DNA from: an uncultured Sphingomonas sp.
GTDB taxonomy: Bacteria > Pseudomonadota > Alphaproteobacteria > Sphingomonadales > Sphingomonadaceae
NCBI RefSeq assembly: GCF_913777325.1
Contig: NZ_CAJYSA010000064.1
DNA length: 64,000 nucleotides
Strand: one strand, 5' to 3'
The notes beneath the pieces are model-generated. The model searched no databases and was not told where the DNA came from. It was given only the letters and a program-made list of their open reading frames with translations. Below are positions 1 through 64,000 of this stretch, one piece after another; position 1 is the first letter of the stretch, and every line of letters starts with the position of its first letter. A program made the position numbers and the translations under genes.

Positions 1-2544
1 CTCACCGATCTCAAATTGTGCCGGTGCCATCATGGTCATCGTCTGAAGCACCGGCTGACCGATGTAGGCGTTTGAGCCCTTCGCAGTCTTATGGGTGGTG
101 GTGTTGCTGACGCCCTTGGCGCGATTGGAGATCGCGAGCAGCGGGCGGGTGTTCGTCGCCGCGAAAGTGGCTTGTTCGTCAGCCACTACCTTGGCGAGCT
201 TGTCCCCGGTCAGACGATCATGGATCGTGGTTCTGACAGAATCCTTCGGTAGGAGTGGGGTGTCGAGTTCGATCACCTCCCATGGGTCACCGATGAACCG
301 GGCTAGATGCGTGGGGACGGCTTCGGTGGTCAGGACGATTGTGGTGCGTGCGGTCTTGAACCAATCGGCTTTCTTGATCGACCAACCAGCGCCGCCGGTG
401 GCTGCGTAGATGTCATCCTCGCGAGGGTCACCATATTCGCCGGAGTAGGCGGTGGTGAGATCGTGGTCCCAGTGGTTGATGGCCACAAGCTTACACGCAT
501 CCTCATAGGAGATCGGCGCTTTTGCCGTTCGTGACAGGGCGTTGTAGCTGTTCCATCGATCAAGCAGCGATGCAGTTGATGATGTCCACACAGAGCCGTC
601 AGCGCGTAACTGATCGATCCAAGCGCGGGTCGTGGCTGGCACCATCGCGATCAGGTCGGTGGTCGCCACCTCATCGTGGATCAGGATACCGAGGTGAGTG
701 TCTTCCCGGCAGCGATTGAACGTGTTCGCCTGATTGTGTGACCAGAAAGCGGCGGAGAATAGGCGGCGGGTATAGGTGTTCTTATGCCAGTCGTGCGCAA
801 CGTCGTGGACCGTGAAGATGACCGGGGTAGCGCCGGTGACGGTTAGCAGGTGTCGCTTATGTCGAAAGTAGCGGTGAATTTCCGCCATCACGGTTGGCTG
901 ATCGTTCTGGATCGCTTCGTAGAGTGAATTGTAGCCCTTCTGGACGGCATCGCCGATAGTGAGTGGCGTGACCGTCAACGCGGCGCAAGCCTCTCTGTAG
1001 ACGGCTGAAAACGATTTTAGCACGATGGCCTTGATCGGGGTGCGCGAGTGCTGGTTCTTGAGTGTCAGCCGGTATTCGGCGCACTTCTCACGCGCCAGAT
1101 CGTAGGTCGCGAACGCATACATCGTCGCGGCGGGAAGACCGAAGTCGGATAGTTCGTTGATCGCCGCAGCGGTGGCGTTGAACAGACTGCGGCTCTTGCT
1201 GATACCTTCGGGAGCAGTGATCCAGAAATTGCCAGCACGTCCGATGCGATCCCGCAGGATGTCGCCGATGGCGGTGATCGCGGTCGCATGGTCGGTGGCC
1301 TTGTCGGCAAACGCTTGCTCATCGCTGGTGCGCGTCCGGTCGGTGACCATCAGCGTGTCATAGTCTGCGGTCCATTCTTCGATCATCTCTGCAAGGGTTC
1401 GGGGCAGGGACCGGTCATTGTCAGCAAGGTCAGCGTCCGTGCCAACGAGGAAGACTTTGCTGTAGTCCTGCTTGATCAGGCTGTCCGGTGTCAGGTCGGT
1501 CGGCGAGTTGCTGAAATACGCGGCAATCTGCCCCTGATTTTCGCCATAGTGGGAAAATTGCGGGTAGCTGCCATCCGGATAGTAGAGCTTGATCGAACGC
1601 GTGAGGTGCTTGAGCAGCGGTGAGTCCGACAGGATCGAACCCGGTGAGGCGAGGTTGACCTTGCGACGCTTTGCCAGCGGGACAACCGCAATCATGAAAT
1701 CAGGCGGGTCGAAGATTGATTGGCTGGCGCAACCCTTCGCAGACCGGTCATAGATGGCTTCCCATAGGACGCACTGCGGGATCAACGCGCCCTTCGGCAC
1801 ACCGAACAGGTGATCGTCCTTGTCATTGACGCGCAAGCCCAATGGGATGCGGCGGAAACTGTCAGGGAAGCGGATCGAAGCGTCAGGCTTGATCGCCGGG
1901 GGGATGTTCAGGATCGCCGATTGCTGGATGATCGGAAGAAGGCGCTGCCACGCTTGGATCAGGCCATTGCGAGGTGAGGTGAACGGAGCGTGCGCCGAGA
2001 TATCAGCGGTGGCGAACACGAAATGTAAGTGGAGGCTCTTGCCACCGCTGTAGGTGACGTTCAGGCCGCGACAGTCAGCGAAGCGCGCACGCACATCGGC
2101 GAGGAAGCGCCCAATCGGGGCGTCGCTGGGCTTCTTCACGCAGCGGAGCCACTCTAGCTGGTGCTGGAAGAACGCGATGTCGGTGCTGTCGAATTCGAAC
2201 GTCAGGATGGCGTGTTGACCGAGGATCACGCGTTCGCTCGGGCGGCGGTAAAGCGGATCGTCTTCGGCGACGTTCATCAGTGGATTTGTGAAAAACTGGA
2301 AGACGCTGAAGTCGTCGTCGTTGGTTTTCAGAGAAAGTTCGTGCGAGTAACGTCCACCACGCGATCTCTGCTTATCTTCGCTCAAGCTCACATAGCTGTC
2401 GCTGTTGTAGAGCATCGGGCGGATGATATCGGTGATGAGCGCGCAGGATGTTGCGTTCGCTGACTTAAGCTGGTTGACTTCGCGCTGCGTTAGCTTCGAG
2501 GCGTAGGTGTCGAAAACGCGGAATGATTCTGTGTATTGTGTCAT
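1..2544 (-). CDS. Replication protein, 3' end cut by the window edge. An N-terminal primase-polymerase (AEP-like) domain is fused to a P-loop NTPase/helicase-like domain.
   Basis: This gene is absent from the supplied ORF track because it has no stop inside the window. Hand translation of the minus strand from the ATG at 2544..2542 (MTQYTESFRVFDTYASKL...) stays open for 848 codons to position 1. An AAGGA lies just upstream. FEFDSTD, SGGKSLHLHFVF and RRIPLGLRVND resemble Prim-Pol motifs I-III. APEGISKS is a deviant Walker A and LGILIHDEV is a Walker B. Confidence 0.6.
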   Translation of the reverse strand, partial: MTQYTESFRVFDTYASKLTQREVNQLKSANATSCALITDIIRPMLYNSDSYVSLSEDKQRSRGGRYSHELSLKTNDDDFSVFQFFTNPLMNVAEDDPLYRRPSERVILGQHAILTFEFDSTDIAFFQHQLEWLRCVKKPSDAPIGRFLADVRARFADCRGLNVTYSGGKSLHLHFVFATADISAHAPFTSPRNGLIQAWQRLLPIIQQSAILNIPPAIKPDASIRFPDSFRRIPLGLRVNDKDDHLFGVPKGALIPQCVLWEAIYDRSAKGCASQSIFDPPDFMIAVVPLAKRRKVNLASPGSILSDSPLLKHLTRSIKLYYPDGSYPQFSHYGENQGQIAAYFSNSPTDLTPDSLIKQDYSKVFLVGTDADLADNDRSLPRTLAEMIEEWTADYDTLMVTDRTRTSDEQAFADKATDHATAITAIGDILRDRIGRAGNFWITAPEGISKSRSLFNATAAAINELSDFGLPAATMYAFATYDLAREKCAEYRLTLKNQHSRTPIKAIVLKSFSAVYREACAALTVTPLTIGDAVQKGYNSLYEAIQNDQPTVMAEIHRYFRHKRHLLTVTGATPVIFTVHDVAHDWHKNTYTRRLFSAAFWSHNQANTFNRCREDTHLGILIHDEVATTDLIAMVPATTRAWIDQLRADGSVWTSSTASLLDRWNSYNALSRTAKAPISYEDACKLVAINHWDHDLTTAYSGEYGDPREDDIYAATGGAGWSIKKADWFKTARTTIVLTTEAVPTHLARFIGDPWEVIELDTPLLPKDSVRTTIHDRLTGDKLAKVVADEQATFAATNTRPLLAISNRAKGVSNTTTHKTAKGSNAYIGQPVLQTMTMMAPAQFEIGE

Positions 2545-2658
2545 GGGTCCTTATGTATGGTCCTTGGGGTGATCGTGGCGGGATGATAGAAGGACCAAAT
2601 ATCACCTCGGCTCATGACTTCCGAAGCTTCCCGCCACTGATATCTATTTATACGCTAC

Positions 2659-2855
2659 CCCGCGCTCCGCGCGCAATATTCACGTGCTGGAGAGGCGTAG
2701 GTTTTCCCCCAATAAGCGTAGGTCCTTATATTAATATTAGGAACTACATCTATCGGGGGAAAAGAACTTTACATATGTCTGATGTCTCTACCTCTATCTA
2801 TACCCACGTTGATCGGTAGATAGCGCGAGCCGCAGGCGAGCGCGGTTGGCGCAAA
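2659..2855. repeat. Direct repeat copy A (~200 bp), a structured element upstream of the rep gene
   Basis: The first ~105 nt are near-identical to 3770..3972, and the last ~75 nt are about 85-90 percent identical by eye. It contains GCGTAGGT twice, 21 bp apart (2695, 2716). An outer 9 bp stem pairs TTTTCCCCC (2702-2710) with GGGGGAAAA (2755-2763). An inner 26 nt AT-rich near-palindrome at 2720-2745 has the perfect core ATATTAATAT. Confidence 0.85.
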
Positions 2856-2929
2856 AATCAGTAATGCGCTTTACTGCCATTTGATTACTGGTTTAAACAG
2901 GGGGTTATTGTCGATCCCGAGGGCTTCGC

Positions 2930-3748
2930 GTGATAATTTACAAATATGTAGATGCGTGGACTTTGTTTGCTGTCATTGAGAGTGGGCGGCTGATGTTCAG
3001 CCATCCGGCGGATTTCAACGACCCCTTTGACCGACCACGTGTGCCGCGATCACAATACAAATTCACATATCAAAGTCTCTTAAACGACGAGACGATGACG
3101 CCGGAGAGGCAAGCCCAAGATGCTGATGAAGCGTGGGGGAGGTGTGCGGTCACGAGCTTCACACGCACGCCCGACAATGCGCTTATGTGGGCGCATTATG
3201 CTGACAAGCATCAGGGGGCGGTAATAGAGATCGACGCTGATGAATCAGGTTTGACGGATAGAAGCTTTCTTATACCTGCGCAATTTGGATCGGTCATCTA
3301 CATGAAGCGACCAGTTCCGGACGGACCAAAAGTCAAAGGCTTGTCTGCAATGTTGAGCAAGGCGATCACCAGCGGAGACGGACGCTTTGACATCGATAAC
3401 TATGCTGGTCTTCAGCGACTATTTTTGATGAAGGGCTTGTCGTGGGGGTATGAGGAAGAGGTTCGAGTCGTAAGCCAAGCGTTTCGATACAGTTGGCTTG
3501 ATAATGGCGAGGATATGGGCGGATATTGGAAAAGGATATCCAAGGCTGACGGTAAGCAGGGGTATGGATGGCGCTTCAAGCTGTCCGCTATTAAAAAAGT
3601 ATTCATCGGTCTTCGCTTTGGAGAGATCGGTAGGCTTCAAGCTCTGTCCGAAAACATTGGCTTTGGGATCATGTGTCCAGACACGACGCAGCGTAACGAC
3701 TATGAAGTTCATTTTAAGGAATATTCTTCATCAGAAATATCGCGCTGA
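2930..3748 (+). CDS. DUF2971-family protein (function unknown), an accessory gene
   Basis: This is a 272 aa ORF with a GTG start and GAGGG upstream. The N-terminus IYKYVDAWTLFAVIESGRLMFSHPADFNDPFD, then MWAHYADKHQGAVIEI and a later WGYEEEVRVV, match the DUF2971 pattern as I recall it. Confidence 0.7.
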   Translation: MIIYKYVDAWTLFAVIESGRLMFSHPADFNDPFDRPRVPRSQYKFTYQSLLNDETMTPERQAQDADEAWGRCAVTSFTRTPDNALMWAHYADKHQGAVIEIDADESGLTDRSFLIPAQFGSVIYMKRPVPDGPKVKGLSAMLSKAITSGDGRFDIDNYAGLQRLFLMKGLSWGYEEEVRVVSQAFRYSWLDNGEDMGGYWKRISKADGKQGYGWRFKLSAIKKVFIGLRFGEIGRLQALSENIGFGIMCPDTTQRNDYEVHFKEYSSSEISR

Positions 3749-3769
3749 CATGTTCAGTTGTCTGTGCCA

Positions 3770-3972
3770 CCCGCGCTCCGCGCGTCAATATTCACGTGCT
3801 GGAGAGGCGTAGGTTTTCTCCCAATAAGCGTAGGTCCTTATATTAATATTAGGAACTACATCTATCGGGGGAAACTTCGACTAGTTGTTGTAAGTCTGAT
3901 GTCTCTACCCCTATCCATCCCTACGTTGATCGGTCTATAGCGCGAGCCGCAGGCGAGCGCGGTCGGCGCAAA
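3770..3972. repeat. Direct repeat copy B of the 2659..2855 element
   Basis: The architecture matches copy A. The outer stem pairs TTTTCTCCC (3814-3822) with GGGGGAAA (3867-3874). The single C-to-T change is compatible with a G-U pair in a plus-strand RNA. The inner palindrome is at 3832-3857. Confidence 0.85.
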
Positions 3973-4112
3973 CGGGTCTAAATGACGGCTAGCGCAGGCC
4001 GTGAGGCGCAAAAACTTACAATCGGAGTTAGGCCACTCGAATGTATGTTAACACCGGGTTCACGGCGAGATAAGGACGAGTGGCGCACCTCCGTGCGCGC
4101 ACGGGGGTATCC

Positions 4113-4661
4113 ATGAAAAAGATTTTGCTTGCGCTGACATCGGTCGGCGCACTCGCATCGACGGCTGCGCCAGCATCGGCGGCGTTGATAGAAAAGAATT
4201 TCGTCGTGACCGGTCGAGATGCGTCTGGCCCTTTCTCCACCCTAAATTTCAACTTCAACATCGTTTTTGATAACTCCGGGGATATCGCCACGACCAAGAA
4301 CGGCTTGACCGTTTTCGAGACCCTTCCGGGTTACTCGTTGAGCTATGCTTACGAGGCAAGCTCTGACCTTCTTTCGGTTGGCACGTTCGTCGGAGTGAAC
4401 TCGATCACTCTGGACTCGACCAAGAATGATCTCGGCTTCTTTCTGAAGGCGGCATCTACCTCCGACACGTCAGTATTGGGTGGCATCGACTACACGGCGT
4501 CAACTCCTCCAAATTTCTTTAGTGCGAGGTCCGTGACCGTCGTCAGCACAGACTTGACCGCAGCAGTGCCCGAGCCCGGCACGTGGGCGCTGATGATTCT
4601 CGGCTTCGGTGCTGTCGGATACTCGATGCGTCGTAAGAAGGCTGTTGTGCGCTTCGCCTGA
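4113..4661 (+). CDS. PEP-CTERM-anchored secreted protein (exosortase substrate type)
   Basis: The ATG at 4113 follows GGGGG. The signal peptide is MKKILLALTSVGALASTAAPASA. The C-terminus VPEPGTWALMILGFGAVGYSMRRKK has the PEP motif, a hydrophobic helix and a basic tail. Confidence 0.75.
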   Translation: MKKILLALTSVGALASTAAPASAALIEKNFVVTGRDASGPFSTLNFNFNIVFDNSGDIATTKNGLTVFETLPGYSLSYAYEASSDLLSVGTFVGVNSITLDSTKNDLGFFLKAASTSDTSVLGGIDYTASTPPNFFSARSVTVVSTDLTAAVPEPGTWALMILGFGAVGYSMRRKKAVVRFA

Positions 4662-4686
4662 CATCATCGACCAACGTCGTTGTGAG

Positions 4687-4716
4687 AAGGCCGTGGGGGC
4701 AACCCTGCGGCCTTTT
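4687..4716 (+). terminator. Rho-independent terminator after the PEP-CTERM gene
   Basis: The stem pairs AAGGCCG (4687-4693) with CGGCCTT (4708-4714), around a G/C-rich loop, and runs into TTTT. Confidence 0.6.
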
Positions 4717-5143
4717 CGCTGTCTATCGGGTTCGATCCCTACATCACTGAAAATGCCGTCACACAAATCCGGTCTTGGCACCCCTGACGACCGATCCTGA
4801 CAAGCGGCCACTTCCACCAATCGTGGCGTCTGACAATCGATCCGCGTAGATTGTCAGTATGGAGCGATATCGAGACCTCGTGTGCCGCGATCTGGTCGCG
4901 CAAGCCCTTGTCCGAAAGGGTCACACCAACCGTGCGCTGATCGCGCTCTGGATTTTGCGGCCACGTTCTAGGTCTGGTTCGTTCGCCAAGCTCGTAGCTG
5001 TCACCGCACCGGCGCTGATTGCCCTTCACCGTGCGGGTCTGATCTAGCGCGCGCTATCGGGCGGAAAATACCCCCAAGAACCCCGTAAAACAATTCATAC
5101 AGAGCGTTTCCAGTAAAAGCTAAACGCTGATACGTCCGGGCGC

Positions 5144-5159
5144 TAAAACAATTGTTTTA
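5144..5159. promoter_or_regulatory. Perfect 16 bp palindrome TAAAACAATTGTTTTA, operator-like, about 50 bp upstream of the gene at 5210
   Basis: The sequence is exactly self-complementary. A related half-site, GTAAAACAATTC, is at 5085-5096. Confidence 0.5.
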
Positions 5160-5209
5160 CGCCTTCTCTGGCCGACCATCACCGCGAAGGTGACCGGCTA
5201 AATAACTTC

Positions 5210-7316
5210 ATGTTTGACAAGACCTTCAAAAGCCTTACTCGTGTCCGTGGTGAGGGCATTATCTTTAGTGTTCGCCCTGATCCTTCCATCGATCTGACCG
5301 GACGTGTTTACAACTTCACGATCTGGACAGCGATTGGAAAAGTCACCACCAACGTTGAATCGAAGGATGGTGAACTATCCAAGGACGAATCTGGTAACCC
5401 GGTCTTCCTGTGGAATTTCAAGGGTGAGCTTACCGAGCGTCTTTACCTGATCGAAGCGACGATCAACTGGTCACTCAATGATCGTCTTAACGACAAGATC
5501 GAATACATCCGTGGCGGGACGATCACTATCATTCCGGGACCATCTACCCTGACGATGGACAACGATGCTGGCGCTGAAGCTCGCTACATCGACCGCATTA
5601 CGATTAAGGAAAATCCCGAAGATCAGGACAATCCTGCCAACTACACGGTTGTCACCCTTCCTTGCACCGCCACCCCGGCTCCGGTCCCGGCTCCCGTCAA
5701 CAGCGTCGCCCCGGCGATCAGCGGCACCGCGCAGGTTGGCTCGGTCCTGACGGTCAGTAACGGATCATGGTCAGGTTCACCGACATCGTTCGCATATGTG
5801 TGGAATGTCGGCGGGACGACCGTCAGCGGCGCTACCAGCGCGGCTTACACCCCGGTCAGCGGCGACGTTGGAAAGACCGTCACCGCGACCGTCACAGCCG
5901 TCAACGCGGGCGGGTCCACAAGCGCTACGTCAGCGGCCACGTCAGCGGTTTCCCCGATGATCATAGCGGCTCCCTCGGCTTTCGCTTGGGATTTCACGAA
6001 CCACCCTCTGACGGTAAACAAGCAATCGAATAGCAAGTTCAGCGCGTCGCTCGATCCGAAGTCCAAGGTCAACGCCTCGATCTGGTCGTCAACAGTCGAG
6101 TATTGGGTCGTTGCTGGAAAGGATAATTCCGGCAATGGTCTTAGCGAGGCGACCGCTGTTGGTTCAATCGCCGCTGCGATTAAGAAGCTCAATGACAACA
6201 CGAGTGCTACAGCCGGTAGAATCCGCATCAAAAGCGGTGAGTATGGAATTTTCCACAGGCGTCAACGACGCCGGAAATTCGCTTGGCGGTGGGCTTGTCT
6301 ATCCCACGAAGCCAATCGCCTTCATCGGTTACGGGTCAACCAAGCCAATCACGGGACCGTGGCGGAAGGGTCTGGCGTTCACGCTGACCGGAAACGGGGG
6401 GGGCGTCTACACCGTAGCTCGCTCCAACGTCGGTCGTGTGCTCGACTACAGCACCACCGATGCGAATGGCGATTTCATTGAAATCCCGGCGCGTGTCGAT
6501 GAAGCTGCCGTTCGCGCCGCGACCAGTGGTTGGTTTGTCGATACGAGTGGCAATCTTCTAGTAAAGCGCGCCGATGGTGTTCAGCCAACGGATGCCAACA
6601 CCCGCGTTTACCTGAACGCCGCTGCGTTCGGTATCGGATCGAATAATGTCGATGTCTATGCCGAAAACATCGAAATCCATGGTGGTGATTCTGGTGTCAA
6701 CGCTCGCGTCGGTAATACGCGCAACGTTGTCTTGGTGGACATGGTATCGAAGTATGCCGGTTCGCAGCGCGCTGTCACTGCTGGGACGGCACGACCATCA
6801 CTCGGTGGAAATGCCTTCTCGTTTGCTGGTTTTGCTACCGGTTCATTCATTGGATTGTGGCGGTGCGTTGGTGCTCGTTCTGCACAAGACGCAATTTCAA
6901 GCACAAGTAATTCCGGCTCGCCCTTTTATGTGCTGACGGTTGATTGCGTCGGTCGAGATTGCGGCATGGATGGTCAGACATCTTGTAACGGCCTGACGCA
7001 GCACGTGAATGTCATCGGGATTGACCTGAATGGTGAATATCACCGGAACGCGGGTGGCAATCTTCGCAACATCGATTCCACGCAGATTTGGGCGCTAGGA
7101 ACCTACGCGCATGATGATCGTGGTGATGTGATCTTCGGTGGTCCGCTGAACCCTTGCGATTTTAACCTCGGTGGAACTGCCAAGGCGTGGTTCCAAGATG
7201 TTCGCGCAGCAAACTCGCAAATCTCTCTCGCCACGGATTCGAGCACGTCGGCGTATCTTCGCAATGCATCCTTGCCAAACACGAAAATACTGAATGGCGC
7301 GGTTGTGTCCTATTGA
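5210..7316 (+). pseudogene. Tail-spike/depolymerase-like gene interrupted by a +1 frameshift. It has an N-terminal anchor-like domain, an Ig-like repeat, and a predicted beta-helix (pectate-lyase-like) C-terminal part.
   Basis: The frame of 5210 reads sensibly up to ...ATAGRIRIKSGEYGI (~6250) and then becomes Arg-rich nonsense. The frame of 6111 reads as nonsense before ~6243 and then sensibly (FSTGVNDAGNSLGGGLVYPTK...NIEIHGGDSGVNARVGN...) to 7316. The switch occurs at the T4 tract 6249-6252, and one extra T would restore a single ~700 aa ORF. Confidence 0.6.
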
Positions 7317-7324
7317 GGAGCATC

Positions 7325-7693
7325 ATGCCCGACAAACCGCCCGTATTCGGGCGAACGAAGCCCGTCCAGCGCATAGGCGGGTCTTCTACGCTCCCTGACA
7401 GGTCAGCGGCCTATAAACGGCTGTGTGGGGCTCTAATCGCCTCTGATCCGCTATGCCGGTATTGCTTCAATCAGCGTCGTCTCACCCCGGCTACGCTGTG
7501 CGATCACCGGATAGCGCTCGCGCTCGGTGGCACCAACGATCCTGACAATCTGGTGCCAGCCTGCCGCCAATGTAACTCCGACAAGGCCACCGCAGAACAG
7601 CGCTTCTTGCGCCGGGGATACAGCATCCGGGACATAATGTTGGATCACGATCTTTCATCGTGGATCAAGCTCGCGGAGAAGCGCGCCGAATAA
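7325..7693 (+). CDS. HNH endonuclease (phage packaging-associated type)
   Basis: The ATG at 7325 follows GAGGAG. CRYCFNQRRLTPATLCDHRIALALGGTNDPDNLVPACRQCNSDK contains the Cys pairs and the H-N-N/H core. Confidence 0.8.
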   Translation: MPDKPPVFGRTKPVQRIGGSSTLPDRSAAYKRLCGALIASDPLCRYCFNQRRLTPATLCDHRIALALGGTNDPDNLVPACRQCNSDKATAEQRFLRRGYSIRDIMLDHDLSSWIKLAEKRAE

Positions 7694-7701
7694 ATACGGC
7701 T

Positions 7702-10248
7702 ATGGCCTTGTCGATCACAAACAATCTATCTTTGATGAAGCTCGCTGCTGGCGAGGGTATCATCATGTCCTACCAGCCAACCGATCTTGATGATGTTCCG
7801 GAAAGTCTTGCCAATAGGCAATTCTACTGGGTGGCATTCACTGTCGTTAATGGCATTGTAGAAACCCGCCACCAAGAGCCGGGCAAGAACGTTATCACCC
7901 CCGAAGGACCGGTGTCTTTGTGGCAGATGACTGGTAAGGTTTCGCAGAAACTATACAATATTCCGGGATTGCTGTATGGATTTGCTGAAGCTGAAAATGA
8001 TACGATTGATATCTTTGTTACGGGCACGCTGACGATCAATCCGGCTCCCCGCACGATACCGGACAACAACTTCGTTCCGGTCGGAAAATACATTTGGCGC
8101 ATCAAGCGCAAGAATGACCCGGCGACCGCAGCCGCACCGATTTTCAACGTCAGTCCGTATTTTCATACGCTGACGGGCTTGATCCCGGTCAAGGACGCCC
8201 CGGTCAACACCCTAGCGCCGGTCATCAGCGGCACCGCTCAAGCTGGCCAGACGCTCACTGTGTCGGAAGGCGCATGGGACTACAATCCGGAGACTTTCAC
8301 CTATGAGTGGGAGGCAGATGGCGTCACCATCGATGGTGCCACCGCTTCAGCGCTGACCCTGACCACCGCACTTGTCGGCAAGGTCATCACCGCCACCGTC
8401 ACCGCGATCAATGAGGGCGGCAAGGCGTCTGTCACAACGACCGCTACTGCGGCTGTCCTGTCACCGCCCTTGAACAAGCCGACCGTGATCACCCTACCGG
8501 CGATCAGCGGCACGCCTAGCGTGGGCGAAATCCTGACTTCGACCACTGGCACATGGACCTTCGCACCCACGAGTTTCACGCGCCAGTGGCGCAGAGACGG
8601 TGCGGCGATCACTGGCGCTACCAGCGCGACCTACACCATCGTTTCGGGCGATCTTGGTAAGGCGATCTCGGTCAGCGTCACCGCGACCAACGCTGATGGC
8701 TCTGGCAGCGCGACATCCGACCTGATCGGCCCGGTGACTGGTGTCCCGGTCGATGGCCTCGACAACACCATGCCGGTCCCGACCATGACGTTGGCCAGTG
8801 CCAAGGGCACGTTCCCGCCATCGTTCGATATCGAGATTCCGGTTCAGGCGCAGGCTGACAACATCAAGTTCAAAATCGAGCGCTATGCCCTGTCAGCGCT
8901 TAACACCGTGGCATCGACCTACACGGGCACGATCACCGACGCACAGGCGAACGCCAACGCGGTCACGGGGCTGTTTTCCGGGATCACGGCTCCGAGCAGC
9001 TACCGGATGCGCCTTGAGACGCTTGACGGTCAGCGCTGGGGCAATTGGAGCAACTCGGTCATTCATGGCGACGTTGACGCCCCGGCGATCACCACAGCTA
9101 GCGTGAGCATCAAGGAAGGCGTTAAGCTGGCGCTAGCCCTGACGGTCAGCAACGAGCCCGCTGGCGTCACATGGGCGATCAGCGGCACCGATGCGGCGCT
9201 CTTCGAGATCACCGGCACAACCGTTCGCATCCTCAACGATGGCGTGTTCGACTTTGAGCTACCCACCGATGGCAACAAGGACAACGTTTACGAGATCACG
9301 CTTTCGGCGACCGATCTGGCGGGCAATGTTGGCACCAAGAATGTCACAGTGTCGATCACCGACGCTGATGAGATCGTTGATGCGTTCACGTTCGCTAAGC
9401 AGTCCAACGCCACAGTCAACACCGATTACACACGCACGATGACCGTGAGCGGATTGGAAGCCGGTTATTCGGTTCCAATCTCCGTCAGCGGTGGCCTTCG
9501 CTATTCTGTCAACGGTGGATCAACTGGCACGACTGCCGGAACCGTGAAGAACGGTGACGTAGTGACCGTGACGATGAAGTCTTCTGGCACCGGCGCATTC
9601 ACCGTCAGTGGCACGCTTAACATCGGTGGAGTCACAGGTTCGTTCGCGGTTCAGACCGTCATCGGATCAACTCCGGCAATTGCCTCGGCTTCGTTCTTCC
9701 CGACCACGCAGCTTCAATACACGAAAGAGATCAGTCTTGATTTCGGTGTTGGAACCGGGTTCTTCTTCGTATCAACGAACAACGCGGCAACCAACTTCAA
9801 GATCGATGGCGTCAGCGTAACGTCGTTGCTGCCCACGGGTTATTCCTACCTGTTCTGTTTTGACAGCACGACCGCTGGCACGAAGAAGCTGACGTTTGAT
9901 TTGTCAGGCTTCTGGAACGCGTCCGCCGCTGGCATCACAGTCGCTAATGTGTCGATGGATTCGCCATCAGTGGTTGCAACACCGAATAAATATTACAACA
10001 TTCCGTTTAACATCACAGCGCCTGTAATTCCAGCAGACGGTATTGGCCTAGTAATCTTGCTCTCAAGCAAAAAGCTGTCCTCAACCACCGCCCGGAACAA
10101 TCTGATTGTTGACCAACTATACAACGACCCGTCTGCGACCGGCACAAATTACATGGTTGGCACAATGGCAGGCGCAGGTAACGCCACATTCGGTAGCGAA
10201 AACGGCATCTATGAAGCCGTGACAATCGGCCTTGCGAAGAAAGTATAA
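7702..10248 (+). CDS. Large multi-domain adhesin or receptor-binding-like protein: an N-terminal domain paralogous to the 5210 gene, Ig-like repeats and a cadherin-like repeat
   Basis: The start at 7702 is chosen by the TAAATA-N5-ATG motif. Two ~90 aa repeats are PVISGTAQAGQTLTVSEGAW...VTAINEGG and PAISGTPSVGEILTSTTGTW...VTATNADG. The cadherin-like segment is ...DNVYEITLSATDLAGNVGTKNVTVSITDADE. Confidence 0.7.
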   Translation: MALSITNNLSLMKLAAGEGIIMSYQPTDLDDVPESLANRQFYWVAFTVVNGIVETRHQEPGKNVITPEGPVSLWQMTGKVSQKLYNIPGLLYGFAEAENDTIDIFVTGTLTINPAPRTIPDNNFVPVGKYIWRIKRKNDPATAAAPIFNVSPYFHTLTGLIPVKDAPVNTLAPVISGTAQAGQTLTVSEGAWDYNPETFTYEWEADGVTIDGATASALTLTTALVGKVITATVTAINEGGKASVTTTATAAVLSPPLNKPTVITLPAISGTPSVGEILTSTTGTWTFAPTSFTRQWRRDGAAITGATSATYTIVSGDLGKAISVSVTATNADGSGSATSDLIGPVTGVPVDGLDNTMPVPTMTLASAKGTFPPSFDIEIPVQAQADNIKFKIERYALSALNTVASTYTGTITDAQANANAVTGLFSGITAPSSYRMRLETLDGQRWGNWSNSVIHGDVDAPAITTASVSIKEGVKLALALTVSNEPAGVTWAISGTDAALFEITGTTVRILNDGVFDFELPTDGNKDNVYEITLSATDLAGNVGTKNVTVSITDADEIVDAFTFAKQSNATVNTDYTRTMTVSGLEAGYSVPISVSGGLRYSVNGGSTGTTAGTVKNGDVVTVTMKSSGTGAFTVSGTLNIGGVTGSFAVQTVIGSTPAIASASFFPTTQLQYTKEISLDFGVGTGFFFVSTNNAATNFKIDGVSVTSLLPTGYSYLFCFDSTTAGTKKLTFDLSGFWNASAAGITVANVSMDSPSVVATPNKYYNIPFNITAPVIPADGIGLVILLSSKKLSSTTARNNLIVDQLYNDPSATGTNYMVGTMAGAGNATFGSENGIYEAVTIGLAKKV

Positions 10249-10256
10249 GGAGTAAA

Positions 10257-12452
10257 ATGCGCGATAAGAATGGTAAAATCCTAGGTGAGCTAAAGGCTGA
10301 TCAAGTTGGCCCTTATGGTGGCGGGTTTGTAACGAGTTTCTCGATTACCGATGACGCAAAGGTGATGGTTCATGGCACGGACGTAGGCGGCGGCTACGTC
10401 TGGGGCGAAAATGACAAACTATGGCGTCACGTTGTCACCTACGAAAGCTACCCCGATCTAGATGCTTTGAAAGACCCGAACAGCTATGCTGACAGCGATG
10501 GTTGTTACGCGATTGATATTGCTCCGACCAACGGGCAGATCGGATATTGCGTTTTCAGAGGAAGACTGTTCAAGACAACCGATCAGTTCAAGAGCGTCCA
10601 GCTAGTGCCGGGTGGCTACTTCGGTTCACGTTCAAATACCGGTGGCCAGCGCTTGTGGAATGACAAGCTGAAGATCGACCCGGTTGACCCGAAGACCTTC
10701 ATGGTAGGCTCGGAAGGGCAGGGGGTATACTATTCAATCGATGGCGGTGCGACGCTCGTCCGCGTCGCTGGCATCCCGGCTGTCACCCTGACCGATTCGA
10801 ATTATCCGCTACCCATAACCGTTGCGGTAGATCGCACCAGCGATACCGTGAACGGTCGTAAGCAGCATTGGGTGATGTGGGTTCCCGGCTCTGGTCTTTG
10901 GGAGACTACATCGGGTCCGGAAGGAACATGGACCAAGAGCGTCGGATCACCAGCGATTAACATTGCATACCAAATGTCCATTGATCACGCTGGCAATATA
11001 CTCATTGCTGGTGGACCAAACGGCATCTACCAGCGCACTAACGGAACGTGGACGAAGGTGAGTGCTTTTGGTGCGGCGGCTTCTGCCGTGCTGAAGAACA
11101 ATCAGCAAGTGTCTATGGGCTTTAATGGTGACATGAATTTCACCACAGCCGCACTGCCGAATGCTTGGACATCCGACCGGTGGTATCCTCATTATCCACT
11201 TCGTGGTGGTATTCAGTATAAGGCTGACAAGGTTCGGTGGCTGAACAGTGGTCAAAGCCAACTATTCCCGTCCAAGCTGATGCCCGATCCGATCACACCC
11301 AACAAGGTGTGGCTTGTTCACGGCACGGGTATAGCATGGTCTTATGGTCCTAACGGCACTGACCCTATCATCTGGAATGACGTGTCGATTGGCAACGGTA
11401 TGTTGGTGACGAACCGCACCATCATGACACCGGATGGAAACCTATTGCGAGCCGCTTGGGATCAGCCAATTTGGACGGGGAAGACTGACGAAGAGATCGA
11501 CAATCCCCTTGATCATTCAATCTCGGAAGCCTTCAGCCATGGCTGGGATATCGACTGGGTTCCGGGCAAGCCGAACATTGTGGTGGCATGTGTCAACTAT
11601 CAGGCGGAATTCTCCGGTATGTCAACGGACGGTGGAAAGAATTTCACCACCATGTTCCGGCATCCTAACGGCGCTACGCTAGGTGGTAACATTGGGTTCG
11701 TTAGTGAGACTGAAGGATATTGGATACCGGCTAACAATGGTAAGGCGGTTTACACTACCGATGGTGGTCAGAATTGGTCGCTCTTGGAGCTTACTGCAAA
11801 GGATGGTTCGACCTTACCCTCTGGTGGTAGTCAGGGATGGAACTTCGCCTACTATGTCAACAAGAAGAACCTGTTGATCTCGAAGGAAGAGCCGGGCGTG
11901 GCCTACTTGTATAACAACGGTTCAGGTGGATCAGGATTAGCTGGCGTTTGGCGGAAGGAAGCTGGCAGCACGACCTTCAATCAGGTGTTCGCTGGCACGA
12001 TTGGTCGAACGGGTTGGTTTGATTGGTATATGCGACTGTATGAAGTGCCGGGTATGCCGGGAGCGCTGATCCTGTCACCGGGCAATCTGGCCGACAAGCC
12101 AACAGTCATGCGCAGTGCCGATGCTGGTAAGACATGGACCACAGCCAAGACCACACTGAACGGTGTTGAGTATGAAATCGTAAACTGTGAAGATATGGGC
12201 TGGGGAAAGGCAGCGCCGGGGTCACCCTACGCTACTTGCCGCTTCGCCGGTTACATCAACAATGTCTATGGTATCTATGAATCATTCGACAATCTGAAGA
12301 CTGTCACTCGTGTCGGTGGTCACCCGGCTGGCATGACCTACGGACTGACCGGCATCGCGGGACATCCGACCCGTTTTGGTGAGTGGTATTATGGTGTTGG
12401 TCAGATGTCTTGGGCGAAGGCTACGCGGAGGCACGTGCTTCGGTTCAGCTAA
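10257..12452 (+). CDS. BNR/Asp-box beta-propeller protein (sialidase or glycoside-hydrolase-like fold)
   Basis: AAGGAG lies upstream of the ATG. Four Asp-box-like motifs are present: SIDGGATL, STDGGKNF, TTDGGQNW and SADAGKTW. Confidence 0.7.
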   Translation: MRDKNGKILGELKADQVGPYGGGFVTSFSITDDAKVMVHGTDVGGGYVWGENDKLWRHVVTYESYPDLDALKDPNSYADSDGCYAIDIAPTNGQIGYCVFRGRLFKTTDQFKSVQLVPGGYFGSRSNTGGQRLWNDKLKIDPVDPKTFMVGSEGQGVYYSIDGGATLVRVAGIPAVTLTDSNYPLPITVAVDRTSDTVNGRKQHWVMWVPGSGLWETTSGPEGTWTKSVGSPAINIAYQMSIDHAGNILIAGGPNGIYQRTNGTWTKVSAFGAAASAVLKNNQQVSMGFNGDMNFTTAALPNAWTSDRWYPHYPLRGGIQYKADKVRWLNSGQSQLFPSKLMPDPITPNKVWLVHGTGIAWSYGPNGTDPIIWNDVSIGNGMLVTNRTIMTPDGNLLRAAWDQPIWTGKTDEEIDNPLDHSISEAFSHGWDIDWVPGKPNIVVACVNYQAEFSGMSTDGGKNFTTMFRHPNGATLGGNIGFVSETEGYWIPANNGKAVYTTDGGQNWSLLELTAKDGSTLPSGGSQGWNFAYYVNKKNLLISKEEPGVAYLYNNGSGGSGLAGVWRKEAGSTTFNQVFAGTIGRTGWFDWYMRLYEVPGMPGALILSPGNLADKPTVMRSADAGKTWTTAKTTLNGVEYEIVNCEDMGWGKAAPGSPYATCRFAGYINNVYGIYESFDNLKTVTRVGGHPAGMTYGLTGIAGHPTRFGEWYYGVGQMSWAKATRRHVLRFS

Positions 12453-12475
12453 TGATCGGAAGATAAATAAAAGCG

Positions 12476-12612
12476 AGGTGAGGGGAATACAGAGGTAGGT
12501 CGCGCAAGTGACCGGGACGGTTGGAATCCGTCGCCCCTCACTGATTAACCGGGGGCGGGTCATTTCTTGCCAGCCCCTCGATACCCCTCACCGCACCCCC
12601 GTCTTTTTTACA
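12476..12612 (+). other. Structured non-coding region between convergent genes. It is a multi-hairpin element with a weak terminator-like end and could be the cos or terminase-binding region.
   Basis: An outer stem pairs GTGAGGGG (12478-85) with CCCCTCAC (12534-41). It encloses hairpins GGTC/GACC (12498-12513) and GACGG-TTGGAAT-CCGTC (12516-12532). A third CCCCTCAC is at 12584-91. A G/C stem followed by TTTTTT is at 12604-09. Confidence 0.35.
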
Positions 12613-12635
12613 CGGTGTCAGAATGAAAATTTGGG

Positions 12636-13256
12636 TCAATTATGCGAAAGCGCCCCACGTCTCACCATGACGCCGCGTTTGGCTCCACCGTGCATCTGAA
12701 CTATTACAGCATCAGAGTCCCCCTCGACTTTTATGCAGTGATTTTCAAGGAAAAGGGTCACGGTTATGAACCACCGCGATAATCTCGCAACGTCATATTC
12801 GCGTGGGATGTCGCCCGTCAGCTTCTTTAATTGCCCTCGATGAAGCATACCGCCAAGCTTTCCGTAGAATTCAATTAGCTTGTCACGCGTGAATTCAGTT
12901 GTCTCATCGAAATCAATCGCTTTGCGCCCACCCTCATCAGAGATGCGGATCGCCCTTGGAAAAAACTCCTCGTTTATCGTCGAAAGCTTCTTCAAAATGT
13001 CTCCCGCATGATAAAGCTTTAGCCCCTCGCTGTAACGGTCGTGGCGCTCGTGAATGGCGAGGCAGGCAAGTGCAATCAGTTCGCAAATTAACCTCGCTTG
13101 CAGAACGCATGATTCCACGCGAACTATCATTCGCATATAGCCTTTGTCAGTCGAGGTATCTGCGATGTCTTCACGAGCGATAGCTAATCGGCTTTTTATC
13201 TCGGCCATCATTGTCTGGTAGGTCATCATGTCAGGCGTTGGTTCAATAGCCGTCAT
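12636..13256 (-). CDS. Hypothetical protein, 206 aa, reverse-oriented orphan gene inside the late region
   Basis: The ATG at 13256 has GGGGA 7 nt upstream. The ORF is uninterrupted and the sequence looks mostly helical. I recognise no motif. Confidence 0.65.
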   Translation of the reverse strand: MTAIEPTPDMMTYQTMMAEIKSRLAIAREDIADTSTDKGYMRMIVRVESCVLQARLICELIALACLAIHERHDRYSEGLKLYHAGDILKKLSTINEEFFPRAIRISDEGGRKAIDFDETTEFTRDKLIEFYGKLGGMLHRGQLKKLTGDIPREYDVARLSRWFITVTLFLENHCIKVEGDSDAVIVQMHGGAKRGVMVRRGALSHN

Positions 13257-13268
13257 CTAAATATCCCC

Positions 13269-13595
13269 ATGAGCATATCCATTGAACCTGTCCGGATCGC
13301 TGATGACCGTTCCATCGCAGTGCCGCCCGGTCATATCATCCGCACCGATTACGTCCACGTCAATCAGGTCAAGCTTGCTTGCCGTGACCGTATGGCAGTC
13401 GGTGACGTAGATCGATCCTACCAGCGCCGTCTTCAGCTTGGAGATCGTCAGCCATGGCCGTGCCCACGCGGTCATTGGGAAGCTGACAGGTTCGTCGTGG
13501 TGGACGGTCGTCACGAGGTGGTGGCGACGCTCATGCTGGGGCTCGAATACATCCTTGTGGCGTGGTGCGAGCCTCGCGGGGAGGCGTCAGCATGA
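13269..13595 (+). CDS. Hypothetical protein with weak ParB/Srx-like nuclease-domain resemblance, translationally coupled to terS
   Basis: TAAATA-N5-ATG is at 13258-13271. The stop TGA overlaps the terS ATG (ATGA at 13592-13595). RFVVVDGRHEVVATLMLGLEYILV resembles the ParB N-domain DGhHR..A....G core. It competes with a minus-strand ORF at 13257..13514. Confidence 0.5.
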   Translation: MSISIEPVRIADDRSIAVPPGHIIRTDYVHVNQVKLACRDRMAVGDVDRSYQRRLQLGDRQPWPCPRGHWEADRFVVVDGRHEVVATLMLGLEYILVAWCEPRGEASA

Positions 13596-13999
13596 AGTCT
13601 GGTCGCCGCGTTGCCAATCCGCAGCACAAGCAGCTTCAGGGGACATACCGGAAGGATCGTCACTCCGACATTGCGGTGACGGCTGACCCAATGCCCAACA
13701 CGCCGGTGCGTCCGGCCTACATGTCCGAAGAAGGCAAGCTCGTGTGGAACGAAGAAGTCACACGCGTGATCGCCTGCGGTGCCACAGAGGCGGATTCCTC
13801 TCTGTTCGCGCGCTATTGCGAGATTGAGGCAACCTTCCGCATGACGGTGATGAGCGGTGAGCCCCCGGTTGCGTCCTTGCTGACCGAGCTACGGCGCATG
13901 GGCGAGTTGCTGGGCATCGGCGGTCTTCGATCACGCTTGGCCAAGACCGGCACAGCCGCACCAGCCACAGCGTCACCCTTTACCACGCGCAAACGATGA
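13592..13999 (+). CDS. terS: Terminase small subunit (P27-family-like)
   Basis: The ATG at 13592 has GGGGAGG 8 nt upstream. The N-terminus GRRVANPQHKQLQGTYRKDRH and the position directly before terL support the call. Confidence 0.8.
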   Translation: MKSGRRVANPQHKQLQGTYRKDRHSDIAVTADPMPNTPVRPAYMSEEGKLVWNEEVTRVIACGATEADSSLFARYCEIEATFRMTVMSGEPPVASLLTELRRMGELLGIGGLRSRLAKTGTAAPATASPFTTRKR

Positions 14000-14169
14000 A
14001 CATGATGTGGTTCATGACTGATCGCGAGAAGGAAATTGCGAAGTGGATTGATGATAATCTACCTGAAACGGACTACACTTTTGGCCGGATCATGTTAAAT
14101 CGACGCTCGATGATGGTCTATTTTGGCTCTAACGAAGATGCTATGCTGTTCAGGCTGCGATGGGAGTAG
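13996..14169 (+). CDS. Small hypothetical protein (57 aa)
   Basis: It is below the ORF-track size cut-off. Its ATG overlaps the terS stop (ATGA at 13996-13999). Translation is MNMMWFMTDREKEIAKWIDDNLPETDYTFGRIMLNRRSMMVYFGSNEDAMLFRLRWE. Confidence 0.45.
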   Translation: MNMMWFMTDREKEIAKWIDDNLPETDYTFGRIMLNRRSMMVYFGSNEDAMLFRLRWE

Positions 14170-14189
14170 TGTGCTCACTTAAATAAGGG

Positions 14190-15866
14190 ATGAGCAAACC
14201 AAGAAGATTTCCCAAAAGCAGCTATTCGTGGCACGCGCAAGCCTACGCAAAGAACGTTTTAAGCGGTAAGCAGCCCGCCTGTTGGCAGGTAAAGGCGCAG
14301 TGTCAGCGTTACTTGGATGATTTCGGGCGTGATGATATCTACTATGACGTAGAAGCCGTCGATCACGTCTGCAATTTCATAGAGCATCTGGTTCACACCA
14401 AGGCGGAATGGGCTGGTAAGCCGATTAAGCTTGAGCCATTCCAGCTATTCATTCTCGCCAATCTGTTCGGCTGGCTAATCACGAGTAACGGCCTTCGCCG
14501 ATATCGCGAAGCACTGATCATGCTGCCGCGTAAGAACGGCAAATCATTACTAGCCGCTGCCATCGCCCTCTATATGACGCTCGCTGACGGTGAGTCCGGG
14601 GCCGAAGGATACATCGGTGCGACATCAGAGAAACAGGCCAACGAAGTCTTCGTCCCCGCACAGCGGATGGCATCGATGTCACCGGGGCTGACCGAAGCGC
14701 TGGACATCGACGTGATGGCGCAGTCCATCTTCAGCAAATCAACGAATTCGAGCATTCAGCGCGTCATCGCGAACACCAAGGATGGCAGTTCACCCCACTT
14801 TGCGTGTTGTGATGAGGTTCATGAAGCTCGTGATGATACCCAATATGCTGCCTTCAAGACCGGATTGGGATCAAGATCACAGCCACTTTTGTTGCTGATC
14901 TCCACAGCCGGGACGAACACAGCCGGTATTTGCTTTACTCTTCAGCGCAATGCGGAAGCTGTCCTTACCGGATTGAAGCGGAATGACCGGCTTTTCGCCA
15001 TGATTTATACGATTGATGACGGTGATGATTGGCGCGAAGAAAATTCGTGGCGCAAAGCTAATCCGAATTGGGGAGTCAGCATCAAGGCAGACTTCCTTCA
15101 GGAACAGCTTGCTGACGCGCTTCAGTCTCCTGCCAACCAAGCCATGGTCAAGACCAAGCACTTGAACATATGGGTAGCGAGTGCAAACGGGTGGCTGTCA
15201 GGTCACCTTTGGGCAAGTGGCGTCGATGAAACCAAAACCCTTGAAGACTTTAAGGGCCATGAAGCTTACCTAGCGGCTGACATATCCACCCGTCAGGATT
15301 TAACCGCAATCTCGCTTGTTGTCCTTGATGGTGACAAGCGGCGCATCTTTCCGATTGCTCATCTTCCACAAGGTGCCTTGGAGGGTTCGCCTAATGCTCC
15401 CTCTTACCGTGAGTGGATCGACACCGGCTTCCTGACAACGACTGAAGGCAACGCATCTGATTTCGTGGAAATCGAAGAGAAGATCATGGAGCTTTGTCGG
15501 GATTACAAGATCGTCAAGGCGGTCTTTGATCCGTGGCAGGGTGAGTTTCTGACACAGAAGGTTCAGGCTTTAGGTATCCCGGCAGAAACATGGCCAGCGA
15601 GCGCCCCGGCGCTGTGGACCAAGACATTGGATGATTTTGAAGCCGACCTTAAGAACGGTCTAATCAAGCATCCCAACCACCCTGTCATGAACTGGTGTGC
15701 GGCCAATATCTCGATTTCTGAAAAGGGCGTAACCCGCATTCCGGTCAAGCCCTCAAAGTCACAGCGTCATCAGAAGATTGACGTAATGATCGCTTCCCTG
15801 ATGGCCTATGCTGTCAGTCAGGAAGAAGTGCCAGAAGCGATGGACATGGGGGTCGTGTGGTTCTGA
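14190..15866 (+). CDS. terL: Terminase large subunit
   Basis: The protein is 558 aa. It has the Walker A-like LPRKNGKS, the Walker B-like ACCDEVHE, and a nuclease-half architecture. The position fits. Confidence 0.95.
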   Translation: MSKPRRFPKSSYSWHAQAYAKNVLSGKQPACWQVKAQCQRYLDDFGRDDIYYDVEAVDHVCNFIEHLVHTKAEWAGKPIKLEPFQLFILANLFGWLITSNGLRRYREALIMLPRKNGKSLLAAAIALYMTLADGESGAEGYIGATSEKQANEVFVPAQRMASMSPGLTEALDIDVMAQSIFSKSTNSSIQRVIANTKDGSSPHFACCDEVHEARDDTQYAAFKTGLGSRSQPLLLLISTAGTNTAGICFTLQRNAEAVLTGLKRNDRLFAMIYTIDDGDDWREENSWRKANPNWGVSIKADFLQEQLADALQSPANQAMVKTKHLNIWVASANGWLSGHLWASGVDETKTLEDFKGHEAYLAADISTRQDLTAISLVVLDGDKRRIFPIAHLPQGALEGSPNAPSYREWIDTGFLTTTEGNASDFVEIEEKIMELCRDYKIVKAVFDPWQGEFLTQKVQALGIPAETWPASAPALWTKTLDDFEADLKNGLIKHPNHPVMNWCAANISISEKGVTRIPVKPSKSQRHQKIDVMIASLMAYAVSQEEVPEAMDMGVVWF

Positions 15867-15878
15867 ATAAATACCCAC

Positions 15879-17087
15879 ATGTCGAGTTTCATTTTAGGAT
15901 TATTTGGCGTTCCGCAGGAGCGTAAAAGCGCAATCACCGTTGAGCGTCGGAGCGAACAGTATATTGAAGATCGCCTGAACAACGAAGATATCAGCGGTTA
16001 CACTAGCGTTTTCTATGCGTGCGGTCGTGTCATCGCTGACGGGTTAGCCAAGCCACCCGTCTATGTTCAGCAAGTGACCAAAGGTGGCCGTCGCTTCGCC
16101 ACTGAACACCCGCTCTACGGGATCATCAGTGCTGTTCCGAACAAGCTTCAGACAAGTCAGGAGCTTCGTCAGGTTCAGGGCTGGCAGGCCGCGACCACGG
16201 GCAACTCATATTGCTGGATCAACCGCGCCAAGCGCTCCCGCGAAATCCTTGAGATCGTCCCGCTGAATCCTTCCGAGATCAGCCGCGTGGATCAAGTCGA
16301 AATCGGAGCGCTGCCGAAGTTCATCATGAACGGTAGCGAGATGGCCGCTGATGAAATTTGGCACTTCCGTGGTCATTCCAACGAGCGCAACGGCGGTGTG
16401 GATACAGCGTCCATGGCGCGCCGGGCCATCCTCATGGCGCAGATAGCGGAAAGCTTCGGTATCGACCTGTTCAAGAACCGGGCGGCGCTCGAAGGTATCA
16501 TCTCGCCTGACGGACAACTTGATCAGGAAGGCTTCAAGCGGCTCAAGGAATCATTCGCGGACCAGCACACCAGCAACGGCAAGAAAGGGCGCACAGCCTT
16601 CTTCCCGACCGCTATCAAATACCAACAATTGTCAGCCACGGCCACGGATTCACAGTGGCTTGAGATGCGTCGGTTCCAGATCGAGGAAATCTGCCGCTAC
16701 TTCCGTGTCAGCCCGATCAAGGTGTTCAGCGCCCTTGGATCGCAGTCCTACGCGAGCGTTGAACAGGGTCACATCGCTCATGACGCTGACACTGACGCGC
16801 ACTGGCATGATCGATACGAGCAAAGCGCCACCAAGGCGCTTCTGACTCCCAAAGATCGCCGCGAAGGCTACACCATCGTTCTGGACAACCGTGCCGCTCT
16901 GCGGGGCACCGCCAAAGAACGGGCGGAATACTACAACCTTGGCGTCACCGGTGGATGGCTGACGGTCAATGAGGTTCGTGAAGCGGAGAATTTCGACCGC
17001 TCTAACGATCCCGAACACGACAAGCTTCGTCCCGCAGCCAACTTGTTTGGCGGAACCTCGAAGCCGTCCGGCACCCCGTCAAACTAA
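15879..17087 (+). CDS. Portal protein (HK97 family)
   Basis: The protein is 402 aa and lies between terL and the prohead protease. Its size and sequence character fit HK97-type portals. Confidence 0.9.
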   Translation: MSSFILGLFGVPQERKSAITVERRSEQYIEDRLNNEDISGYTSVFYACGRVIADGLAKPPVYVQQVTKGGRRFATEHPLYGIISAVPNKLQTSQELRQVQGWQAATTGNSYCWINRAKRSREILEIVPLNPSEISRVDQVEIGALPKFIMNGSEMAADEIWHFRGHSNERNGGVDTASMARRAILMAQIAESFGIDLFKNRAALEGIISPDGQLDQEGFKRLKESFADQHTSNGKKGRTAFFPTAIKYQQLSATATDSQWLEMRRFQIEEICRYFRVSPIKVFSALGSQSYASVEQGHIAHDADTDAHWHDRYEQSATKALLTPKDRREGYTIVLDNRAALRGTAKERAEYYNLGVTGGWLTVNEVREAENFDRSNDPEHDKLRPAANLFGGTSKPSGTPSN

Positions 17088-17095
17088 ATAGCTAT

Positions 17096-17827
17096 ATGAA
17101 GATCGAAAAGAAGACGTTTGTCGGGAGCGTTGAGGTAAAGCTTGCCGACCCTAACAGCGATGTCACGTCGAAATCCTTCACCGGATATGGCGCTTACTTC
17201 GGGAACGAAGATTCCTATGGTGACGTAATCGCACCGGGTGCCTTTACCAAATCACTGGCACGCCACGAGGCGGCGGGAACCCTGCCGCTGATGCTTCTCA
17301 ACCATGACGCATGGAATCAGCTTCCTGTTGGCGTTTGGAAGTCGATGTCAGAAGATGACAGCGGCCTAGTTGTGGAAGGTGAGCTTCTGGACACGTCAAT
17401 TGGGGCTGACGTTTACAAGGCGCTCAAAGCCGGTGCGATTACTGGCCTTTCCATTGGTTTTCGATGCCTCGGCTTCGAGATGACCGGAGAGAAGCGAACC
17501 ATCACTGAAGCCGATCTCATGGAAGTTAGTGTCGTTACCTTCCCGGCTAACGATCTCGCGCGTGTCGAAAGCGTGAAAGCAGAAAATCAGGAGAATGAAA
17601 TGGAAGATGATGAAGCGATCAAGGCCGCGCTGACCAAGGCGGGTTTTGACGACGACGCTGTTGAAGCGCTCTTTAACAGCCGCAAATCCGAAGATGATGA
17701 AGAAGTTGTCAGTGAAGAGGCTTCGTCGGACGATGAGGATCAAGATGAGACTAAATATAATCAGGCCGAAGTTTTAGCGGCCATCGAAATGCTAGTTAAA
17801 ACAACCAAGGAGATGTATGTCCGCTAA
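17096..17827 (+). CDS. Prohead maturation protease (HK97 family) with an acidic C-terminal tail
   Basis: GYGAYFGNEDSYGDVIAPGAFTKSL...MLLNHD...GLSIGF matches the HK97 protease pattern. It is followed by the capsid gene. Confidence 0.9.
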   Translation: MKIEKKTFVGSVEVKLADPNSDVTSKSFTGYGAYFGNEDSYGDVIAPGAFTKSLARHEAAGTLPLMLLNHDAWNQLPVGVWKSMSEDDSGLVVEGELLDTSIGADVYKALKAGAITGLSIGFRCLGFEMTGEKRTITEADLMEVSVVTFPANDLARVESVKAENQENEMEDDEAIKAALTKAGFDDDAVEALFNSRKSEDDEEVVSEEASSDDEDQDETKYNQAEVLAAIEMLVKTTKEMYVR

Positions 17828-18950
17828 TACCTTAATTACTGAACTCAACAAGCTTTCTGAAGAGTTTAAGTCCGCTATCGCACGCAGCGACGAGGCGGCT
17901 GAGAAGCGCCTCAACGATGCGATTGCTGATGTTGAAGCAAAGCTGCGCAGCGATGCCGCAGACGCCAATCGTCCTTCCGCTGGCGCGACGAACGACGAAG
18001 CAGAATTCAAGAGCTTCTGCGAATATCTGCGCACCCGTGACGTTAAGTCGATGTCGGCAGGTTCAGCGACCGATGGCGGTGTCACCGTTCCGAAGCAGCT
18101 TCATGGCCAGATTCAGGGTTATCTCTACGATCAGAGCGTGATGCGCCAGCTTTCGACGGTAGTTTCGACTTCGACGCCCGATTACAACTTCCCGGTCCAG
18201 ACCGGTGGTGCTGGCGCAGAGTGGACCGGCGAGACAAACGCCCGTAACACGACTGACACTCCGAAGATCGAGAACGTCAAGCCGCCCGTTGGTGAGCTTA
18301 CCGCGCGCGCGCTCATTACGCAGACGTTGCTTGAGGACTCGTATTACCCGCTTCAGCCGTGGTTGGTTTCGAACCTTGGTGAGAAGTTCATCGAGGCAAC
18401 TGGCTCGGCTTTCGTCAACGGCACGGGCACGAACCAGCCGAAGGGTCTTCTGTCTTACGCGACTTCGGCGGTCACCGATAAGGTTGGCACCCGTCCGTTC
18501 GGCACTTTCCAGCACGTCGCCAGCGGCACCTCCGCTGCCCTCGGTGACGTTGAGAAGCTGATGGACCTGACGATGGCGGTTAAGGCTGGCTTCCGCGCCG
18601 GTTCCGCGTTCGTGATGACAAAGGCGTCGCTGAATTTCTATCGTAAGCAGAAGGACACGACCGGTCAGTATATCTGGCAGCCGTCGATTCAGGCGGGCGT
18701 TCCGTCCACTCTGCTCGGCTATCCGGTTTACGAAGATGAAAACTTCGCGGAAGCGGGCACCGCTGGTGGCCTCGCTGTTGCTTTCGGCAACTTCAAGGCT
18801 GGTTACGTGATCGTGGATCGTGTCTCGATGACGGTGAAGGTCGATGACATCACGTTCGATCCTTACTACGCCATCAAGGCTCGCACCCGCGTCGGTGGTG
18901 CTGCCCTTGACACGAACGCTATCAAGTTCTTGAAGCTTTCGGCTTCGTAA
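17817..18950 (+). CDS. Major capsid protein (HK97 fold)
   Basis: The protein is 377 aa with an N-terminal coiled delta-domain-like segment. AAGGAG lies upstream. It is followed by a terminator hairpin. Confidence 0.9.
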   Translation: MSANTLITELNKLSEEFKSAIARSDEAAEKRLNDAIADVEAKLRSDAADANRPSAGATNDEAEFKSFCEYLRTRDVKSMSAGSATDGGVTVPKQLHGQIQGYLYDQSVMRQLSTVVSTSTPDYNFPVQTGGAGAEWTGETNARNTTDTPKIENVKPPVGELTARALITQTLLEDSYYPLQPWLVSNLGEKFIEATGSAFVNGTGTNQPKGLLSYATSAVTDKVGTRPFGTFQHVASGTSAALGDVEKLMDLTMAVKAGFRAGSAFVMTKASLNFYRKQKDTTGQYIWQPSIQAGVPSTLLGYPVYEDENFAEAGTAGGLAVAFGNFKAGYVIVDRVSMTVKVDDITFDPYYAIKARTRVGGAALDTNAIKFLKLSAS

Positions 18951-18970
18951 GAGCTTCGATCCAAGCAATG

Positions 18971-19003
18971 AAAAGGCCGGGTGAGCGATCATCCGGCTTT
19001 TTT
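18971..19003 (+). terminator. Hairpin plus T-run after the capsid gene (partial terminator or attenuator)
   Basis: The stem pairs GCCGG (18976-80) with CCGGC (18993-97). It is flanked by AAAA on the 5' side and TTTTTT on the 3' side. Confidence 0.55.
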
Positions 19004-19024
19004 CATGCCCGAATAAATACCCTT

Positions 19025-19522
19025 ATGAACGTCACTCTATTATCCTCACCAAGCGAACAGCCGATCTCTGACGAACGTGTTGCGGAATGGTGCCGCATCG
19101 ACACCGGTCAGGACGCAGCTACGATCCAGATGCTTGTATTCTCGGCTCTGGCGCTGGTCGAAAGCTACCTCAACAAAACCCTCATGCAGACGACCTTTCG
19201 TGGTCAGACCGAGTGCCGGGCTTCGAGCTACGATCTCCCGCGCGTCCCGGTCTACGATGTCATGAGCGTCAAGGTTGACGGTGTGGCGCTGGTGCGCGGC
19301 ACTGATTGGAAGGTGTGTGGTGACCGCGTGGTCCTGACCGCCCTTCCTGACGCTTGCCCGGTCATCGAGTGGATCGCAGGGTTCCACGATGTGCCCCCGA
19401 ACGTGAGCAACGCCATCGCGCTCTTGGTGAGCGCTCTATACGATAATCGCACCACGATTGACCCGATGACCGTCAAGGCAGTCGAGTGGCTGTGTGCGCC
19501 CCATCGTCGGGTGACGCTGTGA
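19025..19522 (+). CDS. Head-tail connector (gp6-like)
   Basis: The start is chosen by TAAATA-N5-ATG at 19014-19027. Its position after the capsid gene and its size (~165 aa) fit. Confidence 0.7.
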   Translation: MNVTLLSSPSEQPISDERVAEWCRIDTGQDAATIQMLVFSALALVESYLNKTLMQTTFRGQTECRASSYDLPRVPVYDVMSVKVDGVALVRGTDWKVCGDRVVLTALPDACPVIEWIAGFHDVPPNVSNAIALLVSALYDNRTTIDPMTVKAVEWLCAPHRRVTL

Positions 19523-19839
19523 AGATCGACGCCGGGAAGCTCGACCGCAAGCTTGAGATCATGACAGCGACGGTGACGAAGAACACCTTCGGAGAGAAGG
19601 TCACCTCATGGACCGTCAGCGCCACCACGTGGGCACAGCGTCTTGAGATACGATCCGCTGACAGCGCTCGTGCGGCGCTCCATCAGACGATTGTCACCGC
19701 CCGTGTCCTTCTGCGCTACCGCACCGGCCTTGAGGCTGGCCAGCGCGTTCGTCTGGACGGCACCGACTACATCGTCACCGCTATCGATGAGCCTGATCGT
19801 CGCGCCACGCTGATCCTGATGTTGGAGTCCGTCCAGTGA
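19519..19839 (+). CDS. Head closure / head-tail joining protein
   Basis: A GTG at 19519 overlaps the upstream stop (GTGA). LDRKLEIMTATVTKNTFGEKVTSWTVSATTWAQ fits the head-tail joining family pattern. Confidence 0.7.
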   Translation: MKIDAGKLDRKLEIMTATVTKNTFGEKVTSWTVSATTWAQRLEIRSADSARAALHQTIVTARVLLRYRTGLEAGQRVRLDGTDYIVTAIDEPDRRATLILMLESVQ

Positions 19840-20276
19840 GCGCGGTAAAAGGCCTCGCCGACCTGAACCGGCGCGCGTCGCTGCTATCACGGGATATTGC
19901 CACCAAGATCGGTCAGTCCGCCAACCGGGCTGGCACCAAAGAGATTGCCGATGCGATCCGCACTGAAGCCACAGATGGTCCGACACCCGAAGGTGAGGTG
20001 AGAAACAGAAGGCGCAAGAGCGGCAAGACGGTTCAAGAACCGCACAAAAAGATCAAAAACCACATTCGTGTGGTGAAAGTCAGAGCGAAGGACGGTGTTG
20101 TTGAAAACGCGGTCGTCATCGATGCCTACCACGCCGGGATGGAGGAATTCGGATCGATCCACAACACACCAAACCCGTTCGCCAAGCGAGGGTTTGATAA
20201 GGCGCGCAACGACGCGATTGAGAAGGTCAAGAAGGTTCTAGAGCGCCGAATCGCTAAAGAGGAGGCGAAGCTATGA
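19836..20276 (+). CDS. HK97 gp10-family tail-attachment protein
   Basis: It overlaps the upstream gene by GTGA. AYHAGMEEFGSIHNTPNPFAKRGFD resembles the gp10-family core. Confidence 0.75.
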   Translation: MSAVKGLADLNRRASLLSRDIATKIGQSANRAGTKEIADAIRTEATDGPTPEGEVRNRRRKSGKTVQEPHKKIKNHIRVVKVRAKDGVVENAVVIDAYHAGMEEFGSIHNTPNPFAKRGFDKARNDAIEKVKKVLERRIAKEEAKL

Positions 20277-20635
20277 CCATGGAAGAAACAGTCGCAGTGG
20301 CACTGTCAACGCTCACGTCGGAGGTATATCCGGGTCACGCTCCACTTGATTATCAAGTGCCAGTGGTGATTTACAATCGTCTGTCCACCACCCCGGCTGA
20401 TGATCTCGATGACGATAGTCAGACCGGCTTCGCGTCTTTTCAGATCGACGTTTACGATCATAGCTTGAGTGGTGCCATGACGATGGCCGGGAGCGTGCGT
20501 CAGGTGGTCCGGAGCATTTCCGATGATGTGGTTCAGTCGGTGACCTTCACCGATCAGGCCAACATGCTGGATCAGACCACCGCGACGACGCTTTACCGGG
20601 TGAAAATGGACTTCAGCCTGTTCGGCATAGTCTAA
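20273..20635 (+). CDS. Tail terminator / completion protein (DUF3168-like)
   Basis: It overlaps the upstream gene by ATGA. The protein is 120 aa and lies directly before the major tail gene. Confidence 0.65.
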   Translation: MTMEETVAVALSTLTSEVYPGHAPLDYQVPVVIYNRLSTTPADDLDDDSQTGFASFQIDVYDHSLSGAMTMAGSVRQVVRSISDDVVQSVTFTDQANMLDQTTATTLYRVKMDFSLFGIV

Positions 20636-20644
20636 AGATAAATA

Positions 20645-20669
20645 CTCCTGAACGTTAATGTTTCAGGAG
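20645..20669 (+). promoter_or_regulatory. Hairpin that sequesters the Shine-Dalgarno sequence of the major tail gene
   Basis: CTCCTGAA (20645-52) is the exact reverse complement of TTCAGGAG (20662-69), with a 9 nt loop. The AGGAG at 20665-69 is the RBS for the ATG at 20674. Confidence 0.5.
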
Positions 20670-20673
20670 AAAA

Positions 20674-21099
20674 ATGGCTAACAATGCAATGTCTAGCGCG
20701 GGGGTTACCATCCGCGTCAAAGTCGGAAACGGCTCTTTCGTAAAAGTGGGTGGTGTCAAGACCTATTCGGGTCTTCGCGGTGGTTCACCTGCAATTCTGG
20801 ATTCGACCGATCTGGATTCGCCCGCTCGTGAGAAGATGCTCGGGCTTTCGGATGAAGGTCAGTTCAATTTTACCGCCAATTGGATCGACGCCGATCCCGG
20901 TCAGGCCGCACTTATCGGTGCTCGCCAGAGCGGCGCTGTTGTCAGCTACGAGGTGAAGTTTCCAAGCGTCACGCAGGTCTTCAAGTTCGATGCTTTCTGT
21001 CAGACGGCAGAGATCAGCGGCGGTGTCGATGAGATCGTTTCCGTGTCTTACGGCAACGAGATCACCGGCTTGGTCACTCGTGGAACGGCGACCGCGTAA
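20674..21099 (+). CDS. Major tail protein (TP901-1 / phage major tail 2-like, 141 aa)
   Basis: Position, size and a strong RBS support the call. Confidence 0.75.
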   Translation: MANNAMSSAGVTIRVKVGNGSFVKVGGVKTYSGLRGGSPAILDSTDLDSPAREKMLGLSDEGQFNFTANWIDADPGQAALIGARQSGAVVSYEVKFPSVTQVFKFDAFCQTAEISGGVDEIVSVSYGNEITGLVTRGTATA

Positions 21100-21512
21100 T
21101 GTTGGATCGTGAGCAAATCCTAGCAAAGCGCCCTCGCCGCAAGACTGTTCGTATTGAAGAATGGGACGGGGATGTCTGCATCCAAGCGATGACTACCCGC
21201 TCCCGCGTCGAAGTCCTTGACATTCTCTACGATAATGAGAACGCAATCGCGGCATATCAGGAAGATCAGGCGTTACCGGAAGATCAGCGTAAAGGCTTGC
21301 CGAAGGTTGACGCACTGGACAAGGGGCTTGTCTCCATCATCGCGTCGCTCGTGAACGAGGATGGATCAAAGCAGTTCTCGATGGAGGATTATTCTCTGTT
21401 TGAGGACCTGTCCTACCATGCGACTGTTCAGCTTTGGGCGGAAATCTTGAAGCTCAATGACTTAAAGCCGGTCGATCAGCAACACGCCGACGCAAAAAAA
21501 AATTCCGATTAA
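21099..21512 (+). CDS. Tail assembly chaperone (G-like)
   Basis: It overlaps the upstream gene by TAATG. It lies between the major tail and tape measure genes and ends just after an A9 slippery run. Confidence 0.75.
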   Translation: MLDREQILAKRPRRKTVRIEEWDGDVCIQAMTTRSRVEVLDILYDNENAIAAYQEDQALPEDQRKGLPKVDALDKGLVSIIASLVNEDGSKQFSMEDYSLFEDLSYHATVQLWAEILKLNDLKPVDQQHADAKKNSD

Positions 21513-21826
21513 GTCCGGAGCGTCGCTTCCTATTCCGCTTGGCTCTAGCGCTTGGGCGCACGGTGGCAGAATTAGATGCGACGCTATCCCCGGATGAATT
21601 TGAGGAATGGATTGCCTTCCATTCGCTAGAACCATTCGGATCACCGGTTGAAGATGAGCGGGCGCGTGTCAGCAATACGCTGTTCGCTCACGCAAACTTC
21701 AAGGAAGTCCCGGAATGGTGCCTCTTTGATCGTGATCCCGAAGAGACGGCGCGCTTGAAGGCCAAGCACACGCAAGATGATGCCCTACTGGCCTTCTTCA
21801 ACTCGATAGCGGTCGATGAAGCCTAA
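21099..21826 (+). CDS. Tail assembly chaperone frameshift product (G-T-like), produced by a -1 shift at 21494..21502
   Basis: The -1 frame is open from at least 21500 to the stop at 21826. The extension reads KFRLSPERRFLFRLALALGRTVAELDATLSPDEFEEWIAFHSLEPFG... Confidence 0.6.
21494..21502 (+). promoter_or_regulatory. Slippery sequence (A9 run, GCA AAA AAA AAT) for programmed -1 frameshifting
   Basis: Nine consecutive A residues lie 3 codons before the G stop. The downstream ORF is in the -1 frame. Confidence 0.6.
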
Positions 21827-21834
21827 ATATCCAT

Positions 21835-24186
21835 ATGGCATCACTAGGTAGATTAAGCGTCTCGATGGCGCTCGAATCCGATCAATTCATCGGAGCGCTA
21901 AAGAAATCAACGGACGCAGCGGGTAAAGCTGCGTCTACCATCAACAGCACGCTCGGCACCATCCGCACGGCTATGGGCGGGTTGGTCGCTGCGTTCACCT
22001 TCGATGCTATTCAAGAACAAACGCAGAAGGCCTTTGACTTCGCTGACGCTATTCAGGACCTTGCGGATCAAACCGGCGCGTCCACCACCTTTATCCAGCA
22101 ATTCGGCTATGCGGCACAGCTATCCGGCTCAAGCGTCGATTCCGCACGCGCTGCGATAGAAAAATTCTCGAAGAACCTTGGTGAAGCCATCGGCGGCAAC
22201 AAAGCCATGGGCGATGAGATGGCCAAGCTTGGTGTCACCTCGAAGAACGTGGACACCGCCATCAAACAGGCCGCGACCGGCATCAGCAAGCTCGGCACGA
22301 CCGCTGAAAAGACGGCAGCAACATCCAAGCTGTTCGGTAAGGCAGCGGGTGACCTGACCAACCTCATGTCCGGTGGTGCTTCAGCCATCGATGATTTCTC
22401 ACGGCGAGCAGCAGAGCTAGGCGTGGTGCTTGGTCCTGACCTGATCAGCAACGCTGGCAAGTTCAACGATGAGATGGACACGTTAAAGATGATCACTGAC
22501 GCCCAAATGGCGCAGGCGATCACCAAAAACGCCGATGCCATCGTCAGCCTTCACAGCGCCATCGCTGACGTTGGTGTGTCACTGGCCAAATTCTGGTCGC
22601 AGAACCCTCGCGAGGCTCTGTCCATCATCGGGGGCCTTGGTGGTGCGCTCGTGGGCGGTTTACCCGGTGCCATCGGTGGCGTCGTCGGTGGCTATGCCAT
22701 CGGCGATAAGATGGCGCAAAAACGCTACCAGCGAAACGGTAAGTGGGCGGCGCTGAAGAAGCTCGAAGACGATGCCAATAATAAGGCTGAAGCCAACTTC
22801 CTTCGTCAGGGGGCGGGCCGGGGCACCACGAACCGCTTCGCTAACATCCGAAACAAGGCCCGTAAGGACCGGGTTGCCCTTGAGCATGACATCGACAGCG
22901 GCAAGGTCAAAACCGACATGCCCGCTGCCCCGGCACCCGCTGTCAGCGCTGGTGGCGATGGCGGATCGTGGAAGCCAACGGGTGGCAAAGGTGGCGGATC
23001 AGGCTCGAAGCCGAAAGGTCGGTCAGGACCGTCAGCGCAGGACCTTGCCGACAAAGAGGCAGAGCGACGCCTGTCATTCGAGCGTGAGCTATCTTCGCTC
23101 AAGATGGACGAATTGGACGCTCAACAGGCGCTCATGCCGAACATCGCGGATCAGAGCCGCATCGAGCACCAGATACTCGACGCGCAGCTTCAACAGCATA
23201 TCGATGAGATCGAACGTTCGGTCATCAAGAAGGACCTGACACGCGCTGAAGCGGATCAGCTTCTTGATCTCGAAAAGCAGATTTCCCTTACGAAGGGGAA
23301 GCTTGTCGATCAGCGTGAGGCAGAAACCCTCGCCAGAGAGGCGCTGGCGATCACGCAAAACAGCATGGAGCTTGAGCGAGATCAGCTTCTTGCCACGAAG
23401 GACCTTGCCCGGTCATCCGGTGAGCGCCGCACTGTCAGCCTTCGCCTTGTCGATCTACAGTATCAGCAAGAAAAACTAGCGCTTGATGCGGTGTTGGCAT
23501 CCAAGGAAGCCACTGACGCTGAAAAGAAGATCGCGCAAGCTCGGTTGGACATGCTTCCGACGCTCAAGAACCAAGCCATTACTGCCGCAAAGCGTGACAC
23601 AATGTCCCCCGGTGAAGGCTTCCTTGATCTTATCCCGAAAACCGGGGCAGAGATCAAAGACCGTATCGAAGACGTTGCGGTAAGCGGTCTTAACGGTCTT
23701 CAACAGAGCCTTGTGGACACCATCAAAGGGGTAGGTGGTCTTGGTGACGCTTTCTCGAAGATGTCTAGCACCGTCATCGACGGATTGATCAACATCGGCC
23801 TTCAGCAAGCCATCATCAAACCGTTGGGCGGACTGTTGTTCGGTGGTGATTCCGGTGGCGGTGGACTTTTGGGTAGTCTTCTTGGTTCGGTCATCAAAGG
23901 TGGTCGCGCTAATGGTGGTTACACAAGTCCGGGCACCTACCTTGTTGGCGAGCGTGGCAAGGAATTGCTGACGATTGGATCGTCTGCGCACGTTACGAAC
24001 AATGATAAACTGACACGCTCTGGCGGTGGGGGAGGTGGTATCAACATCACCTTCGGATCGATCACAAGCAACGATCCGGAAGCAATCAAGCGCGCTGCTT
24101 ACGAAGCTGTCATGCAGGCAACACCAGCAATTGCGGAACACGCTTCCGGGCTGACCTTGGGCAAGCTTCAGAGACGCACCATATGA
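21835..24186 (+). CDS. Tail tape measure protein
   Basis: The protein is 783 aa, helical and coiled-coil-rich, with Gly-rich segments. It lies after the chaperone pair. Confidence 0.9.
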   Translation: MASLGRLSVSMALESDQFIGALKKSTDAAGKAASTINSTLGTIRTAMGGLVAAFTFDAIQEQTQKAFDFADAIQDLADQTGASTTFIQQFGYAAQLSGSSVDSARAAIEKFSKNLGEAIGGNKAMGDEMAKLGVTSKNVDTAIKQAATGISKLGTTAEKTAATSKLFGKAAGDLTNLMSGGASAIDDFSRRAAELGVVLGPDLISNAGKFNDEMDTLKMITDAQMAQAITKNADAIVSLHSAIADVGVSLAKFWSQNPREALSIIGGLGGALVGGLPGAIGGVVGGYAIGDKMAQKRYQRNGKWAALKKLEDDANNKAEANFLRQGAGRGTTNRFANIRNKARKDRVALEHDIDSGKVKTDMPAAPAPAVSAGGDGGSWKPTGGKGGGSGSKPKGRSGPSAQDLADKEAERRLSFERELSSLKMDELDAQQALMPNIADQSRIEHQILDAQLQQHIDEIERSVIKKDLTRAEADQLLDLEKQISLTKGKLVDQREAETLAREALAITQNSMELERDQLLATKDLARSSGERRTVSLRLVDLQYQQEKLALDAVLASKEATDAEKKIAQARLDMLPTLKNQAITAAKRDTMSPGEGFLDLIPKTGAEIKDRIEDVAVSGLNGLQQSLVDTIKGVGGLGDAFSKMSSTVIDGLINIGLQQAIIKPLGGLLFGGDSGGGGLLGSLLGSVIKGGRANGGYTSPGTYLVGERGKELLTIGSSAHVTNNDKLTRSGGGGGGINITFGSITSNDPEAIKRAAYEAVMQATPAIAEHASGLTLGKLQRRTI

Positions 24187-24199
24187 ACTAAATACCTTC

Positions 24200-24796
24200 G
24201 TGCTATATCCTCGTGAATTCCCAACCGCCGCAAAGACGCAACGTCTCGGTATCGATAGGCGTCAGTCCACCGCCGAAAGTCAGTATACTTTCGAAAAGCA
24301 GACCATCCACACCGCTTCACAGTGGGTGCTTGAGTGGACATGGCCGGTGATGACGCTTGAGCGTGCCGAAGAAGTCAGCGCATGGCTTGCGTCATTGCGT
24401 GGGCAGATCGGCTCGTTCCGTTATCGCCCGCGTCAGGCCTACCAATCGTCGCTGACCACCATCACGGTCGCTACCACCGCCTTCGCCTACAATGGGGCGC
24501 TACAGGCGCAGGGATGGGCCGCAGGAGCGCAAAGCACGCTTCGAGCGGGCCAGTTCCTCCAAGTGGGCACGCAGCTTCTACAGATCACGGAAGCGGCTGC
24601 GTTCGCCGACGCGTCCGGCAAGGTGCTCATCGAGTTTGAGCCGCAGCTACGCATCAACTACGCGGTCAACACACCTATCAACTTCGTCAATCCGGCTGGC
24701 GTGTTCTGTCTCACCGACAGCGCAGCGCAGGCCTACACCCTGACCCCGGACCATGCCCCGGAATTCGGCACCATCGTGGCGCGTGAGCAAATCTGA
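24200..24796 (+). CDS. Minor / distal tail protein
   Basis: It is the first gene after the tape measure. The start is TAAATA-N5-GTG. The protein is 198 aa. Confidence 0.6.
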   Translation: MLYPREFPTAAKTQRLGIDRRQSTAESQYTFEKQTIHTASQWVLEWTWPVMTLERAEEVSAWLASLRGQIGSFRYRPRQAYQSSLTTITVATTAFAYNGALQAQGWAAGAQSTLRAGQFLQVGTQLLQITEAAAFADASGKVLIEFEPQLRINYAVNTPINFVNPAGVFCLTDSAAQAYTLTPDHAPEFGTIVAREQI

Positions 24797-25482
24797 TGCG
24801 TCCCGACCTGTCACCGGCAGCGATCAGCGCCATCGGCGCACCCACGATCACCACCTTCATTGCGGCTTCGCTGGCCTTCAAATCCGAGGTTTGTAACATC
24901 TGGACCGGCATCTGTCCGCTCACTCCGAAGGGCTATGCTGACAGCCTGTTAGAAGGGAAAACGTTCGATCCGCTGGTTGCCGGGCTGGTGATCGACATCA
25001 GCGCCAACACCTTCACCCTTCAGGGTTCCAACGAGCTTACCATCACCCTCAACATCCCAACTGACGCCAATGTCGCGGTTGCGGCGGCGAACGTCTACCC
25101 GAACGAATACCAAGGGCGTGAGGCGGTGCTGTGGCGCGTCATCAAGCTTGAGCAGCCGAACGTCTTGGATGAGCCCGTGTGGCATTTCAGCCGCATCCGT
25201 AGCGGATCGATGGATAAGGTCGAAATCCAAGCTGACGGTCAGTCCAATAAATTCATCCTCACGATTGAATCTCATCAATCACGCGTGAGTAACGCCAGCA
25301 ATCAAACCTACCTCAATCAGCGCTCGTATGATCCGAACGACACGTCACAGGATTATGCTGTCAGCATCGCCAATGGTGATCCGGCACCGTCAAAAAGGCC
25401 GGTTGCTAGTGGTTATGCCAATTCTGCCGCGTCGTTCGGTGGTGTGGGCAAGTATTTCCTTGATAGGATCGCCCAAAACTAA
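24796..25482 (+). CDS. Minor tail / tail-tip hub protein
   Basis: It is coupled to the upstream gene by TGATG. The protein is 228 aa and lies in the tail-tip block. Confidence 0.6.
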   Translation: MRPDLSPAAISAIGAPTITTFIAASLAFKSEVCNIWTGICPLTPKGYADSLLEGKTFDPLVAGLVIDISANTFTLQGSNELTITLNIPTDANVAVAAANVYPNEYQGREAVLWRVIKLEQPNVLDEPVWHFSRIRSGSMDKVEIQADGQSNKFILTIESHQSRVSNASNQTYLNQRSYDPNDTSQDYAVSIANGDPAPSKRPVASGYANSAASFGGVGKYFLDRIAQN

Positions 25483-25490
25483 ATACAGGC

Positions 25491-25931
25491 GTGATTGAAC
25501 ATCCTCGCCATCAAGATTGGGAAGACCGTCTCCGGACATACCTAGACCGAGTATCAGAAGAACCCTTCAAATGGGGTCAACACGATTGCGCGTTATTTGC
25601 CGCAGATTGTGTTCGCGTGATGACCGGCTTCGATCCTGCCGAAGGTCTACGCGGAACCTATGACAGCGGTCGCGGCGCAGCGCTGGCGTTGCGCGAACGC
25701 GGGGCAGGGACGCTCCTGAAGACCGTCAAGCTGTGGTTGGGTGAACCAATCTCGGTCCATTTCGGACAGCGTGGCGATATCGTGATGCGTGACGCTTACA
25801 CCGTGGGCGTCTGTGTCGGACCCTATTCGTGGTTCGTGGGTGAAGCCGGTGGCAAGGCCGGGCTGACAACGCTCCCTACAGCGTCACTCCGCTACGCTTT
25901 CCGCGTGCCCTACGAGATCGAGGGCGCGTAA
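25491..25931 (+). CDS. Tail-associated NlpC/P60-like peptidase (lambda K / GTA g14-like position)
   Basis: WGQHDCALFAADCV contains a candidate catalytic Cys, and QRGDIVM follows later. Size (146 aa) and position fit. Confidence 0.55.
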   Translation: MIEHPRHQDWEDRLRTYLDRVSEEPFKWGQHDCALFAADCVRVMTGFDPAEGLRGTYDSGRGAALALRERGAGTLLKTVKLWLGEPISVHFGQRGDIVMRDAYTVGVCVGPYSWFVGEAGGKAGLTTLPTASLRYAFRVPYEIEGA

Positions 25932-27544
25932 TGGCGAAGGTCGTCAAGACGGTCGCGTTGATCGCTGTTGCGGTCGCCATTGTGGTTGTCGCCGCGCCGT
26001 TCGCTGGTGCCGTTGCCGGGCTCTACGGTGCCAGTGCGGCCACGGTCGCGGCCATCTCATCGGCTGTTGTGGGTATCGGTCTTTCGATTGGCTTGGGAGC
26101 CATCGGCACCCTGTTCCGCAAGAGCGCCACGATGTCATCCTCGATGGCGGATCGTCTTCAGACTCAGATCGTCCCCGCTGCCCCTCGGAAGATCGTCTTC
26201 GGACGCTCCGCAGCCGGTAACGACGAACGCTTCTTCGAAGTGTGGGGGAAGAACAAGGACAGCTACGCCAGAGTAGTGGTGGCTGCGTCTCATCGCATCC
26301 ATGCTTTCAAGAAATTCTACATCGAGAATGACGAAACATGGAATGGTTCACTCGTTGCGCATAGTGACGGGATCGCCTCGCTACGCACTGTCACAGAAGG
26401 TCGTCCCGGCAACGGCTTCGCAGTTGGTTCGGGTGCTTACTGGAAATCTACCGCTACCTTCACCGGGTGCGCCTATTACGCGATCCAATATAAACTATCC
26501 GACAAAGCGTGGCCTAGCGGTATTCCAGCGCGCAACACGATGGAGATTGAAGGGTGTCCGCTCTACGATCCAAGGCTAGATAGTAGCCGGGGAGGATCAG
26601 GGCCGCATCGCATCGAAGATCAGTCAACATGGTCTTTCTACAGCGGCACTATCGAAATCGGGCGCAATCCAGCGAACGCTTTGCTGACGTATCTGATCGG
26701 CTATCGGATCAACGGTAAGCTCGCTTGGGGGATGGGCGTTCCGCCTTCCGCGATCAACTTCGATAACTTCCGCAAGTATGCGAACGTCTGTGAAGAACGC
26801 GTCCAGATCGCCACCGGTGGAACCACGCAGCGCTATACTTGTGATGGCATCTACTCGACTTCCGACACCCATGAGAGTGTGATTGCGTCGATCACCGCCG
26901 CGATGGGTTGCACCAAGCTGGTGGATGTCGCCGGGACGTATTCGCTGATTGGCGGGTATGACGACACGCTCGGTCCAAAGCACGCCTTTGATGACGGTGA
27001 CATCATCGGAATGGGATCGTGGGTGCCCGCTGGTCCGCTGCGTGAAACCTACAATATCGTTGAAGGTAAATTCCCCGATCCTGATGAGCTATTTCAGGTA
27101 AATTCTTGGGGTAAGATCGAAACAGCACCGGCAGCGGATGGCATTCCACGTTCGTTAACGCTTGATCTCGGCTGTGTGGGACGCGCTGAAACCTGTCAGC
27201 GTATCGCCAAACAGTTCATTGCGCGTGAACAACTAACGCCGGGACATTTCACCGCGACTTTTGGACCGAAGGCTTTTGCGGTTCAGATTGGTGATCTTCT
27301 CACGCTGTCGCATGGTGTTCGAAGCTGGAACAACAAGCTGTTTCGGGTGATCGAACAGCAAGAAGTTCATGACATGTTTTATCAGATGACCTTGCGCGAA
27401 GAAAATCCAGAAGTTTTCGCGTGGGACAAGGACGAAGCCAAACCGGTCCCGTTCAACCTTCGTCCGCCCGGCTATGACGCATCCATGAAAATCAGCATCG
27501 AAGGGCTGCGTCTGTCAACGATCACATACCAAGGTGTCAGCTAA
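25931..27544 (+). CDS. Tail tip / host-specificity (J-like) protein with a hydrophobic N-terminal segment
   Basis: It is coupled to the upstream gene by TAATG. The protein is 537 aa and lies after the peptidase-like gene. Its N-terminal ~60 aa are strongly hydrophobic. Confidence 0.6.
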   Translation: MAKVVKTVALIAVAVAIVVVAAPFAGAVAGLYGASAATVAAISSAVVGIGLSIGLGAIGTLFRKSATMSSSMADRLQTQIVPAAPRKIVFGRSAAGNDERFFEVWGKNKDSYARVVVAASHRIHAFKKFYIENDETWNGSLVAHSDGIASLRTVTEGRPGNGFAVGSGAYWKSTATFTGCAYYAIQYKLSDKAWPSGIPARNTMEIEGCPLYDPRLDSSRGGSGPHRIEDQSTWSFYSGTIEIGRNPANALLTYLIGYRINGKLAWGMGVPPSAINFDNFRKYANVCEERVQIATGGTTQRYTCDGIYSTSDTHESVIASITAAMGCTKLVDVAGTYSLIGGYDDTLGPKHAFDDGDIIGMGSWVPAGPLRETYNIVEGKFPDPDELFQVNSWGKIETAPAADGIPRSLTLDLGCVGRAETCQRIAKQFIAREQLTPGHFTATFGPKAFAVQIGDLLTLSHGVRSWNNKLFRVIEQQEVHDMFYQMTLREENPEVFAWDKDEAKPVPFNLRPPGYDASMKISIEGLRLSTITYQGVS

Positions 27545-27552
27545 ATAACTTT

Positions 27553-28887
27553 GTGTCACAGGTATCAATTGTAATCGTCAACTGGACGCCCATCGAAACA
27601 GGGCGTGCCAAATACATGCAGATTTACTCGCGGATCGCCGGAACACAGGAGTGGACCGAAGAGAGTGCGAGCGCTGACCCCGCGTCAGGAGAGTTTCGCT
27701 TCACCTCTAACGCGCCATCGACTGACGTTCAGGTCCGGTGTCGGATCATCAACACAGATGGCGTGCCGGGTGACTGGTATACCGATCACATCGTCACAGC
27801 GTCAGCGGTCGTTGAGTATGAAACCGTCAAGGGCACTCCGACAAAGCTTGGCGATATCAACTCTGGCGAGGGCGGTAAGCTTGACGGCATCGAGAATGGC
27901 GCAACTCGCAACATGCTCCGTGGCGAGTGGGCGTATGGGACAACTTACGCTCAAGGCGATATCGTCGGTTATCAGGGCACGTCCTACGGGGTCTTGGTCA
28001 CGCACGTTGCGATCACGCCTCCACCGGGGGCGAACTATCAGACATTCGCGTCGCAGGGCAGCACCGGACCCCAAGGTCCGGCTGGTCCACAGGGTGGATC
28101 GCTCTACACGTGGATCGCCTTCGCCAACAACGCCACCGGCACCGTTGGCTTCACCACCGGTCAGAACACCGGTCAGACTTACATCGGTATCGCGAACAAC
28201 AAGCCGACCGATGTTGAGGGGACGAACCCGGCTGACTACACGTGGTCCCTGATCAAGGGCACTGACGGCGTTCCCGGCTCACCGGGTCCGGCTGGGCAGA
28301 CAACCTACACGTGGATCGCTTACTCATCGTCTAGCGATGGCTCGCTGAACTTCACCACGGGTGATCCTCAAGGCCGGACCTATCTCGGTATCAGCGCCAA
28401 TCGTAACACAGCCGAAGAGTCACAGAACCCGGCTGACTACTCGTGGTCGCTCATTCAGGGGCCGCAAGGCGCTCAAGGCGGGCAGGGACCGCAAGGACCG
28501 GGTGGACCACAAGGCGCACAAGGACCGCAAGGCAACACCGGCGCTCAAGGCCCTCAAGGACCGGGCGGTGCGCCGGGACGCCCTGCTATCGTCTTCAATC
28601 AGGATGCCGCTCCGTCTGGCCAGATCGTCAACGACACGTGGTATCGGCCATCCTACAAGGACTGGTATCGCTGGAATGGCGGTGGCTGGGAAAAGATGCT
28701 CGGCAACGTGGCGTCATTGGATGCCATTGGCGCGAGCTACATCGCGGTCGATAACCTAAGCGCGATTAAATCTACCCTCGGAATGATCCGAACCGCAGCG
28801 TCAGGCCAGCGTGTCGAGATCAGTGACGCCGGGATGACTGTTTTCGACGCCAATAACGTGCCGCGTGTCAGGATCGGGCTGTTCTGA
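27553..28887 (+). CDS. Tail fibre with collagen-like Gly-X-Y tracts and two tandem ~70 aa modules
   Basis: Collagen-like tracts are GSTGPQGPAGPQGG, GTDGVPGSPGPAG and GPQGAQGGQGPQGPGGPQGAQGPQGNTGAQGPQGPGGAPGRP. The repeated modules are YTWIAF...NPADYTWSLIKG and YTWIAY...NPADYSWSLIQG. Confidence 0.75.
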   Translation: MSQVSIVIVNWTPIETGRAKYMQIYSRIAGTQEWTEESASADPASGEFRFTSNAPSTDVQVRCRIINTDGVPGDWYTDHIVTASAVVEYETVKGTPTKLGDINSGEGGKLDGIENGATRNMLRGEWAYGTTYAQGDIVGYQGTSYGVLVTHVAITPPPGANYQTFASQGSTGPQGPAGPQGGSLYTWIAFANNATGTVGFTTGQNTGQTYIGIANNKPTDVEGTNPADYTWSLIKGTDGVPGSPGPAGQTTYTWIAYSSSSDGSLNFTTGDPQGRTYLGISANRNTAEESQNPADYSWSLIQGPQGAQGGQGPQGPGGPQGAQGPQGNTGAQGPQGPGGAPGRPAIVFNQDAAPSGQIVNDTWYRPSYKDWYRWNGGGWEKMLGNVASLDAIGASYIAVDNLSAIKSTLGMIRTAASGQRVEISDAGMTVFDANNVPRVRIGLF

Positions 28888-29183
28888 TGGCGCTGGTCTT
28901 CGAAATCAGAAACCCCGATGGATCAATGCACCTTGATTTATCCAAGCGCGTGACCCGCTACATCGGCACGTTCACGATCAGCGCTTCGCAACCTTCGGGA
29001 GCAATCACTCATCCGGCTTTTGGTGTTGAGGGAAGGCCTTATTTTCATCCGGTAAGTCTGTGGGTTGGCAATTTCCCCGGATCAATGCCGTGGATTATCG
29101 CGCGATCAAACTCTATCACTTGGGAGTATCGCGCCGCTAACAACTCGCCAATGAGCGTCACCATTGCCTACGGTGTATTCTGA
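28887..29183 (+). CDS. Hypothetical protein (fibre-associated, 98 aa)
   Basis: It is coupled to the fibre gene by TGATG. Confidence 0.55.
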   Translation: MALVFEIRNPDGSMHLDLSKRVTRYIGTFTISASQPSGAITHPAFGVEGRPYFHPVSLWVGNFPGSMPWIIARSNSITWEYRAANNSPMSVTIAYGVF

Positions 29184-29836
29184 TGGCAACGGGCGTTAGC
29201 ATCGCGAACAATTATGGTTCAATTATCGTCAACGAGAATTTCAAAAATGATTATCTCGTTAGGAAGGGAACGGTAACGATCTCCTCGCGAAGTAGCTATG
29301 ATTTTACCTCGGTCAATTTCAGCGGGGTGGCTCCGAAGTTTGCCTTCCGAGAAAACACCGGTGGGAAGATGGTCGGTGTCACCTCCATCGACTACTACAA
29401 CGGCACCTACACCGCAAACATGGTGTGTTCGGACACCCCCGCCACCATCACCTATTATATCTTCGATACAGTGCCAGATAATCTACCATCGCTCGGCTAT
29501 TTCTCGGTGCGTGATGGTCAGGGTCGTCTAACTTTCGATTCTAACCTCAAGTATCTTCGCCTAATTGATTTCGTCAGCGGTAACGGGCGAACGGCTCCTA
29601 AGGTCGCTGGTGTCACTGAGGCTGCGATTATCTGTTCACCGAACATGCAACAGTGGGGTGGTGGCGGCGGCTTCTCAACCGTTGCCTCGGCTGTCGCTGA
29701 CTTCGGCTTCGGTTATGATCTCGCGTATTTGAATATGGGATACACCGACACCAGCGATGGTGGCACCATCAACTCAAACGAACCCACGTATGATTACCCG
29801 ACATCGGTCATGATCATTGATGTCACCGGTTATTAA
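29183..29836 (+). CDS. Hypothetical protein (217 aa), tail-fibre region
   Basis: It is coupled to the upstream gene by TGATG and the ORF is uninterrupted. Confidence 0.55.
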   Translation: MATGVSIANNYGSIIVNENFKNDYLVRKGTVTISSRSSYDFTSVNFSGVAPKFAFRENTGGKMVGVTSIDYYNGTYTANMVCSDTPATITYYIFDTVPDNLPSLGYFSVRDGQGRLTFDSNLKYLRLIDFVSGNGRTAPKVAGVTEAAIICSPNMQQWGGGGGFSTVASAVADFGFGYDLAYLNMGYTDTSDGGTINSNEPTYDYPTSVMIIDVTGY

Positions 29837-29843
29837 ATACGGT

Positions 29844-30461
29844 ATGAAAATTCTTCTTGAAAAGACCATGCAGAACGGCGCTCAAGCGTCGGAGCACACG
29901 ATTGAAACCCTGACGATCACGGACGGTCAGGCTGTCGCTACCGTCACGAGCCGCACCAGCGCTGGTCAGCTAGCGTGGCAGGAGCCGTGCGAGATCGACC
30001 CCGCTGACCTTACTGGTGACCCTATAGCGAGCGCCGCCGCGTCGCTGATGAAGGGCGGGGGTTATCTCGAAGGTGGCGTGATCGAAGCGGATCAGACCCC
30101 GCTTGAGGTTCGAAAACTGACTTCGCTCAAGCGTGTGGATCAACTGCGCGAGATCAAGGTCACGGGTGGCTGCCCGACCGAACACGGGATCGTCCAGACC
30201 GATGACGTGTCGATCCGCAACATCCTCGGGAGCGTCCAGACGGCATCTCTGTCGGCGAAGCTGGAAACGCCATTCTCGATTGAGTGGCGCATGGCCGACA
30301 ATAGCGTCGTCACCCTCGATGCCAACGAGATGATCGCCATGGGCGTGGCGGTGATGAGCCATATCAAGACCTGTTACACCCGCTCGTGGGCGCTCAAGGA
30401 CGCTGTTGAGGCGTGTCAGGATGAGGTGAGCTTGGCCGCTCTGGTGCTGACGCTCGACTAA
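29844..30461 (+). CDS. Hypothetical protein, possibly tail-fibre-assembly-like
   Basis: The start at 29844 is chosen by TAAATA-N4-ATG. The upstream stop is inside the motif. Confidence 0.55.
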   Translation: MKILLEKTMQNGAQASEHTIETLTITDGQAVATVTSRTSAGQLAWQEPCEIDPADLTGDPIASAAASLMKGGGYLEGGVIEADQTPLEVRKLTSLKRVDQLREIKVTGGCPTEHGIVQTDDVSIRNILGSVQTASLSAKLETPFSIEWRMADNSVVTLDANEMIAMGVAVMSHIKTCYTRSWALKDAVEACQDEVSLAALVLTLD

Positions 30462-30468
30462 ATAGCTG

Positions 30469-30645
30469 ATGAAAAATTTCCTCGCGTCCCTGACGCCCCG
30501 CAAAGTCAAAGTCATCGTGGCCATCGCTCTAGCCGTGGCCAGCGCGTTCGGTGTCATCCAGCCCGAACAGGCTACGCAATGGCGCAACACCATCGGCATG
30601 GCCGTTGACCTGATCCCGTCCGAAAACACCGGCGATCTTCTCTAA
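30469..30645 (+). CDS. Small membrane protein (58 aa), holin-like or other
   Basis: It is below the ORF-track cut-off. The start is TAAATA-N4-ATG. Translation is MKNFLASLTPRKVKVIVAIALAVASAFGVIQPEQATQWRNTIGMAVDLIPSENTGDLL, with one hydrophobic helix. Confidence 0.45.
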   Translation: MKNFLASLTPRKVKVIVAIALAVASAFGVIQPEQATQWRNTIGMAVDLIPSENTGDLL

Positions 30646-31022
30646 TGGACATCGGCGTTCTTGAGCTTTGCGGCATCGGTGCCGCCCTGTCCGCTGGGCT
30701 CGGTGGTCCCATCGCTGTCATTCGCTGGTGCGGTGGTTACGTGGATCAGAAGGTCCGGGAGAGTGAGCGGGCGCTGACAGCCAAGATCGATACCGTCACC
30801 CACAAGTCCAACAACAACACCACCCGCATCGACGCCATCGAGCGACTTCGCGTCACCGACGTTGAGCGTATCGTGAAGGTCGAATCCAACCTTTCCAACC
30901 TCGAAAAGGGTCAGGAGCGCATCGAGCACCAGCTTGAGAAGATGGAAGCTGACAGCGAGAAAGGGCGCTCGGAGATCATCGAGTCCATTCGTGAGCTACG
31001 GACGGTTGGCCTAAAGCCGTAA
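30645..31022 (+). CDS. Membrane-anchored coiled-coil protein (125 aa), last gene of the prophage
   Basis: It is coupled to the upstream gene by TAATG. The N-terminal hydrophobic segment is LELCGIGAALSAGLGGPIAVI, followed by a heptad-like charged region. Confidence 0.5.
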   Translation: MDIGVLELCGIGAALSAGLGGPIAVIRWCGGYVDQKVRESERALTAKIDTVTHKSNNNTTRIDAIERLRVTDVERIVKVESNLSNLEKGQERIEHQLEKMEADSEKGRSEIIESIRELRTVGLKP

Positions 31023-31113
31023 GGGCAGGGATACTCCACACATGGGTTGACCTTCGTGAAGCTGGACATGAAGACCGTCGCCAAATTGTTCGGGCGCGCC
31101 TGATCGGGGCGAC

Positions 31114-33162
31114 TTACCCGCGCGGTGATGCGATCGTGACCGTCATTCGGACCCGGCGGTACGCGGGGGCGACCTCCTCGTCGGGCGTCATGTCGAGCAA
31201 CGGGCGCCCGTCCGCCGCCCAATGCACGCGCCGCAGCCGGGTGTCGCGCCCGTCCCCACCCACGCCGTCGCCCCAAGTGTGATAGACGTACAGCGGCACG
31301 CCATCCTCGTCGCGGGTGAAGGCGCCGTGTCCCGGCCCCTGCTCGTAGGAGAGGTAATCGGTGACGCCGGCGGGCATCGGCACGCTCTTCTGCAACGGCG
31401 CGGACCATTTGTGCCACTGACGCAGATCGGTGAGGTCGGCGCCCTCCGCCGCCCAGGCGCCGCCGACGACATAGGTGGGGCTGACGCCGGAGCTGGAATA
31501 GACGAGATGGACGCGCCCGTCGCGCACCACCGCGAAGCCGCCCTCCGCCAGGTTTTCCTCGAACGACATTTCGGGAACGATGATCGGGCGCGGTGAGGAA
31601 GCCAGACGCGCGGGCCGCGCCGGATCCATGCGCGCGATCCACGTCAAGGGATCGCCGATCGTCCCCGCTGGCGTGAGATAGCGTTGCGACCAGATGTAAT
31701 AATCCCGCCCGGCGGCGCGGAAGTGCGACATGTCGAGGCTGATGTTGCGCGCGAAGTCGGGACGCCCGAGCCGCGATCCGTCCGCCGCGCGGACCGCCAT
31801 CGGCGCCGACCAGTCCGACGCGCGCGCGGGATCGCCGCCATCGCGCAACTGCATGATGTGCGCCTCCACCGTCGACCAGTCGCCGCCCTCGGCGGACTGG
31901 TCGTCGCGGGGATTGAAGCAGGGCGCGAACAGGATCGACAATCGCCCGCCGATCTCGCGCACTTCCGGCGCCCAATAGCAGCCGGCGATCGTGCGCCCCT
32001 CGGCAGTGCGATCGTGGCGGGTGCGGCGATTGAGCAGATCGACCTCGCGGGCCTTGCCGCCATTGGCATCGGCCAGGGCAGCGATCGAATCGGCGACGCG
32101 GATGGGCAGATGTACCGAACCGACATTGTCATTTCCGGTGTCGTCGGTGGCGACGAACAGATAGCGCGTTCGTCCGCCATGCTCCCAGCGATAGATGGTC
32201 GGATCGGCACGATTATAGGCGAAGATGCGGGGGTAACGGCGCTGGCGGACGAGGCCGTACACCGCATGCGTGCCGCCGCGCGCCGCGGCCAGGCGGCGCA
32301 GATCGCCGGCATCCCAATCGACCGCGCGGGTCGCGGTGGACCCGTCCGAATAGTCCAGCGTCGCGCGCACCGATGCGAGCGACGCGACCGCGCCCGGTGC
32401 GATCGTGTGCGGCGCGACCCGCGCGCCGACGTTGACGATCCGTCCGAAGCGGTTGCGCAAGGCGGTCGCGAGCCGGGCGTCCACGGCGATTCCAGCGTCG
32501 ATCGCGATCGTCCCCTCGTGACGGACGCCGACGTTCCCGGTGGCGGCGATCCGCGAGGGTTGCGTGCCATCCGCCACCGGTTCGGTGCGCGTGAGATCGG
32601 CGACGGTGGTCCAATAGGCACCGCCCGCGGCGTCGCGCCACGCCACGACATAGCGGCGCGCGGCGCGATCCCACGATGCGCGCGGGACGAGCACCGCTCC
32701 GTCGCCGGGCAGGTCGATCGTCGCCAATTCCGCGAACGTCGCCGATCCGGCGCGATCGGCCTTGAACAAGACGGCGCGGCCCGGCTGCGCGACGCCGGCC
32801 ATGTCGACCCGCGTCGCGATGATGCCGAGGCTGCCGTCCGCGAAATAGAAGGGGGAGGGATCGGCCACGCCGCGCTGCACGACGCGATCGACCCCGATCC
32901 GGTCGCCGCGCGCGAACATCACGCCGTAATCGTCGTTCAGCGGCTTGCCATCCAGTGCCAGATGGACGCTGCGCGCGATCACAGGCTGGTTCGCGTCATG
33001 CGCGGTGCCGGGTGGGCGCGTATAGGCCGTGAGGCGCGCGGCGCGGTGCGACTGCGCGGCGATGGCGGAGCGCTTTCCAACGTGTTCGTCGCCTGGCGCC
33101 GCCGCGAGCAACGCCATTGCCGGTACGATGCCCGCTGTGCGGAAGAAGGCGGCGCGTATCAT
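31114..33162 (-). CDS. Glycoside hydrolase family 43 protein (arabinan / arabinofuranosidase-like), secreted
   Basis: The ATG at 33162 has AGGAGA upstream and a signal-like N-terminus. NRADPTIY, CYWAPE, SLDMSHF and NLAEGG are GH43-type catalytic-region motifs. Confidence 0.85.
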   Translation of the reverse strand: MIRAAFFRTAGIVPAMALLAAAPGDEHVGKRSAIAAQSHRAARLTAYTRPPGTAHDANQPVIARSVHLALDGKPLNDDYGVMFARGDRIGVDRVVQRGVADPSPFYFADGSLGIIATRVDMAGVAQPGRAVLFKADRAGSATFAELATIDLPGDGAVLVPRASWDRAARRYVVAWRDAAGGAYWTTVADLTRTEPVADGTQPSRIAATGNVGVRHEGTIAIDAGIAVDARLATALRNRFGRIVNVGARVAPHTIAPGAVASLASVRATLDYSDGSTATRAVDWDAGDLRRLAAARGGTHAVYGLVRQRRYPRIFAYNRADPTIYRWEHGGRTRYLFVATDDTGNDNVGSVHLPIRVADSIAALADANGGKAREVDLLNRRTRHDRTAEGRTIAGCYWAPEVREIGGRLSILFAPCFNPRDDQSAEGGDWSTVEAHIMQLRDGGDPARASDWSAPMAVRAADGSRLGRPDFARNISLDMSHFRAAGRDYYIWSQRYLTPAGTIGDPLTWIARMDPARPARLASSPRPIIVPEMSFEENLAEGGFAVVRDGRVHLVYSSSGVSPTYVVGGAWAAEGADLTDLRQWHKWSAPLQKSVPMPAGVTDYLSYEQGPGHGAFTRDEDGVPLYVYHTWGDGVGGDGRDTRLRRVHWAADGRPLLDMTPDEEVAPAYRRVRMTVTIASPRG

Positions 33163-33344
33163 CGACTCTCCTGCCCGGCGGAATAGGGTTCGGCCCGCGC
33201 GAGACGCGAACCACGCATGGCAGCGTGCCGCTGTCATGTCATGCCAACCGTGCTTCGGCAACGCGCGGTGGCTTCCCCGGCTACCCCGCCCCTTCGCGCG
33301 TCGGCAGGGGCGGGGACGAGGTGTCGGAGGTCAGGCGCGATGGG

Positions 33345-35051
33345 TCACTTCACGGTCGGTCGTGCGCGATGGAAGCGGATGATGCAGGTGTCGTAGGGCG
33401 CGACCGTCCAGCCCGAACCGCGCGCGCCGGAGGCGCACACGCGCGCGCCGAAGCCTGGCGCCGCTCCTGTCCACCCGCTGGGCGTCGCGGCGGCGGCGGT
33501 GGCGCCGGTATTGGCTAGCACGACCACCCCATCGCCATCGCCCGCCTGGCGCGCGAAGGCGAAGATCGCCGGGTTGCCGCTTTCGAGCGGGATGTAGCGA
33601 CCGTTGCGGAAGACGGGATCGGTCTTTCGCCACCCGATCAGCGTGCGATACCAGTTGAGCAGCGAAGCGGGGTCGCGCGCCTGCGCGTCGGCGTTGCTGA
33701 CGGTGTAGCGCGCATTGACCGGCAGCCACGGCGTGCCGGTGGAGAAGCCGGCCTGCGGCGCGGCGCTCCACTGCATCGGGGTGCGCGCACGGTCCCGCGC
33801 GTCGGCGCGGGGGCGGTTGGGGCCGAGCGGCACCCTGGCCAGCGTCGCGGCATCCATATCGCCCATCCCGATCTCCTCGCCGTAATAGAGCAGCGCGGTG
33901 CCGGGATTGAGCAGGGTGAGCGCGGCGGTCATCTTCGCGATGAGGTCGTTATGGGCGCCGTCGCCGAACTCGCTCCATTGCCGCGACTGATCGTGGTTGC
34001 TGAAGAATTCGACCGGGGTGAGCCCGTCCAGCTTCGTCGCGGCTTCGTCATAGCGGCGCTTGAAGGTGACGGCGTCCAGCTTGTCGATATTGCCGACCAG
34101 AAAGTTCATCGGCAGGTGGATCTCGTCCTTGTTCTTACCATAGACCGCGCGAAGCTGCTCGATGGAGCGGGTGGAGGACTCACCCAGCAGCACGGGATCG
34201 CCGGGATAGCGATCCACGATCGCGCGCATCTCGCGCAGCACCTGGTTCGTGCCGGGAAGCTGCGAATTGTACGGCTTCAACCACACTGGATCGCCGCCGT
34301 CGGGATTGGGATCCTGTGGCCAGTTCGGATCCTCGAACAGATAGGGCGTCGCATCGAGCCGGAAGCCGGCGGCGCCGTGATCCAGCCAGAAGCGCACGAC
34401 ATCGAACATCGCCTTGCGCAGCCCCGGATCGGCCCAGTTCAGGTCGGGCTGTTCGGGGAGGAAGATGTGATAATACCATTGCTTGCGCGTCTTGTCCCAC
34501 GTCCAGGCGGGGCCGCCGAAGATCGATTTCCAATTGGTGGGCGGCGTATCGGGCGTGCCGTCGCGCCAGACGTACCAATCGGCCTTCGGATTGGTGCGCG
34601 AACTGCGCGATTCCTTGAACCACGCATGTTCTGCGGAGCTGTGGTTGACGACCAGATCGACCAGCACGCGGATGCCGCGCTTCCTGCCCTCCGCGACCAG
34701 CCGGTCCCAGTCCGCCATCGTGCCATATTGCGGGGCGACGGCGGTATAGTCCGACACGTCGTACCCGAAATCGGCATTGGGCGAGGGGAAGAACGGCGTG
34801 ACCCAGATCGCGTCGACGCCCAGCGCCTTCAGATAATCGAGACGCGCGGTGATGCCGCGCAGGTCGCCGACGCCGTCGCCGTCTGTGTCCTGAAAGCTAC
34901 GCGGATAGATTTCATAGATGACGGCGTGTTTCCACCATGCAACATTTTCGGCCGGGACAGCAGCCGGCACCTGAGCAGTGACGCATTTTGGCAACACCGC
35001 GGTCGATGATAGCGCTATCGCGGACAAAATTCGCACCAAGCTCTTTCGCAT
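33345..35051 (-). CDS. GH13 alpha-glucosidase / oligo-1,6-glucosidase-like enzyme with a signal peptide
   Basis: AVIYEIYPRSFQDTDGDGVGDLRGITARLDYLKALGVDAIWVTPFFPSPNADFGYDVSDY is a classical GH13 N-terminus. The start could be 35051 or 35060. Confidence 0.9.
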   Translation of the reverse strand: MRKSLVRILSAIALSSTAVLPKCVTAQVPAAVPAENVAWWKHAVIYEIYPRSFQDTDGDGVGDLRGITARLDYLKALGVDAIWVTPFFPSPNADFGYDVSDYTAVAPQYGTMADWDRLVAEGRKRGIRVLVDLVVNHSSAEHAWFKESRSSRTNPKADWYVWRDGTPDTPPTNWKSIFGGPAWTWDKTRKQWYYHIFLPEQPDLNWADPGLRKAMFDVVRFWLDHGAAGFRLDATPYLFEDPNWPQDPNPDGGDPVWLKPYNSQLPGTNQVLREMRAIVDRYPGDPVLLGESSTRSIEQLRAVYGKNKDEIHLPMNFLVGNIDKLDAVTFKRRYDEAATKLDGLTPVEFFSNHDQSRQWSEFGDGAHNDLIAKMTAALTLLNPGTALLYYGEEIGMGDMDAATLARVPLGPNRPRADARDRARTPMQWSAAPQAGFSTGTPWLPVNARYTVSNADAQARDPASLLNWYRTLIGWRKTDPVFRNGRYIPLESGNPAIFAFARQAGDGDGVVVLANTGATAAAATPSGWTGAAPGFGARVCASGARGSGWTVAPYDTCIIRFHRARPTVK

Positions 35052-35207
35052 TGCCTGCATCCTCTCTAGGCGGCACCGGGCCACGTCGTTCCATCGAAAC
35101 GATAACGGCAAATTTGGCGATTGCAAACGATTGCGTAAGCCGCTACAGACTCAATCTACTTGACGCTACGGCAACAACGCCGGGCCTGTCACGGGGAGGG
35201 GAATTCC

Positions 35208-38078
35208 ATGATGACCACCACACGCCACTTGCTCGCTTGCTCGACCGCAGCCGTTGCGCTGCTCGCCAGCGGCACGGCGCTCGCCCAGACCAACGTCGTT
35301 CCCGAACCCGCGCCCGCGACCGATCCCGCCGTCGCGCCCTCGGTCGACCAGGACGCATCGGCCCCGCAGGATATCGTCGTGACCGGGCTGCGCGCCAGCC
35401 TGGAGCGCGCGCAGGCGATCAAGCGCAACAGCACCTCGGTCGTCGAGGCGGTCTCCGCCGAGGATATCGGCAAGCTGCCGCAGTCGAGCGTCGCCGACTC
35501 GTTGGGGCGCCTCGCCGGTCTGGCGGGGGAGCGCCGTTCGGGCCGTATCAGCGGCATTTCGGTGCGCGGCTTCCGCGAGGATTTCGTCGGCACGACGCTG
35601 AACGGGCGCGAGCTGATCGGCATCGGCGACAATCGCGGCGTCGAATATGATCTCTACCCGGCGGAAATCGTCGGCAGCGCGGTCGTCTACAAGACGCCCG
35701 ACGCCGGGCTGACCGCGATGGGCGTCGGCGGCACGGTCGACATCCGCACCGTCCGCCCGCTGGAGCGCAAGCGCGCGCTGATCGTCAACGGCAGTGTCGA
35801 GCAGAACGGCCAGCCGTCGCGCAACCCCGATTTCAGCAACCGCGGCTACCGCGTCGCGCTGTCGTTCAGCGACAAGTTCGCCAACGACACGATCGGCGTC
35901 GCGCTGACCGCCGCGACCACCTCGTCGCCGGTGCAGAACCAGTTCTCCAGCGTCTGGGGCTATGACAACGGCGCGATCACGACCGGCCCGAACGCGGGCA
36001 AGCAGGTGGTGTCGGGCTATGAGACGGCGGCGCGCTCGCGCGTGCTGAAGCGCAACACGATCGCGGGCGTGCTGCAATGGCGCCCCGAGGAGAAGTTCAC
36101 CGCCACCGTCGATGCGCTGTACATCGACTTCTCGGACAAGGGCATCTCGCGCGGCTTCATCGAGCAGCTGCCGGTCGCATCGGACGGCAGCGGCGTGCTG
36201 GGTTCGTCGGGCAACCTCGTCACGTCGGCGCGCACGACCGGGTATAATTCCGTGCTGCGCAGCGATCCGCTCGACAAGCAGGGCAAGCTGTTCGTCGTCG
36301 GCGGCAATTTCGATTATGCCGCGACCTCGAACCTCGACCTGACGCTCGACGTTTCGCATTCCGAGAGCAGCAAGAACGACACGCGTGGCGAGAGCTATTC
36401 GGGCCTCGGCCGCGCCGGCTTGAAGTCGCAGGGGCCGAACACGATCCGGCAGTGGAACTATACCGATCGCGGTCTGATGTTCTCGAACAGCAGTCAGTCG
36501 TTCGACAATTACGGCGTGGTGAAGCTGGCCGGGCCGCAATCATGGGGCGGCAGCCTGGCACCGATCACCGAGCTGGACACCGCCGCCGCGCGTGCGGCCG
36601 GGATCGGCTTCGCACAGGCGCAGGACGGCTTCGTCAACTCGGCGTTGTTCGACGAATTCCTGAACGCGGCGCGGCTGCAGGCCAATTATCGGTTCGACGA
36701 CAGCGTGCTGAAGTCGATCAGCGTCGCGCTGCGTTATTCGGATCACAAGAAGGCGAAGACCAACCAGGGCTTCTTCCTGACCGCGCAGACCTATCCGTCC
36801 GACGGCCCGGTTCCTGAGAGCGCGCGGCGCGGGGTCGCCGATCTCGGCTGGGCGGGGCTGGGCAATGTCGTCGCCTATGACGCGCTGGGGCTGATCAACA
36901 GCGACTTCTATCGCCGCTGGGATGCCGGCGCGCTGGAGCCGGATCGTCTGGGTGACACCTATGCGATCCGCGAGAAGGTGTGGCAGCCGTCGATCAAGGC
37001 CGACTTCGAGGTGACGACCGACGCGGTGCGCATGTTCGGTAACCTCGGCGTGCAGGCGTTGATCACCGACCAGCGCGGCACGGGCTTCACTTCGCTGGTC
37101 GGCCCGAACCTGCGCGTGCAGGCGACGCCGATCGCCGATGGGGCGAAGTATACGCGCGTCCTGCCGAGCCTGAACCTGAACTTCGACTTGGGCAATGGCC
37201 ACACGGTCCGGTTCGCCGCGTCGAAGGTGGTCAGCCGCCCGCGCATCGACTTCCTGAATCCGGGCTCGTCGGTCAAGTTCCGCAACAACGTGGCCGAAGT
37301 GACCAGCACCGATCCGGCGCGCGGGCCGTGGCTGTCGACCGGCGGCAACGCACGCCTGCGGCCGTATGAGGCCAACCAGCTCGACCTGTCCTACGAATTC
37401 TATTTCGCGCCGGACGGGTTCATTTCCGCCTCGGGCTTCTACAAGAAGCTGCTGAACTGGAACATCCAGAGCACCACGGTCCGCGATTACCGCCAGTTCT
37501 ATATCCCCGGTTACCACCAGGCGGTCAGCAGCGATGGGCAGACCATCTACACGCCGGCCACGTTCCTGGGCGTCGACACCACCTATCGCGGCGGCCTGCG
37601 CGGCGACGTGAAGGGCATCGAGCTCCAGGGTTCGTTCCCGCTGCGCATCCTGACCGGCGCGCTCGACGGGTTCGGCCTGACTGGCGCGGCGGCGCTGACC
37701 GATGGCGGGCTGGACAACGGGCAGGATATTCCCGGCCTGTCGGCGCGGGTGTTCCAGGGCACGGCCTATTTCGAGAAATACGGCTTCTCGGCCCGCGTGT
37801 CGGCCAACAATCGCTCGAAGTGGGTGTCGGAGGATCGCGCCGGCAGCAATACGCTCGGCGCGCTCAACCGCAGCGCGCAGACGCTGGTCGATGCGCAGAT
37901 CGGCTATGACTTCGCCGGCACCGACATCCGCTATCTGAACGGGCTGCGCGTGTCGTTGCAGGCGATGAACCTGACCAACGAGCGCGATACCTATTCGGAC
38001 GGCGATACCGGGCTGTTCCTGCGCAACGAGCAGTTCGGGCGCAACTTCATGCTCAACCTGACCTACGCGATCTTCTGA
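35208..38078 (+). CDS. TonB-dependent outer-membrane receptor
   Basis: There is a signal peptide. The plug region is DIVVTGLRASLERAQAIKRNSTSVVEAVSAEDIGKLP. The C-terminal barrel ends in ...NLTYAIF. Confidence 0.9.
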   Translation: MMTTTRHLLACSTAAVALLASGTALAQTNVVPEPAPATDPAVAPSVDQDASAPQDIVVTGLRASLERAQAIKRNSTSVVEAVSAEDIGKLPQSSVADSLGRLAGLAGERRSGRISGISVRGFREDFVGTTLNGRELIGIGDNRGVEYDLYPAEIVGSAVVYKTPDAGLTAMGVGGTVDIRTVRPLERKRALIVNGSVEQNGQPSRNPDFSNRGYRVALSFSDKFANDTIGVALTAATTSSPVQNQFSSVWGYDNGAITTGPNAGKQVVSGYETAARSRVLKRNTIAGVLQWRPEEKFTATVDALYIDFSDKGISRGFIEQLPVASDGSGVLGSSGNLVTSARTTGYNSVLRSDPLDKQGKLFVVGGNFDYAATSNLDLTLDVSHSESSKNDTRGESYSGLGRAGLKSQGPNTIRQWNYTDRGLMFSNSSQSFDNYGVVKLAGPQSWGGSLAPITELDTAAARAAGIGFAQAQDGFVNSALFDEFLNAARLQANYRFDDSVLKSISVALRYSDHKKAKTNQGFFLTAQTYPSDGPVPESARRGVADLGWAGLGNVVAYDALGLINSDFYRRWDAGALEPDRLGDTYAIREKVWQPSIKADFEVTTDAVRMFGNLGVQALITDQRGTGFTSLVGPNLRVQATPIADGAKYTRVLPSLNLNFDLGNGHTVRFAASKVVSRPRIDFLNPGSSVKFRNNVAEVTSTDPARGPWLSTGGNARLRPYEANQLDLSYEFYFAPDGFISASGFYKKLLNWNIQSTTVRDYRQFYIPGYHQAVSSDGQTIYTPATFLGVDTTYRGGLRGDVKGIELQGSFPLRILTGALDGFGLTGAAALTDGGLDNGQDIPGLSARVFQGTAYFEKYGFSARVSANNRSKWVSEDRAGSNTLGALNRSAQTLVDAQIGYDFAGTDIRYLNGLRVSLQAMNLTNERDTYSDGDTGLFLRNEQFGRNFMLNLTYAIF

Positions 38079-38092
38079 TCGGCACGGTGCGC

Positions 38093-38117
38093 GCCACCCC
38101 GGCATCGCCGGGGTGGC
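38093..38117 (+). terminator. Stem-loop after the TonB-dependent receptor gene (weak terminator or attenuator)
   Basis: GCCACCCCGG pairs with CCGGGGTGGC in a 10 bp stem with a 5 nt loop. There is no clear T-run. Confidence 0.35.
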
Positions 38118-38169
38118 CGCTTCGCGGCAGGGGTCGTAAGACCGGCGACCAACCGGAGGAAAAAGCCGC

Positions 38170-39666
38170 ATGTCAGCACCGATCGAGCGGGTCGTCATCG
38201 TCGGCGGCGGCACCGCGGGATGGATGACCGCGGCGTTGCTGGTCCGCGTGCTGGGCGACCAGATCGCGATCACGCTGGTCGAATCCGAGGAGATCGGGAT
38301 CATCGGCGTCGGCGAGGCGACGATCCCGCCGATCCAGCACGTCAACGCGACGCTCGGGATCGACGAGGCCGAATTCCTGCGCGAGACGAAGGCGACGATC
38401 AAGCTCGCGATCCGCTTCGACGATTGGGGCGCGATCGGCGAACGATACTTCCACACCTTCGGCGCGGCGGGGCGCAACACCGGCTTCTGCTCCTTCCACC
38501 ATTATTGGCGACGCGCGCGCGAGGCCGGGGTCGACCTGGATTACTGGGACTTCGACCTCAATTATCTGGCGGCGCGAGAGGGGCGCTTCGCCAAGCTGCG
38601 CGACGGCGATCCGGAATATGCGCTGCCGTACGCCTACCACTTCGATTCGGCGCTCTACGGCCAGTATCTGCGCCGCTACAGCGAACGGCGCGGCGTGCGG
38701 CGTATCGAGGGCATGATCGGGCGCGCGACACGCGACGCCGCAGGTGGCGACGTGACTACGCTGGTCCTGCGTGACGGACGCGAGATCGCGGGCGACCTGT
38801 TCATCGATTGTTCGGGCGCGCGTGGACTGTTGATCCAGCAGCAGTTGAACGTCGGTTACGAGGATTGGGGGCATTGGCTGCCGTGCGATCGCGCGCTGGC
38901 GGTGCCGTCGCGGCTGACCGGGCCGACCGACCCGTATACGCGGTCCACCGCGCATGCGGCGGGATGGCAGTGGCGAATCCCGTTGCAGCACCGCGTCGGC
39001 AACGGGATGGTCTATAGCAGCCGGCATTGCAGCGACGATGCGGCGGCAGCGCTGCTGCTGGGCGCGCTGGACGGCGAACCGCTGGCCGAGCCGCGCCCGA
39101 TCGCGTTCCGCACCGGGCGGGCGCGCCGGCAGTGGGATCGCAACGTCGTCGCGATCGGACTGTCGAGCGGTTTCCTCGAACCGCTGGAATCGACCAGCAT
39201 CTATCTGATCCAGTCGGCGATCGTCCGGTTGCTCCACCTGTTTCCCGGCGCGGGGATCGATCCGCGCACCGTCGCCGAATATAACCGCCAGTCGCAGGCC
39301 GAATATGAGACGGTACGCGACTTCATCATCCTGCATTACCATGCCACGCGACGTGACGATTCCGCATTCTGGCGCGACCTGCGCGCGATGGCGGTGCCCG
39401 AGCGGCTGGCGGCGAAGATCGCGCTGTTCCGCGCCACCGGCACGCTGTCGCAGGATGCGTTTGACATCTTCATGGAGCCGTCGTGGGTGCAGGTGCTGTT
39501 GGGGCAGGGGGTGATGCCGGCGGCGCACCATCCGCTGGCCGACGGCCCCACCGCGTCGGAGCTGGCGACGCAATTGCGTGATCTGGCCGCCGCACGGCGC
39601 GCGCCGGTCGCCGCGATGCCCGACCACGATGCGTTTCTCGCGGCATTCGGCGGCCGGGCCGCGTGA
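38170..39666 (+). CDS. Flavin-dependent tryptophan-halogenase-family protein 1
   Basis: VVIVGGGTAGW is the FAD GxGxxG motif. GWQWRIP is the WxWxIP motif. The conserved Lys context is ATIKLAIRF. Confidence 0.8.
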   Translation: MSAPIERVVIVGGGTAGWMTAALLVRVLGDQIAITLVESEEIGIIGVGEATIPPIQHVNATLGIDEAEFLRETKATIKLAIRFDDWGAIGERYFHTFGAAGRNTGFCSFHHYWRRAREAGVDLDYWDFDLNYLAAREGRFAKLRDGDPEYALPYAYHFDSALYGQYLRRYSERRGVRRIEGMIGRATRDAAGGDVTTLVLRDGREIAGDLFIDCSGARGLLIQQQLNVGYEDWGHWLPCDRALAVPSRLTGPTDPYTRSTAHAAGWQWRIPLQHRVGNGMVYSSRHCSDDAAAALLLGALDGEPLAEPRPIAFRTGRARRQWDRNVVAIGLSSGFLEPLESTSIYLIQSAIVRLLHLFPGAGIDPRTVAEYNRQSQAEYETVRDFIILHYHATRRDDSAFWRDLRAMAVPERLAAKIALFRATGTLSQDAFDIFMEPSWVQVLLGQGVMPAAHHPLADGPTASELATQLRDLAAARRAPVAAMPDHDAFLAAFGGRAA

Positions 39667-41132
39667 CCGCGCCGGCCCGGATCGCGATCCTCGGCGGCGG
39701 CAGCGCGGGCTGGATCACCGCCAACCTGCTGGCGCACGCCTGGCCGGGATCGATCATCACGCTGATCGAATCGCCGGAGATCGGGACGATCGGCGTCGGC
39801 GAAGGCTCGACCCCGACGCTCAAGCGCTTCTTCGAGGTGATCGGCATCGCCGAGCAGGAGTGGATGCCGCGCTGTCAGGCGACGTACAAGGTCGGCGTGC
39901 GCTTCGCCGGCTGGAGCCCGGTGGCGCCGTGGCATGCTTATCGCCATCCGTTCACCACGCAGATCGACGTGCATACCGAGGAAGCGTTCGTGCTGAACTG
40001 CCGCAACCGACGGCTGGGCCATGACGTGCCGGTGCAGCCCGATGCGTTCCTGCTGAACGGCGTGTTGGCGCGGCAGGGCAGCGCGCCGTTGCCCGCCCCC
40101 CATTTCCCGTTCGCGATCGAATATGGCTATCATTTCGATGCCGCGCTGCTCGGGGCGTTTCTGCGGGATACCGCGGTGTCACGGGGCGTCGTGCATCGGC
40201 AGGTACGCGTCGTGGCGGCGACGCGCGGCGCGGACGGCGACATCGACGCGCTGGTCACGGACGGGGACGAGCGGATCGCCGCCGATCTGTTCGTCGATTG
40301 CAGCGGCTTTGCGGGATTGCTGATCGAACGCACGCTGGACGTGCCGTTCGTCAGCTATCGCCAGCATCTGTTCAACGATGCGGCGGTGGTGGTGCAGACG
40401 CCGCTGGCGGGCGTCCCGGCGGTGGAGACGCTGTCGATCGCCCTGTCGGCGGGCTGGTGCTGGTCGATCCCGCTGCGGCAGCGGATCGGACATGGCTATG
40501 TCTACGCCAGCGATTTCCTGTCCCCCGATGCCGCCGAGCGTGAATTGCGGGCGGCGTCGGGCTGTGGTGAGCAGGCGACCTTGCGCCACCTGCGATTCCG
40601 CACCGGCCGGATGGCGCGGCATTGGGAGCGCAATTGCCTGGCGGTCGGGCTGGCGCAGGGCTTCATCGAGCCGCTGGAGGCGACCGCGCTGCACCTGGTG
40701 CTCAACACGGTCGAACTGTTCATCGGCCACTACGCGCGCGGGGATCGTGCGGCGTTCAACGAGGCGGTGTCGGCGCGGTTCGACGGCGTGCGCGACTATA
40801 TCGTGGCGCATTACAAGCTGACGACGCGCGACGACAGCGATTACTGGCGCAGCAACGCCGCGAACGACGATTTGCCCGATGCGCTGCTGCACATCCTCGA
40901 TACATGGTTCCGGCGCGGCGACCTGACCGAGGCGCTCCGGCAGGTGGGCGAGCGCGCGCATTTCGGCAGCGTGTCGTGGCATTGCCTGCTGGCGGGATAT
41001 GGCACCTTTCCGCCGGCGAACCAGCCGCGCCGCGACGATGTCGACTTCCACGCGGCGCGGGGAATAGCGACGTTCCTGGACGGTTGCGGGCGCAACTTCC
41101 CGACGCACGCCGCGGCATTGGGGATGGCGTGA
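39663..41132 (+). CDS. Flavin-dependent tryptophan-halogenase-family protein 2
   Basis: It overlaps gene 1 by GTGA. IAILGGGSAGW, GWCWSIP and ATYKVGVRF are present. Confidence 0.8.
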   Translation: MTAPARIAILGGGSAGWITANLLAHAWPGSIITLIESPEIGTIGVGEGSTPTLKRFFEVIGIAEQEWMPRCQATYKVGVRFAGWSPVAPWHAYRHPFTTQIDVHTEEAFVLNCRNRRLGHDVPVQPDAFLLNGVLARQGSAPLPAPHFPFAIEYGYHFDAALLGAFLRDTAVSRGVVHRQVRVVAATRGADGDIDALVTDGDERIAADLFVDCSGFAGLLIERTLDVPFVSYRQHLFNDAAVVVQTPLAGVPAVETLSIALSAGWCWSIPLRQRIGHGYVYASDFLSPDAAERELRAASGCGEQATLRHLRFRTGRMARHWERNCLAVGLAQGFIEPLEATALHLVLNTVELFIGHYARGDRAAFNEAVSARFDGVRDYIVAHYKLTTRDDSDYWRSNAANDDLPDALLHILDTWFRRGDLTEALRQVGERAHFGSVSWHCLLAGYGTFPPANQPRRDDVDFHAARGIATFLDGCGRNFPTHAAALGMA

Positions 41133-41213
41133 GCGGAGGCGACCTGGTGCATGCTTCAGCGCCGACGCGTGTGGCGTAACCGTGATCGTTGCTGGTAAGG
41201 AAGCGATAGAAGC

Positions 41214-41290
<77 letters not shown>

Positions 41291-41352
41291 CGGTTGGGTC
41301 CGCCTAGCAGGGGTTGGCGGGTCGCGCTACCCGTTTTGCGCGCGAAAAATCG

Positions 41353-41724
41353 TCATGGGGCGGGCGTGATCGGCTGAAAGGGCGCGAGGCCGCAGGTGGC
41401 GCCCCGCATCGGGCCGCTGACATAGAGCACGGTGATCAGATCCTGCGCGCATAATTGCCCGATCGAGGTCGCATAGCCGAAGCGACGCTCGGTGCCGAGC
41501 CCGGGGCAGGCGTGGGGCAGGGTGACCCGATAGGTGCGGCGCCCGGTGGTCCGGAAATCGATCACGCGGTCACTGCGAACAGCGGTCTCCGTGATCGACG
41601 CCAGCGGCAGGCACGTGCGCGGCGGCCCGGTCGGCGAGGCGGGTGGCACCTGGGCGATGCGATCACGCGCCAGCGCCGGCGCGGTCATCGTCAAGAAGGC
41701 GGCGACGAACAGCCGGCGCATCAT
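41353..41724 (-). CDS. Small secreted hypothetical protein (123 aa)
   Basis: Only the C-terminal 123 aa of track ORF 41353..42405 look real. The signal peptide is [19 protein letters not shown]. Its ATG overlaps the nth stop (ATGA). Confidence 0.6.
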
Positions 41725-42380
41725 GCTTCCTTTATGCGGGCGGCTGGCGCCGGCGTCTTCGGCTTGAACGCGCACAGGTCCGCAACGATGCAGCGCCAGC
41801 ATTCCGGTCGCCGCGCCTTGCAGACATAGCGGCCATGCAGGATCAGCCAGTGGTGCGCGTGAACGCGAAACGGCGCGGGGGTGGCGGCATCGAGCCGCTT
41901 CTCGACCGCCAGCACCGTCTTGCCCTTCGCAAGACCTGTGCGGTTGCCGACGCGGAAGATGTGGGTGTCGACCGCGAACGTCTCCGCGCCGAAGGCGACG
42001 TTCATCACCACATTGGCGGTCTTGCGCCCGACACCGGGCAGCTTCTCCAGCGCCTCGCGGCTGGTGGGCACCGCGCCGCCATGCTCGGCCACCAGCGCCT
42101 CCGACAGGGCGATGACGTTCTTGGCCTTGGTGTTGAACAGCCCGATCGTGCGGATATGCTGCTTCAGCCCGTCCAGCCCGAGCGCGACCATCTTTTCTGG
42201 GGTGTCGACGGTGGCGAACAATGCGCGCGTCGCCTTGTTGACCCCGGCGTCGGTGGCCTGCGCGGACAGCACCACCGCGACCAGCAAGGTGTAGTCGTTG
42301 ACCGATTCCAGTTCGGTTTCGGGATGCGGATTGGCGTCGGCCAGCCGCCGGTAGAATTCGAAGACGTCGGCCTTCTTCAA
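41721..42380 (-). CDS. nth: Endonuclease III
   Basis: LLVAVVLSAQATDAGVNKAT is the HhH region, and the Fe-S cluster motif CKARRPECWRCIVADLC is present. The probable TTG start at 42380 overlaps the dapB stop. Confidence 0.9.
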   Translation of the reverse strand: MKKADVFEFYRRLADANPHPETELESVNDYTLLVAVVLSAQATDAGVNKATRALFATVDTPEKMVALGLDGLKQHIRTIGLFNTKAKNVIALSEALVAEHGGAVPTSREALEKLPGVGRKTANVVMNVAFGAETFAVDTHIFRVGNRTGLAKGKTVLAVEKRLDAATPAPFRVHAHHWLILHGRYVCKARRPECWRCIVADLCAFKPKTPAPAARIKEA

Positions 42381-43105
42381 AGCCCGAGCACCTCGGCCAT
42401 CGCATAGCGGCCCGGCGCGCGGCCCGCGAGCCACAGCGCGGCCTTCACCGCGCCGCGTGCGAAGATGCTGCGATCGTCGGCGCGGTGGCCGATCTCGATC
42501 CGCTCGCCTTCCCCTGCGAACACGACCATATGGTCGCCGACGACCGAGCCGCCACGCAGCGAGGCGAAGCCGACCGTTCCCTCGCTGCGTGCGCCGACCA
42601 GCCCGGCGCGGCTGTCGACCCGCACCTCTGCCAGCCGTGTCCCGCGCCCCGCCGCCGCCGCCTCGCCCAGCAGCAGCGCGGTGCCCGAGGGGGCATCGAC
42701 CTTGTGGCGATGGTGCATCTCGGTGATCTCGATATCCCAGTCGGCGCCCAGCCGCGCCGCCGCCTCGCGCACCAGCACGCCCAGCAAGGTGACGCCGAGC
42801 GAGGTATTGCCGGTCTGCAGCACCGCGATCGTTTCGGACGCGCGCTCGATCAGCGCCTGATGTGTGGCGAGCAGCCCGGTGGTGCCGATGACGATCGGCG
42901 TGCGGGCCGCAACCGCGGCGGCGAGATGCGATTCGAGCGCGGCGGGGGTCGAGAAATCGACCAGCACGTCGGCGGCATGCGCGATCGGGAGCGGATCGCT
43001 GCCGGCATCCGCGCCGCCGGCCACGCCGACGCCCTCACCGGCGGCGATCGTGGCGATGGCGCGGCCCATGCGCCCGTTGCTGCCGTAGATACCGATGCTG
43101 GTCAT
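42377..43105 (-). CDS. dapB: 4-hydroxy-tetrahydrodipicolinate reductase
   Basis: IGIYGSNGRMGRAI is the nucleotide-binding N-terminus. EITEMHHRHKVDAPSGTA is the DapB signature. Confidence 0.9.
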   Translation of the reverse strand: MTSIGIYGSNGRMGRAIATIAAGEGVGVAGGADAGSDPLPIAHAADVLVDFSTPAALESHLAAAVAARTPIVIGTTGLLATHQALIERASETIAVLQTGNTSLGVTLLGVLVREAAARLGADWDIEITEMHHRHKVDAPSGTALLLGEAAAAGRGTRLAEVRVDSRAGLVGARSEGTVGFASLRGGSVVGDHMVVFAGEGERIEIGHRADDRSIFARGAVKAALWLAGRAPGRYAMAEVLGL

Positions 43106-43154
43106 GCGCGGTCACTTTGCTCAACGAATGGTCAGACAAGCGGCGTCCATCGCA

Positions 43155-43184
43155 TGAAGCCCCCCGCGCGAACAGGGGGCTTCA
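43155..43184 (-). terminator. Stem-loop directly after clpB
   Basis: TGAAGCCCCC pairs with GGGGGCTTCA in a 10 bp inverted repeat. There is no strong T-run on the minus strand. Confidence 0.35.
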
Positions 43185-43190
43185 CCCACG

Positions 43191-45770
<2,580 letters not shown>

Positions 45771-45796
45771 CTGTCAGCCCCGTATGTCTTGGCTGT

Positions 45797-45825
45797 CAGA
45801 TGGTGTTGCTTAATGGCAACACAAG
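45797..45825 (-). promoter_or_regulatory. Possible RpoH (sigma-32)-type promoter of clpB
   Basis: The minus strand reads CTTG-N18-CCATCTG about 25 nt upstream of the clpB ATG. Confidence 0.3.
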
Positions 45826-45855
45826 GGGTTGGGCGGCGATGGCCGCGCAACGCCG

Positions 45856-46623
45856 CTACAGCCAGGTTTTTTCGCGCAGGTTGAGATTGTCCATCCGCCG
45901 CGCCGACAATCGGGGCGCCAGAAAGCGGTAGAAGTACCAATCCTTCGTCGCCGCCGGTGTGAAGTGATACAGCAGTCGCTCCGCCAGGGTCCAGTTCACC
46001 GCGCTGCGATCGCTGCGCCGGTCGGACGGGACGCACCACAGGTCGAACGGATAGGCGACGCGGCCCTGTTTGACGATGCGCTGCATGATCTCGTGATCCT
46101 CCAGCACATAGCGCCACCAGCGTTCCGAATAGCCGCCCGCCGCGCGCAACGCATCGGTGCGGAACGTCTGCCCATAGCCTCCGGTGTGCGTCTGTTTGGG
46201 CCACAGCCGGCTGGCGATGCGCACATGGCGGCGCTTGCGCAGCGCGGCCGCTTCGTCGTTACCCGGCACGTCGGTGCCCATCACCGCCACGACGCCGGGC
46301 GCATAAGCGGCATCGGCGGTGGCGAGATAATGCGGCGGGTAGACGGTGTCGGCATCGCCGAACGCGACGAACGGGGTCGCAACCGCCGCCAGCCCACATT
46401 CCAGCGCGTGGATCTTGCCGGGCCGCTCCTCGGAAAGGTGGGTTACCTCGATCCCCGTCATCGTCGCGCCGATCCCGCGCGCCAGATCGGCGGAATTGTC
46501 GGTCGAGCCATTGTCGACCAGCACCAGCCGGAACGGGCGCAGCGTCTGCCGCGTGATGCTGTCCAGCGTGGCGGGCAGATAGGCCGCCTCGTTGTAATAG
46601 GGGATCACGAACGACCACTTCAC
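45856..46623 (-). CDS. Glycosyltransferase family 2
   Basis: SFVIPYYNEAAYLPATLDSI...LVDNGSTDNS is present. The probable GTG start at 46623 overlaps the upstream stop (GTGA). Confidence 0.8.
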   Translation of the reverse strand: MKWSFVIPYYNEAAYLPATLDSITRQTLRPFRLVLVDNGSTDNSADLARGIGATMTGIEVTHLSEERPGKIHALECGLAAVATPFVAFGDADTVYPPHYLATADAAYAPGVVAVMGTDVPGNDEAAALRKRRHVRIASRLWPKQTHTGGYGQTFRTDALRAAGGYSERWWRYVLEDHEIMQRIVKQGRVAYPFDLWCVPSDRRSDRSAVNWTLAERLLYHFTPAATKDWYFYRFLAPRLSARRMDNLNLREKTWL

Positions 46624-47675
46624 CCCAGCATTCCCGCCAGAACCTGACATGCCGCCACGCTGCTATCCCATCCATGTGTCGCCACGACATGTCGCCGTGC
46701 CGCCGCGCCCATCGACGCGATCCGCGCGGGATCGTCAAGCAGCGCGGCTGTGGCCGGCTCGAACGTGGCCTGATCGACGCGCAGGCCGCAATCGGGCGGT
46801 ATGACGTCCTCGCCCATCCGCGCACCGAAGCCGACCACCGGCTTCCCGCACGCCATCGCCTCGACGATCGCGCGCGGGAAATAGTCGCGCCGGCCGGCGT
46901 GGAAATAGACATGTGCCTGTTGGAGCAGGTCGGGCACGTCGCGATGCGGGACATGCCCCAGCCATTCGATGTTCGGGTAGCGCCGTGCGAGCGCCGCGCC
47001 GTCCGGGCCATCGCCCGCCACCGCGACGCGATATCGCTGCGACAAGGCGCCGACCTCGGCGAAGCTCTTCCACCGCGACAGGCGGCTGACCGAGACCACG
47101 TCCCACCGGATCGGGCGCGGTTCCGGATGGAACAGCTCGATATCGATCGCCTTGGGCAGCCGCAGCATCCGGCTGCGGGGGATCGGCGGGCGCCAGAAGA
47201 AGCGTGGATGCGCCAGCGCCTGTTCCTGTGCTACGGTTTCGGGGAACACCAGCTTCGCACGCGGCAGCAGCCGGCTCCAATAATCGCCGCCGATGATCAC
47301 CGCATAGCGCCGCGCCGCAGGTCGCAGCAGCCGGTCGTACAGATGAAAGCCGATGCCCCCGTTGGTGCCGATCACGACGAACAACGCGTCGCCGGCCGCG
47401 CGCGCCGCCGCCAGCATCGCCGCGCTGACATGATCGCGCGGCGCCTTGCGCGGATTGTCGGCGGTGAACAGCCGCACCGTGTAGCGGGTGCCCGCATCCC
47501 CGGCCGACTCCACCACGCAGGCCTCGCGCCCGATCCCCCACAACTCGACTTCCACCCCCATCGCCGATAGGATAGCGGGCATCCGGCGATCGCGATTGTT
47601 CCACGCCAGCCACTCGGCCTGGTCTGCGACGCTGACGTATGTGGGATAGCTGAGGATGAAGATGATACGCGGCAT
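46620..47675 (-). CDS. Glycosyltransferase family 1/4
   Basis: The C-terminal part, ...YFHAGRRDYFPRAIVEAMACGKPVV, has a GT1 EX7E-like region. The start is MPRIIFILSY at 47675. Confidence 0.8.
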   Translation of the reverse strand: MPRIIFILSYPTYVSVADQAEWLAWNNRDRRMPAILSAMGVEVELWGIGREACVVESAGDAGTRYTVRLFTADNPRKAPRDHVSAAMLAAARAAGDALFVVIGTNGGIGFHLYDRLLRPAARRYAVIIGGDYWSRLLPRAKLVFPETVAQEQALAHPRFFWRPPIPRSRMLRLPKAIDIELFHPEPRPIRWDVVSVSRLSRWKSFAEVGALSQRYRVAVAGDGPDGAALARRYPNIEWLGHVPHRDVPDLLQQAHVYFHAGRRDYFPRAIVEAMACGKPVVGFGARMGEDVIPPDCGLRVDQATFEPATAALLDDPARIASMGAAARRHVVATHGWDSSVAACQVLAGMLG

Positions 47676-47678
47676 GCT

Positions 47679-48512
47679 TTGGTCCCTGGTGGCGGGTTCG
47701 CAGCGGCCGACCGGGCGCATGGGGACGCGCGCGTGATCCATCCGTTCGGCGACGAAGGACCGCGCATCTCCTGCCTGATGGTCACCGCCGACCGCCGAAA
47801 ATTGGCTGAGCGGTCGGTTAACTCCTTTTTGTCGCAGGAGTATCCCAACCGCGAGCTGGTAATCGTCGACGACGGCGAGCAGGATTATTCACCGATTCTC
47901 GCGGCGATCCCGCCCGAGCGGCTGATCCATCACCGGCTGGTGAAAGAGCCGGGGCGTACGCTGGGCGACCTGCGCAACCTGTCGCTCGACCTGGCGCGTG
48001 GCAGCCTGCTGGCGCAATGGGACGACGACGACTGGTTCGATCCCGAGCGCCTGTCGCGTCAGTTCGCGACGCTCGGCGGGAAGGTGGCATGCTGGACGAT
48101 CGCGACGATCGTCCATCTCGACGATCCGGCGTGGCTGGAGCGGCCCTATGTCGGCTATATCCAGGGCGGCGCGCCGAGCACGATCCTGCATGTCCGCGAT
48201 GACGGCATCCGCTATCCGTCCGAGCGCAAGGGCGAGGACAGCACCTATCGCGATACCTGGGCGAGGCGCGGCGCGGCGGTGATGGGGCGCGAATGGTCGG
48301 CGTTGCTGATCCGCTGCTTCCACGGCAGCAACACATGGGAGCGGGACCATTTCACCCGCCGCGTCGCGCTGCGCCCACGCGACATCGTGGAGTGGAACAT
48401 CCGCAAGCTGTTCGGAACCACGGACCGTTACTCGCAATTCCGGCTCACGCCCCGGCAGCAGGCGTCGTTCGACGCCTTCTTCGCCCAGTCGCGCGCGCTC
48501 GGTATCTTCTGA
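47679..48512 (+). CDS. Glycosyltransferase family 2
   Basis: ISCLMVTADRRKLAERSVNSFLSQEYPNRELVIVDDG is present, with DDDDW later. The true start is uncertain and may be the GTG at 47733. Confidence 0.75.
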   Translation: MVPGGGFAAADRAHGDARVIHPFGDEGPRISCLMVTADRRKLAERSVNSFLSQEYPNRELVIVDDGEQDYSPILAAIPPERLIHHRLVKEPGRTLGDLRNLSLDLARGSLLAQWDDDDWFDPERLSRQFATLGGKVACWTIATIVHLDDPAWLERPYVGYIQGGAPSTILHVRDDGIRYPSERKGEDSTYRDTWARRGAAVMGREWSALLIRCFHGSNTWERDHFTRRVALRPRDIVEWNIRKLFGTTDRYSQFRLTPRQQASFDAFFAQSRALGIF

Positions 48513-48526
48513 CGCTGGAGCGCGCG

Positions 48527-49501
48527 GTGCTGGAGAAACAACTCGAATTCTGGCGGGCGTGGGCGGAGCGCCCCGCGGCCAAGACGCTGGGCAAGGTGGC
48601 GCGGATCGCCTTCTTCGTCGGCATGATCGTGTGGATGACGGTGCAGGTGCATGCGATCGGCTGGAGCGAGGTGCTCGCCAGCCTGCCGGTCAACCCGCTG
48701 TTCTACATCCTGTTCGTCATCGGTTTCCTGATCCTGCCGGCCTCCGAGATCCTGGTGTTCCGCACCATCTTCGGACGGCCGCTGCCGGGCGGCTTCCCGA
48801 TCTACATCCGCAAGCGCATCCTCAACAGCGCATTGGTCGGCTATTCGGGGGAGGTCTATCTCTTCGTCTGGCTGCGGCGCGTGATCGGGCTGCCCAACAA
48901 GACGATCGCGCTCGGGCTGAAGGACAATGCGATCCTCTCCGCGCTCGCGTCCGGCTTCGTCACGTTGGTGCTGCTGGTCGCCTTCGCGGCCGCGGGCGAC
49001 GCGCGGCGGATCGTGGCGTGGCTGAACCCGGGGCCGGCGTTGCTGATCGCGGGGTTGATGGGCGCGATCTTCCTGGCGCCGCTACTCTTCCGGGTACGGG
49101 CGCAATTGATCGCGATGCCGATGCGGCAGATGTTGCAGGTGATGACGATCCACAGCGCGCGGATCGTGCTGACGGTGCTGCTGCAGGCGACGCAATGGGC
49201 GGTGGTGCTGCCGCAAGAGCCGTGGAGCGTGTGGCTGGTGTTCCTGACCGCGCAGATGGTGATCTCCCGACTGCCGATCATACCCAATCGCGACCTGCTG
49301 TTCCTGAGCGCCGCGCTGGAGATGAGCGGCGCGATCGCCGGCCCGCGCGAGGCGATGGCCGGGCTGTTGCTGGCGGGCGGCGCGCTGACGCAGGGGAGCA
49401 ATCTGGTGTTCTACCTGCTCACCTCGCTGTCGAAACAGCCGCCGGTCGACGGCGGCGAGGTGAAGGGCGAGGAGCCGCAGCGGGTCCCGGGTGCGTCCTG
49501 A
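48527..49501 (+). CDS. Integral membrane protein (multi-helix, flippase or UPF0104-like)
   Basis: The start is taken as the GTG at 48527, just after the upstream stop. It contains many hydrophobic helices. Confidence 0.6.
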   Translation: MLEKQLEFWRAWAERPAAKTLGKVARIAFFVGMIVWMTVQVHAIGWSEVLASLPVNPLFYILFVIGFLILPASEILVFRTIFGRPLPGGFPIYIRKRILNSALVGYSGEVYLFVWLRRVIGLPNKTIALGLKDNAILSALASGFVTLVLLVAFAAAGDARRIVAWLNPGPALLIAGLMGAIFLAPLLFRVRAQLIAMPMRQMLQVMTIHSARIVLTVLLQATQWAVVLPQEPWSVWLVFLTAQMVISRLPIIPNRDLLFLSAALEMSGAIAGPREAMAGLLLAGGALTQGSNLVFYLLTSLSKQPPVDGGEVKGEEPQRVPGAS

Positions 49502-49503
49502 CG

Positions 49504-50892
49504 CTAGCGCGTCACCGCGGCCACGTCCGATCGCGACCACCCGCCACCCAATGCCTGATAGAGCGCGACATAGCTGTTGAGCCGGTCCGCGCGCGCCTGT
49601 GCCAGCGACAATTCGGCATTCAGCAGCGTCCGTTGCGCATCAAGCTGCTCGATATAGCTGGAATAGCCGGCGCGGTAGCGATTGGTGGCGTTCTGTAAGG
49701 CGCCGCGCGAGGCCGTGGCCTGTTCGGCGAGCGATTGCGCCTGCTCCCCGGTGCGGCGGACGCCCGCCAGCGCGTCCTCGACCTCGCGAAAGGCGGTGAG
49801 CGCGGTGCGGCGGTAGGCGAAGGCCGCCTGATCGCGCCGGGCGGTCGCGCCGCGTTCCTGCGCGCGCAGCCGCCCGCCGTCGAAGATCGGACCGAGGATG
49901 CTCGCGCCCAGCGAGAAGACCACCTCCGGCTGCGCCAGCGCGGTCGACAGCACGAGGTTGGCGGCGCCGGTCAGCGACAGGTTGGGGAGCATCGCCGCGC
50001 GCTGGCTGTCGAGCGAGCGATCGGCGGCGACCAGAGTCTGTTCGGCCTGAAACAGGTCGGGGCGGCGGCGCAGCAGGTCAGCGGGCAGGCCATCGGGGAT
50101 CGGCGGGGTCGCCAGCCGTTCGAGCGTGACCCCGCGATCGATCGCGCGCGGCGTGTCGCCGGTCAGCAGCGCCAGCGCGTTCTCGGCGCGGGTGATCGCC
50201 AGTTCGGCGGCGGGGACGAGCTGCGCGGTGGCGGCATATTCGGCCTGTGCCTGGCGGTACTCCAGCCGGGAGGTATAGCCGGTCTCGAACCGCCGCCGCG
50301 CGATCCGCAAGGCGTCCGCGCGCGAGGCGAGCGTATCGCGCGCGATCGCCAGCCGATGATCGAGCGCGCGCAGCGTGATGTAGCTTTGCGCGGCGGTGGC
50401 GGCGACCGCCAACCGCACCGTGTCCGCCGCCGCCTCGGTCGCGAGCAGTTGCGCGCGCGCCGCACGGGTCGCCTGCCGCAGCCGCCCGAACAGATCGAGG
50501 TCGTAGCTGAGCGTGACGCCGGGCTGTACCGCCGCCGAGCGCGCGGTGGTGCCCAATGCGCTGATCGACTGGCCCTGCGTCTCCGGTACGGTGCCGCCGA
50601 CCTGAGGGAGCAGTTGCGCGCGCGACAGCGCCTCGGCGGCGCGCGCCTCCTCGACACGGGCCGCGGCGGTCTGGATATCGAGATTGTTGGCGAGGGCGCG
50701 TTCGACCAGGGCGGTGAGCGCCGGGTCGCCGAATGCCTGCCACCACGCCGCCTGCACGGGTCCGCCGGTGGGCAGCGCGTTGCGCCACGCTGGCGGTGGA
50801 ACCACCGCCGCCGACTCCGGCGCCGGTCGACGCGGGCCGGGCAGCGCGCACCCGGCCAGCAGCAGCGGGATCAGGAGGGCGGGGCGCTTCAT
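49504..50892 (-). CDS. Efflux outer-membrane lipoprotein, NodT family
   Basis: The lipobox is LLLAGC. The length and sequence character are typical of an outer-membrane efflux factor. Confidence 0.9.
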   Translation of the reverse strand: MKRPALLIPLLLAGCALPGPRRPAPESAAVVPPPAWRNALPTGGPVQAAWWQAFGDPALTALVERALANNLDIQTAAARVEEARAAEALSRAQLLPQVGGTVPETQGQSISALGTTARSAAVQPGVTLSYDLDLFGRLRQATRAARAQLLATEAAADTVRLAVAATAAQSYITLRALDHRLAIARDTLASRADALRIARRRFETGYTSRLEYRQAQAEYAATAQLVPAAELAITRAENALALLTGDTPRAIDRGVTLERLATPPIPDGLPADLLRRRPDLFQAEQTLVAADRSLDSQRAAMLPNLSLTGAANLVLSTALAQPEVVFSLGASILGPIFDGGRLRAQERGATARRDQAAFAYRRTALTAFREVEDALAGVRRTGEQAQSLAEQATASRGALQNATNRYRAGYSSYIEQLDAQRTLLNAELSLAQARADRLNSYVALYQALGGGWSRSDVAAVTR

Positions 50893-52034
50893 TGCGGGGC
50901 GGCTGCGCCAGCGGTGTCGACGCGCGCCTGCACCGACATGCCGGGACGCAGCCGATCGGCCAATCGCTGACCGGGATCGACGCGGATGCGGACCGCGATG
51001 CGTTGCGGCACCTTCGTGAAATTGCCGGTGGCATTGTCGGACTTCAGCACCGCGAACTCGCTGCCGGCGGCGGGCGAAATCCGCTCGACATGGCCGGTCA
51101 GCCGCGCGTTTGCCAGCGCGTCGACGGTGAAGCTGGCGCGTTGCCCGACCGCGATCCGCGCGGTCTGCGCTTCCTTGAAATTGGCGATCACCCAGGTTTC
51201 GGGAGGCACGAGGAACATCAGTTGCGAGCCGGCGGTGACGTACTGGCCGACGCGCACCCCGACTTCGCTGAGACGCCCGGCCTCGGGCGCGCGGATGACG
51301 GTGTTCGACAGGTCGATGTTGGCGAGGCGCAGCGCCGCGCGTGCGCCCGACACGCCGGCCTGCTGCCCGCCGCGCCCGACCGCGACGGTGCGGATATCCT
51401 GACGCGCGATCTCCTGCGCGGCCTGCGCCTGGTTGAGCTGCGCCTGCGCCTGACGCAGCGCGGCCAGCGTCTGATCGCGCTCGCGCAGGCTGACCGAGCC
51501 GTCGGTGACCAGATCGTTGACGCGGTTCATGTCCGCCTGCGCCCGCATCAACTGCGCGCGGGCGTTGGCGACCGCCGCGCCTTGCGCGCCGAAGCTGGCC
51601 TGGCGGCTGGCGGCGGTCTGGTCGCTGTTGGCGAGCGTCGCCTGCGCGCTTTCGACCTGCGCCTGCGCCTGCTCGACGCGCTGCCGGTAGATGCGGTCGT
51701 CGATCGTCACCAGCGGCTGGCCGGCGCGGACATTTTCGAAATCGCGGACCAGCACCTTCGTGACATAGCCCGACACCTGTGGCGCGATGACGGTGGTGCG
51801 ACCGCGCACATAGGCGTTGTCGGTCGCCTCATAACCGGTCGTGAACGGCCAGATCCGCCACGCGGCCAGCACCGCCGCGATGCCGGCCACCGCCAGCAGC
51901 AGAATGAGCGTGATCGCGGTGCGCGACAGCGTGGGCGGACGCCACCCGGACCCGGCGGGGGCGGCGGGGGCGCTCTCGGCCACCTTCTCCTCGGTGGCGG
52001 GCTGGGCGGCGACGGGCGAACGGGTGTCGGTCAT
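50889..52034 (-). CDS. HlyD/EmrA-type membrane fusion protein
   Basis: Its ATG at 52034 overlaps the MFS gene stop (ATGA). It has a single N-terminal helix, a coiled-coil, and a barrel-sandwich pattern. Confidence 0.9.
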   Translation of the reverse strand: MTDTRSPVAAQPATEEKVAESAPAAPAGSGWRPPTLSRTAITLILLLAVAGIAAVLAAWRIWPFTTGYEATDNAYVRGRTTVIAPQVSGYVTKVLVRDFENVRAGQPLVTIDDRIYRQRVEQAQAQVESAQATLANSDQTAASRQASFGAQGAAVANARAQLMRAQADMNRVNDLVTDGSVSLRERDQTLAALRQAQAQLNQAQAAQEIARQDIRTVAVGRGGQQAGVSGARAALRLANIDLSNTVIRAPEAGRLSEVGVRVGQYVTAGSQLMFLVPPETWVIANFKEAQTARIAVGQRASFTVDALANARLTGHVERISPAAGSEFAVLKSDNATGNFTKVPQRIAVRIRVDPGQRLADRLRPGMSVQARVDTAGAAAPQ

Positions 52035-53689
52035 GCGGTGGCCTGAACGCGTGCGCGCCACGAGCGGCGCAACAGCAGGAAGAGTAAGTAGAAGAAGGTG
52101 AGCGCGGCAAGCACCGCGATCAGCCGAAACATGTCGTCATAGGCCAAAACGTTCGCTTCGCGCGTCGCGGTTTGGGACAGCAGCGCGCCACCCTCCGCGC
52201 TGCGCAACGTCGGATCGCCGACGACGCGCGCGACGCCGGTGGCGCCGGCCTGCAGCCGCGCCTGCACGATCGGGTCGGTCGGGTCGATCGCCTGCACCAG
52301 CGCGGCGCTGTTCGCCTTCTCGCGGACGATCTGGTAGGTGCTGAGCAGCGCGGTGCCCGCAAGGCCGCCGATCGAGTTGAGCACGCCGAACAGCGCCAGG
52401 AAGCTGATGACGTGCCCCGCACCCTGTTGCAGCGCGCGCGTCATCCCGAACAGCAGCGACGGGCCGAGGAAGAACGCGCCCGCGAAGGCGATCGTCGCCT
52501 GCGTGGCATAGAGCTGCGGCGCGCGCGTCAGGCTGGTCGAATAGGAATCGACCCAGGCGGCGATCGCGACCAGCCCGATCGCGAGCATCACCGGATGCGC
52601 CAGCTTGGTGGGATCGAGCGTGATCGCGCTGGTGACGAACCCCGCGACGGTGGCGAGGAAGATGATCGTGAAGAACGGCACGAGCTGGTCGTTGTTCTGC
52701 CCCAGCACCGTCAGCAATCCGACCGCGCCATAGGTCTGTTCGGACAGGACGATCCGCGCCATCAGCGTGACGATCGCGAAGCGGATGATGTCCGCGCTGC
52801 CCAGCCAGCGGGTGTTGAGCAAAGGATTGGCGCGATGATGCTCGATGATGAGCGCGGCGGCGAGCATCGGGATCGCGGCGAGCAGCGCCCAGCCGATCCA
52901 CGCGGCCTGCGTCCACCACACGTAACGGCCCAACCCCAGCACCGCCGCGAACAGCCCCATCGATCCGGCGAACAAGGCGAAGGTGACGAAATCGAGCTTC
53001 TCGAACGCTTTCTGCCGCGTGGTGGGTGGCAGGCGGAAGGCGAGCACGGCGGCGAGGCTGAGCGCGGACAGCCCGAGTTCGAAGAGGTAGAGCGTGCGCC
53101 ACTGGCTCATCGAGAGCAATTCGGGCGAGAACAGCCGCGCGAGCGGCGTGGCGAGCTGGGGGATGCCGATGCCCAGCACGATTGCGCGCAGCCGCCATTT
53201 CGCGGGAAGCGCCTGCATCAGATAATAAAGCGCGAAGGTGTTGAGCGCGGCGCCCGCCATCCCGCTGGCGCCGCGCACCAGCACCGCCGACCAGAAATCG
53301 CGCACGAACAGATGGCCGAGCGTGAGGACGAGATAGAGCGACAGGAAGATGATCGCGAACGGACGCAGCCCGAATTGCTGGCGGAACTTGATGAGCAGCA
53401 GGTTGATGCTGACGTTGGTCATCACATAGACCGTCGGCAGCCACGCGATCTCCGCCGGATCCAGCCCGAGCGCGCCGGCCAGGGTGACCGTATTGGCGCT
53501 GACCAGCGCGTTGCCGAACCCGCTGGTCAGCCCGACGAGGATCGCGACCAGCGCATAGGCGATCTGGCGTTCGCGCGGATGATCGGGCGACCCGGGCGAG
53601 CCGGGCATGACCGGGCGTTCGTGGGGCGCATAGTCCCAGCGTTCCTCGGAGAGGACGCGGCGCAGGCGAGTGAGGAGGGACATCATCAC
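52031..53689 (-). CDS. MFS efflux transporter (EmrB/DHA2-like)
   Basis: The protein is 552 aa with about 14 hydrophobic helices. It is in an operon with the fusion protein and the outer-membrane factor. Confidence 0.85.
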   Translation of the reverse strand: MMMSLLTRLRRVLSEERWDYAPHERPVMPGSPGSPDHPRERQIAYALVAILVGLTSGFGNALVSANTVTLAGALGLDPAEIAWLPTVYVMTNVSINLLLIKFRQQFGLRPFAIIFLSLYLVLTLGHLFVRDFWSAVLVRGASGMAGAALNTFALYYLMQALPAKWRLRAIVLGIGIPQLATPLARLFSPELLSMSQWRTLYLFELGLSALSLAAVLAFRLPPTTRQKAFEKLDFVTFALFAGSMGLFAAVLGLGRYVWWTQAAWIGWALLAAIPMLAAALIIEHHRANPLLNTRWLGSADIIRFAIVTLMARIVLSEQTYGAVGLLTVLGQNNDQLVPFFTIIFLATVAGFVTSAITLDPTKLAHPVMLAIGLVAIAAWVDSYSTSLTRAPQLYATQATIAFAGAFFLGPSLLFGMTRALQQGAGHVISFLALFGVLNSIGGLAGTALLSTYQIVREKANSAALVQAIDPTDPIVQARLQAGATGVARVVGDPTLRSAEGGALLSQTATREANVLAYDDMFRLIAVLAALTFFYLLFLLLRRSWRARVQATA

Positions 53690-53740
53690 ACCGGAGATGC
53701 CGTCATGGCCGGGCTATGCGCGCCATGACGGCACGGATGG

Positions 53741-54715
53741 TCACTCCACCCAGTCGAGGCCGAGGTCGCGGTAGATGCCGCGGTCCTCGTCCCAATTGGG
53801 CTTCACCTTGACGTGCAGGTACAGATGCACCGGGCGGTCGAGCAGCACCGTCAGCTCGGCGCGCGCCCGCGCCCCGATCTCCTTGATCCGCGCGCCACCC
53901 TTGCCGAGCACGATCGCGCGCTGCGAGGCGCGCTCGACCATGATCTGCTGGTGGATTTCCGCCGAACCGTCCTCGCGATCGACGAACTTCTCGGTCTCGA
54001 TCACGCTGGCATAGGGAAGCTCGGCGTGGAGTTGCAGATAAAGCTGCTCGCGCGTCACCTCGGCGGCCATCGCGCGCTCCGAGGCGTCGGAGACCTGATC
54101 CTCCGGATAGTGCCACGGCCCCTGCGGCAGCGCCCTGGCCAGCACCTGTTTGAAGTGGGCGACGCCGTCGCCGGTCTGCGCGGAGATGAAGAACGTCTCC
54201 GCGAACGGCAGCAGTCCGTTCAGCCGCTCGGCATGGAGCAGCAGCTTGGGCTTGTCGGCGAGGTCGACCTTGTTGAGGACGAGATAGATCGGTTCGCTGC
54301 GCCCCTTCAGCGCCTCGACGATCTCGGTGACCTTCGGGCCCAGCCCGCCCTTGCCGTCGACGATCAGCGCGATCACGTCCGCGCCCTCGGTCCCGCCCCA
54401 CGCGGCGGCGACCATCGCACGGTCGAACCGGCGGTTCGGCTCGAAGATGCCGGGCGTATCGACCAGCAGGAGCTGCGTATCGCCCTCGATCGCCACGCCC
54501 ATCAGCCGGGTGCGGGTCGTCTGCGCCTTCGGGCTGACGATCGCGACCTTCTGTCCGACCAACGCATTGACCAGCGTGGACTTTCCAGCATTCGGCGCGC
54601 CGACCACCGCGACCAGCCCGCAATGCCGGGACGGCGCGCCGTCCGGCGAATGGTGCGAATGTTGAGACGCTGGCGCGTTGGATTCGTTAGGCGCGGTGGG
54701 GTCGATGTCGGTCAT
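53741..54715 (-). CDS. era: GTPase Era
   Basis: The G1 motif is GAPNAGKST, DTPG is present, and there is a C-terminal KH domain. Its ATG at 54715 overlaps the dnaJ stop (ATGA). Confidence 0.92.
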   Translation of the reverse strand: MTDIDPTAPNESNAPASQHSHHSPDGAPSRHCGLVAVVGAPNAGKSTLVNALVGQKVAIVSPKAQTTRTRLMGVAIEGDTQLLLVDTPGIFEPNRRFDRAMVAAAWGGTEGADVIALIVDGKGGLGPKVTEIVEALKGRSEPIYLVLNKVDLADKPKLLLHAERLNGLLPFAETFFISAQTGDGVAHFKQVLARALPQGPWHYPEDQVSDASERAMAAEVTREQLYLQLHAELPYASVIETEKFVDREDGSAEIHQQIMVERASQRAIVLGKGGARIKEIGARARAELTVLLDRPVHLYLHVKVKPNWDEDRGIYRDLGLDWVE

Positions 54716-55836
54716 TCGCCCGCAATCGCACTCTTCAGCCGCGAGAAGAAGCCCTGGCTCTGCGGGCATTCCTCACCGGTTTCGGTCTCGCGAAACTCCT
54801 CCAGCAACGCGCGCTGCCGCGTCGACAGCCGGGTCGGCGTCTCGACCTCGATCTGGATCACCAGGTCGCCGTGCCCGCGCCCTTGCAGCACCGGCATGCC
54901 CGCGCCGCGTTGCTTGAGCTGCTTGCCCGACTGGATCCCCGCCGGGATCTTCACCTCATGCCGCTTCCCGTCCAGCCCGGGGATCGACATGACGCCGCCG
55001 AGCGCGGCGGTGGTGAAGCTGATCGGTGCGCGCGCGAACAGGGTGGTGCCCTCCCGCTCGAAGATCGCATGCCGCTTGATGTGGAGGAAGATGTAGAGGT
55101 CGCCCGCCGGTGCGCCGCGCGCGCCGGCCTCGCCTTCGCCGGTGAGCCGCACGCGCGTGCCCTCGTCCACGCCGGGCGGGATCGAGACGGCAAGCGTCTT
55201 GGTCTTCTCCACGCGGCCCTCGCCGCGACAATCGGCGCAGGGATCGGTGATGACCTGGCCGGTGCCGTGGCAGACCGGGCAGGCGCGCTCGACGACGAAA
55301 AAGCCCTGTTGCGCGCGGACCTTGCCATGGCCGTGGCAATGCTGACACGTGTGGGCGTGGGTGCCCGGCTTCGATCCGGTGCCGTGGCAGGTGTCGCACG
55401 GCGCGGAAATGTCGACGGTGATCTCCGTCTCCTTGCCGTGGAACGCTTCCTCCAGCGTGATCTCCATGTCGTAGCGCAGATCCGCGCCGCGCCGCGTCTG
55501 CTGACGCCCGCCGCCGCGCTGGCCGCCCATGAACTCGCCGAAGACGCTTTCGAAGATGTCGGAGAAGCCGCCGAAATCCTGCGCCTGATGCCCGCCGCCC
55601 ATGCCGCCGTTGCGGAACGCGGCGTGGCCGAAGCGATCGTAGGCGGCGCGCTTCTGCGGATCCTTCAGGCAGTCATAGGCTTCGCTGACCGCCTTGAACT
55701 TGGCCTCCGAATCCTTGCACCCGGCGTTCTTGTCCGGGTGATACTTCATTGCCAGCTTGCGGTACGACGACTTGATCGTCCCGGCATCCGCGGTGCGCTC
55801 GCATTCGAGCAACTCGTAATAGTCGATTTCGGTCAT
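54712..55836 (-). CDS. dnaJ: Chaperone DnaJ
   Basis: The J domain contains KYHPDKN. A G/F region follows, then four CxxCxGxG zinc motifs. Confidence 0.97.
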   Translation of the reverse strand: MTEIDYYELLECERTADAGTIKSSYRKLAMKYHPDKNAGCKDSEAKFKAVSEAYDCLKDPQKRAAYDRFGHAAFRNGGMGGGHQAQDFGGFSDIFESVFGEFMGGQRGGGRQQTRRGADLRYDMEITLEEAFHGKETEITVDISAPCDTCHGTGSKPGTHAHTCQHCHGHGKVRAQQGFFVVERACPVCHGTGQVITDPCADCRGEGRVEKTKTLAVSIPPGVDEGTRVRLTGEGEAGARGAPAGDLYIFLHIKRHAIFEREGTTLFARAPISFTTAALGGVMSIPGLDGKRHEVKIPAGIQSGKQLKQRGAGMPVLQGRGHGDLVIQIEVETPTRLSTRQRALLEEFRETETGEECPQSQGFFSRLKSAIAGE

Positions 55837-55843
55837 ATCGGCG

Positions 55844-55970
55844 CTTCTAGCCCTCTCCCCTCAGGGGAGAGGGTCGGGTGAGGGGCGGCCACGCACGCAT
55901 CGCTGCGGTGTGAAGCCACGCCCTCTCACTACCCCTCTCCCAACCCTCTCCCCACCGGGGAGAGGGCTAG
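55844..55970. repeat. REP-like extragenic palindromes: two copies of the CCCTCTCCCC-N3-GGGGAGAGGG hairpin
   Basis: Hairpin 1 is at 55851-55873 and hairpin 2 at 55944-55966. Each has a perfect 10 bp stem and is flanked by CTAG. They lie in the dnaK-dnaJ intergenic region. Confidence 0.7.
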
Positions 55971-55979
55971 GATGTCACA

Positions 55980-57884
<1,905 letters not shown>

Positions 57885-57970
57885 GAGTGCTTTACCTAGC
57901 CCCTGCATATTTGTGACTTCGAGTGCGTCACGCCCCGTTACGGCAGCGCAACCGCGTGTGACGAAGGGCG

Positions 57971-57998
57971 ATATAGGTGGCGGCCCGCGCCCCGCAAG
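57971..57998 (-). promoter_or_regulatory. RpoH (sigma-32)-type heat-shock promoter of dnaK
   Basis: The minus strand reads CTTG-N17-CCTATAT. This matches the alphaproteobacterial RpoH consensus CTTG-N17-CYTATNT. It lies about 85 nt upstream of the dnaK ATG. Confidence 0.6.
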
Positions 57999-58063
57999 AT
58001 TGCCGGACGATGTCGGCGGGAACCATTGCCTGATTGCCGCGTGGAAACTATCAGGAGCCCATC

Positions 58064-58345
58064 ATGCAGACCGCCCGCATCTTTCAGCGCCCGAAGAACG
58101 CCATGCAGTCCGGCAAGGCCCGCACCGACACGTGGCAGCTGGAGTTCGAACCCGGCGAGCCCAAGAAGCCCGATCCGCTGACCGGCTGGGCCGGCAGCGG
58201 CGATACGCGCGATCAGATCCGGCTGGCATTCCCGACGTGCGAGGCGGCGGTGGCCTATGCCGAGGCGCAGGGGCTGGCCTATACGGTGATCCCGACGCCG
58301 GCCAAGACGCTGAAGCTGCAAAGCTACGCCGACAACTTCCGCTGA
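58064..58345 (+). CDS. ETC complex I subunit conserved-region protein (NDUFS4-like)
   Basis: The sequence reads MQTARIFQRPKNAMQSGKARTDTWQLEFEP...DPLTGWAGSGDT... Confidence 0.8.
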   Translation: MQTARIFQRPKNAMQSGKARTDTWQLEFEPGEPKKPDPLTGWAGSGDTRDQIRLAFPTCEAAVAYAEAQGLAYTVIPTPAKTLKLQSYADNFR

Positions 58346-58407
58346 TCGTCACTCCGGCGAAAGCAGGAGCACGCCGGCGCTTCAAGGCGTGTCGGCCAGA
58401 CGTTGAA

Positions 58408-58488
58408 CCGTTCGCGCTGAGCTTGTCGAAGTGCGTGCAACAAGCGGTGCGCCTGATGTACGTGCTTCGACAAGCTCAGCACGAACGG
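58408..58488. repeat. REP/MITE-like palindrome: 24 bp inverted repeat with a 33 nt loop
   Basis: CCGTTCGCGCTGAGCTTGTCGAAG (58408-31) pairs with CTTCGACAAGCTCAGCACGAACGG (58465-88) with 1 mismatch. Confidence 0.7.
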
Positions 58489-58514
58489 GCGTGTGTGGCA
58501 GAACGCGTTTCGCT

Positions 58515-59054
58515 TTAGGCAATCAGCGCATCGGCGAGTAGCACCAGCATCTTGACGTCCATCGCGACGCCCGCCGCGCGCTTGCCGGCCACGAAGGTCG
58601 CGAGATCGGTGCGCGGCACGAGATGCACCTCGATATCCTCGTCGGCCTCGCCACCGCCGGGGCCGACCTTCACCAGATCGCGCGCGCGCACCAGCGTGAA
58701 CCCCTCGCTGTTCATGCCCGGCGAGGAGTGGAAGAAGCCGAGTTCCTCGATCCGCCCGGCGCGATAGCCGGTCTCCTCCTCCAGCTCGCGCGCGGCGCCG
58801 GTGGCGACCGCCTCGCCCTCGGCCTCGTCGCCGATCAGCCCGGCGGGCAGTTCGAGGCAGCGGCACCCCAGCGGCACGCGATATTGCTCGACCAGAACGA
58901 CACGGTCGGCCTCGTCGATCGCGACGATCACCGCCGCCTGGATGCCGCGCTGCCGGGCGACATATTCCCAGCCGCCCTGCGTCACGACCTTGATATACCG
59001 GCCTTCCCAGGCGGTTTGGGGGGCGAAGGCGGCGTCGCGGTGCGGATGCGTCAT
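58515..59054 (-). CDS. NUDIX hydrolase (ADP-ribose pyrophosphatase-like)
   Basis: The Nudix box is GLIGDEAEGEAVATGAARELEEETGY. Confidence 0.85.
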   Translation of the reverse strand: MTHPHRDAAFAPQTAWEGRYIKVVTQGGWEYVARQRGIQAAVIVAIDEADRVVLVEQYRVPLGCRCLELPAGLIGDEAEGEAVATGAARELEEETGYRAGRIEELGFFHSSPGMNSEGFTLVRARDLVKVGPGGGEADEDIEVHLVPRTDLATFVAGKRAAGVAMDVKMLVLLADALIA

Positions 59055-59145
59055 GCTTCGGGTTTACCGGTCCGGGGGCGCTTGGCGAAGCGAAAAACCC
59101 CGCCTACCCTTGGCCGCATCGTGCAACAGGGAAGGAAGGCGCCAT

Positions 59146-59613
59146 ATGCTCAAGGATTTCCGGGCGTTCATCGCGCGTGGCAACGTGCTGGATCTGGCGG
59201 TGGGCGTCATCATCGGCGGCGCGTTCGCGACGATCACCAAGTCGCTGACCGACGACGTCATCATGCCGGTGGTGGGCGCGCTCTTCGGCGGGTTCGATTT
59301 CTCCAGCTATTTCATCCGGCTCGGGCCGGTGCCGGCGGACTATAAGGGGTCGCTGGCCAGCTATGCGCAGCTCAAGGCGGCGGGGGTGCCGCTGCTGGGC
59401 TATGGCGAGTTCCTGACCGTGGTCATCAACTTCGTGATCCTCGCGTTCATCGTCTTCCTGCTGATGCGCAGCGTGAACAAGCTGATCGCCACCGTCGAGC
59501 GCGAGAAGGCCGCCGGGACCGCCGAACCCGCCGCGGAGCCGGCGGAGGTGGTGCTGCTGCGCGAGATCCGCGACGAACTGAAGGCGAAGGGCGCGGTGCC
59601 GCCGGTCGCGTGA
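59146..59613 (+). CDS. mscL: Large-conductance mechanosensitive channel
   Basis: The sequence starts MLKDFRAFIARGNVLDLAVGVIIGGAFATI... Confidence 0.92.
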   Translation: MLKDFRAFIARGNVLDLAVGVIIGGAFATITKSLTDDVIMPVVGALFGGFDFSSYFIRLGPVPADYKGSLASYAQLKAAGVPLLGYGEFLTVVINFVILAFIVFLLMRSVNKLIATVEREKAAGTAEPAAEPAEVVLLREIRDELKAKGAVPPVA

Positions 59614-59615
59614 CG

Positions 59616-59652
59616 AAAAAGGGCCGGCGGGATCGCTCCCGCCGGCCCTTTT
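59616..59652. terminator. Bidirectional rho-independent terminator between mscL and the permease gene
   Basis: The structure is AAAAA, then GGGCCGGCGGGA, loop TCGC, then TCCCGCCGGCCC, then TTTT. The stem is a perfect 12 bp. Confidence 0.85.
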
Positions 59653-59670
59653 CGGATGCCTGTCGATGGA

Positions 59671-61206
59671 TCAGTGTGCTTCGTGCACCTCGACGATGCC
59701 GCGCCCCAGATGGCTGTGGCGGCGGCTGTAGCCGAAATAGATCAACAGCCCGAACGCGCCCCAGACCGGCAGCACCAGCATCGCCGCCGTCGGCAGGTTG
59801 AAGAACAGGAACACGCAGCCGATGATCGTCAGCGGCCCGACGAGCCACAGCGCCGGGGTGCGGAAGCTGCGCGGGTGATGCGCGGCGGTGCGGCGCAGGA
59901 TCATCACCGCGACGGCCACCATCGCGAAGGCGTAGAGCGTGCCCGCGTTGGCGATGTCCGCCAATTGCCCGACCGGCAGGAACGCGGCGGCGAACGCCAC
60001 GCCGACCCCGGTCATCGCGGTGACGATATGCGGGGTCTTCCACTTCGGGTGGACGCTCGACAGCCGCTCCGGCAGCAGGCCGTCACGGCTCATCACGAAG
60101 AAGATGCGCGTCTGGCCGAACATCAGGATCAGGATGACCGAGGGCAAGGCGACGAAGGCCGCGATGCCCAACAGGTTGCCGACGCCCGACCAGCCAATCG
60201 TCCGCAGGACGTGCGCCAGCGCCTCGCCCGAGCAGACCAGCGCGTCCTTGTGCTGCGGCAGCGCGCACTGCCGGGCGAGTTCCTCCGAGCCGGCGGGGAA
60301 AGGAATGCCGTTCGGTCCCATGATCGGCTGTCCACCGATCGTGCCGATCGCGCCCGCCGCGACCAGGATGTAGAAGACGGTGCAGAACAGCAGCGACCCT
60401 ATCAGCCCGATCGGCACGTTGCGTTGCGGGTTCTTGGTCTCCTCGGCGGCGGTCGAGACCGCGTCGAAGCCGACATAGGCGAAGAAGATCGTCGCCGCCG
60501 CGCCGACCGCGCCCACGCCGGTGCCGAACCCGCCGAACACGCCCGCGGGCAGGAACGGGTTGAAGCGATCGGTGCTGAAATAATCGCTGGGCAGGGTGAG
60601 CGCGATGAACGCGGTGAGCGCCGTCACCTTGATCGCGACCAGCACCGCATTCACCCGCGCGCTCTCGGTCGTCCCGACCATCAGCAACCAGGTGATGAGC
60701 AACGCGATGACCACCGCCGGCAGGTTGATGAGCCCACCCGGCGCGCCACCGAACGCCAGCGGCGCTGCCGACAGCCAGGCCGGCAGGTGGACGCCCATGA
60801 ACTGATTGAGGATCGTGCCCGTGAAATAGCCCGACCAGCCGACCGCGACCGCGCTGGCCGCCACCGCATATTCGAGGATCAGCGCCCAGCCGACCGTCCA
60901 GGCGAGCAACTCGCCCATTGTCGAATAGGTGTAGGTATAGGCCGATCCCGCCACCGGGATCATCGCCGCGATCTCCGCATAGCACAGCGCCGCGACGATG
61001 CAGATCGCGCCCGCGATCGCGAACGCCAGCATCAGGCCCGGCCCCGCCTTCTGCGCGCCGGCGGCGGTCAACACGAAGATACCCGTGCCGATGACGCAGC
61101 CGATGCCGAACAGCGTGAGCTGGAACCAGCCCAGCGTGCGATGCAGCGATTTCTTCTCGGCGGTGGCGAGGATGGCGTCGAGAGGTTTGACGCGCCCGAA
61201 AATCAT
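59671..61206 (-). CDS. Amino-acid permease (APC / cationic amino-acid transporter family)
   Basis: It has about 13-14 helices. The N-terminus is LHRTLGWFQLTLFGIGCVIGTGIF. The start is MIFGRVKPLD at 61206. Confidence 0.85.
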   Translation of the reverse strand: MIFGRVKPLDAILATAEKKSLHRTLGWFQLTLFGIGCVIGTGIFVLTAAGAQKAGPGLMLAFAIAGAICIVAALCYAEIAAMIPVAGSAYTYTYSTMGELLAWTVGWALILEYAVAASAVAVGWSGYFTGTILNQFMGVHLPAWLSAAPLAFGGAPGGLINLPAVVIALLITWLLMVGTTESARVNAVLVAIKVTALTAFIALTLPSDYFSTDRFNPFLPAGVFGGFGTGVGAVGAAATIFFAYVGFDAVSTAAEETKNPQRNVPIGLIGSLLFCTVFYILVAAGAIGTIGGQPIMGPNGIPFPAGSEELARQCALPQHKDALVCSGEALAHVLRTIGWSGVGNLLGIAAFVALPSVILILMFGQTRIFFVMSRDGLLPERLSSVHPKWKTPHIVTAMTGVGVAFAAAFLPVGQLADIANAGTLYAFAMVAVAVMILRRTAAHHPRSFRTPALWLVGPLTIIGCVFLFFNLPTAAMLVLPVWGAFGLLIYFGYSRRHSHLGRGIVEVHEAH

Positions 61207-61293
61207 GTAGGTCGAAGCCCCCGGAAACTCTGATGATCGGGAGCCTAGCGGCGGATCGCGCATGCGCAATAGTGTTGCGTTGATGTGACCGTA

Positions 61294-61686
61294 TCAATCG
61301 CGACCGTCGTGGCGGACGAGCATCGGCCCGAGTGTGCGTCCGCCCAGGATATGGACGTGGAGGTGCGGCACCTCCTGATGCGAATCGAGCCCGGTGTTCG
61401 CGATCAGGCGATAGCCGCTTTCCACCAGCCCCGCCGCACGCGCCGCCGCGCCGATCGCGCGGGTGAAGCTGACGATCTCCGCCTCGCTGGCGTTGGCCGA
61501 GAAATCGTCCCAACTGACGTAGCTGCCGCGCGGCACCGCCAGCAGGTGCGTCGGCGCCCAGGGGGCGATGTCGTGGAAGACGATCGTGTGATCGTCCTCA
61601 TGAACCCGCTTCGACGGGATCTCGCCGCGCAGCAGCTTCGCGAAGATGTTGCCGTCGTCGTAAGGCTGGGTGGCGTCGACGCTCAT
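61294..61686 (-). CDS. HIT-family nucleotide hydrolase
   Basis: The histidine triad is HLHVHILGG. The start at 61686 has GAGG upstream. Confidence 0.85.
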   Translation of the reverse strand: MSVDATQPYDDGNIFAKLLRGEIPSKRVHEDDHTIVFHDIAPWAPTHLLAVPRGSYVSWDDFSANASEAEIVSFTRAIGAAARAAGLVESGYRLIANTGLDSHQEVPHLHVHILGGRTLGPMLVRHDGRD

Positions 61687-61696
61687 GCGGGATACC

Positions 61697-62050
61697 TCAT
61701 TCGGCTCGGAAGGAGAGGGGGAGCGGGCCGCGCGCGGCTTTCTCGTCGTGGCCGCTGGTGCCCTCCCGCCGCGCGAGTTCGGCACGCACGTCGTCCAGCG
61801 TCAGCCCGGCGTCGGCGAGCAGCACGAACAGGTGATAGATCAGGTCGGCCGCCTCCGGGACGATCGCGCGGGGCACGTCGCCCATCGCGGCGATGACGGT
61901 CTCGGTGGCCTCCTCGCCCAGCTTCTGCGCGATCCGCGCGCGTCCACGGGCGAACAACGAGGCGGTATAGGAGCCGTCGGCATCGCCGCCCCTGCGCGTG
62001 GCGATCGTCGCGAAGAGACGGTCGAGGGTGTCGTCGGAGGTCATGCGCAT
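61697..62050 (-). CDS. hisE: Phosphoribosyl-ATP pyrophosphohydrolase
   Basis: SYTASLFARGRARIAQKLGEEATETVIAA...EAADLIYHLFVLL is present. The start could be 62050 or 62044. Confidence 0.8.
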   Translation of the reverse strand: MRMTSDDTLDRLFATIATRRGGDADGSYTASLFARGRARIAQKLGEEATETVIAAMGDVPRAIVPEAADLIYHLFVLLADAGLTLDDVRAELARREGTSGHDEKAARGPLPLSFRAE

Positions 62051-62134
62051 CGGGTGCCGTCTTGCGCGCGCGGGGTCAAGGATGGGACGGGAGGCGCGAT
62101 CGTCGGCATGGTCGGGTAACGCCCGACGGTACGT

Positions 62135-62205
62135 CATTGCGAGCGCAGCGATACAATCCAGCGCGTCCTGGTCCGTCGCTGGATTGCGTCGCTGCGCTCC
62201 CAATG
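62135..62205. repeat. REP-like palindrome of the CATTGCGAGCGCAGCGA...CAATCCAG type
   Basis: A 29 bp inverted repeat (62135-63 and 62177-205) has 3 mismatches and a 13 nt loop. Confidence 0.7.
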
Positions 62206-62273
62206 ATGGAAAGGTTGGTCCTCATCCCACGGAATTGGATTGCCGAACCACGTCCGGCAATCCGGGTCAGCGT

Positions 62274-62507
62274 TCACACCGCAGGCGGGTAGCGCGACGG
62301 CTGGCCGGTGCGCGCGACCTTTGCGGCCTTGTGCCGGTCATACGCCTTCTTCGCGACATAGGCGCCGCCTAGCGCCCAGCCGAGCGGGCCCATGCGCGTC
62401 ACCGCGCGCGCCGCCACCGCGCCCAGGATCGCGCCGCCAGCGCCGCCGTCACGCCCGCGCCGATCGAGTTCGCGCCCGATCAATCCACCCAAGATGCTGC
62501 GAATCAT
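62274..62507 (-). CDS. Small Gly-rich membrane protein
   Basis: MIRSILGGLIGRELD...GGAILGAVAARAV is present. Its ATG overlaps the upstream stop (ATGA). Confidence 0.5.
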   Translation of the reverse strand: MIRSILGGLIGRELDRRGRDGGAGGAILGAVAARAVTRMGPLGWALGGAYVAKKAYDRHKAAKVARTGQPSRYPPAV

Positions 62508-62716
62508 GCCTTGATCCTTTCCGAAACCGTGTCGCTGAGAATTTCGACGCCCTTCAGCACGCCCCAACCGATCGCCCAGGTGGCGACGACGGGCAGGACG
62601 AGCTTCAGGACATTGGCGGTGATCGCGCCGTACAGCGCGCCGTCCGCCGCGCTGTCGTCGCCCGACATCGAGTCGATCGCGCCGCCGATCAGCGCACCGA
62701 TCGTGGTAGCACCCAT
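62504..62716 (-). CDS. Small membrane protein (70 aa)
   Basis: MGATTIGALIGGAIDSM...LKLVLPVVATWAIGWGVL is present. It is coupled to the downstream small ORF. Confidence 0.5.
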   Translation of the reverse strand: MGATTIGALIGGAIDSMSGDDSAADGALYGAITANVLKLVLPVVATWAIGWGVLKGVEILSDTVSERIKA

Positions 62717-62777
62717 GTTGTTGACCCTCGTTCGTTACGGGGGAAGAATGCCGGGCGCGCGGCGCGGTTCCGGCGCG

Positions 62778-64000
62778 TCAGCGTCCCAGCATCGCGGCGG
62801 GGCGCACCACGCGATCGAATGTGTCGGCATCGACCAGCCCCAGCGCCAGGCCGGCTTCCTTCAACGTCAGCCCCTTGGCATGGGCATGCTTCGCGATCGT
62901 CGCGGCGTTGTCATAGCCGATCTCGGGCGCGAGCGCGGTGACCAGCATCAGCGACCGGTCGAGCAATTCGCCGATCCGCGCCTCGTTGGCGGTCAGCCCC
63001 TCGACGCAGCGCGCGGCGAAGCTGTCGCAGCCGGTCGCCAGCAGATCGATCGACCGCAGCACGGCGGCGCCGATCACCGGCTTGAAGACGTTCAGTTCCA
63101 GATGCCCCTGCGCGCCGCCGACGGTGATCGCGACATGGTTGCCGATCACCTGCGCGGCGACCATCGTCAGCATCTCGCATTGCGTGGGATTGACCTTGCC
63201 GGGCATGATCGAGCTGCCCGGTTCGTTGGCGGGTAGGTCCAGTTCGCCGAGGCCGCAACGGGGACCGGAGCCGAGCAGGCGGATGTCGTTGGCGATCTTC
63301 GTGCACGCCACCGCCAGCGTGTTGAGCGTGCCGGAGAGGTGGACGAGCGGGTCGTTGCTGGCCAGCGCCTCGAAGAAGTTGTCCGCCGGGCTGAATGCGA
63401 TGCCGGTGATCCCGCGCAGCTCCGCGCAGATGTCGCGCGCGAAGCCGGCGGGGGCGTTCAGCCCGGTGCCGACCGCCGTGCCGCCCTGCGCCAGCCGATC
63501 GGTGCCGTGCTCCACCGCCGGCTCGATCCGGCGCAGGCAGCGATCGATCTGGTGCGCATAGCCGCCGAACTCGTCGCCCAGCGTCAGCGGGGTGGCGTCC
63601 TGCAAATGCGTGCGCCCGATCTTCACGACGTCGCGCCACTCGGTGGCCTTGGCGTCGAGCGCGCGGTGCAGCCGCTCGAGCGCGGGGATCAGCCGCGCGC
63701 GGACCGCGATCGAACAGGCGATGTGCAGCGCGGTCGGGAAGCTATCGTTGCTGGACTGGCCGCGATTGACGTCGTCGTTCGGGTGGACCGGCACCTTGCC
63801 GCCGCGCGTGCCGGTGAGGATCTCGTTGGCGCGGCCCGCGATCGCCTCGTTGACGTTCATGTTGCTCTGCGTGCCGCTGCCGGTCTGCCAGATGACGAGC
63901 GGGAAGTGATCGTCGAGCTTGCCGTCGGCGACCTCCTGCGCGGCCTGTTCGATCGCTTCGGCCTTGTCGGCCTCCAGTCCGTGGCGCCGGTTGACGCGCG
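62778..64000 (-). CDS. fumC: Fumarate hydratase class II, 5' end outside the window
   Basis: The signature [15 protein letters not shown] and ELNVFKP are present. The frame stays open upstream of the first listed Met to the window edge. Confidence 0.92.

Follow-up and report, generated by a model that had tools for sequence, protein, structure and literature searches.

The replication origin of the Sulfolobus plasmid pRN1 is a stem-loop of ~100 nt, with a conserved structure and a variable sequence, next to a prim-pol/helicase gene, and a similar arrangement has been proposed for the Bordetella phage BIP-1 (PMC4234260). On plasmid RSF1010, the RepB' primase initiates on ssiA and ssiB, hairpins of opposite strands (PMC8567376), and ssiA includes a CCGAAGG mini-hairpin (PMC13037366). 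Aristaios, found on lactococcal plasmids, is a DUF2971 single-gene anti-phage system (PMC11381338), and DUF2971 proteins have been described as ADP-ribosyltransferase-like, with DarT/AbiGi-like relatives (PMC12522546). Here we analyze a 64,000-nucleotide stretch of DNA from an uncultured Sphingomonas sp. (the window), in which a DUF2971 gene stands between two copies of a structured repeat unit, beside a phage replication gene that we call rep. Related loci are referred to by L numbers. The main features are as follows.

1 to 2544, minus strand: rep, the 5' 847 codons of a gene for ~950 aa (ATG at 2544-2542), which continues past the left end of the window
2659 to 2855, no strand: repeat copy A, the complete module beside rep, in direct orientation relative to copy B
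2661 to 2673, minus strand: short-side small hairpin, CGCGC-GGA-GCGCG, separated from the palindrome by 28 nt and with its G-N-A loop on the rep-sense strand
2702 to 2763, no strand: imperfect palindrome of 62 bp, AT-rich at its centre, with a C5/G5 clamp and complementarity at 25 of 31 arm positions
2825 to 2841, plus strand: long-side motif, GCGAGCC-GCA-GGCGAGC, 61 nt from the palindrome
2930 to 3748, plus strand: DUF2971 gene, 272 aa, GTG start (PF11185, PDC-S31, phrog_1762)
3770 to 3972, no strand: repeat copy B, ahead of the next cargo gene and apart from rep, with short-side hairpin (3772-3784, minus), palindrome (3814-3874) and long-side motif (3942-3958, plus)
4113 to 4661, plus strand: PEP-CTERM protein gene (PF07589), the next cargo downstream of copy B

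The duplicated unit and its cargo

Copies A and B share 89% identity over 203 aligned columns (BLAST E 4e-73), and BLAST of the window found no third copy within the 64 kb; the two direct repeats of ~200 bp that the initial annotation had placed around the DUF2971 ORF are thus real and the only two in the window. The near identity that it had claimed for their first ~105 nt is also borne out, as an inserted T (after 3784) and a C-to-T change are the only differences in the first 104 to 105 nt, while the second half is ~90% identical and includes an indel block of 4 to 8 nt. The repeats bracket the gene as described but not exactly: 74 nt separate copy A from the GTG start codon, and 21 nt separate the stop codon from copy B. 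We recovered all the elements that had been listed for each copy, namely two GCGTAGGT boxes 21 bp apart (2695/2716 and 3807/3828), the outer stem TTTTCCCCC/GGGGGAAAA, the core ATATTAATAT, and GCGAGC-N5-GCGAGC (2825-2841 and 3942-3958).

The unit has a GC content of 0.43 to 0.47, against ~0.58 nearby. It starts just before one small hairpin and ends 14 nt beyond the other, so the duplicated piece is a whole module and no arbitrary fragment. Its right end in copy A (GCGCAAA) is the point where copy A, copy B, and L001 diverge into different cargo. At the other end, copy A overlaps the promoter-like region of rep, followed by the rep leader; copy B has neither a leader nor an adjacent -10 box. 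The tail of the unit is conserved only within the group of the window, L001, and L024, and has no conserved fold; both the A/B indels and a 13-nt deletion of L001 sit there. Coding potential was rejected, since indels of lengths not divisible by three interrupt the shared ORF-like frames (2523-2819 and 3758-3940), as does the L001 deletion. Two further tail elements were dropped: a stem TCTACC/GGTAGA, present in copy A, L001, and L024 and disrupted in copy B, and a second "-10-like" box, TATAGATAG, of copy A that is missing from copy B, L001, and L024. Consensus scans found no promoter in either unit and one weak terminator-like site, in copy B, which was not above shuffled sequences.

Several classes of repeat were rejected as identities. 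A MITE or other small mobile element does not fit two copies whose flanks (TATACGCTAC/AATCAG and CTGTGCCA/CGGGTC) show no duplication. Against an integron attC cassette, the same palindrome stands once and cassette-free beside rep in relatives, and no integron integrase was seen among the neighbours. A telomere-resolution site is unlikely given an imperfect palindrome and elements that are integrated prophages carrying an integrase.

The closest relative, L001, has a rep protein 94% identical to that of the window, a single unit, other cargo, and no DUF2971; it is a relative of the kind, one copy and no DUF2971, that the initial annotation had proposed to look for by alignment. L024, a metagenomic phage, has the same unit-DUF2971-unit layout and shares both cassette junctions with the window, with one palindrome flipped. 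The two differ at about 12% of nucleotides, and both copies retain the whole module. At the other loci the unit was found only upstream of rep or, in L024, around the same DUF2971 cassette. The left halves of copies A and B differ at 2 positions, compared to about 10 of 52 for the orthologous left half of L024. Taken together, the single unit of L001 and the layout shared with L024 point to a single, old capture, after which the copies exchanged sequence by gene conversion. Two of the initial proposals hold on this evidence: the duplication is linked to the capture of the DUF2971 cassette, and what was duplicated is a piece of the control region beside the replication gene. In the order of events we propose, one nonhomologous join in the ancestor of the window prophage and L024 would have put the foreign, lower-GC DUF2971 gene (0.48 to 0.55, versus 0.57 to 0.62 for rep) between copies of the module; later, the palindrome-proximal halves would have been homogenised by gene conversion and, in L024, one palindrome would have flipped. 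The flipped palindrome and the homogenisation within the genome are direct signs of recombinationally active palindromes, and they suggest a route by which a defence gene may have been captured at a putative phage replication origin. Excision of the DUF2971 gene via the direct repeats is plausible, and no deletion product was seen in the available data.

The DUF2971 assignment itself is correct, as PF11185 scores above its curated cutoff (32.5 bits versus 22; E 2.3e-7). The protein also matches the PADLOC candidate system PDC-S31 (E 1.5e-21) and phrog_1762, which makes it a candidate ADP-ribosyltransferase-like anti-phage defence cargo. BLAST of positions 2545 to 4080 gave no match in GenBank phages, and in plasmids it matched the DUF2971 coding part only (70 to 78%). 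A homologue of the PEP-CTERM protein (86%) occurs in L032, in a different cargo region, which has Thoeris-like genes and lacks the unit; a search of homologues found no relative with a single unit directly before the PEP-CTERM gene.

The replication gene and its leader RNA

Fourteen rep homologues were found in 5.8 billion sequences, and the family is carried by temperate phages of Alphaproteobacteria, both HK97-like and T7-like. The protein had no match in Pfam, NCBIfam, PHROGs, PADLOC, or PDB sequences (the last by single-sequence and profile searches). In IMG/VR, a single-sequence search gave no match and an alignment search gave 5 loci; a GTDB genome scan returned only distant relatives from Brevundimonas/Caulobacteraceae. 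The full-length structure model (pLDDT 82.8) predicts an SF2 helicase fold of the DinG/XPD-like type for the C-terminal ~550 residues, with matches to DinG/XPD/DEAD-box chains at E 9e-9. Near the N terminus, the motifs TFEFDSxD and YSGxKSxHxHF, of the types hhhDxD and SGxKSxH, are invariant in the homologue alignment, and AEP fold matches of this domain are weak (Foldseek E 0.015 to 0.5; domain model pLDDT 69). The protein thus looks like a primase-polymerase N terminus fused to an SF2-type helicase. Of the initial label "Prim-Pol/helicase," the helicase fold stands, while the prim-pol half is partial, with motifs and weak AEP fold matches and no sequence match.

Between rep and copy A lie these elements, all on the minus strand.

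2542 to 2650: structured 5' leader of rep, defined by a covariance model and covariation
2629 to 2637, paired with 2575 to 2583: leader P1
2621 to 2626, paired with 2605 to 2610: leader P2, with loop AAGUCAUGAG at 2611-2620
2590 to 2597: 5' arm of leader P3, UGGUCCUU, with partners AAGGACCA (2558-2565) or AAGGACC (2546-2552, Shine-Dalgarno region)
2645 to 2676: promoter-like region of rep, with the -10-like TATAAATA (2645-2652) outside the repeat and the -35-like TTGCGC (2671-2676) inside copy A

Across the relatives, P1 and P2 are 89.7% paired, with compensatory changes in 11 of the 15 pairs, and none of 500 shuffles was as good. The G-U pairs of the leader would be A.C on the opposite strand. 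P3 varies in sequence and keeps two alternative 3' partners in all 11 lineages examined, a design in which one anti-Shine-Dalgarno-like arm has two competing partners. The covariance model gave one match in the window (90.3 bits; E 2e-18) and a single strong match (E < 1e-5) at each rep locus, immediately ahead of the start codon, including L028, L029, and L031, which were not in the seed. It missed the leader of L030, where the same parts were recognised by eye. Rfam has no entry for this leader, and a pattern search recovered one viral and two metagenome contigs, all near-duplicates of known lineages. Support is good for the leader as a candidate new family of cis-regulatory RNA, in which pairing beside the ribosome-binding site could decide rep translation. 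The GGTCCTT boxes (2546, 2559, and 2721) and the inverted AAGGACC (2590) of the initial annotation are where it had placed them; three of the four are arms of the leader pseudoknot, and for these an operator-type role falls away.

TATAAATA or a near match stands 10 to 14 nt ahead of P1 in every relative, with an ATAT-GC motif ~20 nt further up. From this placement we infer that 2645-2676 is probably the rep promoter; the consensus scan flagged no site there.

The palindrome and its flanking motifs

Nearly all rep homologues have a homologous palindrome of 60 to 75 bp, 150 to 310 nt upstream of the rep start; it was found at 14 loci, which span rep identities to the window from 94% down to 35% and differing phage morphotypes. 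Their arms are 83% paired, with compensatory changes in 15 of the 19 pairs, and none of 500 shuffles did as well; slid controls were only 42 to 59% paired. The arm covariation spans ~25 bp with little sequence conservation, and an apical TCCTWA/TWAGGA is the sole conserved sequence. The AT-rich centre, CCTTATATTAATATTAGG, had no exact match in IMG/VR. Folded as DNA, the window palindrome gave z scores of -4.1 and -4.8. Copy B carries one change that makes a mismatch, with a DNA fold of -9.0 kcal/mol versus -13.5 kcal/mol for copy A.

With DNA parameters both strands fold equally. With RNA parameters (-21 to -48 kcal/mol) the better-folding strand changes between lineages, and neither is favoured across the 14. 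In the window the minus strand folds better, at -30.9 versus -24.8 kcal/mol for the plus strand in copy A and -23.2 versus -20.8 kcal/mol in copy B. In L024 the core of the second palindrome is inverted, being 96% identical to the reverse complement versus 82% in the forward direction. The lack of strand preference and this inversion suggest an element that tolerates either orientation, as a DNA element would. The distant relative L030 keeps the leader and has no room upstream for a palindrome, so the element may lie elsewhere in that locus or be dispensable. Partial duplications have arisen independently, L012 repeating 29 nt of one arm and L006 and L022 carrying a second copy of the -10 box region.

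The short-side hairpin is found also in L001 and copy B. On the plus strand, and only there, the long-side motif could fold into a hairpin that has a G-N-A triloop and tandem G.A pairs. The two motifs occupy different strands, and read along its own strand each comes 3' of the palindrome. The pattern G.GAGC(C)GNA(G)GCGAG occurs eight times in 852 kb of strand-sequence, and seven of these are 200 to 370 nt upstream of a rep start. In L009 a GCGAGC-type motif flanks the palindrome on both strands at ~31 and ~59 nt, mirroring the 28 and 61 nt of the window. The G-N-A motif was seen in only 5 of about 13 lineages, with spacer lengths and side of the palindrome differing between them, and a nearest-neighbour energy model gave it no special stability or strand bias. 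Generic G-N-A hairpins with at least 4 Watson-Crick pairs are mildly enriched upstream of rep (0.32 versus ~0.1 per kb-strand); only the specific GCGAGC-GNA-GCGAGC motif is clearly tied to that region.

The initial annotation had suggested an origin with iterons and an AT-rich unwinding element. An AT-rich centre is there, in CCTTATATTAATATTAGG, but the iterons did not hold up. Pairs of GCGTAGGT spaced 21 nt start to start match twice in the window against 0.03 expected; however, the first box differs in L001 (GTGTGGGT) and in L024 (GTGTAAGT), and the second belongs to the arm of the palindrome. An iteron-type theta origin, as in lambda ori and many plasmids, was rejected, because it needs at least three conserved repeats and only two boxes are present.

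Possible functions and comparison with known systems

We favour, with about an even chance of being right, the reading of the unit as a duplicated origin or primase-helicase loading module, by analogy with the pRN1 stem-loop and RSF1010 ssiA/ssiB. The ~200-bp unit would be the cis-acting DNA module of the phage replication gene, where the primase-helicase-like protein would assemble, open the duplex, and start priming. The palindrome would work from either strand, in hairpin or cruciform form, and the mini-hairpins beside it may serve as single-strand initiation signals. The anatomy, conservation, and covariation of the module, its single copy in L001, and the junctions shared with L024 are observed; origin function and any activity of copy B are what we infer.

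The module overlaps the putative rep promoter, which leaves room for a purely transcriptional role. The palindrome could bind a dimeric phage or host regulator of rep and of a divergent cargo or late promoter, the duplication sharing that promoter with the DUF2971 and PEP-CTERM genes. Such an operator would suit the position of the module between divergent transcription units, with its left end over the -35 and spacer of the promoter-like site, the -10-like hexamers on both strands of the AT-rich centre, the conserved apical TCCTWA/TWAGGA, and the right end that joins three different cargo modules, as expected just downstream of a promoter. We nevertheless consider it unlikely. The gene upstream in L002 is co-oriented with rep; in most relatives the palindrome is 60 to 130 nt from the -35 region and does not overlap the promoter; complementarity over ~25 bp per arm with freely changing sequence is unlike a protein half-site; the promoter scan found no site in the unit; and the tail is not conserved beyond the window, L001, and L024. 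Quite unlikely is that copy B is a functionless by-product of the DUF2971 rearrangement, kept similar by gene conversion, so that only copy A matters. Copy B does lack the -10 box and leader and has the weaker, mismatched palindrome, partial duplications arise independently in L012, L006, and L022, and cargo could build up at the locus because long palindromes are fragile and recombinogenic; yet both copies keep the whole module across the ~12% divergence from L024, and the copy B palindrome has changed at only one position. A functionless copy B would still allow copy A to be an origin.

A role as RNA, either as a transcript hairpin (RNase III site, stabiliser, or bidirectional terminator/insulator) or as a small-RNA gene present twice, appears very unlikely to us. 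The hairpin is very stable with RNA parameters, and L006, L007, L008, L012, and L022, and only these, have an A-run before and a T-run after the stem, as in a bidirectional intrinsic terminator. The window, L001, L004, L009, and L010, however, have the reverse order of T-run, stem, and A-run, which leaves no U-tract after the stem on either strand; with T4 before and A4 after on both strands, the window stem was rejected as an intrinsic terminator. The initial annotation had taken the C-to-T change of copy B, which keeps a G-U pair on the plus strand, as a hint of RNA structure. That plus-strand-only pair is real, but the other wobbles of the hairpin favour the minus strand. Its small-RNA gene finds no support in view of the lack of any Rfam match even at E 10 (nothing relevant in 2400-4200; the only gathering-score match in the window is a tRNA), the change of better-folding strand among the 14 palindromes, the flipped core of L024, and a tail in which the A/B indels and the L001 deletion preserve no fold. 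G-N-A triloops closed by C-G are moreover a DNA stability motif (PMC13037366).

If the unit is an origin module, the two copies might even make the DUF2971 gene conditionally self-amplifying and couple defence-gene dosage to phage replication, which we regard as extremely unlikely. Repeat recombination or dual initiation would then release or over-replicate a ~1.1-kb circle or segment, consisting of one origin and the ADP-ribosyltransferase-like gene, which would replicate whenever the primase-helicase is made, by prophage induction or by a superinfecting related phage.

As regards cargo, the DUF2971 protein resembles Aristaios and PDC-S31 in being of similar size, a sole gene, and on a mobile element, although its link to Aristaios (PMC11381338) runs through Pfam and PADLOC profiles only. 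Placement between duplicated origin-like modules is undescribed for Aristaios, PDC-S31, and DarT/AbiGi-like systems.

As regards the leader, translation of the plasmid replication genes repZ/repA of IncI-alpha and IncB is controlled by a pseudoknot. Their leaders are likewise structured leaders of an initiator gene, with long-range pairing near the ribosome-binding site. In the rep leader, however, the 5' partner sits inside the P1 internal loop and not in a hairpin loop, and it has two alternative 3' partners.

As in pRN1, a single large replication protein combines predicted primase-polymerase-like and helicase domains, and a palindrome or stem-loop, conserved in structure and not in sequence at 14 loci, adjoins its gene; its symmetry suggests bidirectional initiation. 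The combination of AEP prim-pol, SF3 helicase, and winged helix was not found in rep, whose helicase part is SF2-like (DinG/XPD), not SF3/SF4 as in known prim-pol replication proteins. The pRN1 stem-loop is ~100 nt and downstream of its gene, whereas the window palindrome is ~62 bp and upstream, in the promoter region; origin function was tested for pRN1 and is putative for the window module. The oriV of RSF1010/IncQ has two inverted hairpin signals, one per strand; the small hairpins of the window may be arranged alike, their motif being seen in 5 lineages and without an energetic signal. The G-N-A mini-hairpin is of the CCGAAGG type (exactly CCGAAGG in L001; CCGCAGG and CGGAG in the window), and the primase is AEP-related and replicon encoded (predicted, in the window). 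Past the mini-hairpin there is no sequence similarity to ssiA/ssiB. RSF1010 uses separate RepA, RepB', and RepC and 20-bp iterons, in contrast to the one fused protein, the lack of conserved iterons, and the large central palindrome between the two candidate signals in the window. If the origin reading is true, it would define a cis element for an unannotated phage replication protein family without a Pfam domain and extend the stem-loop/ssi-hairpin type of origin, so far known from pRN1 and IncQ plasmids, to a primase-like/SF2-helicase fusion.

A repeated unit around a DUF2971 gene

The window holds one direct repeat of a ~200-bp unit. Its two copies share 89% identity across 203 alignment columns (E 4e-73) and bracket a single gene of lower GC than its surroundings. 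No third copy was found in the 64 kb.

2659-2855: copy A of the unit, adjoining the replication-type gene rep
2930-3748: an 819-nt ORF above the Pfam cut-off for DUF2971, 74 nt from copy A and 21 nt from copy B
3770-3972: copy B of the unit

The details listed in the initial annotation were all present at the positions it gave, and its DUF2971 call passed the Pfam cut-off; the finding is real, and its reading of the feature holds in part. Only an inserted T and a C>T change separate the copies in their initial ~105 nt; over the rest, identity is ~90% and there is a small indel block. The unit starts just before one small hairpin and ends 14 nt beyond another.

We read the region upstream of rep in 20 related loci. 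Nearly all show the same order in the sense of rep: a palindrome of 60-75 bp located 150-310 nt before the start codon, then an ATAT-GC motif and a TATAAATA box, then a leader of ~100 nt. In L012 (Brevundimonas sp. NPDC058933), a 29-nt stretch of palindrome arm occurs twice, exactly, 91 nt apart (253 and 162 nt upstream of rep), the downstream copy adjoining the rep −35 region; in L006 and L022, the −10 box region is present a second time. These are independent partial duplications in the same region.

The initial annotation had asked whether relatives carry one copy without DUF2971, and the closest relative does. This locus, L001 (94% identity in the rep protein), carries a single unit that is A-like throughout and has a 13-nt deletion. 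Beyond it come unrelated sequence and two PEP-CTERM genes, and the DUF2971 gene is absent. Copy A, copy B, and the L001 unit part company at one right-hand point, GCGCAAA, which is therefore a module boundary where differing cargo joins. Another relative, L024, is a 1153-nt metagenomic contig that starts within one palindrome, ends within another, and encodes a DUF2971 protein 90% identical to that of the window. Both cassette junctions are common to L024 and the window, so the arrangement is older than ~12% nucleotide divergence. The left halves of copies A and B differ at 2 positions, and the orthologous left halves of L024 copy 2 and window copy B differ at ~10 of 52; such a pattern is the mark of gene conversion between the two copies. 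In its tail, copy A is nearer to copy 1 of L024 than to copy B. The palindrome core of L024 copy 2 stands inverted with respect to its flank, with 96% identity to the reverse complement versus 82% in the forward direction. Because k-mers across the flank and inverted arm differ from those of copy 1, the inversion is provisionally taken as real.

The DUF2971 protein matches the PADLOC candidate defence system PDC-S31 (E 1.5e-21). Its family has been described as ADP-ribosyltransferase-like, near DarT and AbiGi (PMC12522546), and Aristaios, a tested single-gene anti-phage system, is a DUF2971 protein (PMC11381338). Remoter homologues lie in ordinary chromosomal contexts without the unit. The gene following copy B codes for a PEP-CTERM protein, an 86% homologue of which lies in a different cargo region beside Thoeris-like genes. 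The region on the right-hand side of the module is therefore a cargo hotspot.

Varied cargo was also seen beside related rep modules in L001 (7957-9184), L032 (1797-3016 and 4169-5625), and L002 (8704-9540). Tandem PEP-CTERM protein genes are present in L001 and L032, ThsA-macro/ThsB-TIR (Thoeris-like) genes in L032, and an AcrVA2-like gene directly upstream of rep in L002. Defence and counter-defence genes seem to gather beside such modules. Farther right in the window (5210-7316, plus strand), the overlapping ORFs 5210-6481 and 6111-7316 match phrog_16653 ("hydrolase") at consecutive profile positions, 13-136 and 139-474. They seem to be the two parts of a single tail-fibre/hydrolase gene interrupted by a frameshift; this could be a genuine mutation, programmed, or an error of sequencing. 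The genes at 5210-12452 and 7187-7693 (plus strand), upstream of the small terminase (13562), include large tail-fibre-like ones with repeated Ig-like segments, one for a BNR-repeat protein, and, among them, an HNH endonuclease gene. Such an order is unusual for an HK97-like prophage. A tRNA-Arg (CCG) at 41214-41290 on the minus strand, ~10 kb past the last phage-like ORFs, was the sole RNA gene detected in the window.

The rep protein and its leader RNA

The rep ORF starts at 2544 on the minus strand and continues off the window. Its full-length homologues (930-1000 aa) form a rare family of 14 clusters, with no match in Pfam, PHROG, NCBIfam, PADLOC, or PDB sequences. In an AlphaFold model (pLDDT 82.8), the C-terminal ~550 residues are similar to SF2 helicases (DinG, XPD, and DEAD-box; E down to 9e-9). 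Two motifs typical of archaeo-eukaryotic primases, TFEFDSxD and YSGxKSxHxHF, are invariant in the N-terminal 400 residues; modelled separately (pLDDT 69), this part gave weak fold matches (E 0.015-0.5), mostly to herpesvirus primase, the LigD polymerase domain, PrimPol, and primase small subunits. The product is probably a primase-helicase replication initiator. Its carriers are integrase-bearing prophages that differ in build: some are HK97-like siphoviruses, and one is a T7-like element that encodes an RNA polymerase. In each, rep is the leading gene of an early operon. This unannotated replication-protein family merits follow-up.

GGTCCTT/AAGGACC boxes had been noted to recur near the rep start. 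Three of the four belong to the rep leader (2542-2650, minus strand); the fourth, at 2721, lies within a palindrome arm, and its likeness to the others is probably coincidental. The leader contains a pairing, P1 (GUGGCGGGA/UCCCGCCAC), and a hairpin, P2, with the conserved loop AGUCAUGA. P1 and P2 are 89.7% paired, with compensatory changes in 11 of 15 pairs, values reached by none of 500 shuffles (slid controls, 38-50%), and their G-U pairs would be A.C on the opposite strand. Two tandem sites located downstream of P1 are complementary to UGGUCCUU, a segment inside P1; the second of them overlaps the Shine-Dalgarno sequence. This three-part arrangement, with quite different sequences, was found in all 11 lineages examined and in L028-L030; its arms were chosen by eye and duplex folding, with modest shuffle z-scores (−0.3 to −4.2). 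Built from P1 and P2, a covariance model gave a single strong match at each rep locus, in every case immediately ahead of the start codon, and also matched sequences outside its seed (E 3e-8 to 8e-7). Elsewhere in 376 kb it gave nothing apart from one weak match in L006 (E 0.42), probably by chance. Rfam holds no such family. The leader looks like a translational control of rep through alternative pairing, and this new RNA also deserves further work.

L030 (IMG/VR_UViG_3300020156_000464; 29% identical) retains the −10 box together with P1, P2, and the two-partner P3 of the leader. There, an upstream gene stops ~35 nt before the −10 box, leaving no space for a palindrome; the covariance model did not pick up this leader at default filters. 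The conserved P2 loop, AAGUCAUGAG (2611-2620 in the window, minus strand), contains self-complementary UCAUGA. In the window, the loop also shows complementarity to CAUGAC at the start codon of rep (2538-2547), a pairing not conserved in other lineages.

The palindrome and its flanking hairpins

Covariation in the palindrome was assessed with twelve sequences representing eleven lineages. Pairing was found in 83% of cells and compensatory double changes in 15 of 19 pairs, which none of 500 shuffles reached (slid controls, 42-59%). Sequence conservation is confined to a C5/G5 clamp and an apical TCCTWA/TWAGGA motif. On each strand a small hairpin lies 3' of the palindrome, in the window as follows.

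28 nt from the palindrome, minus strand: CGCGC-GGA-GCGCG hairpin, on the opposite side from the tail motif
61 nt from the palindrome, plus strand: GCGAGCC-GCA-GGCGAGC tail motif

On the plus strand, and only there, the tail motif can be drawn as a hairpin that has a G-N-A triloop and two G.A pairs. A search of 852 kb of strand-sequence with a relaxed pattern, G.GAGC(C)GNA(G)GCGAG, gave 8 occurrences, 7 of them 200-370 nt upstream of a rep start (twice each in the window and L009, once each in L001, L007, and L022). In L009, the two copies flank the palindrome on opposite strands, ~31 and ~59 nt away. The sole GCGAGC-GNA-GCGAG occurrence away from rep upstream regions is at L012 11945-11959, 6 kb downstream in that locus. 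The energy model gave the flanking hairpins neither special stability nor strand bias; the case for them is their recurrence, together with the literature about G-N-A mini-hairpins (PMC13037366). A palindrome that is prone to flipping and has mini-hairpins on its flanks is worth pursuing.

In the IMG/VR contigs L028 and L029, the L029 left arm is identical to the reverse complement of the L028 right arm, and the L029 palindrome is nearer to perfect, which suggests arm-to-arm conversion inside the palindrome.

Candidate functions of the unit

The most economical reading, which we hold with moderate confidence, is that the unit is a cis element of the replication module, a predicted origin or loading site. 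This is favored because the unit is tied to one protein family across otherwise unrelated phages, the constraint is on structure and not on sequence, either orientation is tolerated, the centre is AT-rich, and strand-specific mini-hairpins lie on both sides. The unit would act as the origin or loading site for the module of rep.

The repeat unit comprises the palindrome and both flanks and stops between the −35-like and −10-like boxes of rep, so that copy B has neither −10 box nor leader. An operator or promoter role for the unit is unlikely, and it is somewhat less likely still that copy B is functionless. Least probable is a role of the palindrome as an RNA hairpin. The T-run and A-run flanks of the palindrome stand in terminator-like order in five lineages and are reversed in the window group, and the better-folding strand varies by lineage. 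With DNA parameters, copy A folds equally well on both strands (−13.5 and −13.8 kcal/mol; z −4.1 and −4.8). RNA parameters favor its minus strand by 6 kcal/mol, so the single plus-strand G-U pair in copy B, taken earlier as a hint at RNA from that strand, is no evidence for one.

The predicted origin or loading site has parallels in known systems. The pRN1 origin is a stem-loop adjoining a prim-pol/helicase gene, in which only the structure is conserved; phage BIP-1 has been suggested to have the same arrangement (PMC4234260). The AEP-related primase of RSF1010 initiates on two hairpin signals on opposite strands (PMC8567376), and ssiA contains a CCGAAGG mini-hairpin (reviewed in PMC13037366); L001 has exactly this heptamer at the tail-motif site, and the window has CCGCAGG. 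The window feature is a putative stem-loop or ssi-type origin, duplicated round a candidate defence gene, an assignment with about an even chance of being correct. Because the helicase here is SF2-like and iterons are absent, the unit is not a member of the pRN1 or RSF1010 families but would work like their origins.

Follow-up and report, generated by a model that had tools for sequence, protein, structure and literature searches.

The window, as we call the whole stretch of DNA analysed here (64,000 nt), holds a prophage that meets host DNA at about 31 kb, and 33 kb of host sequence. The prophage genes encode Ig-like repeat proteins, packaging functions and a series of head and tail proteins, and recurring among them is the hexamer TAAATA. 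Its plus-strand copies, with two hairpins that accompany them, are as follows.

5199..5204, plus strand: TAAATA; 5 nt, then ATG 5210 of a 423-aa Ig-like repeat protein; no gene end nearby
7691..7696, plus strand: TAAATA; 5 nt, then ATG 7702 of an 848-aa Ig-like repeat protein; its TAA is the HNH stop
9987..9992, plus strand: orphan TAAATA within the 848-aa ORF, out of frame and without a following start codon
12464..12469, plus strand: orphan TAAATA 12 nt past the BNR stop; faces the antisense of a 206-aa minus-strand gene, then the packaging genes
13258..13263, plus strand: TAAATA; 5 nt, then ATG 13269 of a 108-aa ORF, followed by a terS-like gene
14180..14185, plus strand: TAAATA; 4 nt, then ATG 14190 of the large terminase (terL)
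15868..15873, plus strand: TAAATA; 5 nt, then ATG 15879 of the portal; upstream stop is a separate TGA
17085..17090, plus strand: TAAATA; 5 nt, then ATG 17096 of the prohead protease; its TAA doubles as the stop of the portal gene
17752..17757, plus strand: TAAATA within the protease ORF (acT-AAA-TAt), 59 nt before capsid ATG 17817
18971..19003, plus strand: terminator-like hairpin and T-run (intrinsic type) downstream of capsid; 10 nt separate its end from the following TAAATA
19014..19019, plus strand: TAAATA; 5 nt, then ATG 19025 of the head-tail adaptor; heads four overlapping genes
20639..20644, plus strand: TAAATA at the head of the 29-nt major tail protein leader
20645..20669, plus strand: hairpin beginning at the first base past the motif (-10.9 kcal/mol), before major tail ATG 20674
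21824..21829, plus strand: TAAATA; 5 nt, then ATG 21835 of the tape measure protein
24189..24194, plus strand: TAAATA; 5 nt, then GTG 24200 of the distal tail protein; upstream stop is a separate TGA
25480..25485, plus strand: TAAATA; 5 nt, then GTG 25491 of a DUF6950-type tail protein
27542..27547, plus strand: TAAATA; 5 nt, then GTG 27553 of the tail fibre
29834..29839, plus strand: TAAATA; 4 nt, then ATG 29844 of a 205-aa tail-associated protein
30459..30464, plus strand: TAAATA; 4 nt, then ATG 30469 of a 58-aa ORF; final block ahead of the prophage/host boundary

The copy at 13258..13263 sits in a 12-nt gap separating divergent start codons, and the orphan at 12464..12469 may be the head of the late transcript. 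Two gene models of an earlier note on this DNA are corrected here: the gene at 30469 is only 58 codons long, and the HNH gene starts at 7325, not 7187.

TAAATA is enriched in the prophage and strand-specific. All 17 plus-strand copies fall between 5199 and 30464, the minus strand of the window has one copy (2645), and the 33 kb of host DNA has none. About 3.3 copies would be expected on both strands together, and 0 of 100 shuffled sequences reached 18, in agreement with the earlier note, which had counted 17 and roughly estimated that a few would arise by chance. That note had also placed 13 copies 4-5 nt before start codons, with coordinates and gene assignments that proved correct throughout. 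The distance from the motif to the ATG (10) or GTG (3), which opens an ORF of at least 50 codons, is 4 nt at three of these sites and 5 nt at the other ten; since the probability of this at a random position is only 0.024, the binomial P for 13 of 17 is 2e-18. No one-mismatch variant of TAAATA was found before starts anywhere in the window. In 259 kb there are 182 copies of TAAATA vs 2-26 of hexamers of the same composition, an enrichment of about 20-fold.

Some 70 related Sphingomonas and Sphingobium prophage loci carry the signal, nearly always on the coding strand and at the same gene junctions, including portal, protease, adaptor, tape measure and distal tail, among relatives whose portal proteins are as low as 35-70% identical. 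Prophages of this kind are present in S. guangdongensis CGMCC 1.12672, Sphingomonas sp. Leaf242 and S. faeni MA-olki, and one with TAAGTA in S. gellani S6-262. Among non-redundant relatives of the lineage with the hexamer close to starts (TAAATA-near), it occupies the near-start position at terL in 21/24, portal in 25/26, protease in 25/25, head-tail adaptor in 24/25, tape measure in 19/21, distal tail in 18/18 and the DUF6950-type tail gene in 16/16. A sister lineage (TAAATA-far, for example L009) has the hexamer at the same junctions but 24-105 nt 5' of the starts, with GGAG-type Shine-Dalgarno leaders in between (portal 8/8, adaptor 7/8, tape measure 6/6, major tail 7/7, capsid 8/8). In at least 10 further loci TAAATA is absent and TAAGTA occurs 8-11 times with unchanged geometry. 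Two genomes (L097 and L099) use both variants and TAAATA phages contain a few TAAGTA sites, so variant specificity is not absolute. The motif is thus conserved at orthologous junctions in two lineage-specific variants, TAAATA and TAAGTA, and its function is independent of the distance to the start codon. Across the family 242 of 437 distinct sites are near-start, with a spacing of 4 nt at 159 and 5 nt at 83, and 50 of the 242 (21%) adjoin GTG. The base before the motif is usually C or A, so that 6-7 bp are conserved in all; no conserved -35 element was found upstream. At de-duplicated distant sites (n = 105), A is enriched 7-8 nt after the motif (0.41 and 0.37).

This pattern leaves scarcely any probability for the motif as a by-product of chance, of a TAA stop codon and its context, or of module boundaries that promote recombination. 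Its TAA does serve as the upstream stop codon at 7 of the 13 window sites, but it is also kept beside a separate TGA (15864, 24184) and where no gene ends nearby (5199, 13258, 14180, 19014), as had been pointed out earlier, and inside an ORF out of frame. The recombination boundaries suggested in the earlier note are without support because six bases are too short for homologous recombination and the motif persists between genes that are syntenic in every relative, even at the portal divergence given above. The counts against shuffles and same-composition hexamers, the positional P value and the conservation at orthologs effectively refute this reading.

The two structural genes with leaders are equally regular, as motif and then leader with Shine-Dalgarno precede capsid and major tail in every lineage. 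The copy at 17752 is not a stray: it is a conserved copy 59 nt 5' of the capsid start (25/25 TAAATA-near relatives) and heads a leader containing the Shine-Dalgarno sequence aaggag. It is held within the protease ORF as xxT-AAA-TAy, and its Lys codon is always AAA, against the preference in Lys codon usage (AAA 70 vs AAG 176). Upstream of major tail, TAAATA is found in 23/24 relatives of the window's own lineage. The earlier description of the 20639 copy as followed by a hairpin and Shine-Dalgarno sequence holds; the 5' arm of the hairpin, ctcctgaa, is anti-Shine-Dalgarno-like and the 3' arm, ttcaggag, contains the Shine-Dalgarno sequence of the major tail gene. In other lineages the arms differ yet pair (for example ccttaga/tctaagg, ctccgtaa/ttatggag and ccccg/cgggg).

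Genes inside overlapping groups (head-closure, gp10-like, tail assembly chaperone and second tail gene) have 0 near-start copies, consistent with the earlier remark that overlapping stop/start junctions lack the motif. The hairpin and T-run followed by TAAATA after the capsid gene recur in L002, L003, L004, L007, L008 and L009, and a run of at least four T lies within 16 nt upstream of 31/490 sites vs 7 controls. Divergent and tandem arrangements of the motif are also seen. Distinct back-to-back pairs (TATTTA, 15-95 nt, TAAATA) number 14 vs about 3 convergent ones, and L096, L095 and L005 have units in which the motif is followed about 65 nt on by an intrinsic terminator and then by a second motif. 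Given the distant copies before Shine-Dalgarno leaders, the TAAGTA lineage and these back-to-back and terminator arrangements, TAARTA is the signal at the head of almost every independently expressed block, and not a Shine-Dalgarno substitute as such.

Within the window, none of the 13 motif-adjacent genes has a Shine-Dalgarno core at the proper place, and their anti-Shine-Dalgarno duplex energies are mostly +0.7 to -3.7 kcal/mol; capsid, major tail, BNR, tail-completion and HNH have AGGAG/GGAGG-type sites at -7 to -13 kcal/mol. These energies, calculated against the 16S rRNA 3' tail, confirm both the missing Shine-Dalgarno sequences of the earlier note and its canonical sites at capsid, major tail, BNR and HNH. 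Its statement that the motif replaces the Shine-Dalgarno sequence is a good description of the window, but fails as a definition of the motif, distant copies of which precede Shine-Dalgarno-led starts.

Starts bearing the motif have a mean unpaired probability of 0.52 vs 0.38 at control ATG/GTG codons (P = 8e-24). With start regions so accessible, Shine-Dalgarno-independent initiation, the first meaning offered in the earlier note, stays physically plausible, and we consider it unlikely that UAARUA is a translation-level element in polycistronic mRNA, either initiating without Shine-Dalgarno or serving as a ribosome standby or loading site. Such an element could keep the start region unstructured, or bind protein S1 or a phage RNA-binding protein. 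The motif occupies the Shine-Dalgarno position, 4-5 nt from the start, at the 242 near-start sites, whose genes lack that sequence; in major tail leaders it immediately precedes a hairpin in which the Shine-Dalgarno sequence is sequestered, the layout expected of a standby site; and the 21% of GTG starts resembles leadered genes, of which 27% are non-AUG in Caulobacter (PMC8459731). Start choice in Caulobacter is reported to be made mainly by accessibility (bioRxiv 10.1101/2022.10.10.510831). However, accessibility alone would admit any A/T-rich hexamer, and would not lead one to expect a sequence without variation or lineages with almost exclusively A or exclusively G at position 4; the motif shows no complementarity to the 3' tail of 16S rRNA; and the reading leaves unexplained both the conserved copies 24-105 nt before Shine-Dalgarno-led starts, one of them inside the protease ORF, and those in divergent control regions or before short terminated units without an ORF.

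An RNA processing site would fit the independence from start-codon distance. UAARUA would then be where host RNase E/G or a phage endoribonuclease cuts the long late transcript into mRNAs of block size, each with a 5' end that is short or capped by a hairpin; we think this distinctly unlikely. The motif is A/U-rich within a G+C-rich transcript, and each gene block has a single site, comparable to the RNase III sites of T7. Hairpins 0-1 nt past the motif in the major tail leaders and in the L009 portal and tape-measure leaders would form a protective 5'-terminal stem-loop, and cleavage immediately past the terminator hairpin of the capsid gene would yield a capsid mRNA that is protected. Over all distant sites, though, hairpins at the first base are found at 32% vs 26% at random positions and lie no closer, and upstream sequence is no more structured than controls. 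Back-to-back pairs 15-36 nt apart would need transcripts starting within the opposite unit. An exact hexamer is not a known requirement of RNase E, and the A/G switch between lineages points to a dedicated enzyme, for which no candidate was found. Leaders of 4-7 nt after a cut would also translate poorly if Sphingomonas resembles Caulobacter (PMC8459731).

Of the three meanings in the earlier note, the best supported is a -10 element like that of T4 late promoters combined with leaderless mRNA, although its geometry and start codons raise problems. The reading that we favour, at somewhat less than an even chance, is that TAARTA is a minimal T4-late-like promoter element giving leaderless or near-leaderless mRNAs in this clade. 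The TAARTA core would act on DNA as a promoter and mark the beginnings of phage transcripts, with one copy for each independently expressed gene block, and genes within a block, which overlap by ATGA and similar junctions, would presumably be translated by coupling. In the window's clade most block leaders would have shrunk to 4-5 nt, so that RNA 5' ends would fall at the start codon or within one or two bases of it and the leaderless mRNAs would need no Shine-Dalgarno sequence. Capsid and major tail, the proteins needed in the largest amounts, retain a true leader, in which the motif is followed by a strong Shine-Dalgarno sequence. The invariant hexamer, its lineage specificity and its absence from the host DNA are typical of phage-specific promoters, the back-to-back pairs and terminator-containing units in control regions are promoter-like, and the A enrichment 7-8 nt past distant motifs is as expected near a transcription start. 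There is precedent for -10 elements adjoining ORFs with leaderless mRNA in Deinococcus-Thermus (PMC12340547), and 119 leaderless transcripts exist in Zymomonas, a sphingomonad relative (PMC7566282).

A promoter of this kind would probably be read by a dedicated factor and not by the host sigma-A holoenzyme acting alone. About 100 partial loci, where the common genes were structural genes, terS and HNH only, yielded no RNA polymerase, sigma factor or other reader, and neither did the proteins scanned, a set without several small ones, in the roughly 31 kb examined of a 38.6-kb provirus (L029 plus L099). The discriminator of sigma-A-type promoters is usually 6 nt in Zymomonas and Caulobacter (PMC7566282), and in leaderless Deinococcus genes the -10 element is 6-7 bp from the ORF (PMC12340547); applied to a spacing of 4-5 nt, either geometry would make transcription begin within the start codon. 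Under T4 geometry, by contrast, a spacing of 5 nt would make the first base of the start codon, A or G, exactly the +1 position. In Caulobacter, non-AUG starts account for only 4.4% of leaderless mRNAs, and their translation is roughly halved per added 5' nucleotide (PMC8459731); the motif spacing and 21% GTG starts fit leaderless expression imperfectly. For the major tail hairpin directly after the motif, a 5' end 5-7 nt downstream would be no more suitable than one created at the motif itself, and perhaps less so.

No description of a TAARTA signal was found in the literature searched, and four known systems invite comparison. The first carries a rival explanation, that the hexamer is an asymmetric DNA site for a phage repressor or regulator that blocks or modulates transcription at many points, which we hold to be very unlikely. 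Stoperators of Cluster A mycobacteriophages are likewise numerous and asymmetric, follow the direction of transcription, and are found in short gaps between genes and at early promoters, with a consensus that varies between lineages (PMC9283540); TAARTA shares the orientation, the gaps, the clustering in divergent control regions and lineage-specific variants reminiscent of immunity groups. Stoperators are however 13 bp long, against 6-7 bp here, are bound by a known repressor, and have neither fixed start spacing nor a tie to missing Shine-Dalgarno sequences; the sharp 4-5-nt spacing and the Shine-Dalgarno loss at exactly the motif-adjacent genes would be unexplained, and no repressor candidate was recognised beside the divergent pairs.

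Start-associated sequences (SAS) of Cluster K mycobacteriophages and Cluster EF Microbacterium phages, the function of which is reported as unknown (PMC3203893, PMC7302621), are also phage-specific, asymmetric and highly conserved repeats a few bases 5' of many starts, in a single orientation, essentially absent from the host, sometimes containing the upstream stop and favouring ATG. They are 13 bp with an AGGAG Shine-Dalgarno core and belong to non-structural genes, an extended inverted repeat accompanying roughly half of them, whereas the present motif has 6-7 bp without such a core, mainly precedes structural genes and also lies 24-105 nt from starts.

The T4 late promoter TATAAATA, at positions -13 to -6, is recognised by gp55, a sigma factor of the phage, together with gp33 and the sliding clamp (PMC1524935). 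TAAATA is the last six bases of TATAAATA, and both are short, exact A/T-rich -10-type elements without a -35, in many copies before late genes. The two upstream bases of T4 (TA) are not conserved here, C or A preceding TAARTA; a TAAGTA variant also occurs here; the phage carrying the motif is a temperate HK97-like siphovirus of about 40 kb, unlike the T4-like myoviruses; gp55-, gp33- and gp45-like genes were not seen in the loci examined; and T4 promoters have no fixed start-codon distance, their mRNAs having leaders.

The fourth system is the ORF-adjoining -10 element of Deinococcus-Thermus with its leaderless mRNA, a type known from mycobacteria too and mentioned for the Thermus phage phiYS40 (PMC12340547). 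It stands at the ribosome-binding-site position before starts without Shine-Dalgarno, begins with TA, and coexists with true Shine-Dalgarno genes in the same genome. That element is a degenerate TANNNT located 6-7 bp from the ORF, which the host housekeeping sigma reads at roughly one third of the host's genes, whereas the element described here is an exact hexamer restricted to the prophage, 4-5 bp from the ORF, with a lineage-specific variant.

The first ~31,000 nt of the window (~55% G+C) are prophage DNA with an HK97-like structural module consisting of terL, portal, S78 protease, capsid, adaptor, major tail, tape measure, distal tail and fibre genes, and the rest is host DNA of ~68% G+C. 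The hexamer TAAATA occurs 17 times on the plus strand, always within 5199-30464, and once on the minus strand; the expectation is ~3.3 for both strands together, and a total of 18 was reached by no shuffled sequence. Of the 17 plus-strand copies, 13 stand 4-5 nt ahead of the ATG or GTG of an open reading frame of at least 50 codons, an arrangement with a probability of 0.024 at a random position and a binomial P value of 2e-18. The host DNA (33 kb) holds no TAAATA and a single TAAGTA, a sample too small to exclude rare use by the host. No one-mismatch variants of TAAATA were found before starts in the window. A scan of 12-31.5 kb for sigma-70-type promoters and terminators gave no more matches than shuffled sequence, Rfam families had no match in 1-32 kb, and the sole tRNA sits in host DNA.

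Most of the 13 motif genes pair weakly with the anti-Shine-Dalgarno (SD) sequence (+0.7 to -3.7 kcal/mol), and window genes with real AGGAG sites reach -7 to -13 kcal/mol, both ranges being calculated with a 16S rRNA 3' tail that we take from general knowledge, not from this genome. Complementarity to this tail 5-9 nt before the start, as expected of an SD site, is absent from the motif itself. AGGAG/GGAGG-type sites precede the capsid, major tail, BNR, tail-completion and HNH genes. The earlier note on this DNA, which reported a fixed-distance TAAATA before 13 phage genes lacking SD sequences, was thus correct in its coordinates and descriptive claims, including the counts and the absence of SD sites, and the enrichment over shuffled sequence and the positional P value bear it out.

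The window portal (15879-17087) has a 100% identical counterpart in an uncultured Sphingomonas sp., the best portal match in a cultured phage is below 34% identity, and the window late region has no nucleotide match among 50,697 phage records. Approximately 100 loci around related portal genes were collected from isolate genomes, metagenomes and IMG/VR by scanning genomes with a portal alignment; scanning with short peptide patterns gave none. Where a host could be identified, it is always Sphingomonas or Sphingobium. In about 45 loci whose portals share 45-70% identity with the query, and in a few at 35-38%, the coding strand has 9-16 TAAATA per 21 kb, compared with 0-4 for the opposite strand. 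In de-duplicated late regions amounting to 259 kb, TAAATA is found 182 times, compared with 2-26 times for non-overlapping hexamers of equal composition. The motif is kept at orthologous junctions, as the comparison with sphingomonad prophages proposed in the earlier note would have it, and the bases that flank it vary freely among relatives.

Near-start TAAATA (4-5 nt before the start) at orthologous junctions in 26 non-redundant loci of the type with the motif close to starts
Portal: 25 of 26 loci
Protease: 25 of 25 loci
Adaptor: 24 of 25 loci
terL: 21 of 24 loci
Tape measure: 19 of 21 loci
Distal tail: 18 of 18 loci
DUF6950 gene: 16 of 16 loci

Of 22 relatives, 13 have the motif 4-5 nt before the HNH gene, which is SD-led in the window, and more distant relatives without either variant of the motif, L055, L068, L082 and L086, have ordinary overlaps and SD sequences at the same junctions. 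The motif is a real, selected signal. Chance and stop-codon context are excluded as explanations by the enrichment, the positional P value and the conserved junctions, as is the suggestion in the earlier note that the copies are module boundaries promoting recombination.

An alignment of 437 distinct motif sites shows how little else is conserved. Upstream, only the preceding base is constrained, being C at 70% of sites and otherwise A, and the next base further upstream is not T; information content from -50 to -2 nowhere exceeds ~0.3 bits, and nothing resembles a -35 element. Motif and start are 4 nt apart at 159 sites, 5 nt apart at 83 and 6 nt apart at only 7, the spacing being larger elsewhere. 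At the 242 sites with 4-5 nt the start is ATG in 192 cases and GTG in 50 (21%), the GTG starts including terL in several relatives and the distal tail, DUF6950 and fibre genes in the window. Directly upstream of the start codon stands G at 77% of 4-nt sites and C at 60% of 5-nt sites, a preference that persists even where the other spacer bases vary and for which no explanation was found. The antisense copy, TATTTA, is present 4 times, where hexamers of equal composition range over 2-19, and its frequency does not tell a DNA-level signal from an RNA-level one. Where genes overlap in blocks, the motif heads the block and is never found at the genes inside it. In the window, the copy at the head of the adaptor block lies 10 nt beyond the end of a terminator-like hairpin with a T-run, and this arrangement recurs in relatives.

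At least 10 related loci, including prophages of S. gellani and S. xinjiangensis, have no TAAATA and 8-11 copies of TAAGTA, on the coding strand only. The terS, portal, adaptor and distal tail starts have TAAGTA 4-5 nt upstream, and the leaders of the capsid, major tail and tape-measure genes also follow a copy. Nearly all copies in a given genome are of one variant or the other (together, TAARTA), the exceptions being the Sphingomonas longa prophage L097, which mixes both, and a few single TAAGTA sites in TAAATA phages. A further exception is the provirus L099 (IMGVR_UViG_3300048861_000259), which has a methyltransferase module on the minus strand (2240-3813; MT-A70, N6_N4_Mtase) with TAAGTA 4 nt before the ATG of three genes; the genes on the other strand all have TAAATA. 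An identical 30-nt stretch lies upstream of two of the three TAAGTA sites, which suggests that these two arose by duplication. As a separate feature of L097, AACGTT is over-represented in this prophage (23 copies vs 4.2 expected).

A sister lineage with portals ~40% identical (L009 and L031-L043) is also enriched in TAAATA, on the coding strand only, with the copies 24-105 nt upstream of the portal (8/8), adaptor (7/8), major tail (7/7), tape-measure (6/6) and capsid (8/8) genes, and with GGAG-type SD sequences in the leaders between motif and start. Within the window's own lineage, a distant copy followed by an SD leader is found at the capsid gene (25/25) and the major tail gene (23/24). The copy that precedes capsid is written within the protease reading frame, always as xxT-AAA-TAy; AAA is the minority lysine codon in this phage (70, vs 176 AAG), and T-ending threonine and alanine codons are likewise in the minority, so it is the nucleotides and not the protein that are conserved here. 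The function of the signal is independent of its distance from the start. Since copies are kept 60-100 nt from starts that have their own SD sequences, the motif is not a substitute for a ribosome-binding site. The statement in the earlier note that it replaces the SD sequence therefore holds for the 13 window genes without a usable SD, but not for the distant copies, which precede SD-led starts.

An element acting at the level of translation would account for the close spacing, and start regions with the motif are accessible (0.52 unpaired vs 0.38 in controls). It leaves unexplained the distant copies, the exactness of the hexamer, the one-base variant and the copies in control regions. There, 14 distinct divergent back-to-back pairs are found (TATTTA, 15-95 nt, TAAATA), compared with ~3 convergent pairs. 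In the early control regions of three phages, a TAAATA is followed after ~65 nt by an intrinsic terminator and then by a second TAAATA with a leader and SD sequence.

Motif-terminator-motif units in early control regions
Locus L096, 1579-1722
Locus L095, 741-854
Locus L005, 600-700

This is the layout of a small transcription unit, and the terminated units may be small RNAs or a short terminated leader like lambda pR'-tR'. The control-region arrangements look promoter-like. The orientation of the copies, the operator-like clusters and the lineage variants would also be accounted for by a stoperator-like repressor site (PMC9283540), which would leave a site of 6-7 bp at a fixed distance from starts without explanation.

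TAARTA thus behaves as a mark of the head of an expression unit, that is, of an mRNA 5' end, and the best-supported reading is that of a minimal promoter element of the T4 late type. The T4 late promoter has TATAAATA at -13 to -6 (PMC1524935), and TAAATA equals its 3' six bases. This reading is supported by the sequence match, the 5-nt geometry, the lack of a -35 element, and a modest enrichment of A 7-8 nt downstream of the motif at de-duplicated distant sites. With T4 geometry, the 5-nt spacing at 10 of the 13 window sites would make the first base of the start codon +1. This clade would have lost most of its leaders, giving leaderless or near-leaderless mRNAs, with SD leaders kept for the two most abundant proteins, capsid and major tail; GTG at several low-copy proteins would suit an adjustment of how much of each protein is made. 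That the hexamer is exact, is missing from host DNA and has a lineage-specific variant suggests a dedicated factor as reader, rather than the unaided host holoenzyme.

Several observations count against the promoter reading, one being that no reader turned up among the proteins scanned. The commonest spacing in the family, 4 nt, is one base short of T4 geometry and matches neither the 6-nt discriminator of sigma-A promoters in the sphingomonad relative Zymomonas and in Caulobacter (PMC7566282), nor the 6-7 bp between the -10 element and the ORF in Deinococcus leaderless genes (PMC12340547). The 21% of GTG starts are a weakness of its leaderless part, as non-AUG starts make up only 4.4% of Caulobacter leaderless mRNAs, in which even one extra 5' base halves translation (PMC8459731). 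A further weakness is the hairpin of the major tail leader, whose first base directly follows the motif and whose 3' arm carries the SD. The arms differ in sequence between lineages and keep their complementarity. RNAalifold predicted no consensus structure for the major tail leaders because these do not align in register, and the hairpin evidence therefore rests on individual folds.

If RNA were cut at the motif, the hairpin would be a protective 5' cap. An RNA processing site of this kind would account for both the distance independence and the hairpin-capped leaders. An RNase E-type site would be an A/U-rich single-stranded segment between stem-loops; the motif is A/U-rich, and hairpins adjoin it in the major tail leaders. 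Over all sites, however, tests of flanking structure are negative on both sides: hairpins next to all distant copies do not differ from those at random positions, nor does structure upstream of the motif differ from controls, and the closely spaced divergent pairs are awkward for a processing site. If ribosomes were to load on the motif, the hairpin would be a standby site. Under the promoter reading, one may speculate that transcription starts 5-7 nt downstream, leaving out the anti-SD arm and freeing the SD only in transcripts from the gene's own promoter.

A reader was sought by clustering the open reading frames of the ~100 loci and by following one provirus contig to its end. Sequence searches against Pfam, PHROG and PDB found no sigma factor, RNA polymerase or RNase among the upstream and early-region proteins scanned, in prophages that were partly sampled and whose many small proteins are unannotated; they gave instead methyltransferases, an MmeI-type enzyme, a VapE-like primase, HNH, lysozyme and fibre-like proteins. 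Two proteins of 423 and 848 aa encoded upstream of terS were rejected as candidates for a single-subunit RNA polymerase, both being Ig-like repeat proteins. They have similar N-termini and lie in 5210-12452 with a BNR/Asp-box protein of 731 aa, a position that holds fibre-like or restriction-modification genes in other relatives.

Taken to its full extent, the promoter reading would be that of a private six-base code across this Sphingomonadaceae prophage clade, in which TAARTA is a minimal promoter used with an unrecognised phage factor, the A/G at position 4 is a one-base specificity switch, and late mRNAs in the window's lineage are mostly leaderless. Capsid and major tail alone would have leaders, with their SD exposed only in transcripts from their own promoters because the anti-SD hairpin arm lies between motif and transcript start. 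We put this complete picture forward tentatively, and consider it rather unlikely as a whole. If the motif is a promoter, this temperate siphovirus would have at least a dozen identical minimal promoters and late mRNAs that are for the most part leaderless, an organisation of which no description in alphaproteobacterial phages was found in the literature searched; there would also have to be an undiscovered RNA polymerase specificity factor, whose recognition has changed by one base between lineages. If the motif acts in RNA, initiation or processing would depend on a sequence-specific signal that makes no use of SD sequences, which would also be unusual. A portable six-base expression signal with orthogonal variants could serve sphingomonad engineering. 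Several cultured, sequenced strains carry such prophages, among them S. guangdongensis CGMCC 1.12672 (L004/L089), Sphingomonas sp. Leaf242 (L093), S. faeni MA-olki (L096), S. gellani S6-262 (L092, of the TAAGTA type) and S. longa BT552 (L097, with both variants).

The motif also marks start codons missed by public gene calls in relatives, and gene finders trained on SD sequences will mis-call starts throughout this prophage group.

Called and motif-defined starts in two related loci
Locus L002, 8316-8328, terL: called at 8419, motif-defined at 8326
Locus L001, 15784-15796, tape-measure gene: called at 15824, motif-defined at 15794
Locus L001, 18130-18142, distal tail gene: called at 18293, motif-defined at 18140

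The window HNH endonuclease (7325-7693) starts at ATG 7325 (MPDKPP...) behind the SD gaggag, and not at the longest-ORF start, 7187. Most relatives have the motif directly before terS. At 13269-13999 in the window, it precedes a 108-aa ORF with no homologues that overlaps the terS-like ORF (13562-13999, GTG) by 34 nt, and whose start is 12 nt from the divergent start of a 206-aa gene on the minus strand. A different compositional feature of the window prophage (1-31100) is GCTGAC, with 46 copies vs 9.6 expected (its complement GTCAGC, 39 vs 10.2); the related hexamers CGCTGA and TCAGCG are enriched as well.

Literature searches on TAAATA with phage, and on motifs of Sphingomonas prophages, turned up no account in which TAAATA or TAAGTA marks phage gene starts, and the motif misses at least one defining feature of each known family with which we compared it. 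With a sigma-A -10 element next to an ORF, both variants share the initial TA, the -10 pattern of the leaderless type being TANNNT and the consensus in Zymomonas and Caulobacter TANNNN with no conserved T at -7 (PMC7566282). However, the hexamer of the sigma-A leaderless type lies 6-7 bp from the start (PMC12340547, PMC7566282) and not mostly at 4-5 nt, and alphaproteobacterial leaderless starts strongly prefer AUG, unlike the motif-led starts with their share of GTG. The T4 late promoter likewise lacks a -35 element. The six last bases of its octamer match, but the two upstream bases do not. No sigma-like counterpart of its gp55/gp33-type factors came up among the proteins scanned in partially sampled prophages. 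Stoperators are also asymmetric, oriented with transcription, and located at early promoters and in intergenic gaps, but they are repressor-bound sites of ~13 bp, whereas only 6-7 bp are conserved here. Cluster K mycobacteriophages have start-associated sequences of unknown function (PMC3203893, PMC7302621), which are asymmetric conserved repeats 3-8 bp before many starts, in one orientation and rare in the host; they differ in having 13 bp with an AGGAG core, while the motif has 6-7 bp and no G-rich core. In description, the signal resembles these start-associated sequences; in its working, it would be most like T4 late promoters or the leaderless -10-adjacent genes of Deinococcus-Thermus. 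We rate it as a phage-specific repeated expression signal.
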